DNA of 43,268 nucleotides, taken from positions 1 through 43,268 of the forward strand of contig JABGZB010000140.1 in the NCBI GenBank assembly GCA_018674955.1. The letters are read 5' to 3'. The DNA comes from Verrucomicrobiota bacterium (GTDB lineage Bacteria > Verrucomicrobiota > Verrucomicrobiia > Limisphaerales > UBA1096). A model generated the notes under the pieces. That model ran no database searches, was not told the DNA's origin, and worked only from the letters and a program-made list of their open reading frames with translations. A program made the position numbers and the translations under genes. Below are positions 1 to 43,268 of the stretch, in pieces. Each line of letters begins with the position of its first letter. The stretch's first letter is position 1.

Positions 1-612
1 AAGAAACATTACCGCGTTGTCGCTGATGGCGTCGGTGTAATAGTAGGTCTTGGGCTGATATTTCCCGTCATTCACCGGGGTGATAAAGCTGTTTGCGCGG
101 CACAAGGTGGCCGGATCAAAGAAACTACCCGCACCAATGATGGTGCCGTAAAACTTTTCAAAGCCGCGCTGCAACGGCCAGTTGTTCTTGGGACCCTGCG
201 GCCGCGTATGCTTGGTGACATGCCACTTACCGCTCATGTACCGGCGGTAACCAGCCACGCTTAGTGCCTCGGCAATCGTCACCACATCCCGGCCCAGTTC
301 TCCGCGGTAGCCGGGCAATTTGTTGTCCCCCGTCATCAAGCCGATGCCAGCCTGATGCGGGTACATGCCTGTGAGCAACGAAGCTCGCGTGGGGCAACAG
401 CGCGACGTGTTGTAAAACTGCGTAAATCGAATCCCCTTTGTCGCCAACCGATCTAGCGTCGGTGTCTTGATCTCGCTCCCGTAACAACCGATGTCCGAAA
501 AACCCATGTCATCGGCCATGATCAGGACAATGTTCGGCTGCTTAGTTACGTCAACCGCTGAAACCAGTAGAGCAAACCTCATTACGAATAGAGTTAGGAT
601 CACTTTCTTCAT
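1..612 (-). CDS. Sulfatase (Cys-type, arylsulfatase-like), 3' end truncated by window edge
   Basis: Absent from the ORF track because it runs off the left edge. The reverse complement from ATG at 612..610 reads MKKVILTLFVMRFALLVSAVDVTKQPNIVLIMADDMGFSDIGCYGSEIKTPTLDRLATKGIRFTQFYNTSRCCPTRASLLTGMYPHQAG..., open to position 1. It has a signal peptide, the DDxG metal-binding block and the CxPxR formylglycine signature. Confidence 0.9.
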   Translation of the reverse strand, partial: MKKVILTLFVMRFALLVSAVDVTKQPNIVLIMADDMGFSDIGCYGSEIKTPTLDRLATKGIRFTQFYNTSRCCPTRASLLTGMYPHQAGIGLMTGDNKLPGYRGELGRDVVTIAEALSVAGYRRYMSGKWHVTKHTRPQGPKNNWPLQRGFEKFYGTIIGAGSFFDPATLCRANSFITPVNDGKYQPKTYYYTDAISDNAVMFL

Positions 613-625
613 TCTGTCATTCCCT

Positions 626-1957
626 TCACTGTACCAGCATTACCCCCCCCATCAATCGCTTCAATTCGGAGACGATCTCTGGATGCTTTTCAGCGAGATT
701 CTTCGTTTCCCCGATGTCCGCCTCCAGGTCATAAAGTTCCTCAACCTCTTTCCGTTGTGTGTCGCGTGCATAGCCGTACACGTTGTGCTTGGCTTTTAGG
801 TATTTCCATTTGCCGCTCCGAATGCCGTTGTTGCGGTACACGAACGTCTTGCGGTTACCTCTTGGGTTTTTGCCAAGCAACAAATCTGTTTGATCAACCC
901 CATCGATCACCCGGTCATTGGGAACCTTGAAGCCGGCGAGATTGGCGAAGGTGGGCATGAAATCCAGCGTCGAAAAAATGGCATCGGACTCGGCACCAGC
1001 CTTCACCCGGCCCGGCCAACGGACGATGCAGGGAACGCGATAGCCAGCCTCATAACAGGAACCCTTCCCGTCCCGCAGCGGCCCAGCCTCGCCCCAGAAG
1101 ATCGACCCCTCCGGGTGGCCTTTCTTTTTGTTGGTGTAGGCGGGTTGATTCCACGGGCCGTTGTCGGATGTGTAAATCACCAGCGTGTTGTCGCGCAGGC
1201 CCTCCTTGTCCAAGACGTCAAGCAAACGGCCAGTCTCATAATCGAACTCCTCCACCACATCACCGTACAGACCTCCATTTGAATTCCCGCGAAAACGCGG
1301 TGAAGCGTCGATGATGGTATGCATCATTGTGTGCGCCACGTAGAGAATGAACGGCTTTCCCTTGTCGCGTTTGTTCTTGAGGAAATCAATAGCTTTGTTC
1401 GTGTAAAAGCGGGTGAGACTGGCCATGTCGCTCGTCTTGCCGGCAGCCTGGTTGTTCTCATGAAATGCCACTGTACCGCCGTCATTCGCCCCCAACGTAC
1501 CGAAGTAATAGTCAAAACCCTGTGCATTGGGCATCCGCGGGATGATCACCTTTCGGTTGGAGACATCCCACTTGCCGATACAGACCGTCTGGTAGTCCGC
1601 TTTTCGAATCAGCTCGGCGAAGGTGATCTCGCTCGCCGGCATCCCCCAACCCTTGCTGCGGAAGGGGTAACGCCCTGTCAACAGCGCCGAGCGCGACGGC
1701 CCGCAGACCGACTGCGCATAAAAACTGGTGAACCGGGTTCCCTCCTTGGCCAACCGATCCATGCGCGGTGTCTTATTCTTCTTGTTGCCGTAACAGCCCA
1801 TATCCGCATAGCCCTGGTCGTCGGTGAAAATGATGAGGATGTTCGGCCGCGCAGCATCGGCGTTGAGGGGAGAGACTGGGGCTAGGAAGGCAAGGACGCA
1901 CAAGATGACGAGAATCCTGCATTCTTTTATCCAGATACCTTGAGAGTTTGAGTTCAT
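626..1957 (-). CDS. Sulfatase (Cys-type formylglycine sulfatase family)
   Basis: 443-aa ORF with a signal peptide. Motifs: PNILIIFTDDQGYADMGCYG, CGPSRSALLTGRYP (CxPxR), TSDNGP, and C-terminal LYDLEADIGETKNLA typical of the family. It lies 13 nt upstream of the next minus-strand sulfatase. Confidence 0.93.
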   Translation of the reverse strand: MNSNSQGIWIKECRILVILCVLAFLAPVSPLNADAARPNILIIFTDDQGYADMGCYGNKKNKTPRMDRLAKEGTRFTSFYAQSVCGPSRSALLTGRYPFRSKGWGMPASEITFAELIRKADYQTVCIGKWDVSNRKVIIPRMPNAQGFDYYFGTLGANDGGTVAFHENNQAAGKTSDMASLTRFYTNKAIDFLKNKRDKGKPFILYVAHTMMHTIIDASPRFRGNSNGGLYGDVVEEFDYETGRLLDVLDKEGLRDNTLVIYTSDNGPWNQPAYTNKKKGHPEGSIFWGEAGPLRDGKGSCYEAGYRVPCIVRWPGRVKAGAESDAIFSTLDFMPTFANLAGFKVPNDRVIDGVDQTDLLLGKNPRGNRKTFVYRNNGIRSGKWKYLKAKHNVYGYARDTQRKEVEELYDLEADIGETKNLAEKHPEIVSELKRLMGGVMLVQ

Positions 1958-1974
1958 AGTTTTGAAATCACGTA

Positions 1975-3396
1975 TTAGCGACCGGGGAATTTTGGAACTC
2001 CGCCAAGGTAGGGAAACTTGTCGAAGTCGGGCCCCTTGCCAGTGACTCTAGGGTCATTCGTTTTTTTCAGTTCAGAAAAAAGATGCGCCTTTAATCTTTT
2101 CACGGTCTCAGCATAGGCAGAATCGGCGGCGATATTCACCAGTTGATCGGGATCTTTCTTTAGATCGTATAATTCAGTAGCGGGGCGTTTTCCAAACGCC
2201 AACTCATAGAGCCTGCGATGATGGGCGTCCTTATCCCGGCTCTCAACCATGTAGGTTTTAGTCGGACCATTGTCACAGTCGCTGAACCAAGCCCCCTTAA
2301 TCGCCGCCTTTTTATAATTGGGCGTACCCGCCGGCCAACGGTCAGGGCGAAAGTTGTGGAGATACAGAAAGTCGTGAGTCCGAATGGCTCGAGTCGGGTA
2401 GCCACCCATATCCTTCCCTTCCTGGCCTGGCACATGCCGTTCCTTGCCATGTAGCACATAGCTTCGATCGCTCTTGTCATTACCCGCGAGGAGCGACAAC
2501 AGGCTCCGACCGGAAACATCACTTGGAACATCCAAATCTGCAGCCTGGTAGAACGTCGGCGCCACATCGACAAGGCTTACGAAATCGTTTACCACCGTTC
2601 CCTCTTTCACCTTCGACGGCCAACGAATTGCAAGCGGCACTCGGGCTCCACTGTCATAGTTGTTGCTCTTGCAGCGAGGGAACGGCATGCCGTGATCGCC
2701 CGTCATGACGACGATGGTGTTGTCGAGTTCACCACTCTCCTCAAGCGCTTTAATGGCGTCCCCCACCAAGCTGTCGAAACGTTGCACTTCAAAATAATAA
2801 TCCGCAACGTCGCTGCGGACTTCATTGGAACCCGGGAAATGCGCAAATAATTTAATTTTTGAAAGATCCATCCCGCTTTTCATCCCCGAACCCTTTGCGT
2901 AGCCGCGGTGTGGATCGGAACTGCCAAGCCAGTAACAGAACGGCTTACCACTTTGCCTGATTTTCATAAAGGCGCGGAAGTTTTTGTAACGAGGTCCCGC
3001 TAGTTGACGGCCTTTCTTTTGGGTGCGGCCTGGCCCCCACCCTTTGCTGCTAACACCAGTCACGTAACCGGCCTTCGCCAATCGTTCGGGATATGTATCA
3101 TACTTGTCAGGAAACACACTCCAGAGATTACCCGCACCTTCAAGTCGCCAATGCCATTGACCCGTCAGTATGGCACCGCGCGACGGCGTGCAGGACGGCG
3201 ATGACACGTAGGCGTGATGAAACAGTGCCCCCTCCTTGGCCAAGCGATCGAAGGTCGGTGTCCTGACTACGGGATCGCCGTACGAACCGGCATGTGGCCA
3301 ACCCCAATCGTCAGCAATGGCAAAAAGGATGTTCGGCCGCTCAGCCGAATGCAGGGAACAGGCAAACAGAAAAATCAGTTGTGACAAGAATTTCAT
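1975..3396 (-). CDS. Sulfatase (Cys-type)
   Basis: 473-aa ORF with a signal peptide. Motifs: PNILFAIADDWGW, SCTPSRGAILTGQW, TGDHGMPFPRCK, ELYDLKKDPDQ. Confidence 0.92.
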   Translation of the reverse strand: MKFLSQLIFLFACSLHSAERPNILFAIADDWGWPHAGSYGDPVVRTPTFDRLAKEGALFHHAYVSSPSCTPSRGAILTGQWHWRLEGAGNLWSVFPDKYDTYPERLAKAGYVTGVSSKGWGPGRTQKKGRQLAGPRYKNFRAFMKIRQSGKPFCYWLGSSDPHRGYAKGSGMKSGMDLSKIKLFAHFPGSNEVRSDVADYYFEVQRFDSLVGDAIKALEESGELDNTIVVMTGDHGMPFPRCKSNNYDSGARVPLAIRWPSKVKEGTVVNDFVSLVDVAPTFYQAADLDVPSDVSGRSLLSLLAGNDKSDRSYVLHGKERHVPGQEGKDMGGYPTRAIRTHDFLYLHNFRPDRWPAGTPNYKKAAIKGAWFSDCDNGPTKTYMVESRDKDAHHRRLYELAFGKRPATELYDLKKDPDQLVNIAADSAYAETVKRLKAHLFSELKKTNDPRVTGKGPDFDKFPYLGGVPKFPGR

Positions 3397-3465
3397 GAGT
3401 GGCAGGCATTCTTCCCTCAGTCCCTTCGCTAAACCAGCACAAACCTTGGTTTCAGCGAAGAACCG

Positions 3466-4839
3466 TTACTTTGGCGAAACCTCCTTCACCCAGTCGCTGT
3501 GCAGGGTCCTGAGGCGCTGCACGATTTCCGGTTTGGCCTTGGCATATTCCTTTGCCTCAGGCTTGGCATCGACCAGGTTTCGCAGCGACACCTTGGTGTT
3601 CCCGTTCGAGCCGATCAGTTTCCAGTCACCCTCGCGAACAGCCCATTTTTTGCCCCAGGCGAAATGTAGAATTTTGTATTTCGACTTCGCCTTGGCGCTT
3701 CGGATCAACGGTAACACGCTATGGCCATCTAGCTTTGGAGCGTTAGAGGGTTGCTGGACACCACAGAGGTCTAGCACAGTGGGAAACCAGTCCATTGCCG
3801 TGATGATTTCCCCACGCACCTTCCCCTTTGGCAGCTTGGCCGGGTAACTGATGATGGCCGGCACGCGCACACCACCCTCGAGAAAGCTGCCCTTCTGCCC
3901 GATCCACTTACCAGTGGACCCACCGCCGCTCGCGCCATAAAAATGGCCCTTGGGATAACCGCTCCTATGATTTTCCACTCTGATTCGATTGCCGGTTTCC
4001 TCCGAGTGCCCGTTGTCGCTCATGAAGATGATAGCCGTATTTTCGCGCAGGTCCAGCGCCTCCAATTTGTCGACAATCTGGCCGATATAGTGATCGGTCG
4101 TGCTGACAATGGCCGCGTAGGAGCGCCGTGCCGGGGCAGCAATGTCCTTGTACCTCGTCTCAAACTGCTTGAGCGCCTGCTCCGGATAATGCGGAATGTT
4201 AAACGGCACATAGAGTAAGAAAGGCCGATCCTTGTTTTGCATAATGAATTTCAATGAACGCTGCACCATCAGCTCAGGAAAATATTTACCCGGCGCCTTC
4301 ACTGGTTTGATCCCGTCGTACAAATCATGAAATCCACTGCCATGCAGGAAATAGTGATTGTAGTTGTCAATGAAACCGTCGCGAATGCCAAAGAACTCGT
4401 CGAAGCCCTGTTTCTTTGGCCCAAAATCCCGATGGGCTCCAAGGTGCCATTTCCCGAAGAGCGCGGTTCGATAACCGGCAGTCTTCAGTGCCTCGCCCAG
4501 CGTCACCTCCTCAAGAGCCATGTTGATACCGTCCGGTCCATTCATGTCGCCCTGCGTCCAGTGATGGACTCCACCCCGCTGCGGATGCCGCCCCGTCATC
4601 AACGCCGCTCGCGCCGGGCAACACACCGTGTGCGCATACGCCTGAGTGAACCGCACTCCCGTGGCCGCAAGTCTGTCGATATTGGGCGTCCTGAGGTCGG
4701 TGGAGCCATAGCAATTGGCATCAATCGTCCCCTGGTCGTCGGTCAAAATGATGAGGATGTTCGGCCGCTCCACCGCCGACACACCAAGTGCGGAGAAGAC
4801 CAGCAGGAGGATAATAATGTGCTTCACGCCGAGAACCAT
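3466..4839 (-). CDS. Sulfatase (Cys-type)
   Basis: The ORF track gives 3466..4878. The internal Met at 4839 (MVLGVKHIIILLLVFSALGVSA) gives a proper signal peptide, so it is preferred as the start. Motifs: PNILIILTDDQG, CCPARAALMTGRHP, MSDNGH. Confidence 0.88.
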   Translation of the reverse strand: MVLGVKHIIILLLVFSALGVSAVERPNILIILTDDQGTIDANCYGSTDLRTPNIDRLAATGVRFTQAYAHTVCCPARAALMTGRHPQRGGVHHWTQGDMNGPDGINMALEEVTLGEALKTAGYRTALFGKWHLGAHRDFGPKKQGFDEFFGIRDGFIDNYNHYFLHGSGFHDLYDGIKPVKAPGKYFPELMVQRSLKFIMQNKDRPFLLYVPFNIPHYPEQALKQFETRYKDIAAPARRSYAAIVSTTDHYIGQIVDKLEALDLRENTAIIFMSDNGHSEETGNRIRVENHRSGYPKGHFYGASGGGSTGKWIGQKGSFLEGGVRVPAIISYPAKLPKGKVRGEIITAMDWFPTVLDLCGVQQPSNAPKLDGHSVLPLIRSAKAKSKYKILHFAWGKKWAVREGDWKLIGSNGNTKVSLRNLVDAKPEAKEYAKAKPEIVQRLRTLHSDWVKEVSPK

Positions 4840-4909
4840 TTCGCAGAGAGGTAACGCCGTCAACCCACCGCAATGCAAATATGCGCGGACAGCCTGGTCA
4901 AGCGCACCC

Positions 4910-7900
4910 TCAGCCAGGATTTACATTAAACACCCCGTACATGGTCCTCCAATGCCCTGGGAACGTGCAGACAAACTCGTATTTCCCGGGCTTGACTGGA
5001 ACGTTGAAGGTTAGCAGTTCACTCTCGCCCGGCTTCAGTAGGCGGGTTGCTTGGAGAACTTTTTTGGATTCCGGGACATACCCCTTTTCCCATGCGCGGG
5101 GTTGCGTCGCCATCTCGTCGGCGGCGCGTCCCACCTCTTCGCGTGAGCCAATTGTCACCAGGACCAGGTTATGGGGCATGGTGTCGTTGTTTTCAAAAAT
5201 CAACCGGATCGACTCGCCAGCCGTGACATGGATTTCCTCCCGGTCATATTTCATCCGGGCCGGCACGGTTCGAATGATATGCACCGGGGCGCCGTATTGC
5301 CGAAGCTCAGTGCGCAGTGTCTGCCCCAACTCCTCCGGCAACCGACTCGCCGCCGCTTGGCCAAGCGACAGGGCCTCGATGCCGGCTTGGCCAACGCGCC
5401 GGTCAACCGGCATATCTTCCAAGTAACTCAACAGGTCTTGAGCCAGGCCGTTCATCTGGTCGCTTGGCCAAGTTTCCGCCGGCATCCGGTAAAGAGCCGT
5501 GATTGCATCTTCCGGATTCTCACCACGTTGCAACTGCTTGGCCAGTTGTTGAAAGTTCGGGCCGGGTGCGGCGGCGGGCTCCGGCCTGCCAGAGAGAAAC
5601 CCAAGCGTCTGCGCCAGCGCGTGCTCAATGCCGGGATCCATCGGGTGCACTGCGGCCTCCATGGCAATGGCAAGCGCCTCGGGGGATGCACTGAAACTTG
5701 CGGCGATAACGGCGTGCAAACGGACACGCGGTTCAGGGTCGTTGACCATCTGTCGAATGAGTTCATCGGCTGAGCCGATCTGTTCCTGCCAATACCTGAG
5801 CACCTTGGTCGCTGCAGCCCGGGCGCTGGGATTCGCGCTTTTCAACTGCTGCTGCAGCAGAACTGCATCGACCTCGTTCAAACCTTGGCGAACCCAAAGC
5901 GCCTCTGTCCGGTGATGCTCCCGTTCGGGATCGGTCGCCTTCAGGTTTTTCAGCCATTCGTCGAGAGCCGGGATTACCTTACCTGCCGGTCGCTGCTGAA
6001 GTTCCCGCCGGGCGAACTCACGGGTGCTGCTCTCGTGCGATTTCAGGAGGTCCAAAAGTGCGTTTACGGGTTCGCCCTTGATCCGAGGATGTTTCAGGAG
6101 GGGCCGGTCAGAATGAGATATGCGCCAGATGCGCCCGCGCCGATGATCCCGGCCGGGGTGCCGTTTTGAAAAGTTCACGTTCTCAAAAATTTGGGTATAA
6201 AAGTCGGCGATGTAGAGGGCGCCATCAGGCCCCAAGGCCATGGCCACCGGTCGAAAAAGCGGATCGTCGCATCGCAGCAAATGTCCGTGAGATTCGACCT
6301 GATAGACGGACCCGTTAGTTTTCAGGGTGTACCAGGCGGTGCCAGTTTCCCCGACGCAATGATTGACGAGGAAGCGGCCCTGAACTCCGGGCGGAAAATG
6401 CGTGCTAAACAGAAGCTCGCAGCCCGATGCAATATGTCCGCCGGAGTTGAAGGCGAGGTGATTGGTCCGATGCTTGGTCTTGGGATAAGTGAAGTTCGAG
6501 GAAAATACATCCATCGGATAATACTGCCCGGCAGAGGCGTCGAGCATAATGCCACCTCCCCAGCGGTCGAACAGGTTGCCGAACGGGTTCCAAAAACTGT
6601 GCGACACGTAGACCCCGAACCGGTGTCGCTCCGGCCGGTAACGAAACACCGCCGCGTCACGTACGCATGCTAGCCCGTAAGGTGTCTCGATCTGTGTGTG
6701 GTAAAAAATGCCCTGCGTGAAATAGAGTGATCCGCCCGGACTCCACCTGAAATTGTTCATCGCGTGTTCGGCGTCCTCAGCACCAAAACCATGCAACAGC
6801 ACCCGAACCCAGTCTGACTGACCGTCGTTGTCTGTATCACGCGCCAACACAAGATTGGGCGCCTGAGCCAGAAGCACTCCACCCTCCCCGAAACCGAACC
6901 CATGCAGCAGGTTCAAGTGATCGAGAAAAACAGTGTGCCTGTCTGCCACGCCATCACCGTCCTGATCCTCGAGAATCACAATCGAGTCATCAGGCTGTTT
7001 CCCCGGCAGCGGATGAGGCCAGGTGGGTGTGTTGCCCACCCACAAACGACCGCTCGAATCAAACTGAAGCGCCATCGGGTTCGCAATGGGAAAGTCCACC
7101 TCGGAGGCAAACAGATTGACCTGATAGCCCGACGCCACCTTCATCATCGCCAACTCTGTTTCCGGGGACTTGGCACGCCCAGGCTTCCCATCCTCCTTCA
7201 CAGCCCAGAGCGACTCGGGTACGTCACCGGAAATCGACCGGGATGCGGGTGTGGGAAACCAGATTGGCTTCCCGTCCACTGGAATCTTTCGCCAGATATC
7301 AGCCACTCGCGGTTTCTGCGTCTCCCAGATTTGACGCTCCATGTCCTCGACCAATTGACGGGATTGTTTGCGCTCGCTGCCGAGATGCTTTGATCCAGGG
7401 GTTTGGTTTCGTCGTCCATGAATATAAGAGGCATTCGGGGCGTGCCACCACAGTTGATGCCAATAGTTTTTCTCGTAAACCAGCCGCCGAAAGGCATCGG
7501 CTTCGGATGGATCGCCCTTGGCCTGCGATGCCGTCAAACCTTCCAGCAGGCCAAGTTGCTTTGCCATCATTCGGCTCACGACCTGGTAGCCGGATTCAGT
7601 GAGATGAATGCCGTTGAAGGTCAACCTGCCGCCCTGCCTCGATACCCGCTGTGCTGTTGCCGAAAACAAATCCACGGCGTGCACACCCGGTTGATTTGCG
7701 ACTTGGAGCAGTTCCTCCGAATAAACCTTCAAGTCGCCGTTTCGATCCGGAACATCCACCGTTGCCGACGAGTTCTCCTGGGCGATGGGAGTAACCAGCA
7801 CCACTCGGGGCGGAGAGTGCCCATTAAACTTTTCGCCTCGGAGTTGCTCCACAAAACTCTCGGTCTTGTGTCGGAAGTGCCCCACCTCTGCAATGCCATG

Positions 7901-8236
7901 AAACGATTCATTCATCCCGTAACAGACAAACACAATGTCAGCACGTTCCTCGCGCAACTCATCAGCCAGGCGAGGAAACCCCAATGGGCGAATCGACTCC
8001 CCCACCTCTTCCGCCGGCCAAGCCAGATACCGAATCCGCAGGCGGTGTTCCGGGAATCGGCTTTGCAGAAACGTCTCGAAATACCCGAAGAGATGCATCC
8101 TCTCGGCGAACGTGTTGCCGACGATCACAATGTGGTCGTTCTCCTTTATCTTTAGGTCGCCGGCCCGCGCTGCTGAAACAACCCACAGCAGAATAATTGC
8201 ACTGCAAACAAAAACAAAACGCATTTTAAAATTCAT
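4910..8236 (-). CDS. Secreted multidomain protein: SGNH-like domain + 'membrane-bound dehydrogenase'-type beta-propeller + HEAT repeats + C-terminal azurin-like cupredoxin
   Basis: 1108-aa ORF with signal peptide MNFKMRFVFVCSAIILLWVVSAARA. The N-terminal SGNH-like blocks are HIVIVGNTFAERM, YGMNES and NGIHLTESG. The propeller region (LWVGNTPTWPH, ILEDQDGDGVADR, DTDNDGQSD, FRWSPGGSLYF) resembles the Pirellula/Verrucomicrobium 'putative membrane-bound dehydrogenase' domain; that match is from memory of TIGR02604-type annotations. HEAT-like helices are present (DPEPRVRLHAVIAAS). The last ~126 aa (4913..5290) carry type-1 copper ligands, MPHN ... YEFVCTFPGHWRTMYG, with the same C-x4-H-x3-M spacing as azurin. 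The Cys codon is at 4967..4969. Confidence 0.8.
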   Translation of the reverse strand: MNFKMRFVFVCSAIILLWVVSAARAGDLKIKENDHIVIVGNTFAERMHLFGYFETFLQSRFPEHRLRIRYLAWPAEEVGESIRPLGFPRLADELREERADIVFVCYGMNESFHGIAEVGHFRHKTESFVEQLRGEKFNGHSPPRVVLVTPIAQENSSATVDVPDRNGDLKVYSEELLQVANQPGVHAVDLFSATAQRVSRQGGRLTFNGIHLTESGYQVVSRMMAKQLGLLEGLTASQAKGDPSEADAFRRLVYEKNYWHQLWWHAPNASYIHGRRNQTPGSKHLGSERKQSRQLVEDMERQIWETQKPRVADIWRKIPVDGKPIWFPTPASRSISGDVPESLWAVKEDGKPGRAKSPETELAMMKVASGYQVNLFASEVDFPIANPMALQFDSSGRLWVGNTPTWPHPLPGKQPDDSIVILEDQDGDGVADRHTVFLDHLNLLHGFGFGEGGVLLAQAPNLVLARDTDNDGQSDWVRVLLHGFGAEDAEHAMNNFRWSPGGSLYFTQGIFYHTQIETPYGLACVRDAAVFRYRPERHRFGVYVSHSFWNPFGNLFDRWGGGIMLDASAGQYYPMDVFSSNFTYPKTKHRTNHLAFNSGGHIASGCELLFSTHFPPGVQGRFLVNHCVGETGTAWYTLKTNGSVYQVESHGHLLRCDDPLFRPVAMALGPDGALYIADFYTQIFENVNFSKRHPGRDHRRGRIWRISHSDRPLLKHPRIKGEPVNALLDLLKSHESSTREFARRELQQRPAGKVIPALDEWLKNLKATDPEREHHRTEALWVRQGLNEVDAVLLQQQLKSANPSARAAATKVLRYWQEQIGSADELIRQMVNDPEPRVRLHAVIAASFSASPEALAIAMEAAVHPMDPGIEHALAQTLGFLSGRPEPAAAPGPNFQQLAKQLQRGENPEDAITALYRMPAETWPSDQMNGLAQDLLSYLEDMPVDRRVGQAGIEALSLGQAAASRLPEELGQTLRTELRQYGAPVHIIRTVPARMKYDREEIHVTAGESIRLIFENNDTMPHNLVLVTIGSREEVGRAADEMATQPRAWEKGYVPESKKVLQATRLLKPGESELLTFNVPVKPGKYEFVCTFPGHWRTMYGVFNVNPG

Positions 8237-8264
8237 CCGGCTATTGACCCCTCACTGCCGAGCG

Positions 8265-9851
8265 TCAATCCACCGGGGCGCTGCCCCACCAATTCTTGTT
8301 CGGCTTGTAACCGGGGGCGAGATAGTTCGCGTGGCGTTTTTCGAGACCAGCTTTGCCCTTGCTCTTGAGCGACTCCCAACGTGCCTCGCGCTTGGCCAAG
8401 TCGAACGTCGCATCCTTCGTCGGAAGCTTGGCGTCGGTGGACTTGAGCCAGGCGTCGAGCTTGGCCCGGAGGGCCTTGGCTTTACGGGGCTCGCGCCTGG
8501 CCAAATCATGTTTCTCCGCCGGATCCTTGGTCAGGTGGTACAGTTCGTCACGACCGTCCTCGTGGTAATAGATGAGCTTCCAGTCGTCCTGTGTGATGAT
8601 CGATGACGGCTCACCGCCCTGGTTGCCATAGTGCGGATAGTGCCAATACAGCGGCCGATCGGCTATTGCTCCGCCCTTGAGCAACGGCACCATGCTGACG
8701 CCGTCCACGTCCTGTTTTTTCGGCACGGGAATGCCGGCAAGCTCGAGCAATGTCGGATACCAGTCGATGCCGTTGACCGGCACGGCGCTGGTCGAACCGG
8801 ACTTCGTCACGCCGGGTGCGTTGATGTAAAACGGCTCGCGAATGCCGCCCTCCCACTGCCGCCCCTTGCCGCCGCGCAACGGCGTGTTGCTCGTCGAGTA
8901 GGCGTCGCCGGAGGAGACACCGCCATTGTCGGAGGTGAAGCAGACAATCGTGTTGTCGCTCAAACCAAGCTCGTCGATTTTCCGCAGCACGATGCCGACG
9001 GCGTCGTCCATCGTCTCGACCATACCGCCGTAGATCGGGCAATCCTGTACCTGACGCACGTTGAGCCGCCGGTCGAACAGAAACCGCTCCCCGGCCAAGC
9101 CGGCTGACACTGCCTTGTCACGGTATTTTTCCCATAACTTGGGTGTGGTCTGTATCGGGCCATGCACGCTGTAAAAGGATAGATAGGCGAGGAAAGGCTT
9201 GTCCTTGTTGGCCTCAATGAAGTTAGCAGTTTCCCGGCCGAGACGCAGGGTAAGTGACTCGCCTGCGGGGCCGGACTCCAAATTCGGATTCTGCCACGGA
9301 GCAAAAAAACCGCCGCGCGGACTGCCGACATCCCAACCTCCCTTGTTGACGTCAAAACCATGATCAGTCGGCCACGATCCCTTGCTGCCGAGATGCCATT
9401 TCCCTGCGAAGAACGTCCTGTAACCATTTTCGCGGAGCACCTCGGCAAGAGTAATCTCCGAGGCGCGCAGGTTTCGATCGTACTCGGCGGGCAAGTGGCT
9501 GTCGTGGCGACCGCGACCGCTCCACGACTTGCCCGAGGCGTCGCCGATCCAAGTCGTGATACCGTGGTTCGGCGGGTATTTGCCGGTGAGAATACTGGCA
9601 CGCGAGGGGCTGCAAACCTGGCAGGTCGCGTAGCCTCGAGTGAACTTCATGCCAGCGGCGGCGATGCGGTCGATGTGGGGGCTTTCATAATAGGTGGAGC
9701 CCTCATTGCTGAGATCGCGCCAGCCAAGGTCGTCGGCGAGAATGAAAACGATGTTGGGCCGCCGCTTGGCTTCGTCGGCGGCATGAACGTGCGCTAGGCC
9801 AAACAACAGGCAAACAAGCAGGACGATAGATTGAGTGTTGAGTTTCATCAC
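8265..9851 (-). CDS. Sulfatase (Cys-type)
   Basis: 528-aa ORF with a signal peptide. Motifs: PNIVFILADDLGW, CQVCSPSRASILTGKYP, TSDNGG, ELYHLTKDPAEKHDLA. Confidence 0.93.
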   Translation of the reverse strand: MMKLNTQSIVLLVCLLFGLAHVHAADEAKRRPNIVFILADDLGWRDLSNEGSTYYESPHIDRIAAAGMKFTRGYATCQVCSPSRASILTGKYPPNHGITTWIGDASGKSWSGRGRHDSHLPAEYDRNLRASEITLAEVLRENGYRTFFAGKWHLGSKGSWPTDHGFDVNKGGWDVGSPRGGFFAPWQNPNLESGPAGESLTLRLGRETANFIEANKDKPFLAYLSFYSVHGPIQTTPKLWEKYRDKAVSAGLAGERFLFDRRLNVRQVQDCPIYGGMVETMDDAVGIVLRKIDELGLSDNTIVCFTSDNGGVSSGDAYSTSNTPLRGGKGRQWEGGIREPFYINAPGVTKSGSTSAVPVNGIDWYPTLLELAGIPVPKKQDVDGVSMVPLLKGGAIADRPLYWHYPHYGNQGGEPSSIITQDDWKLIYYHEDGRDELYHLTKDPAEKHDLARREPRKAKALRAKLDAWLKSTDAKLPTKDATFDLAKREARWESLKSKGKAGLEKRHANYLAPGYKPNKNWWGSAPVD

Positions 9852-10232
9852 AATTTTGAGTGCTAAAAAGACAAGCTAAGCAGGGTGCCGCAGGAATTCA
9901 ACACGACATCGGTAAATTATACGACCTGAAAAATAACATCGCCGAACCCCAGACGATCGGCATCGTGGGAACTCAGCCCAACGATTCAATGCAGGATTCG
10001 TTTCTGCACGAAGTGTTCCACACCGTGCACAATCCCGTTACCAGACGACGAACGTAGTTCTCATCGCTCTCAATTTCCCTCAGTTGCATCACATGACTCC
10101 GGCGGTCAGCTTCTCTGGCTCGTATGCTTTCGGTTCAACCATCAATCTTTATTTTGTAAGGCTGCAGGCATTTTGCGGCAACAGTTAAAACGCCTTGTAA
10201 ACTGCGTTCAACGGAGTGACAAATCCCTCTCT

Positions 10233-10298
10233 ATGAAATCAATTCTACTCACAATCGCAGCCGTGTTGCTGGTGGGGTGTGGCGAGGCTTTAAACTAA
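10233..10298 (+). pseudogene. 21-codon lipoprotein signal-peptide micro-ORF, probably the 5' relic of a disrupted lipoprotein gene
   Basis: ATG at 10233 reads MKSILLTIAAVLLVGCGEALN then TAA at 10296..10298. This is a complete lipobox signal (LVGC) with no mature protein behind it. It ends 7 nt before the GTG start of the next gene, which is in a different frame. Confidence 0.4.
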
Positions 10299-10305
10299 GC
10301 CCAAA

Positions 10306-10995
10306 GTGAAAACACCTTGTTCCAGTTGTAATCAACGCTTGGAGATACCCGAGGAACTAGCTGGGCAGACCATTGAGTGTCCTGCCTGTAATGCAAGTTT
10401 GGCTGTGCCCGCTATTGCTGCATCTAAGTCTGTACCAGCCCAAGTTCAACAGTCAGCACCACAAGCAGCTTCTAGTAAGAAATCTAAATCATCCGCACCC
10501 AAGTGGACCACCTTTCAATACGAAGCCATTAACCCCAAAAATTATAAGAATGAGAAGGGTGAACTGCCGGCTGCCAGCCAGGCCGATGCGTTGGCGCGGT
10601 TACATGAGATGGGTGTGAGTCCCGGTTTGGTGGAACAGGCCATGGCAACTGGTCGTCTAGCTGATAAGGCCAAGCGGGAACATTACGAGTTGCTGCGGCG
10701 GGAGAAGAAGAAATGGAATTGGACAACAAAACCCAAAAAGTTTTTGATAGGATTCGTCGGAACGATTGTTGTAGCAGAAGTATTTATGATCGGTCACCAA
10801 GCTGATTTTTTGGGCCACCTCTGTATAATCCTTTTCGGGATGCTAACTGGACTCATGGTTAGTCAATCGACTGACAAACCATCAACGCAATGGGCTTTGG
10901 CTTTTAAAGGCAAGAAGTTTGATTACTATGTGTTGCGGGATGCTACTGGTAAGCCCATCGAGACGATTGACCTACCAGAGAAATTAAACGAATAA
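10306..10995 (+). CDS. Hypothetical membrane protein with N-terminal zinc ribbon
   Basis: 229-aa ORF with a GTG start. CSSC...CPAC (CSSCNQRLEIPEELAGQTIECPACNASLAVP) is a 4-Cys zinc-ribbon pattern. It is followed by a low-complexity linker, a segment TFQYEAINPKNYKNEKGELPAASQADALARLHEMGVSPGLVEQ reminiscent of GspF/PilC N-terminal repeats, and a hydrophobic span FLIGFVGTIVVAEVFMIGHQADFLGHLCIILFGMLTGLMV. Confidence 0.6.
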   Translation: MKTPCSSCNQRLEIPEELAGQTIECPACNASLAVPAIAASKSVPAQVQQSAPQAASSKKSKSSAPKWTTFQYEAINPKNYKNEKGELPAASQADALARLHEMGVSPGLVEQAMATGRLADKAKREHYELLRREKKKWNWTTKPKKFLIGFVGTIVVAEVFMIGHQADFLGHLCIILFGMLTGLMVSQSTDKPSTQWALAFKGKKFDYYVLRDATGKPIETIDLPEKLNE

Positions 10996-11019
10996 CTGTG
11001 CTTACAGGCTGTGTCTCTA

Positions 11020-11085
11020 AAATTTACTCCACTTTTGAAGGAGGCCGTGTAATCGAAGGAAGAATTGTAAGCTGAAGGGAAATGA
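11020..11085 (+). pseudogene. Decayed 3'-end relic (copy A) of a gene ending ...KHGGKTGEELKAEGK*
   Basis: Reads KFTPLLKEAV*SKEEL*AEGK* with two in-frame stops. The core GAAGAATTGTAAGCTGAAGGGAAATGAAACA (11059..) matches copies B and C. The final stop is at 11083..11085, 90 nt after the stop of the preceding gene. Confidence 0.4.
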
Positions 11086-11126
11086 AACACCTCCTACTCT
11101 CTTGTTATCCGTGATACGAACCTCCC

Positions 11127-11894
11127 ATGACGCGCACGGTTCTAACCCTGACAACCTCGCCCCAGCGCATGCAGCATCTGCCCCTGGTGCTGGATGCACT
11201 GTTTAACCAGCTCACTTCGCCCGACGCTGTGTACCTCAACCTGCCGGAGCGCTATCGCAACCGTGATGCTTATATAATCCCCGATTGGCTAGGTGATGCG
11301 TTACAGGTGACCCTCCTGCGCCGGGTAGATGACCTGGGACCAGTGATGAAAATCCTACCGGTATTCGAAGTCGAAACAGATCCGGATACCCTCTTGATTA
11401 CTGTTGACGATGATGTCCGGTACCCTCCGGATACGATTTCGGCATTGCAAACCGCAGCTCAGGCACATCCGGAATCCGCTTTTGGCAGCAGGGGGTTTAA
11501 CTTTACAAATATCGGCCAACATCTGGAACCGGTACGAGGCAGCCATGCGTCCTGCCATGTTTTGCAAGGCTACGGGGCCTGCGCTTACCGGCGGCGGCAT
11601 TTCGACATCGAACGCCTGCACCTTAGCCTTGCCTCACAACCAGAAGCCTTTCGCTTCAGCGATGATGTCATTTTGTCGAACCACATTGCGTCAAGGGGCG
11701 TTGCCCGCTTCACCATTGAACTCACCAGTCGCCTGGAGCACATGCCCTGGGGGGACGAGGATTCACAGTCCTTGAAGTTTGTCGACGGTGGCACGCACCG
11801 GCGCTATGAAACGATGCGGCAATGGTTAATCAAAGAGGGTGAGTGGTTCGCGCAAGACCGGGCGGCAACACACGGGGCCAAAGACGAAAAATGA
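11127..11894 (+). CDS. Hypothetical protein, possibly a GT-A-like glycosyltransferase (DXD motif)
   Basis: 255-aa ORF with no signal peptide. The N-terminus TLTTSPQRMQHLPLVLDALFNQ followed by LLITVDDDVRYPPD (DxD-like) resembles the layout of nucleotide-sugar glycosyltransferases. The family assignment is not secure from sequence reading alone. Confidence 0.4.
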   Translation: MTRTVLTLTTSPQRMQHLPLVLDALFNQLTSPDAVYLNLPERYRNRDAYIIPDWLGDALQVTLLRRVDDLGPVMKILPVFEVETDPDTLLITVDDDVRYPPDTISALQTAAQAHPESAFGSRGFNFTNIGQHLEPVRGSHASCHVLQGYGACAYRRRHFDIERLHLSLASQPEAFRFSDDVILSNHIASRGVARFTIELTSRLEHMPWGDEDSQSLKFVDGGTHRRYETMRQWLIKEGEWFAQDRAATHGAKDEK

Positions 11895-11931
11895 TTAGCC
11901 TGGAACTTTGCGTGCCTACTTCTGTGCCCAA

Positions 11932-11997
11932 CCCTTTTTCCGCTATAGAAAACACAGCGGTAAGACGGGTGCAGAATTGAAAGCTGAAGGGAAATAG
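11932..11997 (+). pseudogene. 3'-end relic (copy B) of a gene ending ...KHGGKTGEELKAEGK*
   Basis: Reads PFFRYRKHSGKTGAELKAEGK* with TAG at 11995..11997, 103 nt after the stop of the preceding gene. There is no plausible start or upstream ORF body. Confidence 0.5.
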
Positions 11998-12105
11998 TGA
12001 CCTTTGGCCAAGCGCTTGGTTTTCAAAAAAATGGGTGGATTTCATGCTGATGAATTTTGCATCACTCCACTAATAATTTTATTCAGAGCTTGAGTTCAAC
12101 GGTGA

Positions 12106-13563
12106 ATGATTAAGAGTGGGCACGTGAACAAGAAATGGCCAACCATCCTCACGTTCTTTTTCCTTGTAGTCACTTCTTTCGCCGCTACGAAGAAATACAA
12201 TGTGCTCTTCATTATTTCTGATGACCTGACTTCCACCGCGTTGTCCTGTTATGGCAATACGGTCTGCAAAACACCGAATATCGATGCCCTTGCAGACAGA
12301 GGCACACGCTTCACCCGCACCTATTGTCAGGGCACCTATTGCGGTCCATCGCGTGCCTCATTTATGAGTGGCTATTATCCTCATGCGACGGGTGTGTTGA
12401 GATACAAGAGTCCGCGCCCACAGATTGGCACCCGAGCGACGTGGTCGCAGCATTTCAAGAATAACGGCTATCACTCCGCGCGCATCAGCAAGATCTATCA
12501 CATGGGTGTTCCCGGAGGCATTGAGCAGGGTGGTCATGGTGCCGATGACGCCGCTTCGTGGACCGAGCGTTTCAACAGCCCAGGCCCCGAATGGAAAGCC
12601 CCCGGTCAGGGTGAGACCCTGGAGGGCAATCCCGATGGCAAACGACCGGTCGTGGGCGGCAACACCTTTGTGGTAGTGGAAGCTGAAGGTGATGATTTGG
12701 TCCATTCAGATGGCAAAACTGCTGCGAAGGCCTGTGAACTACTGGCGGAGTATGCAAAACGGCAGAAGCCGTTCTTTCTGGGCGTAGGCTTTGTTCGCCC
12801 GCATGTGCCGTTTGTGGCACCAGAAAAATATTATCCACCCTTTCTGCCGTACTCAAAAATGAAACTGCCACACAAGTTTGAAGGAGACTGGGATGACATA
12901 CCCAAGCCAGGCATTAACTACAAAACCAGTGTGAACATGAAGATGGATGTTCGACGTCAAAAGAAGGCCGTAGGTGGCTACTACGCCTCGGTGAGTTTCA
13001 TGGATGCGCAGGTGGGCAAGGTGCTGACTGCGCTAAAAAAGGCTGGGCTGGAGGATGACACGATTGTGATTTTCACAAGCGACCATGGCTTTCACCTGGG
13101 CGAGCACGATTTTTGGGCCAAGGTGAGTTTGCTCGATGAATCCTCACAGGTACCGCTCATCATCAGAGTACCCGGCAAGAAACCCGCCGTATGTCATTCG
13201 TTGACCGAGCTGCTTGACCTTTATCCCACCGTTTCTGCCCTCTGCGGTCTGCCCACCCAATCGCGACTGCAGGGTAAGGATATCTCCAAAATGCTTGATG
13301 ACCCCAAGCACACCGTGCGCACTGCCGCCTTTTCCGTAGCCCCTATGCGCAGCGGCTTTCTTTTACGTGAGGATGAGTGGGCCTACATCCAGTACGGAGA
13401 AAATGGTGCTAAAGGCATTGAGCTCTACAACATAAAAAAGGATCCGCACCAGTACACCAGCCTAGCTCAACATCCTGCCCACCAAGAAACCGTGGCTCGC
13501 TTCAAGGCCCAGATGACAGGCAAGCTGCGGAACATCCGCAACAACGATCTCAAGGGGAACTGA
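12106..13563 (+). CDS. Sulfatase (Cys-type, iduronate-2-sulfatase-like)
   Basis: 485-aa ORF with a signal peptide. Motifs: YNVLFIISDDL, YCGPSRASFMSGYYP, GVGFVRPHVPF, TSDHGFHLGEH. It is a paralogue of 26625..28112, sharing the GFVRPH(V/L)PF and GDHGWHLG-type blocks. Confidence 0.92.
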   Translation: MIKSGHVNKKWPTILTFFFLVVTSFAATKKYNVLFIISDDLTSTALSCYGNTVCKTPNIDALADRGTRFTRTYCQGTYCGPSRASFMSGYYPHATGVLRYKSPRPQIGTRATWSQHFKNNGYHSARISKIYHMGVPGGIEQGGHGADDAASWTERFNSPGPEWKAPGQGETLEGNPDGKRPVVGGNTFVVVEAEGDDLVHSDGKTAAKACELLAEYAKRQKPFFLGVGFVRPHVPFVAPEKYYPPFLPYSKMKLPHKFEGDWDDIPKPGINYKTSVNMKMDVRRQKKAVGGYYASVSFMDAQVGKVLTALKKAGLEDDTIVIFTSDHGFHLGEHDFWAKVSLLDESSQVPLIIRVPGKKPAVCHSLTELLDLYPTVSALCGLPTQSRLQGKDISKMLDDPKHTVRTAAFSVAPMRSGFLLREDEWAYIQYGENGAKGIELYNIKKDPHQYTSLAQHPAHQETVARFKAQMTGKLRNIRNNDLKGN

Positions 13564-13583
13564 AAACCAGATTGCGCACTGTC

Positions 13584-13664
13584 ATTAAAAACCTCGTCAT
13601 GTCCGACCTCTTCCGCAAACACGGCGGTAAGACGGGTGAAGAATTGAAAGCTGAAGGGAGATGA
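13584..13664 (+). pseudogene. 3'-end relic (copy C) of a gene ending ...KHGGKTGEELKAEGK*
   Basis: Reads IKNLVMSDLFRKHGGKTGEELKAEGR* with TGA at 13662..13664, 101 nt after the sulfatase stop. It is the best-preserved copy. There is no upstream gene body. Confidence 0.55.
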
Positions 13665-13718
13665 AACAACTTTGTCTCAGGTATCGCACCCAAGTCATAC
13701 CAGCCGCTTGGCCAAACA

Positions 13719-15149
13719 CTACGAGATCAGCTCTGGCAAGGGGCCCCGCTGTAATTCTGCATCAATGTTCAAATCCAATCGGCCGAATTGATCCTGCGGT
13801 TTGCCGGCGTATTCCATGAATGTGTTGTAAAGATTACCGATCGTGCGCTGACCCTTTTTACCGTAGCTTGGAAATTGCAAATAACGCCCGCTTCCCGCCT
13901 TCGCCTGGCCAAGGCCGCCCAACAAAAGAAACGGCCATTCGGTGCAACTGCCGTGATGCTTTTCGGCTGCGTCGCTGAGGTACACAATCAGCGTATGATC
14001 CAGCATTGTGCCGTCTCCTTCCGGCACGGACGTGAGCTTGGCAGCCACGCGGCTAATTTGTTCCATATGAAATCTGCGAATCCGATTCCGTGCCTCATTC
14101 GAGCTCATTCCGTTGACAGATTCGGCATGGCCCAGCCCATGAACATGTTTTGAAATCCCAAGCCCACGATAGGTCACGTCAAGCGTATCCGCTCGAACCG
14201 CCGCCACGTTTGTGATGCCGGAAATCAATGCCGCCGCCGCAATGTCAAAGTGAGATTCCAATCGATCCGTCTCCACCTCGGAACTAAACTTGTCACTGAT
14301 TTCCGGGACATTATTCCGAATCTTTGCCTCAAGGCCCTTTAGTTTTCGGCGGCGATCCTGCAACCCCTCGAACGCTCCTAAGTAATGGTTGAGCTTTTCC
14401 CTGTCAGCACTTCCCAATTCGCGCTGAAAACGCTTGATGTCGCTAACCATGTGATCCAGCAGGAGCGTCTGCAAACTTTGTTCCGCCCTTGACTTACTGC
14501 CTGTTGCGGCCACTCCAAAAAGATCCTGATAGGCCATTGCAGGATTCGCCTGATACGGCAATGGCCGATCGGGGCCAAGCGCTGATATTCCCGGATACAC
14601 CACCGAGTCTTTCACGCCGGAAAGCACCTTGCCCCCCAGCGTTAAACCCACATGCGGAAAGATGGCCGGCAAGGCATTAGCCAACGCGCCATCGATAGTG
14701 GCAAAAGCAGCTCGACCCGGGGTCCCCTCGTTTCCAGTATGATAACATCCCAACGCGCCGTACCAAGCCGAGTGTCCTCCTCGGCACATCTTTCCGGACA
14801 ACCCCTGAAGAATCGTCAACTGATCCTTGAATCGAATTAACGGCTCCAAGGATTCCGGCAAATCACGCTTAGCCAATGGCAGGTCGATCAGTTTGTCGCT
14901 TGGCTTAAGCTCGTTTGGCCATCCTTTCTCTTCTCCTGGTCGTATGTATTCCGGGATGAGATCCTTAGGGACCAGCTCCGCCGGCGTCAGGCCGCTCGAC
15001 TTTACTACGAACAAAAATCGCCGAGGCAACTCTCCACGAGCTTCTGCCGTCAACCGATTGGCAAACGGCATCAGCAAGGGAGCTGCAATGCAGCCCGACA
15101 ATTTTTTTAAAGCCTGTCGACGATTGAGGGATAATTTATTGAATTTCAT
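13719..15149 (-). CDS. DUF1552 family protein (Tat-signal, PVC-type)
   Basis: 476-aa ORF. The N-terminus MKFNKLSLNRRQALKKLSGCIAAPLL is a twin-arginine-like signal. Its start overlaps the stop of the upstream DUF1592-type gene by ATGA (15146..15149), the usual partner arrangement for this family. Confidence 0.8.
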   Translation of the reverse strand: MKFNKLSLNRRQALKKLSGCIAAPLLMPFANRLTAEARGELPRRFLFVVKSSGLTPAELVPKDLIPEYIRPGEEKGWPNELKPSDKLIDLPLAKRDLPESLEPLIRFKDQLTILQGLSGKMCRGGHSAWYGALGCYHTGNEGTPGRAAFATIDGALANALPAIFPHVGLTLGGKVLSGVKDSVVYPGISALGPDRPLPYQANPAMAYQDLFGVAATGSKSRAEQSLQTLLLDHMVSDIKRFQRELGSADREKLNHYLGAFEGLQDRRRKLKGLEAKIRNNVPEISDKFSSEVETDRLESHFDIAAAALISGITNVAAVRADTLDVTYRGLGISKHVHGLGHAESVNGMSSNEARNRIRRFHMEQISRVAAKLTSVPEGDGTMLDHTLIVYLSDAAEKHHGSCTEWPFLLLGGLGQAKAGSGRYLQFPSYGKKGQRTIGNLYNTFMEYAGKPQDQFGRLDLNIDAELQRGPLPELIS

Positions 15150-17413
15150 TTTCGGTACAGGAACGAATCAGAACTTAGCAAAGAAGCAATCATTGCCTTC
15201 ATGCTCCCTCCGTTCTCAATGTAAGCCTTGTCCGCTGCCATGAGTGTTGGGGAGTCCGCAAAAGTCTCATTGCGCCCCATCCAAAATCGAAACACATGCC
15301 GAACAAACGATTGACGCACCCGCGTCGAATTGGCGAGTTTATGAACCAACTCAAACGCATCGGCAACCGGGCCGTCGAGCGATGAGTCGCCACTATCTGC
15401 AATCTCTCCATTCGTTTGCACCGGCACAGTTCGGGCACCACGGTGTCGCTCCGGAAAGATGGAAAGCCTTTCATCAAGCATCTCGGTTTTACGAAACCGA
15501 CCAAAGTCGTCAAAGCTTTCGAAAGGCAAACCCAGTGGATTCATCTTGCGATGACAATTCCAGCATTCCTTCGACTTAGTTGCCTTGAGCCTATCCCGTA
15601 ACGAACGCCCCCGATCCTCCGGAATAACCGCGTTGACCGTTACTGGTACATCCTGAATCGTTCCCGCCAAAAGATGTTCAAGAATCCATTTGCCACGGCG
15701 AATTGGATCATTATCAAAATTCCCCGACCAGGCGATTAGCCATGCAGGGTGGGTCAAAATTCCGGCACGCTGGTTCTTTGGAAGCAGAAACGGCTGCTTG
15801 GTTTGATATCCCCAGGTTTCGTGAAACAGATTATAAAATTTCACATACGTTCGACTGGAAGTGCCTTCGATTGGGATGGGTATTTTACCCTCTGCCTCCA
15901 ATCGGGCAATGTACTTCTCGTTGTTTTTGAAATTCGCATCATTTAAATTATTACGGATGTAATTCAGATCCTTTTCAAACTTTTCGTACGAGCCTGGATA
16001 CGCCACAAAATATTTATTGGAGGTCAGTAACTGCCGAAAAACATCGTGATCCTCGTCGAAAATGTGCATTACAAACTGATCAGCATCGTGAACTATCCGC
16101 TTGGTTTCAAAGCCACTATCGATACTGATCCTGTTTTCATCTTTGAACACTCTTGGAGCGTGGTGATAACCAAAAAAGTCACGAAAGAAACGTAGCACAC
16201 GCGTGTTCCGAACCTTGTGATTCTCGGCAAACATCGTGTAGTCGGCAGTAGACATATCGTTTTCATCGAGGATCTGTTTCACCACTCGGCGAATGTCTGA
16301 AGGCGAGGCTAATCCTCCTGCCTTGGTGATCTCGAAAAGCGTTTGACCTTCATTCCCGCCAACTCGAGTTTTATTTGGTCCCTTGTCTGTCAAAGCGAAT
16401 GCGAGGGCAAAAGCGAGTTCATTATCTGAAAGGCGACGGCGGCCGAACTTATCTTCCTCGCCCAAACCAACCTCCAATCGATAAACGGCTTCTGGCTTGA
16501 GCATGATTGAAACAAGCATTGACTGAAACCCACGCACGCGACCGGCATTCGCCTGCGCCTTAGCCAGATACCCGATCGCTTGACTAACCTCAGGCTCCGT
16601 CGCTTCTCGCCCTAGGATTAGTTTGTACTCAAAATGGATCGCTGCTAGGAGTTGCTCCGCACTTGGCTTGTCAACCCACTCAACGATCGGACGAAACACG
16701 TCCGGCACGCGGCGATGCCTCTGCATTATGCCTTCATGATCGCGTTTTGAAATACCAACCGTCTGGTATTCGGCGATCGACTGGCAATTCATCACTAACA
16801 ACTGCAATGTCGCATCACCCGCGAATTGCCCAGAGGCAAAATCCGAAATCACACCTTTACTTTCATCCAACGCAAAAGGCTGATGCACAGCTCGAACATG
16901 GCGCAACCCACCGAGCCCTTCGATCATATGATCGTAAATAAATGGGCTCAATCGCCATAACCTTGGAGGCGACGACGCCGGCTCTTTTTGTGAACCGTTA
17001 AAGAGCATTTCATGGTTCAGATGATTTCCGAACTCTGGCGATTGCATTTTATGATCGATCAGCGCTGGAACATTGGCCTTGGCAAATTCGGCACGTATCC
17101 AACCCGAAACCATCTGCTTGGCTTTCAGCTGCGGGCGAGGTTTTTTCTTCGGAGGCATCTCGCCTGTCTCCAATTTCTCGAGAACCTTCTGCCAGACATC
17201 CACTACGCTTGGTTTCGTGAAATCAAAATGCAGAGGCTCCAAAATAAAGTCCGCCTTGGCGGTCTCCGCATCATGACATTCCAAACAATACTCCCCCAAG
17301 AAATCCACCACCACGGGTTCCGTAACAGCTTGGCCAAGTACAACAGCACTCAACCAAGTGATCGATAGAAACACATGGCTAAATCTTCGTTGAATTGAAA
17401 TAAAGCTCATCAT
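15146..17413 (-). CDS. DUF1592/DUF1588/DUF1585-type protein with planctomycete-type cytochrome c (CxxCH) motifs
   Basis: 755-aa ORF with a signal peptide. The N-terminal motif is EYCLECHDAETAKADF (CxxCH at residues 43-47). The C-terminal motif CWNCHRKMNPLGLPFESFDDFGRFR is typical of the DUF1588/DUF1585 end of these proteins. Confidence 0.8.
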   Translation of the reverse strand: MMSFISIQRRFSHVFLSITWLSAVVLGQAVTEPVVVDFLGEYCLECHDAETAKADFILEPLHFDFTKPSVVDVWQKVLEKLETGEMPPKKKPRPQLKAKQMVSGWIRAEFAKANVPALIDHKMQSPEFGNHLNHEMLFNGSQKEPASSPPRLWRLSPFIYDHMIEGLGGLRHVRAVHQPFALDESKGVISDFASGQFAGDATLQLLVMNCQSIAEYQTVGISKRDHEGIMQRHRRVPDVFRPIVEWVDKPSAEQLLAAIHFEYKLILGREATEPEVSQAIGYLAKAQANAGRVRGFQSMLVSIMLKPEAVYRLEVGLGEEDKFGRRRLSDNELAFALAFALTDKGPNKTRVGGNEGQTLFEITKAGGLASPSDIRRVVKQILDENDMSTADYTMFAENHKVRNTRVLRFFRDFFGYHHAPRVFKDENRISIDSGFETKRIVHDADQFVMHIFDEDHDVFRQLLTSNKYFVAYPGSYEKFEKDLNYIRNNLNDANFKNNEKYIARLEAEGKIPIPIEGTSSRTYVKFYNLFHETWGYQTKQPFLLPKNQRAGILTHPAWLIAWSGNFDNDPIRRGKWILEHLLAGTIQDVPVTVNAVIPEDRGRSLRDRLKATKSKECWNCHRKMNPLGLPFESFDDFGRFRKTEMLDERLSIFPERHRGARTVPVQTNGEIADSGDSSLDGPVADAFELVHKLANSTRVRQSFVRHVFRFWMGRNETFADSPTLMAADKAYIENGGSMKAMIASLLSSDSFLYRK

Positions 17414-17645
17414 CGAGAGTCACTTGGACAGCGGCGTACTAAATCACCCACCAGAGTATACGTAAACTAATTAAATATAGATCTAAGGTGACTCAGACTC
17501 CGCTTCACCAACTCATAGCCAAGGCGAATGGAACATTGAACAAACCATTCTTTTATGCCACACTTACCGCCCTGTATTTCTGGCTGATTTGTTAAGAAAT
17601 ATATCGATAGAAAATTTCAACAGAATTTAAACCACACATAAACAA

Positions 17646-19097
17646 ATGTTATATTTCAGGAAAACAACCATTCTATTGTCGTTGAGCTTCATCATAACGC
17701 TACAGGACTCGCTGCAGGCCGCTCAGGAGAAACCGAACATCGTTTACATTATGGTCGATGACATGGGCTACGGCGACACGGGGTGTTACAATCCGAAATC
17801 AAAAATCCCCACGCCGAACATCGACTCACTGGCCAATGCCGGAATGCGCTTCACTGATGCTCATTCGCCGGGGGCATTGTGCCATCCTTCGCGGTACGGA
17901 CTGCTAACCGGGCAGCATCCGTTTCGTGCCAATGTGGAATCGTGGCGCACGCGTGCAGTGATCCGGAATGGTCAGACGACAATCGCTTCGCTGCTACAGT
18001 CGAACGGCTACCGAACGGCGATGGTTGGCAAGTGGCATCTCGGTTTCGACGAAAACGGCTACGAAAATCCGCTGCCCGGCGGTCCGGTCGATCGCGGTTT
18101 CGACTCGTTTTTCGGAATCCGCGCCTCTACCGACATTCCGCCCTATTTTTACATTCGTGACGACCACGCCGTCGTGCCGCCGAGCGACAGCATCGAGGCG
18201 AACAAGAGCGAGGGTTGGTCACCAATTCAGGGCGCCTTCTGGCGAGCGGGTGGAATCGCGCCGGATCTGAAACTGAAGGACGTCCTACCCCGCTTTACCG
18301 ATGAGGCGATCACCGTCATCGAGGATCATGCCGAGACAAAAAACAAAAAGCCGCTGATGCTGTATCTCGCGTATCCGGCACCGCACACACCCTGGCTGCC
18401 GTCAAACAAGTTTCGCAGTAGTAGCAAAGCTGGCATGTACGGCGACTTTTTGGTGATGATGGACGCGATGATCGGGCGTGTGCTAGAGGCGCTCGACAAA
18501 GCCGGAATGAACGACGATACGCTGCTGTTTTTCACTTCCGACAACGGCCCGGTCTGGTACGATACTGACGTTCAGCGACTTGACCACGACTCAGTCGGCG
18601 GTCTGCGAGGCATGAAAGCCGACGCGTGGGAAGGCGGCCATCGTATGCCATTTATCGTGCGCTGGCCCGGCAAGATTCAAGCCGGATCGGTCAGCGGGCA
18701 GACGATCTGTTTTACAGATATGCTAGCGACATTCGCCGCGGTTGTGGATGCTGAGTTACCGCCGGACGCCGGGCCGGACAGCTTCGATATTCTCCCTGTG
18801 CTACTGGGCAAACAACCCGAGTCCAAGGCGATTCGAGGGCCGCTCGTGATCCCCGCAAGGCGCGGTATGATGTCGATCCGCTCGGGTCACTGGAAGCTAA
18901 TCACCGGCCTCGGCTCCGGCGGTTTTTCAAAACCAGCGCAGATCAAGCCCACGCCCGGCGGTCCAAAGGGTCAGCTCTATCATCTCGGCAACGACCTAGC
19001 AGAAACCCGCAACCTGTACGCGGAAAAGCCTGAAACCGTGAAATCTCTTCAGAGCAAATTGGCGCAAATTCTGAAACAGACAAAAACACGACCGTAA
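17646..19097 (+). CDS. Sulfatase (Cys-type)
   Basis: 483-aa ORF with a signal peptide. Motifs: PNIVYIMVDDMGYGDTGCYN, LCHPSRYGLLTGQHPFR, TSDNGP, WEGGHRMPFIVRWPG. It is a paralogue of 33084..34634. Confidence 0.93.
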   Translation: MLYFRKTTILLSLSFIITLQDSLQAAQEKPNIVYIMVDDMGYGDTGCYNPKSKIPTPNIDSLANAGMRFTDAHSPGALCHPSRYGLLTGQHPFRANVESWRTRAVIRNGQTTIASLLQSNGYRTAMVGKWHLGFDENGYENPLPGGPVDRGFDSFFGIRASTDIPPYFYIRDDHAVVPPSDSIEANKSEGWSPIQGAFWRAGGIAPDLKLKDVLPRFTDEAITVIEDHAETKNKKPLMLYLAYPAPHTPWLPSNKFRSSSKAGMYGDFLVMMDAMIGRVLEALDKAGMNDDTLLFFTSDNGPVWYDTDVQRLDHDSVGGLRGMKADAWEGGHRMPFIVRWPGKIQAGSVSGQTICFTDMLATFAAVVDAELPPDAGPDSFDILPVLLGKQPESKAIRGPLVIPARRGMMSIRSGHWKLITGLGSGGFSKPAQIKPTPGGPKGQLYHLGNDLAETRNLYAEKPETVKSLQSKLAQILKQTKTRP

Positions 19098-19124
19098 AAT
19101 CTCACCCGATCTAAGATCAATAAA

Positions 19125-20525
19125 ATGAAACAACTAAAAATTTATCTTTATTTAATTTTATGCCTATTCTGTGGAGCTATCACTGAATCAAAAGCTGCCA
19201 AAACTGACAAGAACCAACCTAATATAATTTACATTATGGTGGACGATGCCGGGTACGGCGACTTTGGCTGCTACGGGCAAAAGCTATTTACCACGCCAAA
19301 CATCGACCGCATGGCGACCGAGGGAATGCGTTTCACGCAGCATTACTCTGGCAGTACAGTGTGCGCGCCAACCCGCTGTAGCATTATGAACGGCGTACAC
19401 ACTGGTCACGCCTACGTGCGCGGCAACCGCGAAGTGCAACCGGAAGGCCAGGCTCCGATCCCGGCAAACATGATCACCATCCCCAAGCTACTTAAAGAGG
19501 CCGGCTATGCCACCGGCATGTTTGGCAAGTGGGGACTCGGTGCGCCAGGGTCGAGCGGTGATCCCGTAAACCAGGGTTGGGACGAGTTTTTTGGCTACAA
19601 CTGCCAACGCCAAGCACACACGTTTTATCCCAAGCACCTCTGGCACAACGACAACAAGGTGATGCTCGACGGCAAAGCCTATTCGCACGACCTCATTCAA
19701 AAACAGGCACTGAAATTCATCCGCGATAACGCGAAGAAACCGTTCTTTGCCTACCTGCCGATCACCATCCCACACGCGGCCATGCAGTGCCCTGAGGAGG
19801 ATGTCGCTCCTTTCCGAAAAAAGTTTCCGCAATTCGAAGACAAAATAGGCAAGTACGGTCATGGCACAAAGGTGCGTAATCCGGTTGCTGCGTTTGCCGG
19901 CATGATGACCCGCATGGACCGTGGCGTCGGCCAAGTACTCGATCTATTGGATGAATTAAAAATCGCCGACAACACTCTCGTGTTGTTCTCCAGCGACAAC
20001 GGGCCGCACCATGAGGGCGGTCACCAACCAGGATTCTTCAATAGCAACGGGCCGCTGAAAGGCCATAAGCGTGACCTATACGAGGGCGGTATCCGCGTAC
20101 CGTTAATCGCTTATTGGCCCGGCAGGGTTAAAGCTGGTAGCGTGAACGATCACATTTGTGCTCACTGGGATTTGATGCCAACGTTTTGCGAACTTGCCAA
20201 AACATCAACCCCGGCACACACCGACGGTATCTCTTACGTCCCTGCCCTCACCGGTGGCAAACAGAAGAAACACGACTATCTATACTGGGAATTTCACTCA
20301 TACGGAAACGCACAAGCCATTCGTATGGGCGATTGGAAGGCGATTCGTTTGAAGGTCAAAAACAACCCTAACGCACCGATCCAGCTTTACAATCTCAAGC
20401 AGGACATCGGCGAAACCAAAAACATTGCTGCCGCGCATCCGAATGTGGTGAAGCGAATTGCCCCATTGTTCAAGGAGGCTCACGCCCCCTCAGAACGGTT
20501 CCCGTTGTTCGCGAAAAAGAGATAG
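19125..20525 (+). CDS. Sulfatase (Cys-type, arylsulfatase A / GalNAc-6-sulfatase-like)
   Basis: 466-aa ORF with a signal peptide. Motifs: PNIIYIMVDDAGYGDFGCYG, TVCAPTRCSIMNGVHTGH, SSDNGPHHEGG, LYNLKQDIGETKNIA. It is a close paralogue of 22152..23594. Confidence 0.93.
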   Translation: MKQLKIYLYLILCLFCGAITESKAAKTDKNQPNIIYIMVDDAGYGDFGCYGQKLFTTPNIDRMATEGMRFTQHYSGSTVCAPTRCSIMNGVHTGHAYVRGNREVQPEGQAPIPANMITIPKLLKEAGYATGMFGKWGLGAPGSSGDPVNQGWDEFFGYNCQRQAHTFYPKHLWHNDNKVMLDGKAYSHDLIQKQALKFIRDNAKKPFFAYLPITIPHAAMQCPEEDVAPFRKKFPQFEDKIGKYGHGTKVRNPVAAFAGMMTRMDRGVGQVLDLLDELKIADNTLVLFSSDNGPHHEGGHQPGFFNSNGPLKGHKRDLYEGGIRVPLIAYWPGRVKAGSVNDHICAHWDLMPTFCELAKTSTPAHTDGISYVPALTGGKQKKHDYLYWEFHSYGNAQAIRMGDWKAIRLKVKNNPNAPIQLYNLKQDIGETKNIAAAHPNVVKRIAPLFKEAHAPSERFPLFAKKR

Positions 20526-20583
20526 CGCTTGGCCAAAGCAAAAGGACAAGACCCTGAGACTTTCAACTACACCAAAAACAACG

Positions 20584-21990
20584 ATGAAAAAACTAGCCCT
20601 TATAGTGTCTGTAATCGCCTCCAGTGTATCAGTTTGTGCTGAAGCGGCCAAACAAGGATCGGACCGACCCAACATCGTTTTGATCATGGCCGATGATATG
20701 GGCTATGAAACCTTGTCGGTGAACGGCAGTGAATCCTATAAATCACCAAGTCTAGACAAGTTGGCCGCTCATGGCATTCGTTTCACTAACTGTTTCGCCA
20801 ACCCGATCTGCACCCCGTCGCGGGTGAAGATCATGACCGGGCTATACAACGTCCGTAACTACGTTGAGTTTGGCCATCTTGATCGCGGACAAACCACCTT
20901 TGCTCATCAGCTGAAGGCTGCTGGGTATAAAACCTGCATCGCAGGCAAGTGGCAGTTGGGCAAGGAGACGGACTCACCGCAACACTTCGGTTTTGAGCAG
21001 TCCTGCCTCTGGCAGCATACGCGTAGCGGGCGGTCCAAGGAGAATGGTAAGAATGTCGATCGGCGTTTCGTCAATCCTCTACTGGAGTTCAATGGTAAGG
21101 AAAAAGACTACGTCAACGGCGAATACGGGCCACAGGTCTGTACCGACTTTATCTGCGACTTCATCGACGAGAACAAGGAAAATCCATTTCTGGTTTATTA
21201 CCCAATGATACTCACGCACTGCCCCTTCGATCCGACGCCGGATTCCACCGACTGGGATCCGAAGCGACTTGGTTCCACCACCTACAAGGGCGATCGTAAC
21301 AACCCGCAGCGGCATTTCCGCGACATGGTCGCCTATGCCGACAAGGTCGTCGGGCAAATTGTGGCGCAACTTGAAAAATCCGGCGTCCGCGACAACACGC
21401 TGCTGATTTTCACGGGCGACAACGGCACTGACAAGCCGATCGTCACCTCATGGAACGGCACAAAGGTCGCCGGCGACAAGGGCAATATGACCGACGCAGG
21501 GACACGCGTGCCACTCATCGCCAGTTGGCCTGCCGGCATCAAGCAACCCGGGCGCGTCGACGACAACCTGGTCGAGTTCTGTGACGTAATGCCAACGCTC
21601 TGCGAAGTCACGGGTGCCAAGCTGCCTTCGAACTATCCGGGCGACGGCTCCAGCATCGTTCCTGTACTCCAGAACAATGCGAACGCCCGCAAGAAGGACT
21701 GGATTTATATCTGGTACTCGAGGTCAGGTCATTCAGACCAGGGACAGGTCATGGTTCGCAATAAGCAGTATTCCCTCCTGGCCAAAACCGACGGCAGCAA
21801 CGCCAGGTTGACTCGCTACAAAGGGCCTTTTGACGGCGAGAAACTTGAGGGCTCCACACTTTCGCAACCGGAGAGCGCCATCAAACAACAGTTCGAGGCC
21901 ACACTCGCACGACTCGCGAAGAGCCGCCTTTTAAGTGTCAGTAATGAGATCCGAGTCAAGATACAGAAGCCCAGGAGAAATAGGAAGTAG
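20584..21990 (+). CDS. Sulfatase (Cys-type)
   Basis: The track ORF starts at 20458, but that extension overlaps the previous gene and is Arg/Pro-rich. Met at 20584 gives the signal peptide MKKLALIVSVIASSVSVCAEA. Motifs: PNIVLIMADDMGY, ICTPSRVKIMTGLY, TGDNGT. Confidence 0.9.
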   Translation: MKKLALIVSVIASSVSVCAEAAKQGSDRPNIVLIMADDMGYETLSVNGSESYKSPSLDKLAAHGIRFTNCFANPICTPSRVKIMTGLYNVRNYVEFGHLDRGQTTFAHQLKAAGYKTCIAGKWQLGKETDSPQHFGFEQSCLWQHTRSGRSKENGKNVDRRFVNPLLEFNGKEKDYVNGEYGPQVCTDFICDFIDENKENPFLVYYPMILTHCPFDPTPDSTDWDPKRLGSTTYKGDRNNPQRHFRDMVAYADKVVGQIVAQLEKSGVRDNTLLIFTGDNGTDKPIVTSWNGTKVAGDKGNMTDAGTRVPLIASWPAGIKQPGRVDDNLVEFCDVMPTLCEVTGAKLPSNYPGDGSSIVPVLQNNANARKKDWIYIWYSRSGHSDQGQVMVRNKQYSLLAKTDGSNARLTRYKGPFDGEKLEGSTLSQPESAIKQQFEATLARLAKSRLLSVSNEIRVKIQKPRRNRK

Positions 21991-22151
21991 GCGTCTGTCC
22001 TTCCTTGCGCCAAACCTGTGGCCCAGACAGAGCGGTGGCACTGGCAAACGTTCCTGAATAACGAATAAGAACCATTAAGAAACCCATAACAACCATTCTG
22101 CACTCAGTAGTAAGTAGGGCTACTGCCTGCAGTTAACCGAAAGGCATTTAC

Positions 22152-23594
22152 ATGACGAATAGATTCCATCTCCTTGCACTGTGCGCGTTTCTTCTGAACG
22201 TGCTCCCGGCCTCCGCGTCTCCCGAAATCGCGGGAACGGAGAGCTCGCGGCCCAACATCGTTTACATCATGGCCGATGACCTTGGCTATGGCGACCTGGG
22301 TTGCTACGGACAAAAACTCATCCAAACGCCGCACATCGACCGCTTGGCCAAACGCGGCATGCGGTTTACCGATTTTTATGCCGGCTCAACCGTGTGCGCC
22401 CCATCGCGGTGCGTGCTGATGACCGGCCTGCACACCGGCCACTGCTACATCCGCGGCAACGGCAAGGACAACCTGAGACCGGAAGACATGACCGTTGCGG
22501 AGGTGCTCAAGCGTGCCGATTACGCGACCGGGCAGATCGGCAAATGGGGCCTTGGCCACGAAGGCACGACCGGCCTGCCAACCCGGCAGGGTTTTGACTT
22601 TTTTTACGGCTACCTAGACCAGCACCAAGCTCATCTTTACTACCCAACCTTCCTCGTGAAAAACGAGAAGCGGGTCAAGCTGCGCAACATCGTCCCCGAC
22701 GAGGGTAAATGGGGCCAGGGTGTGGCTAGTAAAAAGATTGATTACAGCCCTGCATTGATGATGAAGGAAACGCTTGGCTTTATCGACTCTCACAAGGACG
22801 AGCGTTTTTTTCTGTATCTATCCTACACGCTACCTCACGCCAATAACGAAGCCACTCGCAAAACCGGCGACGGCACGGCGGTGCCGGATCACGGCATTTA
22901 CAAGGACAAGAAATGGACGAAGCAAAACAAGGGACAGGCCGCGATGGTCACGTACCTCGACCAAATGGTGGGACAAGTGGTCAAGCGACTCGATGATCAC
23001 GGGCTGAGCAAAAACACGATCATTTTTTTTACATCCGACAACGGCCCGCACAGTGAGGGCGGAAATGATGTCAACTTCTTCGACGCGAACGGCCCTGTGA
23101 GCGGCATCAAGCGCGCCATGTACGACGGCGGCATCCGCGTGCCGATGATCGTCCAGTGGCCCGGCCACGTGAAGGCCGGCAGCACGACCGCTCTCATGGC
23201 CGGCGCAGTCGATTTCATGGCTACCGCCGCAGAGATTGCCGGCCTGAAACTGAACACGCCCACCGATGGCATCAGTTTTCTGCCCACACTACTTGGCAAG
23301 GATGAGCAACAGAAAAAACATGACTACCTCTACTGGGAATTCTATGAGCAAGGCTCCAAGCAGGCCCTGCGCGCCGGCAAATGGAAAGCCGTCCGCCGTC
23401 CGATGATCACCGGCCCCATTGAGCTTTACGACTTGTCGGAGGACATCGCCGAGAAAAACGACCTGGCCAAGCGCTACCCGGAAATCGTCTCAAGCTTCGA
23501 CCTGAAGTTCACCGAGGCGCATGCCCCAAACAAGCGCTGGCGCTCAAGCGGCAAAGCGCGCGAGGCCAAACGCGAACGCTCTGAGGACCGGTAG
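22152..23594 (+). CDS. Sulfatase (Cys-type, arylsulfatase A / GalNAc-6-sulfatase-like)
   Basis: 480-aa ORF with a signal peptide. Motifs: PNIVYIMADDLGYGDLGCYG, TVCAPSRCVLMTGLHTGH, TSDNGPHSEGG, ELYDLSEDIAEKNDLA. Confidence 0.93.
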   Translation: MTNRFHLLALCAFLLNVLPASASPEIAGTESSRPNIVYIMADDLGYGDLGCYGQKLIQTPHIDRLAKRGMRFTDFYAGSTVCAPSRCVLMTGLHTGHCYIRGNGKDNLRPEDMTVAEVLKRADYATGQIGKWGLGHEGTTGLPTRQGFDFFYGYLDQHQAHLYYPTFLVKNEKRVKLRNIVPDEGKWGQGVASKKIDYSPALMMKETLGFIDSHKDERFFLYLSYTLPHANNEATRKTGDGTAVPDHGIYKDKKWTKQNKGQAAMVTYLDQMVGQVVKRLDDHGLSKNTIIFFTSDNGPHSEGGNDVNFFDANGPVSGIKRAMYDGGIRVPMIVQWPGHVKAGSTTALMAGAVDFMATAAEIAGLKLNTPTDGISFLPTLLGKDEQQKKHDYLYWEFYEQGSKQALRAGKWKAVRRPMITGPIELYDLSEDIAEKNDLAKRYPEIVSSFDLKFTEAHAPNKRWRSSGKAREAKRERSEDR

Positions 23595-23618
23595 TTGCAA
23601 TTAAACACAACCTATCAC

Positions 23619-25016
23619 TCAACCCCGCTTGGCCAAGGCCTTGCGGATCGCGTTGGCCTCAGCAGCGGCATCAAAGTCCGGATTCGCTTTCGTCGGCACC
23701 GGCGCCGCGATTTCTTTCCGCCAGGCGGCGAGTAGATTGTGCAACTCCTTCACTTTCGACGGGTTAGCCTTGGCCAAGTTTCGCCGCTCACCGATGTCGT
23801 CTTTCAGGTTGTACAACTCGAGTGCGCCATCCTCGAAATACTCGTGCAGCTTCCAGTCACCCAGGCGCACGGCGCTGCATGGTCTCGTGCGGAACAACGG
23901 GTCACGCTGCTCCCCGGTCACCTTGTACGCCTGAAGGTACGCCGGGAAATGCCAAAACAACGGCCTCGGCCCAACGCTCTTCGCCTCACCTCTGATCAAC
24001 GGCAGGATGCTTCGTCCGTCCATCGGCTGATCCGGGCGCTTGGCCTTGGCCAAGTCGAGAAACGTCGGGTAAATATCGACTCCGATAATCGGTTCGGCGG
24101 TGGACTGCCCCGCCTTCACCGTGTCTGGCCAGTTCACGAAGAACGGCACCCGGATGCCGCCTTCGTAGTAGTTGCCCTTGTAACCCCAGAGCGGCGCCAT
24201 GTCTGTCGCCGGCCCGTAGCCGCCGTTGTCGGAGAAAAAGAAAATCACCGTGTTGTCGCGCTGCCCAAGTTTATCGAGCTTAGCAATGATTTTGCCGACT
24301 CCCTCGTCCACCGACTGGATCATCGCCGCCATCGTCGCGTGCTGGTGCAACTTGCCCGGGCGCTTGGCCTCGTACTTGGTGATGATCTTCCGTTTGGCCT
24401 GAATCGGCGTATGCACAGCGTAATGCGCGAGGTACGCGCACCACGGTTTCGTTTTGCTGCCCTCGATGAACTCGATGGTTTTTTCCGTGAGTACGTCGGC
24501 GAGATACTGCCCGTTCGGACCAAAGTGACCCCGAAAACCGGGCAGCTTGGTGTGATCCACCTCCACGTCGAACCCCTGCTCCCCCGGTGTTGTGCCGAGA
24601 TGCCACTTGCCAAACATGCCTGTGCGATAGCCGGCCTGCTGCAACGACTCCGCCCACGTGACGATGCCCGGCCGGAGCGTCCTCGTCCCGGCGATGTGCT
24701 CCAACCGACGATGCTTGGCTAAACCCCGGGGCTTGGTGCCAACGTTGAAAATCTCATGGCGCGGCGTGTATTGCCCCGACAACAAGCAGGCCCGGGCCGG
24801 TGCACAGTTGGCCGAGCAGGAATAAGCATCGGTAAAAACCATCCCGCCCTTGGCCAAGCGATCAATGTTCGGCGTCTCGTAAAAGTCCGACCCCATGTAG
24901 CCGGTGTCCCGCCAGCCGAAGTCGTCGAGGAAAATGAACAAAATATTCGGCCGCTGCTCCGCTTGGGCAGCCAAGCCAAGCGCCAGCACTGTAATCGTCA
25001 GAAGTCGTTTTCTCAT
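23619..25016 (-). CDS. Sulfatase (Cys-type)
   Basis: 465-aa ORF with a signal peptide. Motifs: PNILFIFLDDFGW, NCAPARACLLSGQYTP, FSDNGG, ELYNLKDDIGERRNLA. Its start is 2 nt downstream of the stop of the upstream minus-strand sulfatase. Confidence 0.93.
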   Translation of the reverse strand: MRKRLLTITVLALGLAAQAEQRPNILFIFLDDFGWRDTGYMGSDFYETPNIDRLAKGGMVFTDAYSCSANCAPARACLLSGQYTPRHEIFNVGTKPRGLAKHRRLEHIAGTRTLRPGIVTWAESLQQAGYRTGMFGKWHLGTTPGEQGFDVEVDHTKLPGFRGHFGPNGQYLADVLTEKTIEFIEGSKTKPWCAYLAHYAVHTPIQAKRKIITKYEAKRPGKLHQHATMAAMIQSVDEGVGKIIAKLDKLGQRDNTVIFFFSDNGGYGPATDMAPLWGYKGNYYEGGIRVPFFVNWPDTVKAGQSTAEPIIGVDIYPTFLDLAKAKRPDQPMDGRSILPLIRGEAKSVGPRPLFWHFPAYLQAYKVTGEQRDPLFRTRPCSAVRLGDWKLHEYFEDGALELYNLKDDIGERRNLAKANPSKVKELHNLLAAWRKEIAAPVPTKANPDFDAAAEANAIRKALAKRG

Positions 25017-25018
25017 GG

Positions 25019-26569
25019 TTAATTATTCTTGGGGCGCAGCATCCTTGCGTCCACATCTTTTCGCCACTCACGCAGTTTTGCCAGTAACTTCGCTGCCTTC
25101 TTCGGCCGGACTCGTGCCAGGTCGTTTTGCTCGCCGATATCTTCCTTAAGGTTGAAAAGTTGCACGGTATTGTTCTCGAAGTACTCCAAAAGCTTGTAGT
25201 CGCCTTCGCGGATTGCGCCGCCGGGGCTTTGCATGCCATGATTGCTGTAATGGGGGAAATGCCAGTAGATCGGGCCTCGCTCGAACGACTTGCCCTGCAG
25301 GGCAGGGGCGAAACTCTTCCCGTCCTTGTGCTGAGCGGGCTTTGCGGGCAAACCGACCATTTTCAGTATGCTTGGATAAAAGTCCGGGCTAATGACCGGC
25401 TCCTCGCAAATCACCCCTGCCCTGCCCTTGCCGGGCCACTTCACGATCATGGGCACGCGAATGCCACCCTCGTACAACCAGCCCTTGGCCCCTCGGAGAG
25501 GCAGGTTGGAGGTCGCGTAGGCCCGATCGAGTTGATTCTGCTGAACGACCCGAGTGGGGTTCCCGAAATTCCCTGCCGACATCCCTCCGTTGTCGGAGTA
25601 AAAGATGACGATGGTGTTGTCCGTCTGGCCCATTTCGTCGAGCTTTTCCAGCACGCGACCCAAGCTCTCATCCACCGACTCCACCATGGCCGCGAACTCG
25701 ACGTTGTCCTGGCGCTGCTTGATCTTGATCGTGCGCTGCGGCAGCACCTTGTGACCTTGATGCGAAGACTTGCCCAAAAGATCCGTCAATTTCCCGCGCG
25801 ACAGCGGGGCCTTGTCGTCCGGGTTGCCCTCGAGGATGAAAGGCGGCCCCTCAAGTGGCGGTAATGTCGCCAGCTTGACGCGATACTTGTCGACCAAGTC
25901 CTTGCGCCCTTGGATCGGGTCATGGACCGAGAAGTGGGAGAGATAGAGGAAAAAAGGCTTATCCTTGCTCTGCCCCATGAAATCCAGTGCCATGGAAGTC
26001 AGGCGATCGGTAAGGTACTCGTCCTTCTTGCCCTTGAACTTCAGACCCTCCATCCTGTAAGGCGGGTGGTATCCTCCCTTCGGGCAGCACCCGTTCCACT
26101 TTGGGACTTGAACGTCAAACCCCTGATTCAGCGGCCCCTCCCCGGCATTGCCAAGATGCCATTTACCAAAGATTCCCGTACGGTAGCCCTTTGACTTGAG
26201 GGCTTCCGCCAAGGTGGTCTCCTCCAAAGGCAAAGCCTGAAGTTTCTCGGCGCTGAGGAAACGCTGGAAATCAAATTCCCGGCGGCCCGAGAGCCAATCG
26301 GTAAGGCCCAGTCGACCCGGGTACTTGCCGGTCATGATGCTTGCTCGCGTGGGCGAACAGACGTGGCAGGCCGCGTAGGCGTTCGTAAAGCGAACCCCCT
26401 GCTTGGCGAAACGATCAATGTTCGGCGTCTCGTAGAAGGAACTGCCAAAACAGGCGACGTCCCGCCAGCCCATGTCATCGACCAGAAATAGGACTACATT
26501 GGGATGCCCCGCCGTGCTTGACTGCGCCAAACCAAGCGTAAAACAAAAGGCAGTTGAAAACAGTCTCAT
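25019..26569 (-). CDS. Sulfatase (Cys-type)
   Basis: The track ORF extends to 26884, but that part overlaps the 3' end of the neighbouring sulfatase. Met at 26569 gives the signal peptide MRLFSTAFCFTLGLAQSSTAG. Motifs: PNVVLFLVDDMGW, CHVCSPTRASIMTGKYP, YSDNGG, QLFNLKEDIGEQNDLA. Confidence 0.9.
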   Translation of the reverse strand: MRLFSTAFCFTLGLAQSSTAGHPNVVLFLVDDMGWRDVACFGSSFYETPNIDRFAKQGVRFTNAYAACHVCSPTRASIMTGKYPGRLGLTDWLSGRREFDFQRFLSAEKLQALPLEETTLAEALKSKGYRTGIFGKWHLGNAGEGPLNQGFDVQVPKWNGCCPKGGYHPPYRMEGLKFKGKKDEYLTDRLTSMALDFMGQSKDKPFFLYLSHFSVHDPIQGRKDLVDKYRVKLATLPPLEGPPFILEGNPDDKAPLSRGKLTDLLGKSSHQGHKVLPQRTIKIKQRQDNVEFAAMVESVDESLGRVLEKLDEMGQTDNTIVIFYSDNGGMSAGNFGNPTRVVQQNQLDRAYATSNLPLRGAKGWLYEGGIRVPMIVKWPGKGRAGVICEEPVISPDFYPSILKMVGLPAKPAQHKDGKSFAPALQGKSFERGPIYWHFPHYSNHGMQSPGGAIREGDYKLLEYFENNTVQLFNLKEDIGEQNDLARVRPKKAAKLLAKLREWRKDVDARMLRPKNN

Positions 26570-26624
26570 CACGGAAGCCGAAATAATGCCAAAACCCCAA
26601 ACCGGTGGCAATCCCACAGGCAAG

Positions 26625-28112
26625 TCAACGGCGTGAGCGAGTCTTCGGAGAAGGATGCTTGGACAGGATAGTTTTAAGTCGTTTTGCGATCTTTGGCCTG
26701 TCGGCATATTGGTTTTGGGTTTCCCACGGGTCGGCCTTGTAGTCGTACAACTCGTAATCGACTCCCGCGTTCGGGTCACTGTGGTTCTTCCACTCGACCA
26801 GCCTGTAACGCTGCGTGCGGATAGCACGCCCCAGCTTTTTCCCGCGCGGGTAGGCGTGAAAGGCGTGGTCGCGAACGCGCGCATTCGGGTTCTTCAACAC
26901 CGGCACAAGGCTGACGCCGTCAATCGGCTGCGGGCCACTCGGCGCGGGCAGGCCGGCCAACTCGGCCAGCGTTGGGTAAAGGTCGACCGTCTCAGCGAGT
27001 TGCTCGGTCGCACTGCCCGGCTTGGCCAAGCCCGGCGCGATGACGATGATTGGGATGCGGTTGGCCTGCTCGAAGTTGGTGTGCTTGGTCCAGATGCCCA
27101 GGTCGCCCAGGTGCCAGCCGTGGTCGCCCCACAAAACGAGGATCGTGTTGTCCGCCAAGCCGAGTTCGCCAAGCGCTTGGGTCACTTTACCAATCTGCGC
27201 ATCCACATAGCTGGTGCTCGCATAGTAACCGTGAATGAGCTTGCGGGTGAGTTCTTCATCAATCTCACCATTGGACGGGACCGGCTTGAATGCCGCGATC
27301 TCGCCGCCGCGCTTGAGGGCGACTTTCGGCGCATCTTTCGGGAACGCCTTGTTGACTGGCATCGGCAGCTTGGCCGAGGCGTGCATGTCCCAATATTTCT
27401 TTGGCGCTGAGAAAGGCAGGTGCGGTCGCACAAAACCGGCAGTGATGAAGAACGGCGTGCCGCTGTTGGCCAAGCGCTGCTTGGCGGCCTTGAGGCGCTT
27501 GACAATCTCGCCGGCGACGCGGCCGTCGGCATAGTCAGCGTCGTTTGCCATCGGCGACTCATACGCCGCGCCACGAGGCAGCGAACGGATTTGCCCAAGC
27601 TTTTGGTTTGTGAACAGCGCCTCCTCGCGGGTGAGCTTGCCGCCGTCGGTACTCTCAGGATCGAGGTACTCGATCACCTTGTCATGAAAATGCGGGACAC
27701 TAAACGACTCGGGATCACCCTGGTTGCCGTGGCCAATGTGGAACACTTTGCCAAGCGATTCGGTGCGGTAACCGTGTTTGGCGAAATACTGAGGCATCGT
27801 GACGGCACCAGGCCAGGCTTTGCGCAAATGGCTGCCAAGCCCGTACAGGCCGGTTGATGTCGAATGCGCCCCGAGCATCAGCGTAAACCGCGACGGCGCA
27901 CAGACCGCCTGGTTGCAGTACGCCATGTCGAACCGCATGCCGCGCCTAGCCAAGGCGTCCATGTTTGGGGTTATAGCCGCATTATCGCCGTAGCACCCCA
28001 TCGCCGGTTTCAAGTCGTCGACGAGGATCAATAGTACGTTCGGCTTCTGTGCCGCCTGGACTGCGGCAAAACCAAGCGCAGTGACCAGTTCCAAAATCAA
28101 AATCCGGTTCAT
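26625..28112 (-). CDS. Sulfatase (Cys-type, iduronate-2-sulfatase-like)
   Basis: 495-aa ORF with a signal peptide. Motifs: PNVLLILVDDLKP, AVCAPSRFTLMLGAHS, GFVRPHLPF, WGDHGWHLGD. Confidence 0.92.
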   Translation of the reverse strand: MNRILILELVTALGFAAVQAAQKPNVLLILVDDLKPAMGCYGDNAAITPNMDALARRGMRFDMAYCNQAVCAPSRFTLMLGAHSTSTGLYGLGSHLRKAWPGAVTMPQYFAKHGYRTESLGKVFHIGHGNQGDPESFSVPHFHDKVIEYLDPESTDGGKLTREEALFTNQKLGQIRSLPRGAAYESPMANDADYADGRVAGEIVKRLKAAKQRLANSGTPFFITAGFVRPHLPFSAPKKYWDMHASAKLPMPVNKAFPKDAPKVALKRGGEIAAFKPVPSNGEIDEELTRKLIHGYYASTSYVDAQIGKVTQALGELGLADNTILVLWGDHGWHLGDLGIWTKHTNFEQANRIPIIVIAPGLAKPGSATEQLAETVDLYPTLAELAGLPAPSGPQPIDGVSLVPVLKNPNARVRDHAFHAYPRGKKLGRAIRTQRYRLVEWKNHSDPNAGVDYELYDYKADPWETQNQYADRPKIAKRLKTILSKHPSPKTRSRR

Positions 28113-28208
28113 TTCTACTTTTCGCTATGAGACCAACAATCGGTTGTCGCGCGGGTATGCTCTTGATAGCTTGCCCCTTTCAACCGACGCAGAGAACTGG
28201 GATAGTCA

Positions 28209-28874
28209 ATGGAAGTCACAGAAGCAATTCGAAACCGTAAATCCGCCCGGGCGTTTCTCGATAAGGCGGTTCCGGACGAGGTCGTCACCGAGATATTGGA
28301 ATGCGCCCGGTGGGCACCGTCTGGAGCCAACACCCAGCCGTGGTATGTGGCTGTGCTTACCGGCGAAACCAAGCGGCGACTCGGCGACGCCATGGCCAAG
28401 CGGCGTACCAGCGGCGAAAAACCCCGCCCGGATTACAATTACTACCCGACGAAAAGCGAGGAGCCGTACATCTCACGCAAACACGCCTGCGCCCACGCCC
28501 TCTACTCCGCGCTGGGAATCGAGCGCAAAGACATAGAGCAGCGCAAGATGCAGTGGATAAAGAATTACCACCACTTCGGCGCGCCAGTTGCCCTGCTTTT
28601 TTTCATCGATACGATTCTCGAGAAAGGCTCGTGGGTGGACACCGGGATGTTCGTCCAAAACGTCATGCTCGCCGCTCGCGGCCATGGACTCGAGACCTGC
28701 CCGCAAGCCGCCCTCGCCGAGTACCCCGATGTCGCCCGGGATCTGCTGAACATTCCCAAAAGCAAAAAACTTATTTGCGGCGTGGCGCTTGGCTATGCGG
28801 ACTACGACGATCCGTCATACCAATACCGCACCGACCGCGAGCCAGTCGAGAGCTTCACCCAATGGTATCGCTAA
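28209..28874 (+). CDS. Nitroreductase family protein (FMN-dependent, cytoplasmic type)
   Basis: 221-aa ORF with no signal peptide. The N-terminus AIRNRKSARAFLDKAVPDEVVTEILECARWAPSGANTQPWYVAVL is the classic nitroreductase-fold N-terminal signature. Confidence 0.85.
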   Translation: MEVTEAIRNRKSARAFLDKAVPDEVVTEILECARWAPSGANTQPWYVAVLTGETKRRLGDAMAKRRTSGEKPRPDYNYYPTKSEEPYISRKHACAHALYSALGIERKDIEQRKMQWIKNYHHFGAPVALLFFIDTILEKGSWVDTGMFVQNVMLAARGHGLETCPQAALAEYPDVARDLLNIPKSKKLICGVALGYADYDDPSYQYRTDREPVESFTQWYR

Positions 28875-31861
28875 AAAGAGTTGTCCCGATTGCATCCGCT
28901 TGGTCGTTGTTCACCGTGCTACAACCGGCTAGCCTTGGGCAAAATTCCCTGTCTGTCTCCACGCCCGAGGCCGACAACTCAGTGAAAGCTGAACTGGCTT
29001 CGTTTGCGGTGGACAAGGAGTTACAGGTCAACTTATTCGCCGATGAATCGATGGGCATAGCCAATCCCGTTTGCATGCGGTGGGACGCGCGCGGGCGGTT
29101 GTGGGTGCTGTGCACGTGGGCGTATCCTCAGCTCAAACCGGGCGTAAAGCCGAATGACAAGCTACTCATTCTCGAAGACACCAACGGCGACGCGAAGGCG
29201 GATGAAGTTTTCACCTACACCGATGGACTCAATATGCCCACCGGGTTTGCGCTCGGCCATGGCGGCGCGTACATCGGCAACGGGCGCGAGTTGCTGCACG
29301 TGCGCGATACGACCGGCGACGGCAAAGCGGACAAACGCGTAGTGCTTTTCAGCGGCTTTGGGACGGGCGACACTCATCAAACAATCAACTCCTTCGCGTG
29401 GAGTCCCGGCGGCGAATTGTTTTTCAGCCAAGGGCTGCACTGCTTCTCGCGTGTGCAAACGCCGTGGGGCATTCGCAAGCTGGACGAGCACGGCTCATGG
29501 CGACTGCGACCGCTGCGCCGCCAACTGCACGCGCACCGGCGCACCTCCGGTGGCGGCAATCCGTGGGGGTTTGCGTTTGGGGATTGGGGCGAGCCGTTTA
29601 TTAAAAGCAACGGCCCGGGCGTCAGCGAACTGCTGCCGGGGATGGTGGCCAGCGAACAAATCGTGGGCGATTACTGGGGCGGTGCGGTGCAAATTGGCGC
29701 CACGAAAATTAAATCGATGATTATCGAAATTGTCGACACGCCGGTGTTGCCCAAGGATTTTCAGGGAGACTTCTTGATTGCCGGTTATTTTGCGCGCAAC
29801 ATCGCCCGGCTCCGCCCCACCGTGAACGGCGCAGGCCACAAGCTGCAAACGCTAGCGCCCGTTCTCACTTCCACCCACAACGCCTTTCGCCCCGTGGACC
29901 TCAACACCGGCCCGGATGGTGCGCTGTACGTTGCCGACTGGTTTAACCCCATCATCGGCCATTACCAAGCCTCGCTGCGACATCCGGATCGCGACAAAAA
30001 GCACGGCCGCATTTGGCGCATCACGACCAAGGGCCAGCCGCTGCTCAAGCCGCCGGCGTTGGACAAAATGAATGCCGCGCAATTATGTAATCAACTTTCC
30101 GCGCCCCTGCGTCGCACGCGCAAACTGGCCAAGCTGCGCCTGATGGATTTGCCGAAGGCCAAGGCCATAGCCGCCACGCAACAATGGGTCGACGCGCTGA
30201 AGCCCACCGACCCCGCGCTCGAAACCAAACTATTCGAAGCCATCGGCGTGTTTGAATCGCACGAAGTGGTGGACCGCCCCTTGCTCGAGCGCTTGCTCAC
30301 CTCGAAGGATTACCGTGCGCGCGCTTATGCCACGCGAGTGGTTGGGCGCTGGCACGACCGTTTAAAAAATCCGCTTGCACTTTTGCGCCGCAGCGCGACC
30401 GATGAACATTCGCGCGTGCGACTGGAAGCAATCGTGGCCGCGAGCGATGTGCGTGAGGCGGAATCCATCGCCATCGCCGCGCAAGCCGCCGATGGCTCGG
30501 CGGATCGCTTTATCACCTTCGCCTTCAAAAACGCCGTCCACGCCCTCGCCAGCGAATGGAAGCCCGCGTTATTGGCGGGCAAACTGGATTTTGCCAAACC
30601 GGCGCATCTGTTAAGCGTCGTGCGCGAAGGCGGCGGCAACGAAGTCGCCAGCGTGGTGCGCAAAAAACTGGCCGACCCCGCGCTGTCCACTGCTCACAAA
30701 CTTATTCTCGCGGAATTGCTCGCCCAGATCGGCAACAGCGCCGATGCCGCGCTGGCGCTGGAGTTGGCTTCAATCCATCCAACCATCCTGCACGCGTTGG
30801 TGAACGCCGCCCGCGAACGCAATTTGCAAGCACCCGCCAATGCGGCGGAATTACTCAGCGTGCCATTGAAGACTACCGCGACACGCGCCGGAGCGGTCCA
30901 ATTAATTGGCGCGTGGAAACTTAACGCGCATGCGGAGTCCATCCGCGCGTTGGCCACCGGCCAAACGGAACCGCTCGCCGTGCGGGTGGCCGCTGCAGTG
31001 GCGTTGGGGCAGTTGAAAATCCCGCAGGCGCTGGAAACGCTGGCGTCGTTGGTGACGGTGAATGGCGCAGCGGATTTGCGCGTGGCGGCCTTGGGCAGTT
31101 TGGCCAAGCACGACGTGGCTCGCGCGGCGCAATTGACGGCGCGGCTGTCAGGCCAAGTGAAGCCGGATGAATTGGGGCCGGTCTTGGCCGCGTTGTTGCA
31201 ACGCAACGCCGGCGCGGATGCGATGGCTCGCGCGCTTGGCCAAGCGGAGGTTTCGGCGGATACCGCGAAGTTGATACTGCGCTGGCTCAACGCGGCAGGG
31301 CGAGCAGAGCCAAAGTTAAACTTAGTTTTAAATAAACTCATCGGCGTGCAATCGGTCACACCGGTTTACAGTGCGGACTTTGTGGGAGCGTTGGTCAAGG
31401 AAGCACTGGCGAAGGGTGATGCGGTGAATGGCAAAAAGGTTTTCCAACTGCCGCTGGCCAGTTGCACGGCGTGCCACGCGGTGGACGGCGTGCGCGGTGC
31501 GGTGACTTCGGTGAAAGGCCCGAACCTCTCGGCAGTGGCGGCGGGGTTGCCGATGGATCTTTTGGTGGAAAGCGTGCTGTGGCCCGCACGGCAAATCAAG
31601 GAAGGTTACGACGCCACCACGGTGATCACGAAAGACGGCCGCGTGCTGAGCGGCTTCGCCCACAGCGAAGACAAAACCGTTCTTCGCGTGCGCGACCTGG
31701 CCACCGGCAAAATCGCACCCGTTCAAACCGCCAACATCAAGCAACGCACCCGCAACGGCACCGTGATGCCTCCGGGCCTTACCGCCAGCCTCACACGCGC
31801 TGAACTGCGCGATCTCATTAAATATTTATCCACCCTGAAAACCACCGGCGAACTGAAGTGA
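28862..31861 (+). CDS. Secreted 'membrane-bound dehydrogenase'-type beta-propeller + HEAT repeats + C-terminal c-type cytochrome (CxxCH)
   Basis: The track ORF starts at 28301, but that part overlaps the nitroreductase out of frame. ATG at 28862 gives the signal peptide MVSLKRVVPIASAWSLFTVLQPASLG. The propeller region (LWVLCTWAYPQ, ILEDTNGDAKADE, DTTGDGKADK, FAWSPGGELFF) is paralogous to the 4910..8236 protein. HEAT-like repeats are present (DEHSRVRLEAIVAAS). The heme motif CTACH is at 31463..31477. Confidence 0.82.
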   Translation: MVSLKRVVPIASAWSLFTVLQPASLGQNSLSVSTPEADNSVKAELASFAVDKELQVNLFADESMGIANPVCMRWDARGRLWVLCTWAYPQLKPGVKPNDKLLILEDTNGDAKADEVFTYTDGLNMPTGFALGHGGAYIGNGRELLHVRDTTGDGKADKRVVLFSGFGTGDTHQTINSFAWSPGGELFFSQGLHCFSRVQTPWGIRKLDEHGSWRLRPLRRQLHAHRRTSGGGNPWGFAFGDWGEPFIKSNGPGVSELLPGMVASEQIVGDYWGGAVQIGATKIKSMIIEIVDTPVLPKDFQGDFLIAGYFARNIARLRPTVNGAGHKLQTLAPVLTSTHNAFRPVDLNTGPDGALYVADWFNPIIGHYQASLRHPDRDKKHGRIWRITTKGQPLLKPPALDKMNAAQLCNQLSAPLRRTRKLAKLRLMDLPKAKAIAATQQWVDALKPTDPALETKLFEAIGVFESHEVVDRPLLERLLTSKDYRARAYATRVVGRWHDRLKNPLALLRRSATDEHSRVRLEAIVAASDVREAESIAIAAQAADGSADRFITFAFKNAVHALASEWKPALLAGKLDFAKPAHLLSVVREGGGNEVASVVRKKLADPALSTAHKLILAELLAQIGNSADAALALELASIHPTILHALVNAARERNLQAPANAAELLSVPLKTTATRAGAVQLIGAWKLNAHAESIRALATGQTEPLAVRVAAAVALGQLKIPQALETLASLVTVNGAADLRVAALGSLAKHDVARAAQLTARLSGQVKPDELGPVLAALLQRNAGADAMARALGQAEVSADTAKLILRWLNAAGRAEPKLNLVLNKLIGVQSVTPVYSADFVGALVKEALAKGDAVNGKKVFQLPLASCTACHAVDGVRGAVTSVKGPNLSAVAAGLPMDLLVESVLWPARQIKEGYDATTVITKDGRVLSGFAHSEDKTVLRVRDLATGKIAPVQTANIKQRTRNGTVMPPGLTASLTRAELRDLIKYLSTLKTTGELK

Positions 31862-31894
31862 CGCCTGGCTAAAAACTTTGCTAATAAAAAAGAA

Positions 31895-33082
31895 ATGAAA
31901 GACAGAAGTCCTTTTACCTTCGGATTGATTGCAACATTGTTAGCCCTGAACACAACGACTCTGCCTCGCGCGAATGAGTTGCCTTTCGAGTTGCTGAAGA
32001 CCCCCGCTACAAAAGGATCGATGGCACCCAATCTGTGTTCGTTTGGCGATCACTTTGCTCTGAGTTGGATTGACCGCAAAAGCAAAGGCGCGACGAGCGT
32101 GCGCATTGCCGGTTGGAACGGCAACGCCTTTGGCGAAGCGAGCACGGTCGCGACATCCAAGCAGATGTTTGCCAACTGGGCTGACATTCCGTCGGTCATC
32201 GAGGCTCCGTCGGGTGCTCTCTATGCGCACTGGCTCGATCGCATCAGCGGCGAAACCTACGCCTACGGCATCCGCATAGTGCGCTCGACTGACCGCGGCA
32301 ATAGCTGGAACCCGATGGGCTGGCTGCACAACGATACCAGCCCGACGGAGCACGGTTTTGCTTCCTTCATCCCTGAAGGCAAACGGGTGCGCGCCTTCTG
32401 GCTGGACGGCCGTGCGATGTTGAAAGAGGGCGGCAAGATGATGCTGCGCACCGCCATCCTCGACGGCGAGAAAATCAAGGACGAGCGCGTTCTCGATGAC
32501 GACGTCTGCACCTGCTGCCCCACCTCGGCCGCGCAAATGGCCACCGGCCCGATGGTCGTTTATCGCGATCGCTCGCCCAAGGAAATCCGCGACATCGGCT
32601 TCACACACAGGAATGATGCCGGATGGAGCAAGCCGTCAACCGTTCACACGGACAATTGGTTCTTTCCCGGCTGCCCAGTCAACGGTCCGAGCATCGCCTC
32701 TCACGGGAATCTCGTCGCCATCAGCCGTTTCACAGTCACTAACAACAAGGCGCAGGTGATTCTTCGATTATCGAAAAGCGGCAAAATGAAATTTGGAAAA
32801 GAAATCGTGCTCGACCAAGACAGTCCCGTCGGACGCTGCGCCACCGTCTTCACCAAGGATGCGGTGTTCACTGTGTGGATTGGCCGCGAAGGAAAGCAAA
32901 CCGCGCTTCAAATGGCACAGGTTTCCCCAGGCGGAATAATCGAGCGGCGAACAACGCTCGCACCCATCAACAGCAACCGCTCCAGCGGCATGCCCCGCGC
33001 CGTCGTCAGCGGTGGTTATTTATGGGTCACTTGGACCGGCGAGAACCGCGTGCGCTTGGGCCGTTTGAAAATCGGAGCTTAA
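31895..33082 (+). CDS. BNR/Asp-box (sialidase-like beta-propeller) protein
   Basis: 395-aa ORF with a signal peptide. The Asp-box is STDRGNSW (S-x-D-x-G-x-x-W). The overall composition is typical of PVC 'sialidase family' proteins. No canonical FRIP motif was seen; SVRIAGW occupies the corresponding N-terminal region. Confidence 0.65.
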   Translation: MKDRSPFTFGLIATLLALNTTTLPRANELPFELLKTPATKGSMAPNLCSFGDHFALSWIDRKSKGATSVRIAGWNGNAFGEASTVATSKQMFANWADIPSVIEAPSGALYAHWLDRISGETYAYGIRIVRSTDRGNSWNPMGWLHNDTSPTEHGFASFIPEGKRVRAFWLDGRAMLKEGGKMMLRTAILDGEKIKDERVLDDDVCTCCPTSAAQMATGPMVVYRDRSPKEIRDIGFTHRNDAGWSKPSTVHTDNWFFPGCPVNGPSIASHGNLVAISRFTVTNNKAQVILRLSKSGKMKFGKEIVLDQDSPVGRCATVFTKDAVFTVWIGREGKQTALQMAQVSPGGIIERRTTLAPINSNRSSGMPRAVVSGGYLWVTWTGENRVRLGRLKIGA

Positions 33083-33083
33083 A

Positions 33084-34634
33084 ATGTTCAGAAAACTATT
33101 AATCACATGGGCCGTCAGTATCTCGATGCTCTTCACGGCCGGTCTCGCGTTCGCAGGAGAAGGAACTGGCACTCCGAACATCCTCGTGATTCTGGCCGAT
33201 GATTTGGGTTACGGCGACGTCGGTTGCTACAACCCGGAATCCAAAGTGCCCACACCGAATTTGGATCGCTTGGCCAAGGATGGGATGCGCTTTACCGACG
33301 CGCACAGTCCGTCGACGGTGTGCACGCCCACGCGTTACAGCCTGCTCACGGGACGGATGGCGTTTCGTACGGGGATGCGCGGTGTTTTCACCGGTGCGGG
33401 CGGCCCATGCATGATTGAGAAAGGACGCCTATCAATTGGCGGCATGCTGAAAAACCAAGGCTACACCACCGCGCTCTTCGGTAAATGGCACGTGGGCATG
33501 ACCTTCTTTGACAAGGAGGGCACACCCATCAACCAAAATGGCCTACCCGCAGTGAAACGAATCGATTACAGCCGGGCCATTCCCGATGCACCTATCCACC
33601 GAGGCTTCGATTATTTCTTCGGGACCGTGTGCTGTCCCACCACCGACTGGCTCTACGCCTTTGTTGATGGAGATCGTATACCCGTGCCTCCCACTCACAT
33701 TGTCGATCGCACGCCACTCCCGAAGCATCCTTACTCAAACGACAACCGCCCGGGCATGATTGCGCCGGGCTTTGATCTGGAGGAAGTGGACATGGTTTTC
33801 CTCGAGCGGAGCCTGAAGTTTCTGGATAACCACGCCAAGCAATCGCCCAAGAAACCGTTCTTTCTCTTTCACTCCATGCAGGCTGTGCATCTGCCCTCAT
33901 TCCCCGGCGATGCCTTCAAGGGCAAAACCAAGGCGGGACCACACGGCGATTTTATTTTCGAAATGGACTTTGTAGTGGGTGAACTCATGAAGTCGCTTAA
34001 AAAACATGGTATGGCAGACAACACACTGGTCATCTTCACGAGTGACAACGGCCCTGAAGTGCCAACCTCCATTTCCATGCGGCATGATCACAACCACAAC
34101 GGTGCCCGCCCATGGCGTGGCGTAAAGCGCGATCAGTGGGAAGGCGGTCACCGCGTTCCTTTTATCGCCCGTTGGCCCGGCAAGATCAAACCCGACAGCA
34201 CGTCTGACCAGACTATTTGCCTCACGGACATCATGGCCACAGCCGCCGCAATCACCGGCGCGAAAATTCCCAATAACACCGCCGAAGACAGCTACAATAT
34301 TTTATCCGCGCTTCTTGGCAAAGACACCAAACCCATTCGTAACTATACCTTGCACCAAACTATCAGCCTCGCCATGGCCATTCGGCGCGGCCAATGGAAG
34401 TACCTCGATCACAAAGGCTCCGGCGGCAACAACTATGGCCGCGAAGGCAGATGGGGCATGAAACAATACGCATTACCCGAGAAATCTCCGAACGCTCCCG
34501 GCCAATTGTATGATCTGGCAAATGATCCGGGCGAAACCACCAATCTTTACTTCAAGTATCCCGAGATTGTTAGGGAACTAAAAGAGAAGCTGAATGAGTT
34601 CAAAAAAAACGGTCGCAGCGCTCCAAAACGATGA
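33084..34634 (+). CDS. Sulfatase (Cys-type)
   Basis: 516-aa ORF that starts 1 nt after the preceding stop, with a signal peptide. Motifs: PNILVILADDLGYGDVGCYN, TVCTPTRYSLLTGRMAFR, TSDNGP, WEGGHRVPFIARWPG. Confidence 0.93.
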   Translation: MFRKLLITWAVSISMLFTAGLAFAGEGTGTPNILVILADDLGYGDVGCYNPESKVPTPNLDRLAKDGMRFTDAHSPSTVCTPTRYSLLTGRMAFRTGMRGVFTGAGGPCMIEKGRLSIGGMLKNQGYTTALFGKWHVGMTFFDKEGTPINQNGLPAVKRIDYSRAIPDAPIHRGFDYFFGTVCCPTTDWLYAFVDGDRIPVPPTHIVDRTPLPKHPYSNDNRPGMIAPGFDLEEVDMVFLERSLKFLDNHAKQSPKKPFFLFHSMQAVHLPSFPGDAFKGKTKAGPHGDFIFEMDFVVGELMKSLKKHGMADNTLVIFTSDNGPEVPTSISMRHDHNHNGARPWRGVKRDQWEGGHRVPFIARWPGKIKPDSTSDQTICLTDIMATAAAITGAKIPNNTAEDSYNILSALLGKDTKPIRNYTLHQTISLAMAIRRGQWKYLDHKGSGGNNYGREGRWGMKQYALPEKSPNAPGQLYDLANDPGETTNLYFKYPEIVRELKEKLNEFKKNGRSAPKR

Positions 34635-34656
34635 TTGTTGCTTCAAGTTTTTGACC

Positions 34657-36870
34657 ATGGCAAAAATGAAAAAACGATTCACCCACACCCTCTGTTTATT
34701 TGCTCTCGCAACTTCCTCCACGGGACAAGCCACAACGCCGCGTGTGGATGACACATTTTTCACCGGCAATGACCTAAATGATTGGTCGACTTCGCAGCCG
34801 AAATATTGGTCGGTGAAAGGTGGTATGATTGTCGGGCACTCGGCGGCAAAGGTGCCGAAGAATGAATTCCTTTGGTCGGACGTGACGGTGAAGGATTTTT
34901 ATTTATCGGTGGACGTGAAGCTCACACCGGACAACCGCAATGCGGGCATTCAGTTTCGCTCGAAGAAGGTGGATGCCGACGGGCAGGCGCTTGGTTATCA
35001 GGCCGATGTGGGCGCGGGCGTATGGGGCAAACTCTACCACGAACACGGACGCGGCAAATTGGACTGGAACGATCGGGCCGCCAAGGCCGTTAAACGAGAT
35101 GACTGGAACCGCTACGAAATACTGGCGGTCGGGCACAAGATTTGGACGGCCATCAACGGCACCCTGTGCGTCGCGTTAGAAGATCCCAAAGGCGAGTTGT
35201 CCGGAAAAATAGCTTTCCAGGTTCATTCCGGTCCGCCGCAAACCGTGCATTACCGCCCGGTAAAACTCGTCCACGACCCCAAGCTCGAACTGGCCGGCCT
35301 AAACAAAAAGCAACTACTCGAGGCGTTAGCAAAAAAGGTAGTCAAAGAAGGCAAACCGCAGCCCAAACCGGGCTGGACTCCACAAGTGACCGCGTGGCGC
35401 GCGAAGCTTGATTCCAACGATCCCGGCATGATTGGCAAATGGTTCGCGACCGTGTTTGACGATACCAAGTGGAAGACGATGAAGCTTCCGGCTTTCTACG
35501 AGACCGAGGGACTGCCTGGTCACGACGGCACTGTGTGGTTTCGGCGGGATGTTGAGATTCCCGACGCGCACGCCGGAAAACCGCGCACGCTCGAACTTGG
35601 GGCGATTGATGACATGGACATGACCTGGTTCAATGGCATACAGGTCGGCGGCATCGAGGATCCAGGCTACTGGACTGCGCCCCGTAAATACACTGTGCCT
35701 GGAAAACTCGTGAAAACCGGTCGCAACGTCATCACGGTGCGGGTCATCGATCATGGCTGGAGCGGTGGAATGAACGGACCGGCGGCTAGCATGAAATTGA
35801 CGAAACAGGGGGAGAAACCCATCGCCTTGACTGGCGAGTGGCGGTATAGCCCGGGCATCACGCTGAAAGCGCTCGGGCTCGGGGCACTAGCCAATCCCAC
35901 GCCATCCAGTCCGAAACCGCCTCTACCACCCGCTCCAGCATTGATCCGGCCCTTGGCCAAGCCGGCCAAGCCGTTTCCGGGGTTCCGTAACGGATTCGAA
36001 ATCGACGGCGACGCCAACATTGTGATCGTCGGCTCTACCAACGCCGCCGAGAGTCAGCGGTACGGCTATCTCGAGACGCTGCTGACTGCTGGCAATCCTA
36101 CTCAGCGCCTGGCTATTCGTAATATGGCTTGGCCAGCTGACACGGTTTACCGACAGCAACGGCCGCGTAATTTTTTTGGAATCGTCAAACCAAGCTACGG
36201 CGAGGCGGATCGCCGCAAACCACTCCCCGCGAACATCGTGTTTCTCTGGCTTGGCCAAGCGGAGTCACTCGATGGCGACGCCAAGCTGAACGACTTCGCA
36301 AGAGCATACGAGCAAACCATCGAGCAACTTACCAGCCGAACCAGCCGCTTGGTTTTGCTCACGCCGGTGCCGTTTGCTGATCCGCTTGGCCTTAGCTTTG
36401 ATGTTGAAGGTCGTAACGCCCATCTCCAGCAATATGCCGCCGCCATCCGTCGGCTTGGCCAAGCGCGCAAATTGCCGGTTGTCGATCTCACCACAGCCCT
36501 GCTTGGCCAAACGGCCACGCGCGACGGTGTCACGCTTTCGCAAAACGGCCAATGGCTCGCCGCAAAAACCATCGCCACGCAACTTGGCCTGAATTCCAGT
36601 ATCAGCATTGCGCCGACCGGCGAACTGTTTCCGGTTCCCGCCGAGGAATTGCGGCAGGCTGTCCTTCAAAAAAACAGGTTGTGGCAGCAGTTCTGGCTGC
36701 CGACCAATTGGGCCTTCCTCTACGGCAACCGTCAACAAACCGCCAGCAGCCGCGACCACCGTGACGCCGGCTTCCGTTGGTTCCCCGAGGAGGTGCAGTC
36801 CATTGTTCCGCAACTGGAACAGATGGACAGTCTGATTCAGGCAAAAGCCCGGCAGGTCATCCGGAAATAA
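34657..36870 (+). CDS. Secreted fusion: DUF1080 (3-keto-disaccharide hydrolase-type) + sialate-O-acetylesterase-type beta-sandwich + SGNH-like domain
   Basis: Met at 34657 (MAKMKKRFTHTLCLFALATSSTGQA) is preferred over the track start 34594, which overlaps the previous gene. DUF1080-like blocks are NDLNDWS, NAGIQFRS, GYQADVG, WNRYEILAVGHKIWTAINGT and IAFQVHSG. The middle region KWKTMKLPAFYETEGLPGHDGTVWFRRDVEIP...LELGAIDDMDMTWFNGIQVGG...GRNVITVRVIDHG matches the beta-sandwich seen in sialate O-acetylesterases. The C-terminal region IVIVGSTNAAESQRYGYLETLL is paralogous to the N-terminal domain of the 4910..8236 protein. Confidence 0.75.
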   Translation: MAKMKKRFTHTLCLFALATSSTGQATTPRVDDTFFTGNDLNDWSTSQPKYWSVKGGMIVGHSAAKVPKNEFLWSDVTVKDFYLSVDVKLTPDNRNAGIQFRSKKVDADGQALGYQADVGAGVWGKLYHEHGRGKLDWNDRAAKAVKRDDWNRYEILAVGHKIWTAINGTLCVALEDPKGELSGKIAFQVHSGPPQTVHYRPVKLVHDPKLELAGLNKKQLLEALAKKVVKEGKPQPKPGWTPQVTAWRAKLDSNDPGMIGKWFATVFDDTKWKTMKLPAFYETEGLPGHDGTVWFRRDVEIPDAHAGKPRTLELGAIDDMDMTWFNGIQVGGIEDPGYWTAPRKYTVPGKLVKTGRNVITVRVIDHGWSGGMNGPAASMKLTKQGEKPIALTGEWRYSPGITLKALGLGALANPTPSSPKPPLPPAPALIRPLAKPAKPFPGFRNGFEIDGDANIVIVGSTNAAESQRYGYLETLLTAGNPTQRLAIRNMAWPADTVYRQQRPRNFFGIVKPSYGEADRRKPLPANIVFLWLGQAESLDGDAKLNDFARAYEQTIEQLTSRTSRLVLLTPVPFADPLGLSFDVEGRNAHLQQYAAAIRRLGQARKLPVVDLTTALLGQTATRDGVTLSQNGQWLAAKTIATQLGLNSSISIAPTGELFPVPAEELRQAVLQKNRLWQQFWLPTNWAFLYGNRQQTASSRDHRDAGFRWFPEEVQSIVPQLEQMDSLIQAKARQVIRK

Positions 36871-37079
36871 ACGAGGCCGCCCAAGTGGGTCAAGCGGCAC
36901 GACAGAGAAGGAGGTCAGGTACGGGTTTCGGTCACCCCCCCCGATTCACACGACCATCATTGTTGCCAGAAGACCAGTATATGCAACGCCGCAGGTACTA
37001 AAATCGAATAATGGCCAAGGCGATTCGCAGCCAAACCCATAACCTCAAGGAGCGCGCACAGACATCAACTATCTAGCTT

Positions 37080-37117
37080 ACTAAATAAAAAGAGGCCGGG
37101 CACTTGGCCCGGCCTCT
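37080..37117 (-). terminator. Rho-independent terminator for the giant minus-strand gene, possibly bidirectional
   Basis: A perfect 11-bp GC-rich stem AGAGGCCGGGC / GCCCGGCCTCT (37091..37117) has a 5-nt loop. On the minus strand it is followed by CTTTTTATTT. It lies 35 nt downstream of the stop at 37152. On the plus strand it is followed by a weaker T-rich tract. Confidence 0.8.
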
Positions 37118-37151
37118 GGTGTGTGTTCTCTTCTTTGGTTAATCAACCAAA

Positions 37152-40100
37152 TTACTCGTTCACTGCGCGGCCGTACTGCATCGCCTCGCTGGCAGGGATA
37201 ATCTGCGGACTCACCGCTCCCTCAACATCGGCCCACGGACCGTTGACGGTCGCCGCTCCTTGCAGTTTGCCCTCATACGTCACGGTCACCGTGCCGTCAC
37301 CGTTATTCACGATGCTCAACGCAGGCGCAGTCGGCTCGGCGATCTCTCCAGGTTCTACGAAATCCGGAATAGTCACGGATGCCTTTGTTACATCGGATCC
37401 AGCAATACCTTTTTCGTAGATTGACTCGATCTCCTCAGCACTTCTTGAGGTGTGCCACAAGGCTAAATCATCAAGAGTTCCAGAGAATGCCTGAGGGTTT
37501 GCTTCATCCATTGCAAAGTAAGGATCTTCACCTTCCTCCTGAACCAATGTGAGGTTCGCGCCAATAGCCAACCAGTCCTCCGTTGATCCATTAATTCTAT
37601 CCAAATAATCGGCCACTCCGATTAATTTGCCATTCTTGTATAACCTTAGCTGACCTCCATCTACAGTCAGTGCAACATGAACCCACTCGTCTAGAGCTAG
37701 CGCTTCGGTGTCGACTATGTTCATCACATTGGGTCCTGCTGAAATGGCACAGCCCAAAACCGGCTCTCCATCGAGATTGTTCGTTATTGTAATTTGAAAC
37801 TGGTTTTCAGTTACAATACTAACGGCTGATCCATTTCTCACAACAACGGCCGATTCACCATCTATTCCCGGAGTATTTAACCAAAGAGAAACCGTTCCGT
37901 TGTCATTGATCTTGGGATAATTATCCAAAACTCCGAAAGCGTAAGTCTCACTTTCAGCGCCATTAATCAGTATTCCGTTCCCGACAAGTCCTTCCGCACC
38001 AATTGGCTCCTCGTTCGGGTCACCGTAATCATCATAAATAGTTGCTGTATCAGTACCCGAACCAGAATTTGAACTCGTTGTTCCACTGGTTTCGTCGAAC
38101 TTCAGGTGAACAACCAAGTCATCTGACATCGTGGCTCCACTGGAAACCATCGAAAGTTTAGCTTTTGATGTGATAACGCTCCCCGCTTCATTAAAAATAG
38201 CCAAACTATAAAAGCCCTCTTCGGCTTCCGATAGACCATTGACAACTATAGTCCCTGTCGTTGCGCCACTAATTTTTCCGCCATCAGGGATGGCAGCACC
38301 GTTCTTAAGCCACTGGTAGGTCAACCCCTCGCCAGTTGCTGCAACTGAGATCGAAGCTGCACTTCCCTCCTGAGCGATAGTTGGTGTCGGATTAGACGTG
38401 ACTGAGGGGGGATCGATTGACAATGCCGGATTATTCAAGATCAACTGAACAGCATTGACAGCAACACCCCTATCAAAACCAGTTGTTGTTGTGCCCCACT
38501 CAAGCCGAACATAACCTTCAACTGGTTTTACATTATCAAATCTCACATAGTTTGATAGTGTCCTATTGTTTGAATCTTCACTCGAGCCACGGAAAAACCG
38601 CTGAATGGGATTATATTGATCCGCATTCATCTGATCGGTGTAAATTACGCGATCTGAGTCCTCCTCTTCCCCTACAACCTTGTAGTATTGGTTTTGAAAC
38701 TGAAGTGGAATTCCGACCGTATAGACGATCAGGGTGTGATTTCCATCTGGAATCTCCTGGAATTCTATATGCGAATCGCCTCCCCGCCCTACCAGTGTTC
38801 CATTAAGTAATCTCTGAGTCGGATTTGCATCACCTGTTCCAGCACCCCAATTGCCCGCAGAAGCAAAATCGACTGTAATTTCATAGTCTTCAACTCCCAA
38901 GGCATCTTTACCAAGACTATCCAGCAGCACCTCCTCATTATTTCCGGTATTGTTCGCAATATTATTCCAATATGCCTGAAGCTGAACTCCAGCTATATCT
39001 GTCGGAATTGAGGCAGTTGGAGCACCATTGGCACCTCCACCATTAAAGTTAAGACCGATGCTAACCGGGTGAGCGCTCGGATCATGGATGGTCGCCACTA
39101 CCTCACTACTCATTTCACATCCCACTATCTGAACGGAATACTTGTCAGATGCATTTCCTGCATTAACCGCTTCAGTTGTGTAACTGGTCGAAACCGCCCC
39201 AGCAATTGCCTCTCCATTCTTGTGCCACTGCAGCGGCCATGGACCGTTAACTTCAACCAAGAACGTGGCCGGTTCACCGTCCAGTACAAAAGCGTTAACC
39301 GGTTGCCGCTTGAATGCGGCCAAATCGCAATCAACAGTTGTTGTGGCTGCTAAAAACTCCACCTCAGCGATTTGCATACAGCAAGTGCTCGGCCCTTGCG
39401 TATCTACTGCAGTCCACCTGTAACTGGTGTAAGATTTGTCGTTTGCAAAATAAAATTCTTGGTTTGTGAAACGATCTTCAATTGCTGGAATGTCATCAAT
39501 CTGGATAATCTGTGTCCAGCTAGCACCGTCATCCCAACCAGAAACAACATCATTTGTTCCCTCAATTAATAGGACCTTTACATCTCTGTCAGGTCCATCA
39601 TTTGCGGTCTGCATAGATACTCCTGTAATTGTCGTAGCGCCAATTCCTGGAGTAACCACAAAACCTGAGGGAACACTATTCTTCCCATCAAAGTTCAAGT
39701 ATTTTGTGGGTTGGCCATCGATTGCGTTTGCAACACCCTCAGAACCGGGGCTGTTAGCTGAACTTGCGAATACTGCATCACCTGGTGATGTAACATCCTT
39801 TGGAGCAGCTCCACCCAGCAGTTCTACTTCTGCGATCTGCATACAGCAGGTACTCGGCCCCTGCGTGTCAACCGCTATCCACCTGTAATGCTTGAAAGCC
39901 CAAACATTATCAAACATGAGCACTTGAGACTGAAAACGACCCGTGTAAGCAGGAACATTCATCTCTGTGATCAATTGCCAATTCCCAGAATCGTAGTCTG
40001 CAATTTCGTTATCATTGGATCCCTCAATCCTAACAACTTTCACATCACGATCCGGGCCATCGTTTGCTGATTGCATATGCACACCAGTAATAACAGTCTT

Positions 40101-41264
40101 TCCAATCGAAGGGGTCACTACGAAACCGGATGGCACACTGTTTTTACCGTCAAAATTCAAATACTTCGTCGGCTGTCCATCGATCGCATTAGCTACGCCT
40201 TCAGAACCCGGACTATTGGCAGAAGATGCAATCAAGGCATCTCCAGGGCTTGTGACATCAGACGGAGGAACCGCCCCAAGTAGTTCGACCTCAGCGATCT
40301 GCAAGCAGCAAGTACTAGGTCCTTGTGTATCCAATACAACCCAACGGTAGTGTTTAAATGCTCGATCATTTTCAAAAAACAATTCTTTTGTTTGAAAACG
40401 ACCTGTCCATGCAGGGATATCATCTATTTGAGTGATTAACTGCCAATTACCCTCATCATATGCTGTTATCTCATTGTCATTGGACCCTTCAAGTGTAATC
40501 GACTTCGGGTCCCGATCTGGGCCATCATTTGCTGACTGCAAGGCCATTCCTGTCACATAGGTCATACCCAGTGAAGGTGTAACAACAAATCCTGATGGTT
40601 GACTGTCTTTACCATCAAAATTCAAATACTTGGTTGGTTGCCCATCAATTGCATTGGCAACCCCTTCAGAACCCGGACTATTTGCCGAAGATGCTATGAT
40701 AGCATCACCTGGCTGCGTTACATCAGTCGGCCCAGAGTAAACACTTCCCAAAAAGCCAACCTCTGCGATTTGCATACAACAAGTACTTGGGCCCTGAGTA
40801 TCGACCACCGTCCAGCGGTAGTGCATGAAACCTTTTTTATTCTCAAAACTAAACGTCTGAGTTGTAAAACGATCCTCAATTGCAGGGATATCATCTAACT
40901 GAACGATCAACTCCCAGTTACCTGCATCCCATGCGGTTGCCTCTGCATCATTAGCCCCTTCGAGTGTAACCACCTTGACATCACGATCCGGCCCATCATT
41001 CGCCGTCTGCATCGAAAGGCCAGTAACAAGTGTTTTGCCCAAAGAAGGGGAAACGATAAACCCAGAGGGGTTTCCATCTTTACCGTCAAAATTCAGGTAT
41101 TTTGTGGGTTTCCCATCAATTGCATTCGCTACACCCTCGGATCCGGGACTGTTTGCAGAAGAGGCAATGACCGGATCTCCCGGTTGGGCTACGCTCTGAG
41201 CGTAGGTGACAGAACTGGCAGCCAAAAAGCTGCTCACCAATACGGTTTGTAATAGACGTTTCAT
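37152..41264 (-). CDS. Large secreted adhesin-like protein: 4 x discoidin (F5/8 type C)-like domains, Ig-like domains, unknown central domain, LamG/concanavalin-like domain
   Basis: The track ORF is 1390 aa from 41324. Met at 41264 (MKRLLQTVLVSSFLAASSVTYAQS) gives a signal peptide. There are four ~155-aa repeats with ASSANSPGSEGVANAIDGxPTKYLNFDGK...ANDGPDRD...HYRW..VDTQGPSTCCMQIAEVE. Ig-like segments include LQWHKNGEAI and LTYQWLKNGAAIPDG. The LamG-like region is VVHLKFDETSG...WVHVALTVDGGQLRLYKNGKLIG...GTLDDLALWHTSRSAEEI. Confidence 0.8.
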   Translation of the reverse strand: MKRLLQTVLVSSFLAASSVTYAQSVAQPGDPVIASSANSPGSEGVANAIDGKPTKYLNFDGKDGNPSGFIVSPSLGKTLVTGLSMQTANDGPDRDVKVVTLEGANDAEATAWDAGNWELIVQLDDIPAIEDRFTTQTFSFENKKGFMHYRWTVVDTQGPSTCCMQIAEVGFLGSVYSGPTDVTQPGDAIIASSANSPGSEGVANAIDGQPTKYLNFDGKDSQPSGFVVTPSLGMTYVTGMALQSANDGPDRDPKSITLEGSNDNEITAYDEGNWQLITQIDDIPAWTGRFQTKELFFENDRAFKHYRWVVLDTQGPSTCCLQIAEVELLGAVPPSDVTSPGDALIASSANSPGSEGVANAIDGQPTKYLNFDGKNSVPSGFVVTPSIGKTVITGVHMQSANDGPDRDVKVVRIEGSNDNEIADYDSGNWQLITEMNVPAYTGRFQSQVLMFDNVWAFKHYRWIAVDTQGPSTCCMQIAEVELLGGAAPKDVTSPGDAVFASSANSPGSEGVANAIDGQPTKYLNFDGKNSVPSGFVVTPGIGATTITGVSMQTANDGPDRDVKVLLIEGTNDVVSGWDDGASWTQIIQIDDIPAIEDRFTNQEFYFANDKSYTSYRWTAVDTQGPSTCCMQIAEVEFLAATTTVDCDLAAFKRQPVNAFVLDGEPATFLVEVNGPWPLQWHKNGEAIAGAVSTSYTTEAVNAGNASDKYSVQIVGCEMSSEVVATIHDPSAHPVSIGLNFNGGGANGAPTASIPTDIAGVQLQAYWNNIANNTGNNEEVLLDSLGKDALGVEDYEITVDFASAGNWGAGTGDANPTQRLLNGTLVGRGGDSHIEFQEIPDGNHTLIVYTVGIPLQFQNQYYKVVGEEEDSDRVIYTDQMNADQYNPIQRFFRGSSEDSNNRTLSNYVRFDNVKPVEGYVRLEWGTTTTGFDRGVAVNAVQLILNNPALSIDPPSVTSNPTPTIAQEGSAASISVAATGEGLTYQWLKNGAAIPDGGKISGATTGTIVVNGLSEAEEGFYSLAIFNEAGSVITSKAKLSMVSSGATMSDDLVVHLKFDETSGTTSSNSGSGTDTATIYDDYGDPNEEPIGAEGLVGNGILINGAESETYAFGVLDNYPKINDNGTVSLWLNTPGIDGESAVVVRNGSAVSIVTENQFQITITNNLDGEPVLGCAISAGPNVMNIVDTEALALDEWVHVALTVDGGQLRLYKNGKLIGVADYLDRINGSTEDWLAIGANLTLVQEEGEDPYFAMDEANPQAFSGTLDDLALWHTSRSAEEIESIYEKGIAGSDVTKASVTIPDFVEPGEIAEPTAPALSIVNNGDGTVTVTYEGKLQGAATVNGPWADVEGAVSPQIIPASEAMQYGRAVNE
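39351..41186 (-). repeat. Intragenic tandem array of four ~465-bp coding repeats (discoidin-like domains)
   Basis: Units lie approximately at 40746..41186, 40275..40715, 39813..40250 and 39351..39788, on the minus strand. The conserved DNA blocks (for example GATYTGCAWRCARCAAGTRCT... encoding TCC(M/L)QIAEV) are clearly related but diverged, roughly 70-85% identical by eye. Confidence 0.85.
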
Positions 41265-41333
41265 GCTATTATTAATTAATAAAATAACTACACAGTTGGC
41301 AAAGAAGTTTTTACTTTGCAGCATGATATAGCT

Positions 41334-41460
41334 CAGTCAAGTGCTTTAATTAATAAAAAAAGAAGAATAAAGAGATGAAAAAAAGAAAAAACAACCTAAA
41401 ATGTGTAAATGAAGCACAGTCAAGTGCTTCAATTAATAAATAATAAGAATAAAAGAGGTG
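41334..41460. repeat. Two ~44-bp AT-rich direct repeats in the pilin/adhesin intergenic region; the second copy contains a perfect hairpin
   Basis: Copy 1 (41334..41377) is CAGTCAAGTGCTTTAATTAATAAAAAAAGAAGAATAAAGAGATG. Copy 2 (41417..41460) is CAGTCAAGTGCTTCAATTAATAAATAATAAGAATAAAAGAGGTG. They are 83 bp apart and about 80% identical. The hairpin GAAGCAC-AGTCAA-GTGCTTC lies at 41411..41430; on the minus strand its loop reads TTGACT. Confidence 0.7.
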
Positions 41461-41497
41461 CTTCTAAAACCTTTATAAAAGAAACACCGATCAAATT

Positions 41498-42229
41498 TTA
41501 TTGCATTGGTTTATGATTCTCATACCACGAGAGGTTTCTGTCGATGTAGTACTGGTTTTTGTACTCATAGTGAAGATCGGCAAAAGTTATGTTGTTGCCA
41601 CCTTTACTTTGCTTGTTCGGCCTGTTGTTTTTTCCCGAGTTGTGGCGGGCATAGCGTTCATTTGGAGGATTAGTCGTTTGCCCTGCTGGGTGTGGGCCAC
41701 TGGCATTGTAGACCCGCTCGTGATCCCAGAATGGTACGACCATGTAATTGGCACACGCAAATAAAAGGATCTTGTCCGGCACCGGTACTTGACTGATTTT
41801 CTTGTACTTGATGTTGGCCGGGCCAACCAGTTGCTCACTGGCACCATATGAAAAAACAATGTCCCGGGTCCTGTTTCCGATCTTGATGGTTCTTTTCCGG
41901 AAGTCGAACGAATTGTGGGATCCTTCAACATCGGCGGGATCGCTGAACAAATCCATGGTACTGAGATAGCCCACCTCGTGCATAATAACCAACCAGTTGG
42001 CGTGCTGCTGTGTAGAACCAGCTAATGAGAGAGGGAACTTTCCTTCAAAATCCTCTGCATACATTGCCATAGTCAGGCCAAGTTGTTTTTGGTTGCTCAT
42101 GCAGACCGTTTGTCGGGCTTTGCTCTTGGCCCTGCCCAGGGCGGGAAGCAGTAGGCTGGCCAGGATGGCAATGATGGCGATGACAACCAACAGTTCGATG
42201 AGGGTGAATCCAGTTTGCTTCGTTTTCAT
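41498..42229 (-). CDS. Prepilin-type N-terminal cleavage/methylation domain protein (type II secretion pseudopilin-like, PVC family)
   Basis: 243-aa ORF. The N-terminus [38 protein letters not shown] is the canonical prepilin leader plus hydrophobic helix. The C-terminal RHNSG...[11 protein letters not shown] resembles the H-X9-DG-type end of this family. Confidence 0.88.
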
Positions 42230-42321
42230 AGCACTAACTTTCGATGTGTTGACTGAAAAGACGTAATTAGTGATTGAAGGGTTACGCCAGTCAAGGTCTT
42301 AAACAAGAAATGGGTTCATGT

Positions 42322-43268
42322 TTAATAGTTGATCCTCACCTCACGCGTGCCCTTCTTTATTTCATGGGTCAGAATCTTGCCGTCGGGTTTCTGTATCCAA
42401 ACGGATTCAACCGGCCGAATTGCGTGTAACACTTGAACGGAACTACCCTGTGAACGGTAGCCGCTGCTGCCAGTGATTTGGCGAGCCGACCCCATCCCAT
42501 CATGATATTTCAACCTCAAAACAGATCCTATTCCATGGGCATTCCCAGCCGTCGCCTGAACAACCACACGCAATCCTATTTTTTCGATTTGTTAAGGAGC
42601 AGAGCGGTCTTTCCGTTGTTCCGTGTGACGACAAGATCACTCATTCCATCGCGGTCGAAATCTCCTGAAGCTGCGGCTCTTTGGTCACCGGCAAGATTGA
42701 TTCCACTCCGCCCAGATTCCAAAACTGTGAAGTTTTCCGTCCCGTGACCCTTCAGGAGAACGCCCCTGGATGCATCCAACCGATCACCCTGCACTCGTGT
42801 CGGAAAAAAGTTCTGCGCGAGGAACAGATCCTCAAAGCCATCCCCGTCAAAATCGTCAACAACAATGCCATGAGTGGGTGCCCACTGGGCAGCATCCGGC
42901 AAGTTTGCCATTCTGAAACGATTCCCCTCATTGATGAACACGCAGGAATACAATGTTTGCGCAGAGAGCACCCTCGCCTTTGATTGGGTGTCTCCAATCA
43001 CTTGGGCGACACTTGCCCGACTGAACTGCCTGAAACTCTTGAATCGCGAATATAGGAAAGGCATGGGGCCGGCCAAATCCTTGAACGTCCGAACTGGAAC
43101 AAGCACTCCGGCATTATAATCACTTTCGATGAGCTCGTTGGTTCCGTCCTGATTAATATCACCGAAAACAAGATTCAAGGGCTTCTCCGAGGTCGACTTG
43201 TAAGGACTGTTCAAACCCCAGTTCCCGGCAACCAAGTCTATTCTGCCATCTCCATTGATATCTCCAAC
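42322..43268 (-). pseudogene. FG-GAP/VCBS repeat + UnbV_ASPIC C-terminal domain protein (CRTAC1-like), frameshifted; 5' end beyond window
   Basis: The upstream part is open from the right edge (VGDINGDGRIDLVAGNWG..., DINQDGTNELI, DDFDGDGFEDLF, GDFDRDGMSDLVV) and ends at TAG 42576..42578, right after an A6 run (plus strand T6 at 42579..42584). The UnbV_ASPIC-like end (RVVVQATAGNAHGIGSVLRL...GSSGYRSQGSS...VWIQKPDG) continues in another frame (42322..42573). Adding one A restores a single ORF: ...LLLNKSKKIGLRVVVQATAGN.... Confidence 0.7.

Follow-up and report, generated by a model that had tools for sequence, protein, structure and literature searches.

Why does a single palindromic octamer, TTGGCCAA, recur so often in one stretch of Verrucomicrobiota DNA? 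The window analysed here, the whole stretch of 43,268 nucleotides, contains 24 exact copies with coordinates from 1746 to 36503, versus 0.64 expected from its base counts under an i.i.d. model. Dinucleotide-preserving shuffles of the window yield a mean of 1.43 and a maximum of 6. The perfect 12-mer GCTTGGCCAAGC occurs five times (5355, 27020, 31234, 36249, and 36453), and 17 sites match it with at most one mismatch, versus 0.15 expected. Our recount thus agrees in number and position with the original prediction, which had claimed 24 octamers, five perfect 12-mers, and many 11/12 matches. The maximal-order Markov model that it had proposed as a null expects 20.5 copies but is uninformative, because the word itself supplies most TTGGCCA (24/31) and 24 of the 53 TGGCCA of the window. 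The enrichment grows gradually outward from the TGGCCA core.

Where do the copies lie? Gene calls bear out the frames assigned to them earlier (L-A-K/N, L-G-Q, W-P, and intergenic). Thirteen are read as L-A-K/N. Five of these encode the sulfatase motif RLAK(E/R/G/D)G, each in a sulfatase gene: RLAKEG at 1746-1753 (gene 626-1957(-)) and at 3236-3243 (gene 1975-3396(-); 11/12 of the 12-mer), RLAKRG at 22344-22351 (gene 22152-23594(+)), RLAKGG at 24850-24857 (gene 23619-25016(-)), and RLAKDG at 33270-33277 (gene 33084-34634(+)). One further sulfatase-type copy, RLANSG at 27466-27473, shares sulfatase gene 26625-28112(-) with GLAKPG at 27022-27029, a perfect 12-mer. Gene 23619-25016(-) also carries ALAKRG at 23629-23636, NLAKAN at 23770-23777, and DLAKAK at 24046-24053, the last with a half-site, GCGCTTGGCC, just before it. 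The frame is completed by DLAKRE at 8392-8399 (sulfatase gene 8265-9851(-); 11/12 of the 12-mer), SLAKHD at 31100-31107 (DUF7133/cytochrome c gene 28301-31861(+)), and PLAKPA at 35953-35960 (gene 34594-36870(+)). Seven copies are read as L/V-G-Q: SLGQAA at 5357-5364 (DUF7133/HEAT/cupredoxin gene 4910-8236(-)), a perfect 12-mer and 14-mer CGCTTGGCCAAGCG; RVGQAG at 5387-5394, 30 nt away in the same gene; VLGQAV at 17330-17337 (PSCyt/PSD gene 15146-17413(-); 11/12 of the 12-mer); ALGQAE at 31236-31243 (gene 28301-31861(+)), a perfect 12-mer and 14-mer; and, in gene 34594-36870(+), WLGQAE at 36251-36258 and RLGQAR at 36455-36462, both perfect 12-mers, and LLGQTA at 36503-36510. A single copy is read as W-P (ETWPSD, 5464-5471, gene 4910-8236(-); 11/12 of the 12-mer). 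Three are intergenic: 12004-12011, between 11894 and 12106, with a half-site adjoining directly after it (TTGGCCAAGCGCTTGG); 13708-13715, between convergent genes 12106-13563(+) and 13719-15149(-), matching 11/12 of the 12-mer; and 20529-20536, 4 nt past the stop of sulfatase gene 19125-20525(+), with the likely ATG of the next sulfatase (~20584) downstream.

The word extends well beyond the window. A 14-mer scan using one genome per species returned 120 loci, 56 of which have the word roughly once per kb (0.735/kb with seeds excluded, O/E 76). These derive from ~19 species-level marine Verrucomicrobiota MAGs, together with two loci otherwise labelled (L043 and L071); the MAGs on which the lineage-wide claim rests include NZFR01, NYYJ01, DKGH01, JACNJE01, and JASLKI01. 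The remaining 64 loci, nearly all from other phyla, contain little besides the seed (0.047 non-seed copies/kb). Metagenomes scanned with a tandem 20-mer gave 120 contigs, whose accessions, where they could be recognised, were marine or Tara-type. These contigs total 841 kb and carry 905 copies (0.77/kb once seeds are removed, O/E 80); TTGGCCAA with its overlapping words is their top-ranked 8-mer, and it ranks first in the Verrucomicrobiota MAGs as well. Extended forms of the word served as seeds for the fetched loci; these seeds were removed, but clustering of copies may still slightly inflate densities. Relatives picked by protein homology provide a sample unbiased by the word: it occurs at 0.19-0.51 copies/kb at 79-93% amino-acid identity, at 0.15 copies/kb in a Limisphaerales MAG at 56%, and not at all in 23.5 kb and 15 kb from relatives at 51% and 49%, respectively. 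Other phyla and more distant relatives, serving as controls, show the word at background level. With about one copy per 1-2 kb in the window and in many uncultured marine Verrucomicrobiota, TTGGCCAA is a genome-wide DNA word of one uncultured marine lineage of this phylum, to which the organism of the window very probably belongs.

Could protein sequence and codon usage account for the word? The conserved sulfatase DRLAK motif, written in the favoured codons TTG, GCC, and AAG, would produce it; 5-6 of the 24 copies do encode RLAK(E/R/G/D)G or RLANSG, and TTG, GCC, GGC, AAG, and CAA are common codons in window genes. However, synonymous-codon shuffling of these genes with proteins kept gives 3.9 +/- 1.9 copies (maximum 10 in 500 shuffles) versus 21 real, and 0.25 versus 5 for GCTTGGCCAAGC; in the fetched loci it gives 36.6 +/- 5.2 versus 312. 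Moreover, the window encodes 25 LAK tripeptides, and 12 of them are written as TTGGCCAA, versus 9% expected from codon usage. Copies in the MAG loci divide among the frames as 164:112:29, with a further 43 intergenic; those in the metagenome loci divide as 304:225:52, with a further 70 intergenic. In both sets genes were called heuristically as the longest stop-to-stop ORFs. Copies are denser in non-coding than in coding DNA (1.76 versus 0.95/kb in MAG loci; 1.28 versus 0.74/kb in metagenome loci), and 138 word-bearing ORFs match 186 Pfam families, only four of them sulfatases. The codon-shuffle nulls, frames, non-coding density, and Pfam breadth refute a protein-motif or codon-usage effect, to which we give almost no credence. 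The original prediction had attributed only five of 24 copies to the sulfatase motif, which is correct apart from the additional RLANSG, and it would have fallen had a codon-aware null predicted a similar count or had the word been confined to the sulfatase LAK motif; neither is the case. The copies sit where the peptide tolerates them, in L-A-K, then L-G-Q-A, then A-W-P-S, and reach their highest density without coding constraint. The word has visibly moved the proteome, with 25 LAK in the window versus 6.2 expected and six LGQA versus 0.3.

What is the real unit of the motif? It is better described than by the octamer as a 10-bp palindrome, CTTGGCCAAG, that grades into CGCTTGGCCAAGCG: C(-1) and G(+1) flank 75-100% of copies in each frame class and in intergenic DNA, and no sequence information was found outside +/-4 nt of the octamer. 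So many identical short sequences might suggest a mobile element scattered through the genome, of the REP or MITE kind, or else an artefact of assembly or adapters. We can hardly entertain this idea, which is refuted by the absence of flank information, by the 88-93% of copies in frame within undisrupted ORFs, and by conservation at orthologous positions across independent assemblies from different studies. The symmetric consensus, graded over 10-14 bp, and the genome-wide, dispersed, conserved copies would also suit an array of sites bound by dimers of some abundant protein that is nucleoid-associated or organises the chromosome. Some local clustering fits as well (57 spacings below 100 bp versus 35 expected, and seven exact 12-nt tandem dimers), but it is partly inflated by seeded sampling and no candidate protein is known; we consider such an array improbable.

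Conservation of individual sites in related genomes, proposed earlier as a check, lies well above background in all three identity bins of orthologous contigs. Non-seed copies are kept in 46% of cases at 72-80% identity, versus 14.5% for all 8-mers and 25% for one-off words; the corresponding values are 60%, 32.7%, and 30% at 80-88% identity and 79%, 57.7%, and 60% at 88-96%. Where the amino acid is unchanged, codons are identical in 119/133 cases (89.5%) inside the word versus 3649/4934 (74.0%) for matching codon types elsewhere (odds ratio 3.0, p = 1.8e-5). Among the window's own copies, that at 33270 is kept at the orthologous position of L122 in a segment 92% identical, and that at 35953 in L124, L122, and L121. 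The copy at 36251 is kept in L124 and L122 and reads GCTTGGCCAGGC in L121; that at 36455 is kept in L124 and reads TTAGCCAA in L122 and TTAACCAA in L121; and that at 36503 is kept in L124 and reads TTAGCCAA in both L121 and L122. Non-conserved orthologous positions hold 1-2 nt variants of the word, and 8-14% of one-off words lie opposite a full copy. Copies arise by point substitution at near-matching sites, and existing ones are kept more faithfully than their surroundings, silent codon positions included.

Must this reflect selection? Conservation could stem in part from ongoing biased conversion. The word might serve no function and simply result from a sequence-specific bias in repair. A very-short-patch-like system acting with cytosine methylation of GGCC/TGGCCA, for example, would turn near-matches into full copies and repair copies that had mutated. 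Such a bias is consistent with the over-representation of all 12 one-off classes (1.6-8.7-fold), with the frequent single-substitution interconversion just described, and with the rise of density with GC reported below, as a conversion-like process predicts; Elhai's model for HIP1 is of the same type (PMC4390886). However, the deamination products TTGGTCAA and TTGACCAA show no special deficit (O/E 2.5, like other variants), so that there is no evident sign of a simple drive by very-short-patch repair. The sampled DNA yielded neither a Vsr gene nor an m5C methyltransferase, though it was too small a sample to decide the point. CCWGG in E. coli is a repair-favoured word over-represented through very-short-patch repair, and methylation-linked repair would likewise enrich rather than avoid a short restriction-type palindrome such as TTGGCCAA. 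Known effects of this repair in E. coli are more than an order of magnitude away from, and far below, the 80-fold enrichment here. We judge repair bias alone to be an unlikely origin of the word.

Does the word distinguish native from acquired DNA? As claimed originally, it is absent beyond 36510, where the last 6.4 kb would hold ~4.2 copies at the upstream density (Poisson P ~0.016). This contrast region, the low-GC (0.45-0.47) tail at 36871-43268, comprises genes 37152-41324(-), 41498-42229(-), and 42576-43235(-). Word density climbs with gene GC although the word itself is 50% GC, and window genes at GC >= 0.54 hold 0.78 copies/kb versus 0.13/kb in lower-GC genes. The suggestion that the word marks native versus acquired DNA is thus supported insofar as lower-GC genes are poor in it; the tail, however, is not a very recent arrival, because it is conserved at 87% identity in the relative L124, which has no copy there either.

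This depletion is also compatible with a DNA uptake signal of the USS/DUS type, in which a competence receptor favouring CTTGGCCAAG DNA would bring the word to ~1 per kb by molecular drive. The observed 0.55-0.77 copies per kb falls in the range of known uptake sequences. Those of Pasteurellaceae (USS) and Neisseriaceae (DUS) resemble TTGGCCAA in their ~1 copy per kb, their location within genes in tolerated frames, their origin by point mutation, their sharing among related species, and their extended consensus graded past the core (PMC1939737); the richness of non-coding DNA in copies also agrees. HIP1 itself is linked to natural transformation in two recent preprints (bioRxiv 10.1101/2024.09.10.611283 and bioRxiv 10.64898/2026.06.24.733823). 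On the other hand, known uptake sequences are asymmetric, often form terminators as inverted pairs, and have a demonstrated uptake bias, whereas TTGGCCAA is a perfect palindrome from a lineage without competence data. Nor does an uptake-only model predict the host-like density on the phage-like contig L197, although that density could be due to residence as a prophage or to recombination with the host. An uptake signal remains possible, if doubtful, and it overlaps the explanation we prefer, a lineage-wide DNA word of the HIP class, without excluding it.

How close is the likeness to HIP1 (GCGATCGC), reportedly described in cyanobacteria by Robinson et al. in 1995? HIP1, its alternate cyanobacterial palindromes, and TTGGCCAA are all perfect palindromic octamers with symmetric extensions (Elhai 2015, PMC4390886; Xu et al. 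2018, PMC5861425). HIP1 and TTGGCCAA both occur at hundreds to ~1,000 copies per Mb (O/E tens to ~80), lineage-wide, in every reading frame and in intergenic DNA, outside any longer repeat; both are conserved above neutral expectation and scarce in compositionally atypical genes. One-off variants of TTGGCCAA most often differ at the outermost positions (CTGGCCAA/TTGGCCAG, O/E 8.7), as do those of HIP1 (Elhai, PMC4390886). The two differ in core (TGGCCA/GGCC versus CGATCG/GATC), in GC (50% versus 75%), and in phylum, TTGGCCAA being known only from uncultured marine genomes of Verrucomicrobiota; the HIP1 word is not notably enriched in word-rich Verrucomicrobiota loci (O/E 2.4 versus 76). HIP1 has known cognate methyltransferases, DmtA and DmtC, whereas none has been identified for TTGGCCAA. 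The codon null, three frames, non-coding excess, uniform flanks, and silent-site conservation agree with the original proposal of a HIP1-like process acting on the DNA word itself, and establish TTGGCCAA as a DNA-level iterated palindrome of the HIP class. Of the other analogies offered, that to uptake sequences stays viable; that to Chi fails, since a palindrome has no polarity. The searchable literature holds no paper presenting TTGGCCAA as an iterated palindrome, as had been supposed.

What might read the word? Only tentatively, we propose that a lineage-specific homodimeric protein, most plausibly a DNA methyltransferase that modifies the TGGCCA/GGCC core, would recognise the symmetric 10-14 bp site, and that repair, recombination, or DNA-uptake machinery would then read the methyl mark. 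The methylation is inferred: the window contains no methyltransferase or Vsr-type gene, and tblastn with M.HhaI, Dam, CcrM, and Vsr sequences found no match in ~1.2 Mb of word-rich DNA, where only ~0.3 would be expected by chance sampling, so that a methyltransferase is neither found nor excluded. Against the mechanism, a graded site of 10-14 bp exceeds that of a typical type II methyltransferase. A TGGCCA m5C motif has been detected in a MAG by SMRT sequencing, which is weak for m5C (PMC8919816), and a mechanism of this kind has been put forward for cyanobacterial HIP1. The word would then be a "self" tag, selected or driven to high frequency, and longer-resident DNA, with higher GC and native codon usage, would hold more copies than low-GC genes. 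Taken as a whole, a lineage-wide word of the HIP class with such an inferred mechanism is probably the best explanation, and TTGGCCAA is the equivalent in Verrucomicrobiota, a different phylum, of HIP1 in cyanobacteria.

The octamer TTGGCCAA is a DNA-level, lineage-specific and conserved palindrome that occurs at an abundance like that of the highly iterated palindrome (HIP) class. It is its own reverse complement, and a recount of the window returned exactly the 24 copies, in the same places, that had originally been counted; base counts lead one to expect 0.64 under an i.i.d. model, and dinucleotide-preserving shuffles of the window give a mean of 1.43 and a maximum of 6. The density is 555 copies per Mb, with observed-to-expected ratios (O/E) of 37 and 17, respectively, and the window O/E lies slightly under the HIP1 range. 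The claimed five perfect 12-mers GCTTGGCCAAGC and many near matches were likewise recovered: 17 sites lie within one mismatch of the 12-mer, where 0.15 are expected. With longest ORFs as gene calls, the reading frames assigned to the copies were all correct: 13 L-A-K/N, seven L/V-G-Q, one W-P and three intergenic (12004, 13708 and 20529). Five of the 24 encode the sulfatase motif RLAK(E/R/G/D)G, as had been said, and one more encodes RLANSG.

How far does the word reach beyond the window? The 14-mer CGCTTGGCCAAGCG was sought in one genome per bacterial or archaeal species, yielding at least 120 stretches of 8 kb, and the tandem form TTGGCCAAGCGCTTGGCCAA was sought independently in metagenomes, yielding at least 120 contigs. 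These loci were seeded by extended forms of the word, and the seeds were excluded from every density and conservation statistic. Gene calls in them are heuristic, taxonomic labels are the depositors' own, and the number of word-bearing species is a lower bound in both scans. Among the matches listed, the genome-scan loci are sharply bimodal in TTGGCCAA content. A word-rich class of at least 56 loci, with 0.5-1.75 copies per kb, comes nearly entirely from at least ~19 marine MAGs labelled Verrucomicrobia, Verrucomicrobiales or Verrucomicrobiae; one further word-rich MAG among these matches is labelled 'Pedosphaera sp. ... Pedosphaerales-3'. The listed loci of Proteobacteria, Actinomycetota, Acidobacteriota, most Planctomycetota and other phyla hold the seed copy only. 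Pooled, the 56 listed word-rich loci contain 348 copies in 346 kb, and among the matches listed the non-seed density is 0.735 per kb in word-rich loci versus 0.047 in the remainder. The O/E of TTGGCCAA in word-rich MAG loci is 76, and the word and those overlapping it constitute the commonest 8-mer. The listed metagenome contigs, whose accessions are of marine or Tara type wherever they can be recognised, contain 905 copies in 841 kb (0.77 per kb without seeds, O/E 80). A further set of loci was selected through protein homology and so carries no bias towards the word; there its density drops to zero as protein divergence grows: 0.19-0.51 copies per kb in relatives at 79-93% amino-acid identity, 0.15 in a Limisphaerales MAG at 56%, and none in 23.5 kb at 51% or in 15 kb of a 'Rhodopirellula sp.' at 49%.

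Two other fetched contigs carry several copies of the word. One, attributed to a Candidatus Poseidoniaceae archaeon (L043, CALHIR010000050.1, 1-3032), has five copies, or 1.65 per kb, and is probably a mis-binned verrucomicrobial contig. The other is phage-like (L197, IMGVR_UViG_3300032087_002358, 1-13670), with eight copies in 13.7 kb, a terminase large subunit at 3800-5416 and a DnaB helicase at 8213-9646; it may be a virus or prophage of the lineage that bears the word. Of the remaining 119 viral loci listed for the same 14-mer, most have the seed alone or one additional copy, and seven have 3-4.

The extent of the unit is set by its flanks. Non-seed copies have C at -1 and G at +1 in 79% of cases, with a weak preference for G, C and S at positions -2 to -4, mirrored as G/C then C/G; the C...G preference reaches 75-100% in every frame class and between genes, and no flank information was found in these copies further out than +/-4 nt. 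We infer from this pattern that the unit is a 10-bp palindrome, CTTGGCCAAG, grading to CGCTTGGCCAAGCG. The confinement of information to 10-14 nt ruled out a fragment of a longer repeat and, together with the placement of 88-93% of copies inside ORFs, excludes a mobile repeat, REP/MITE-type elements being at least 20 nt long and mainly intergenic. In the MAG loci the copies divide into 164 L-A-K/N, 112 L-G-Q (mostly LGQA), 29 A-W-P-S and 43 outside ORFs (1.76 copies per kb outside versus 0.95 inside), and in the metagenome contigs into 304, 225, 52 and 70 non-ORF copies (1.28 versus 0.74 per kb). At least one copy is present in 152 of 240 MAG-locus ORFs of 150 aa or more. An enrichment confined to the LAK motif of sulfatases would have refuted the original prediction; the 138 word-bearing ORFs scanned match 186 Pfam families, only four of them sulfatases. 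Copy spacings show mild clustering. Most close pairs are direct 12-nt tandems within ORFs, exact 12-nt tandems of the form (GC)TTGGCCAAGCGCTTGGCCAA account for seven pairs, and exact dimers TTGGCCAAGCGCTTGGCCAA lie in the comparison loci L022 (5025), L040 (7436), L076 (2515), L081 (2211), L082 (4958) and L119 (3442); a one-and-a-half-unit version occurs in the window at 12004-12019. Among palindromic 8-mers in word-rich loci, the junction palindrome AAGCGCTT ranks second in over-representation (O/E 9.2). All single-substitution variants of the word are over-represented, 1.6-8.7-fold and most so at the outermost position (CTGGCCAA/TTGGCCAG), and among them the deamination products TTGGTCAA/TTGACCAA show no special deficit.

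Is the word a by-product of the encoded proteins and their codons? A codon-aware null that returned a similar count would also have overturned the prediction. Synonymous codons were shuffled per gene, which leaves both the proteins and the codon usage of each gene intact; this predicted 3.9 +/- 1.9 copies in the window genes (maximum 10 in 500 shuffles) versus 21 observed, and 0.25 copies of GCTTGGCCAAGC versus five. Whole-codon shuffling in these genes gave 1.7 copies of TTGGCCAA, and in the MAG loci the synonymous shuffle gave 36.6 +/- 5.2 versus 312. The window and MAG-locus counts exclude a protein or codon artefact. The window also has 25 LAK peptides (6.2 expected), 12 LGQ (3.6) and six LGQA (0.3), and TTGGCCAA encodes 12 of the 25 LAK, whereas codon usage would lead one to expect 9%. 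We conclude that the DNA word drives the peptides and not vice versa. An example of how strongly the word has imprinted LAK/LGQA on proteins of the lineage is a sugar-kinase-looking ORF in the fetched locus L315 (4113-5036, minus strand), in which the peptide RLAK occurs four times. A maximal-order Markov statistic (20.5 expected versus 24) was dropped as a test, its sub-words being mostly the word itself; it is uninformative because nearly half of the TGGCCA in the window are part of TTGGCCAA. TGGCCA itself occurs 53 times versus ~12 expected, and the enrichment grows outwards from it.

Individual sites could be followed in relatives of the window. Of the four copies in the gene at 34594-36870, L124 (87% identical) retains all, L122 two and L121 one; L122 also retains the copy at 33270. 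Orthologous positions that are not conserved carry TTGGCCAG, TTAGCCAA or TTAACCAA, which argues that copies are gained and lost by point substitution. Non-seed copies were then compared in both directions across 61 non-overlapping alignments (147 kb) among word-rich contigs. At 72-80% identity the word is conserved in 46% of cases, versus 14.5% for all 8-mers and 25% for the single-substitution variants; at 80-88% the values are 60%, 32.7% and 30%, and at 88-96% they are 79%, 57.7% and 60%. The cleanest comparison is restricted to TTG, GCC, GGC, CAA and CCA codons that encode the same amino acid in both orthologues: 119 of 133 (89.5%) are identical inside the word and 3649 of 4934 (74.0%) elsewhere (odds ratio 3.0, Fisher p = 1.8e-5). 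At the DNA level, silent positions in the word are thus either under constraint or repeatedly restored. A repair bias without function remains open as an explanation of the word.

The Pfam content of the window is that of a polysaccharide-utilisation island of PVC type: 14 sulfatases, two DUF7133/HEAT proteins, a pair made up of DUF1552 and PSCyt/PSD, a DUF1559 pilin-like protein, a 758-aa DUF1080/GDSL protein (34594-36870) and, in the motif-free tail, a large LamG/F5-8C/Ig protein of 1390 aa. No Rfam family was found in the window. Among named homologues of the 758-aa protein, the closest comes from a Verrucomicrobiota MAG (82% identity), and further ones are labelled Limisphaerales, Opitutae or Planctomycetota. 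The lineage of the window's organism is inferred from these labels and from its possession of the word. In L121, L122, L123 and L124 the homologue is ~1180 aa long with an additional N-terminal sulfatase domain, and relative to them the window lacks ~1.4 kb at this gene, beside the upstream sulfatase gene (33084-34634); one way in which this could have arisen is by deletion between paralogous sulfatase sequences. Against the MAG loci the window showed only paralogous sulfatase similarity by blastn and tblastx, so it does not derive from any of these fragments. A look-up of one window sulfatase as an exact protein, with the start codon chosen here, gave no match. Window positions 1-3671 match the metagenome contig L317 (Ga0257112_10001352; 96% at 1-545 and 85% at 649-3671), and 1-275 match L323 at 96%, so close relatives of the source organism occur in JGI marine metagenomes. 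A 32-nt segment, GGTAAGACGGGTG[C/A]AGAATTGAAAGCTGAAGG, occurs twice in the window (11959-11990 and 13626-13657; 0 expected by chance) with one degenerate position differing. Both copies sit immediately 3' of gene stops, with an intergenic TTGGCCAA 14-51 nt further downstream. Read in one frame, open across a sulfatase gene end at 13542-13664, the segments encode ...RKH(S/G)GKTG(A/E)ELKAEG(K/R)*, which we take to resemble a C-terminal tail frequent among the repeat proteins of marine PVC bacteria.

Word density also follows composition. Window genes with GC of at least 0.54 have 0.78 copies per kb (19 copies) and lower-GC genes 0.13 (two copies), and in the MAG loci density climbs from 0.25 to 0.96 per kb over GC classes. 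This is not a simple compositional effect, because the word is 50% GC; it fits accumulation over residence time or a link to a GC-favouring conversion process. As had been noted, the low-GC end is free of the motif: the final copy ends at 36510 and none lies in the last 6.4 kb (GC ~0.46), whereas the upstream density would predict ~4.2. The tail (36871-43268) has a GC of 0.45-0.47, with GC3 of 0.41 in the 1390-aa gene. It is 87% identical in the metagenome relative L124 (3711-7874), also without a copy there, and is therefore neither an assembly chimera nor a very recent insertion. Judged from sequence, it is a stable, compositionally foreign block. The suggestion that the word separates native from acquired DNA stands in that low-GC genes are poor in copies, but the tail is no example of very recent acquisition.

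What might read the word? By inference, a dimeric sequence-specific protein would do so, although no such protein has been identified. On the analogy of HIP1, the best candidate would be a cytosine methyltransferase that targets the TGGCCA/GGCC core, and its methyl mark might serve as a self tag for repair, recombination or uptake. HIP1 is accompanied by methyltransferases for its inner CGATCG and GATC (PMC4390886), and methylated HIP1 reportedly improves natural transformation (bioRxiv 10.1101/2024.09.10.611283; 10.64898/2026.06.24.733823). The window contains no methyltransferase, restriction or very-short-patch repair (Vsr) gene. Searches by tblastn with M.HhaI, Dam, CcrM and Vsr gave no match in ~1.2 Mb of word-rich DNA (~0.3 expected). 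Two matches resembling m5C methyltransferases are in viral loci (L225 and L241), neither among those with at least three copies, and a weak Vsr match in L315 (E = 0.02) was rejected as lying on the opposite strand within a long membrane-protein-like ORF. In a marine SMRT methylome study, one MAG had a TGGCCA m5C motif, and neither a motif nor a methyltransferase was found in the five Verrucomicrobia MAGs (PMC8919816); because SMRT is weak for m5C, these data speak neither for nor against methylation. A literature search on TGGCCA 5mC in metagenomes found nothing relevant.

We class TTGGCCAA as a HIP in a second phylum. It is not HIP1, whose word GCGATCGC has an O/E of only 2.4 in word-rich MAG loci versus 76. 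The analogy to HIP1 that was drawn at the outset holds in every testable respect, the cognate methyltransferase aside. Like the class, the word is a perfect palindrome with symmetric extensions (C/G, then G/C, C/G), lies in all frames and in non-coding DNA without a longer repeat, exceeds a codon-aware null, and is common to a whole lineage (at least ~19 species-level MAGs) and absent from its neighbours. Individual sites are conserved above background, as for HIP1 (Xu et al. 2018). Among the matches listed, lineage samples have 735-770 copies per Mb without seeds and O/E of 76-80, and HIP1 ranges over ~300-2700 copies per Mb with O/E ~55-228 by base composition (Elhai Table 2, PMC4390886). 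Unrelated in sequence and in another phylum, yet comparable in abundance, frame independence and silent-site conservation, the word suggests a convergent phenomenon. An uptake signal driving its own spread remains open as a full explanation: like USS/DUS, the word occurs about once per kb (0.55-0.77), is shared by related species and shows similar dynamics. However, known uptake sequences are asymmetric and often form inverted terminator pairs, whereas the orientation of a perfect palindrome is trivially symmetric. The comparison to Chi fails, Chi and KOPS/AIMS being strand-skewed and non-palindromic; TTGGCCAA is identical on both strands and so has no polarity.

In the searchable literature the word is not described as an iterated palindrome: matches to TTGGCCAA were of primer type, no iterated palindrome was linked with Verrucomicrobia, and the HIP literature searched concerned cyanobacteria only. 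For 30 years HIP1 has been regarded as a cyanobacterial hallmark, and only recently has its function begun to be linked to methylation and transformation. We propose, tentatively and while still leaning somewhat against the full account, that uncultured marine Verrucomicrobiota possess an independent HIP system, in which CTTGGCCAAG would be a 10-14 bp self tag served by a lineage-specific methyltransferase and uptake/repair machinery, reshaping the proteome (LAK, LGQA) and common to at least one phage. If true, HIP-type genome tagging would be a convergent strategy and not a cyanobacterial peculiarity, and a second natural system would be available for testing HIP1 function. A second HIP-class word enables comparative tests of the enzymes that co-occur with such words. 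TTGGCCAA is also a strong taxonomic signature for binning, for mis-binned contigs such as L043 and for assigning hosts to phages such as L197, and it can be used to flag recently acquired genes in these genomes. Finally, it measurably skews protein composition in ecologically important marine polysaccharide degraders.

Follow-up and report, generated by a model that had tools for sequence, protein, structure and literature searches.

Three larger genes lie among short remnants of another gene family on the plus strand of the window (the whole stretch of 43,268 nucleotides analysed here). Gene 1 (10306-10995, 229 aa) joins an N-terminal zinc ribbon, for which the Pfam Zn_ribbon match is weak, to an unrelated C-terminal two-thirds with transmembrane (TM) segments. 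Gene 2 (11127-11894, 255 aa) gave no match in a Pfam search and is distantly GT2-like, as judged from PF00535 in distant homologues. Gene 3 (12106-13563) encodes a 485-aa iduronate-2-sulfatase-like sulfatase (Pfam Sulfatase).

An earlier note on this DNA had described three unrelated genes, each followed by the same decayed coding 3′ end (tails A, B and C). We found the tails where they had been claimed: their core, GAAGAATTG(A/T)AAGCTGAAGGGA(A/G)AT, occurs at 11059-11083, 11971-11995 and 13638-13662 and at no other site in the 43 kb, with 0 matches expected from 100 shuffles of the window. The spacing of 90-103 nt held as well; from the preceding stop to the end of the tail stop we measured 90 nt for A (10995 to 11085), 103 nt for B (11894 to 11997) and 101 nt for C (13563 to 13664). 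Tails B and C share 43 of 46 nt, the figure for tail A being 67%, and the translations were as previously read (KEEL*AEGK* for A, ..RKHSGKTGAELKAEGK and ..DLFRKHGGKTGEELKAEGR for the other two). The relics are significant: an nhmmer profile that took its training junctions entirely from other genomes, and is thereby independent of the window, matches it at exactly the four expected places (E 6e-9 to 4e-24). Altogether, family remains in the window amount to four tails and three heads, variously decayed, confirming that positions 10140-13690 are, in this marine Verrucomicrobia-like bacterium, a decayed four-slot array of lipoprotein genes composed of a head, an ankyrin body and a tail. The head relics after tails A and C, a leader of ~95 nt and the fourth tail core had escaped the earlier note. 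The same arrangement recurs in 12 independent assemblies, making an assembly artefact unlikely.

Remains of the four slots

The array opens with a type-2 family leader (10140-10233, ..GGCAACAGTTAAAACGCCTTGTAAACTGCGTTCAACGGAGTGACAAATCCCTCTCT), a conserved intergenic element of ~95 nt directly 5′ of the head ATG. Its layout, TTG(A/T)AA-N17-GAYRRT, is promoter-like, and it may act as a promoter; at 12 loci in other genomes the element precedes MKS-type heads or follows TAG-terminated tails. Here it is dispensable, as 96 nt (10144-10239) are deleted in three of ten strain variants. The orphan lipoprotein-signal ORF reported before is present at 10234-10299: 21 codons, MKSILLTIAAVLLVGCGEALN*, forming a complete signal with a lipobox and no body (profile positions 74-134 at 10233-10290, E 6e-9). 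A very decayed fourth tail core (GCGAGGCTTTAAACTAAGCCCAAAG, 10283-10305) abuts the GTG start of gene 1. It was seen in a three-way alignment of the window with L130, where it is decayed, and L062, which has an intact tail, the ATGA and the start of a Zn-ribbon gene. L130 also has the same arrangement of orphan head and Zn-ribbon gene. Rather than a solitary signal peptide, the orphan head and fourth core form a decayed head-to-tail 'empty slot', of which intact versions, 26-aa head-tail fusions, occur elsewhere (P0027, P0029 and L132).

The description of three unrelated genes stands for genes 2 and 3 and only in part for gene 1, because its zinc-ribbon N-terminus is an alternative head of a family-type protein. 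The first 84 aa are 51% identical to a Zn-ribbon, TM, ankyrin and tail protein of family type (L130:5534-6427), whose remainder consists of ankyrin repeats and the family tail. Gene 1 is intact in nine of ten strain variants, L007 carrying W136*.

Tail A (11058-11085) is reduced to the core GAAGAATTGTAAGCTGAAGGGAAATGA with an in-frame TAA, and the profile matches it at positions 50-91 (11058-11099, E 1e-10). Its stop overlaps through ATGA with the head A relic, a 10-codon ORF (MKHLLLSCYP*, 11082-11114) whose opening 18 nt match the consensus head ATGAAACACCTCCTACTC without a difference; together they keep 27 nt of tail and 18 nt of head. Family homology stops at about 11099, and gene 2's own upstream sequence starts at 11097-11101, where BLAST blocks shared with gene-2 loci in other contexts begin; metatranscriptome contigs break at 11097-11099.

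Tail B (11934-11997) is a full tail block with a 6-nt in-frame insertion, ..FFRYRKHSGKTGAELKAEGK and a TAG stop (profile positions 20-75 at 11934-11995, E 6e-14). The sulfatase leader follows (11998-12105), with a palindrome, CCAAGCGCTTGG, and a T/A run at 12003-12027. This leader is 85% identical to that in a closer relative, L141, exceeding the 76% at third codon positions, and the palindrome keeps its pairing through a C-G to T-A change between the two; a terminator scan did not call it. Tail C (13595-13664, ..MSDLFRKHGGKTGEELKAEGR, TGA stop) is the best preserved (profile positions 8-103 at 13595-13688, E 4e-24). Its stop overlaps through ATGA with the head C relic, ATGAAACAACT..ATCGCA.. 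(MKQL.., 13661-13690), which runs into the 3′ end of a convergent DUF1552 gene.

The GC content of the region (0.475-0.535) is mildly below that just upstream (0.57-0.59), as the earlier note had it, but other parts of the window are equally low. No large ORF of the window encodes an integrase or transposase, again as noted before.

Junctions of the ankyrin lipoprotein family

The family of small ankyrin lipoproteins named in the earlier note is real and multicopy, with a head (MK..LLTTIAAVLLVGCG), an ankyrin body and a tail (..LLRKHGGKTGEELKAEGK*). A composite query of head and tail retrieved proteins of 76-86 aa with both termini, MK..LL.TIAAVLLVGCG being followed by one ankyrin repeat and ..LLRKHGGKTGEELKAEGK, and members of up to 473 aa were found in tandem arrays. 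The family is abundant, and its pseudogenes are common. Adjoining genes of intact arrays overlap by ATGA: one ends in ..GAAGGGAAATGA and the next begins at that ATG, so that the tail end and the next head form a single junction of about 125 nt (~65 nt from the end of one gene plus ~55 nt from the start of the following one). The tails in the window are halves of such junctions between array members, and not 3′ appendages of the preceding genes as first described.

In many marine Verrucomicrobiota MAGs, and among paralogues, the junction DNA is almost invariant, synonymous sites included, while the bodies have diverged. Majority-base frequencies over the last 60 nt are 0.95, 0.94 and 0.91 at codon positions 1, 2 and 3, against 0.45-0.55 just upstream, the estimate for -57 to -7 being biased because the loci were picked by an exact 20-nt pattern. 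AAGACGGGTGAAGAATTGAAA is identical in all five tails retrieved by protein similarity alone. The junction profile gave 194 matches in 74 loci, with match starts clustering at the full tail (85), a truncated core (~33) or the head only (34).

Orthologues of genes 2 and 3 in relatives

Homologues of gene 2 (81-92% identity) are found in at least five different contexts. Orthologues at 81% and 65% identity end a MoxR-DUF58-BatA-ABC operon without family sequence, and the gene also roams among contexts without family sequence. Sulfatase orthologues at 77-85% identity have no flanking relics, those at 83-85% lying in a relic-free BNR_4-sulfatase-PSCyt operon. The 91% orthologue in L141, in contrast, keeps both flanking tails, orthologous to B and C, among different neighbours. 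The slot just upstream of it holds a family-type gene instead of gene 2, which occupies another slot downstream, and a decayed prepilin-type N-terminus takes the place of head C. In L141 the shared block begins with tail B and extends as far as the ATGAAAC that follows tail C; outside it, identity falls at once to 41-45%. The homology ends inside junction elements, and gene order is permuted.

Because their orthologues sit in relic-free conserved operons, the L141 neighbours differ and the homology ends inside junctions, gene 2 and the sulfatase are the newcomers, their non-family contexts being the conserved ones. For gene 2 this is supported by the family-type gene in the corresponding L141 slot; the sulfatase came to occupy a family slot before the window and L141 lineages split, in their common ancestor. 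These comparisons bear out the earlier proposal that bodies were replaced by foreign genes while gene ends were kept.

Orthologous tails B and C are 67% and 66% identical between the window and L141, below the 76% at third codon positions, and decay of the relic tails is no slower than that of synonymous sites. Since they are near-consensus in the window and heavily decayed in L141, gene conversion or unequal rates are needed.

Proposed recombination between junctions and its alternatives

The reading that we favour, with a probability of about 0.62, is a wrecked array whose junction repeats make family genes into slots, reshuffled by recombination or gene conversion. Positions 10140-13690 would be what is left of head-ankyrin-tail lipoprotein genes that once stood in tandem and were translationally coupled. 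Every family gene, its dispensable body lying between long identical repeats, would become a slot, and recombination and gene conversion between junctions would reshuffle what lies between them. Slot 0 would have lost its body, the head being fused to the tail core; slot 1 would have kept the Zn-ribbon family head with a foreign C-terminal part; gene 2 and the sulfatase would be the contents of slots 2 and 3. Judging from the repeats, homologous recombination or gene conversion is most likely the engine, the conserved ends probably acting as its substrates, as one option of the earlier note had it. The sulfatase-block homology ending inside junction elements fits such a role. No recombination event was observed directly: 12 strain-level contigs have the same content and differ only by the 96-nt deletion. 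The edges of the gene-2 block lie 10-40 nt outside the junction elements and the gene also occurs in family-free contexts, so some captures must reflect illegitimate recombination or another process.

A doubtful alternative is that the main role of the tail core (about the last 30 nt, GGTGAAGAATTGAAAGCTGAAGGGAAATG) lies in translation initiation or coupling for an ATGA-overlapping downstream gene, and that relics persist since downstream genes need them, not as recombination substrates. About 25 truncated tails were found in other genomes. Such tails begin preferentially near -30 and -42 relative to the stop, and as a rule an intact downstream start codon adjoins them, suggesting selection on the core as a start region and not random decay; many core-only relics lie directly on the start of a family head, of a prepilin-type MK..FTLIEL gene or of a Zn-ribbon gene. 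The window mini-ORFs of head 0 and head A likewise end 7 nt upstream of gene 1 and 12 nt upstream of gene 2. However, 108 nt separate tail B from the next start, tail C meets a convergent gene and has no downstream cistron, conservation covers ~65 nt of the tail and ~55 nt of the head, which is more than a ribosome footprint, and relics B and C fall below third codon positions in identity. Initiation could account for why some relics were kept, whereas the array and the gene replacements would stay unexplained.

An unlikely reading makes the junctions the attachment sites used by a site-specific cassette system, integron-like or otherwise, whose recombinase gene would lie elsewhere in the genome. 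Like this locus, integron cassette arrays and CALINs (attC clusters lacking an integrase) have one-gene units in one orientation with a repeated element between them, an order that differs between relatives, and borrowed upstream expression signals. The sulfatase block ending inside repeats, the existence of 'empty slot' fusions and two Phage_integrase ORFs adjoining a family array in L075 would also fit. Yet the repeat here is a coding 3′ end plus the next coding 5′ end, functional in intact members, whereas attC is non-coding. There is no IntI or other recombinase in the 43-kb window, and folding of the junction, as RNA and as each of the two DNA strands, gives no imperfect or otherwise significant hairpin (z between -0.3 and +0.1), with no compensatory pairs among 11 junctions. 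Relic truncation points are irregular, tail A keeping 27 nt and its head 18 nt, and the gene-2 block edges fall at no fixed junction position.

Decay in place of three or four family genes among always-resident genes, with no replacement or capture, is improbable. The abundance of the family and its pseudogenes and the near-neutral evolution of the relic tails between the window and L141 agree with it, but the different, conserved and relic-free surroundings that gene 2 and the sulfatase have in more distant relatives largely refute it. Head relics joined straight to gene 2's native upstream sequence at 11097-11101, and the family-type gene in the L141 counterpart of the gene-2 slot, also speak against it. 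The least probable reading, raised in part in the earlier note, is a functional 3′-UTR, terminator or structured RNA element of the preceding genes: the near-constant 90-103 nt spacing and the small conserved palindrome with a T-run after tail B would suit it, but we reject it, along with an attC reading, because there is no Rfam match except a sub-threshold chance one, no terminator call at the relics, no structure (z-scores between -1.0 and +0.4) or covariation and no recombinase in the window, comparison of orthologous loci shows lower conservation in the relics than at synonymous sites, the sequence is coding in intact genes, and the palindrome belongs to the sulfatase leader and not to the repeat.

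Other known systems resemble the junction-flanked slots in part. Orphan or displaced toxin-immunity modules lie downstream of rhs and cdiA genes, and, as here, conserved coding fragments are retained beside unrelated downstream modules; the fragments are considered to allow exchange of the variable part by homologous recombination. In those modules a variable C-terminal toxin tip follows the conserved piece within one protein, whereas here conservation covers both ends, signal peptide and C-terminal tail, and complete unrelated genes, bringing their own starts and stops, take the place of the whole body. The Mycoplasma vlp, vsp and vsa genes are likewise clustered lipoprotein genes with a near-identical 5′ leader and signal-peptide region and divergent mature parts. 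Variation in them arises through site-specific inversion or slipped-strand changes and is confined to the family, whereas the present array has a conserved 3′ tail, ATGA overlaps and non-family enzymes in slots. Neisseria pilE/pilS (Sma/Cla repeats) also has conserved DNA at the ends of variable cassettes, where RecA-dependent gene conversion finds its homology; the silent pilS copies lack promoters, are fragments of a single gene and serve antigenic variation, whereas here the units are complete expressed genes of many kinds, with no expression locus evident.

The same slot-replacement pattern recurs in many related genomes and, as far as we could find, is undescribed. Unrelated genes are followed ~100 nt later by a relic tail in L076 and L025, an arrangement for which the earlier note had suggested a search, and the family head serves as the signal peptide of a sulfatase (L062), a DUF7133 protein (L025) and a GH16 protein (L141). 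A gene landing in a family body would gain a promoter-like leader, a start region and sometimes a signal peptide, with leader and core possibly acting as promoter and translation-start region. Family members would in this way provide dispensable, expression-ready slots for gene capture.

Relics of a lipoprotein gene array in the window

The three plus-strand genes of the locus encode a zinc-ribbon/TM protein (gene 1, 10306-10995), a 255-aa protein that has no Pfam match and is distantly GT2-like (gene 2, 11127-11894) and a sulfatase (gene 3, 12106-13563). The earlier note had described relics of one coding 3′ end (a tail) behind these genes, and we indeed found the shared core at 11059-11083 (tail A), 11971-11995 (tail B) and 13638-13662 (tail C), with no other copy in the window and 0 expected by chance. 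Tails B and C, identical at 43 of 46 nt, carry the full C-terminal block ..L(L/F)RKHGGKTGEELKAEGK*, and tail A the core only; the tails end 90, 103 and 101 nt (A, B and C) after the stop of the preceding ORF. The orphan ORF of 21 codons ahead of gene 1 (MKSILLTIAAVLLVGCGEALN*; 10234-10299, plus strand) proved, as proposed, to be a lipoprotein signal 5′ end (a head). A profile of junctions (a tail and the next head), trained only on those of other genomes and then run on the window, matched it at 10234-10290 (profile positions 74-134, E 6e-9), where the N-terminal signal MK..LL.TIAAVLLVGCG is present. The four profile matches (10233-10290, 11058-11099, 11934-11995 and 13595-13688) are exactly the tail sites and this head, which, with the chance expectation for the core, disposes of the objection that the likeness among the copies is insignificant.

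Partial heads remain at 11082-11099 and 13661-13690, and junction A (11058-11099) keeps 27 nt of tail, ATGA and 18 nt of head. The ATGA stop/start overlap is seen in GGGAAATGAAACA at 11077-11089 and in GGGAGATGAAACA at 13657-13669, and dozens of other loci have this junction too. A fourth, very decayed tail core (tail 0, 10283-10305) abuts the GTG of gene 1; it emerged from a three-way alignment with two loci of other genomes, one with the same orphan head, spacer and zinc-ribbon start (L130), the other with an intact tail, ATGA and the zinc-ribbon start (L062). ORF and domain analysis revealed no ankyrin ORF between any head and tail of the window. All four slots, that is, places of single family genes, are relics, and the window thus holds remnants of a family rather than its members. 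The order of the locus is leader, head 0 and tail 0 (an emptied slot); gene 1 and tail A; a relic of head A, gene 2, tail B, leader, sulfatase and tail C; and a relic of head C. Gene 1 is itself half family: its residues 1-84 are 51% identical to a 297-aa protein in which a TM segment, ankyrin repeats and the family tail follow.

The palindromic motif GGCCAAGCG(C/G)(T/C)TGG lies at 12003-12020 (tail B +6) and 13699-13716 (tail C +35) and may be a further piece of the family 3′ flank. A similar motif follows a TAA-terminated tail in another locus (L114), and in L141, the closest relative found, the copy behind tail B keeps its pairing via a compensatory change. The surroundings in the window are a sulfatase-rich region of PVC type. 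A prepilin-type N_methyl/DUF1559 gene at 41498-42229 (minus strand) has no family element upstream.

A multicopy family with near-invariant gene ends

The multicopy family of ankyrin lipoproteins named in the earlier note exists. A composite protein query of head and tail retrieved 29 proteins, and intact members with these termini were found in other genomes, which removes the doubt that no such genes exist. A typical member (76-86 aa) consists of MK(H/Q/S)..LL.TIAAVLLVGCG, one ankyrin repeat and then ..(A/T)DLLRKHGGKTGEELKAEGK, the tail peptide being KHGGKTGEELKAEGK. In other members of the 29, these ends enclose a hydrophobic non-ankyrin body; two proteins, of 26 aa each, are direct fusions of head and tail, and one reads through the tail into the next head. 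The contigs encoding these proteins, together with a pattern scan that covered each GTDB species by one genome, revealed tandem arrays whose members range from 78 to 473 aa. For contigs above 10 kb, nearly every host MAG is labelled as Verrucomicrobia(e/ota), Pedosphaera, Limisphaerales or Opitutales. The literature searched contained no description of the family or the motif; the phenomenon, which is widespread among marine Verrucomicrobiota, has apparently gone undescribed.

Neighbours in the arrays are joined by a stop/start overlap (..GAAGGGAAATGAAACA..). Around this overlap, the DNA is near-invariant over the final ~65 nt of the tail and the initial ~55 nt of the head, unlike the ankyrin body directly upstream. 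Majority-base frequency in the last 60 nt was 0.95, 0.94 and 0.91 at codon positions 1, 2 and 3, in contrast to 0.45-0.55 further upstream, an estimate that is biased at positions covered by, or next to, the exact search pattern; five tails ascertained by protein similarity alone share identical AAGACGGGTGAAGAATTGAAA. A second type of junction, behind tails terminated by TAG or TAA, is a ~95-nt leader (..GGCAACAGTTAAAACGCCTTGAAAACTGCGCTCAACGGGGTGACGGT..ATGAAATCA) whose layout, TTGAAA-N17-GAYRRT, is promoter-like. This leader is conserved across 12 loci, and the element ahead of the orphan head in the window (10140-10233) is of the same kind. About 125 nt of coding DNA that is invariant at synonymous sites, beside freely diverging bodies, demands an explanation, for example concerted evolution or a function at the level of nucleic acid.

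The junction profile identified 194 elements in 74 of the 116 loci fetched, and its matches start in three classes: a full tail (85), a truncated core that begins some 30 or 42 nt ahead of the stop codon (about 33) and a head only (34). In other genomes, some 25 tails belong to open frames no longer than 10-45 codons. Relic tails ~100 nt downstream of unrelated genes, as in the window, recur in two of these loci (L076 and L025). The family head is fused as a signal peptide to a sulfatase in L062 and to an 854-aa DUF7133/cytochrome c protein in L025, and prepilin-type genes (MK..FTLIEL) frequently start at the ATGA after tails. A foreign gene joined to the tail as an open frame is seen at L130:6436-6858: a non-family, 140-aa multi-TM protein continues without a change of frame into the tail core (..SRELKAEGK*), with an ATGA overlap to the next family gene. 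In the viral collection the tail was present on one contig only, the putative viral IMGVR_UViG_3300031841_005892 (L019), within a 261-aa family gene. In a Verrucomicrobiae MAG (FRAM bin38, L075), two Phage_integrase ORFs and a DUF5906 (primase-like) ORF (2515-3207, 3978-5348 and 7472-7999) lie beside a family array; they may belong to an integrated element using or abutting the array.

Resident gene ends and incoming genes

To decide which came first, we compared the contexts of gene 2 and the sulfatase in relatives. Homologues of gene 2 with 81% and 65% identity close a conserved MoxR-DUF58-BatA-ABC operon that lacks family sequence, and others with 84-90% identity occur in three further contexts. 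Nucleotide homology of gene 2 stops within ~30 nt of the ORF ends, and the edges of this block are 10-40 nt away from the junction elements. Sulfatase orthologues (83-85% identity) belong to a tightly packed BNR_4-sulfatase-PSCyt operon, and another (77%) is found in a complete genome, none of them with relics. In the closest relative (L141 and L142, two independent assemblies; sulfatase 91% identical in amino acids), the L141 sulfatase is flanked by the orthologous tail B, leader, spacer and tail C, and identity drops at once to 41-45% outside this block. The slot upstream holds a family-type gene (head, 180-aa ORF, ankyrin-like last repeat and tail), with a one-repeat ankyrin pseudogene ahead of it. 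Downstream of the sulfatase comes gene 2, then a tail-head junction, its head now serving a GH16 protein as signal peptide, and then a junction core before an MR_MLE gene. The slot occupants are thus ordered differently in the relatives, and the edges of the shared sulfatase block lie within junction elements. The conserved, relic-free contexts elsewhere and the L141 arrangement together identify the family elements as the resident scaffold and the enzymes as newcomers. The suggestion that bodies of family genes were replaced by foreign genes while the ends were kept therefore stands.

Among relatives (L135-L142), gene 2 occupies at least five genomic contexts at 81-92% identity, with family elements in only two. 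An ankyrin gene upstream of a 485-aa sulfatase (P0023 locus in L011) was considered as the intact ancestor of tail B and rejected, since the sulfatase is not orthologous (~24% identity).

The window structure is present at >99% identity in 12 independently assembled contigs, and is therefore not an assembly chimera. An exact-match metagenome scan for the left flank, as a check for polymorphism of slot content, returned two contigs, both collinear with the window. Three of 10 strain variants (L002, L006 and L009) share a 96-nt deletion of window positions 10144-10239, which removes the second-type leader and the ATG of the orphan head. The deletion is bounded by the microhomology ATCAAT, and another variant (L001) has an N run at the same place. 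Gene calls implied that gene 1 is broken in several strains, a candidate we dropped because the translation is intact in 9 of 10 and the short calls stem from the GTG start; L007 has a W136* nonsense mutation in gene 1. Position 13611 in tail C is polymorphic (T/C), with C, the family consensus, in 6 of 10 variants, and position 11069 in the in-frame TAA of tail A is A or G. In one variant (L008:3116-6050, orthologous to window 4910-8236), a 1108-aa GDSL/DUF7133/HEAT/cupredoxin gene is cut to 381 aa, and two strain-specific ORFs (158 and 237 aa, no Pfam match) replace the missing part, ~2 kb from the array.

Family-positive contigs, mostly of 0.6-13 kb, also occur in MAGs labelled Kiritimatiellia, Pirellulales, Dehalococcoidia, Flavobacteriales, Acidimicrobiales, Nitrospiraceae, Bacteroidetes and SAR324 (oddly labelled contigs include L027, L031, L039, L043/L051, L049, L079, L085, L113, L121 and L131). 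Many of the family contigs binned to unrelated phyla are 600-900 nt long, and such labels on short contigs are probably due to repeat-driven mis-binning. One contig ends at window position 10200, and L147 exactly at the second-type leader of the window. Since contigs break at head and tail sequences, the family is a likely source of fragmented and contaminated MAGs.

Nature of the junction repeats and possible mechanism

The finding is real and the replacement reading holds; for the mechanism, we infer the following. Homologous recombination and gene conversion would act on the junction repeats, which are 60-125 nt long, >90% identical and present in many copies per genome, and would thereby homogenise the ends and shuffle what lies between them. 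The bodies, being dispensable, would be permissive, expression-ready landing sites, and captured genes would thus be retained. Illegitimate events must contribute as well, because the edges of the gene-2 block lie off the junctions and gene 2 moves among family-free contexts. Truncated tails cluster at −30 and −42, directly on downstream start codons, which points to additional selection on the core as a start or coupling region. The relics in the window are near consensus, in contrast to their decayed L141 orthologues, suggesting conversion from intact paralogues or, alternatively, unequal rates.

A bolder reading makes the tail-ATGA-head junction a dedicated docking module, a coding-embedded cassette system in marine Verrucomicrobiota through which surface or secreted enzymes are swapped via junction homology or an unrecognised recombinase. 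Slots would then supply promoter, start region and signal peptide to sulfatases, GH16, DUF7133 and pilin-like proteins, and the plugged-in enzymes would move between slots and between genomes. We regard this as rather unlikely.

In its behaviour the locus resembles a cassette array. The attC site of integrons is an imperfect inverted repeat that forms a hairpin as single-stranded DNA, with a fixed crossover point (GTT in R′). However, DNA folding of the consensus junction on both strands gave z = +0.10 and −0.30, with no attC-like hairpin. The breakpoints observed (11097-11101, 11117 and 11898) fall at no single position, and the large ORFs of the window contain no recombinase (Phage_integrase included) or transposase domain, in agreement with the earlier note. 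With no attC hairpin, no IntI in the window and probably no fixed crossover, the locus fails the defining tests of an integron. Conserved gene ends likewise serve as homology in rhs/cdi orphan modules, Mycoplasma conserved-leader lipoprotein families and Neisseria pilS flanks; here, in contrast, both gene ends are conserved, the genes are ATGA-coupled and complete unrelated enzymes sit in the slots.

The earlier note had alternatively offered the conserved ends as recombination or 3′-UTR elements, and our results speak against a 3′-UTR or terminator role. Folding z-scores of the window copies (−0.28, −0.99 and +0.42) were indistinguishable from shuffles, and RNAalifold on 11 junctions gave 0 compensatory pairs (covariation term +0.99). 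Fold energies equal to those of shuffles, for RNA and for either DNA strand, argue against both structured RNA and attC-like hairpins. A promoter and terminator scan called nothing at the relics, and Rfam contained no family match for the repeats. Comparison of the window with L141 gave 67% identity for tail B and 66% for tail C. Third codon positions of the adjacent sulfatase score higher (76%) and its leader much higher (85%), so the relics are not being preserved on behalf of their neighbours. In metatranscriptomes, contigs accumulate over the conserved heads and tails (depth 117-1556 versus ~10 on genes); they cannot locate transcript ends and indicate no more than the presence of the multicopy family in RNA libraries. 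We rejected a long-range tail-head stem from RNAalifold (CACGGCGGC with GCAGCCGTG, CTCCTCC with GGTGGGG), which had no compensatory changes and no energy excess over shuffles, and treated a sub-threshold AdoCbl-II Rfam match at 12028-12085 (minus strand; 19 bits, gathering score 36.5) as chance. A transposable element or MITE finds no support, as the inverted-repeat search gave chance-level pairs and the palindrome common to tails B and C, with no transposase.

Among the main degraders of sulfated polysaccharides are marine Verrucomicrobiota, whose genomes abound in sulfatases. If the hyper-abundant small lipoprotein genes supply recombination-prone, expression-ready slots, they would offer a concrete route to shuffle such enzymes, equip them with signal peptides and spread them.
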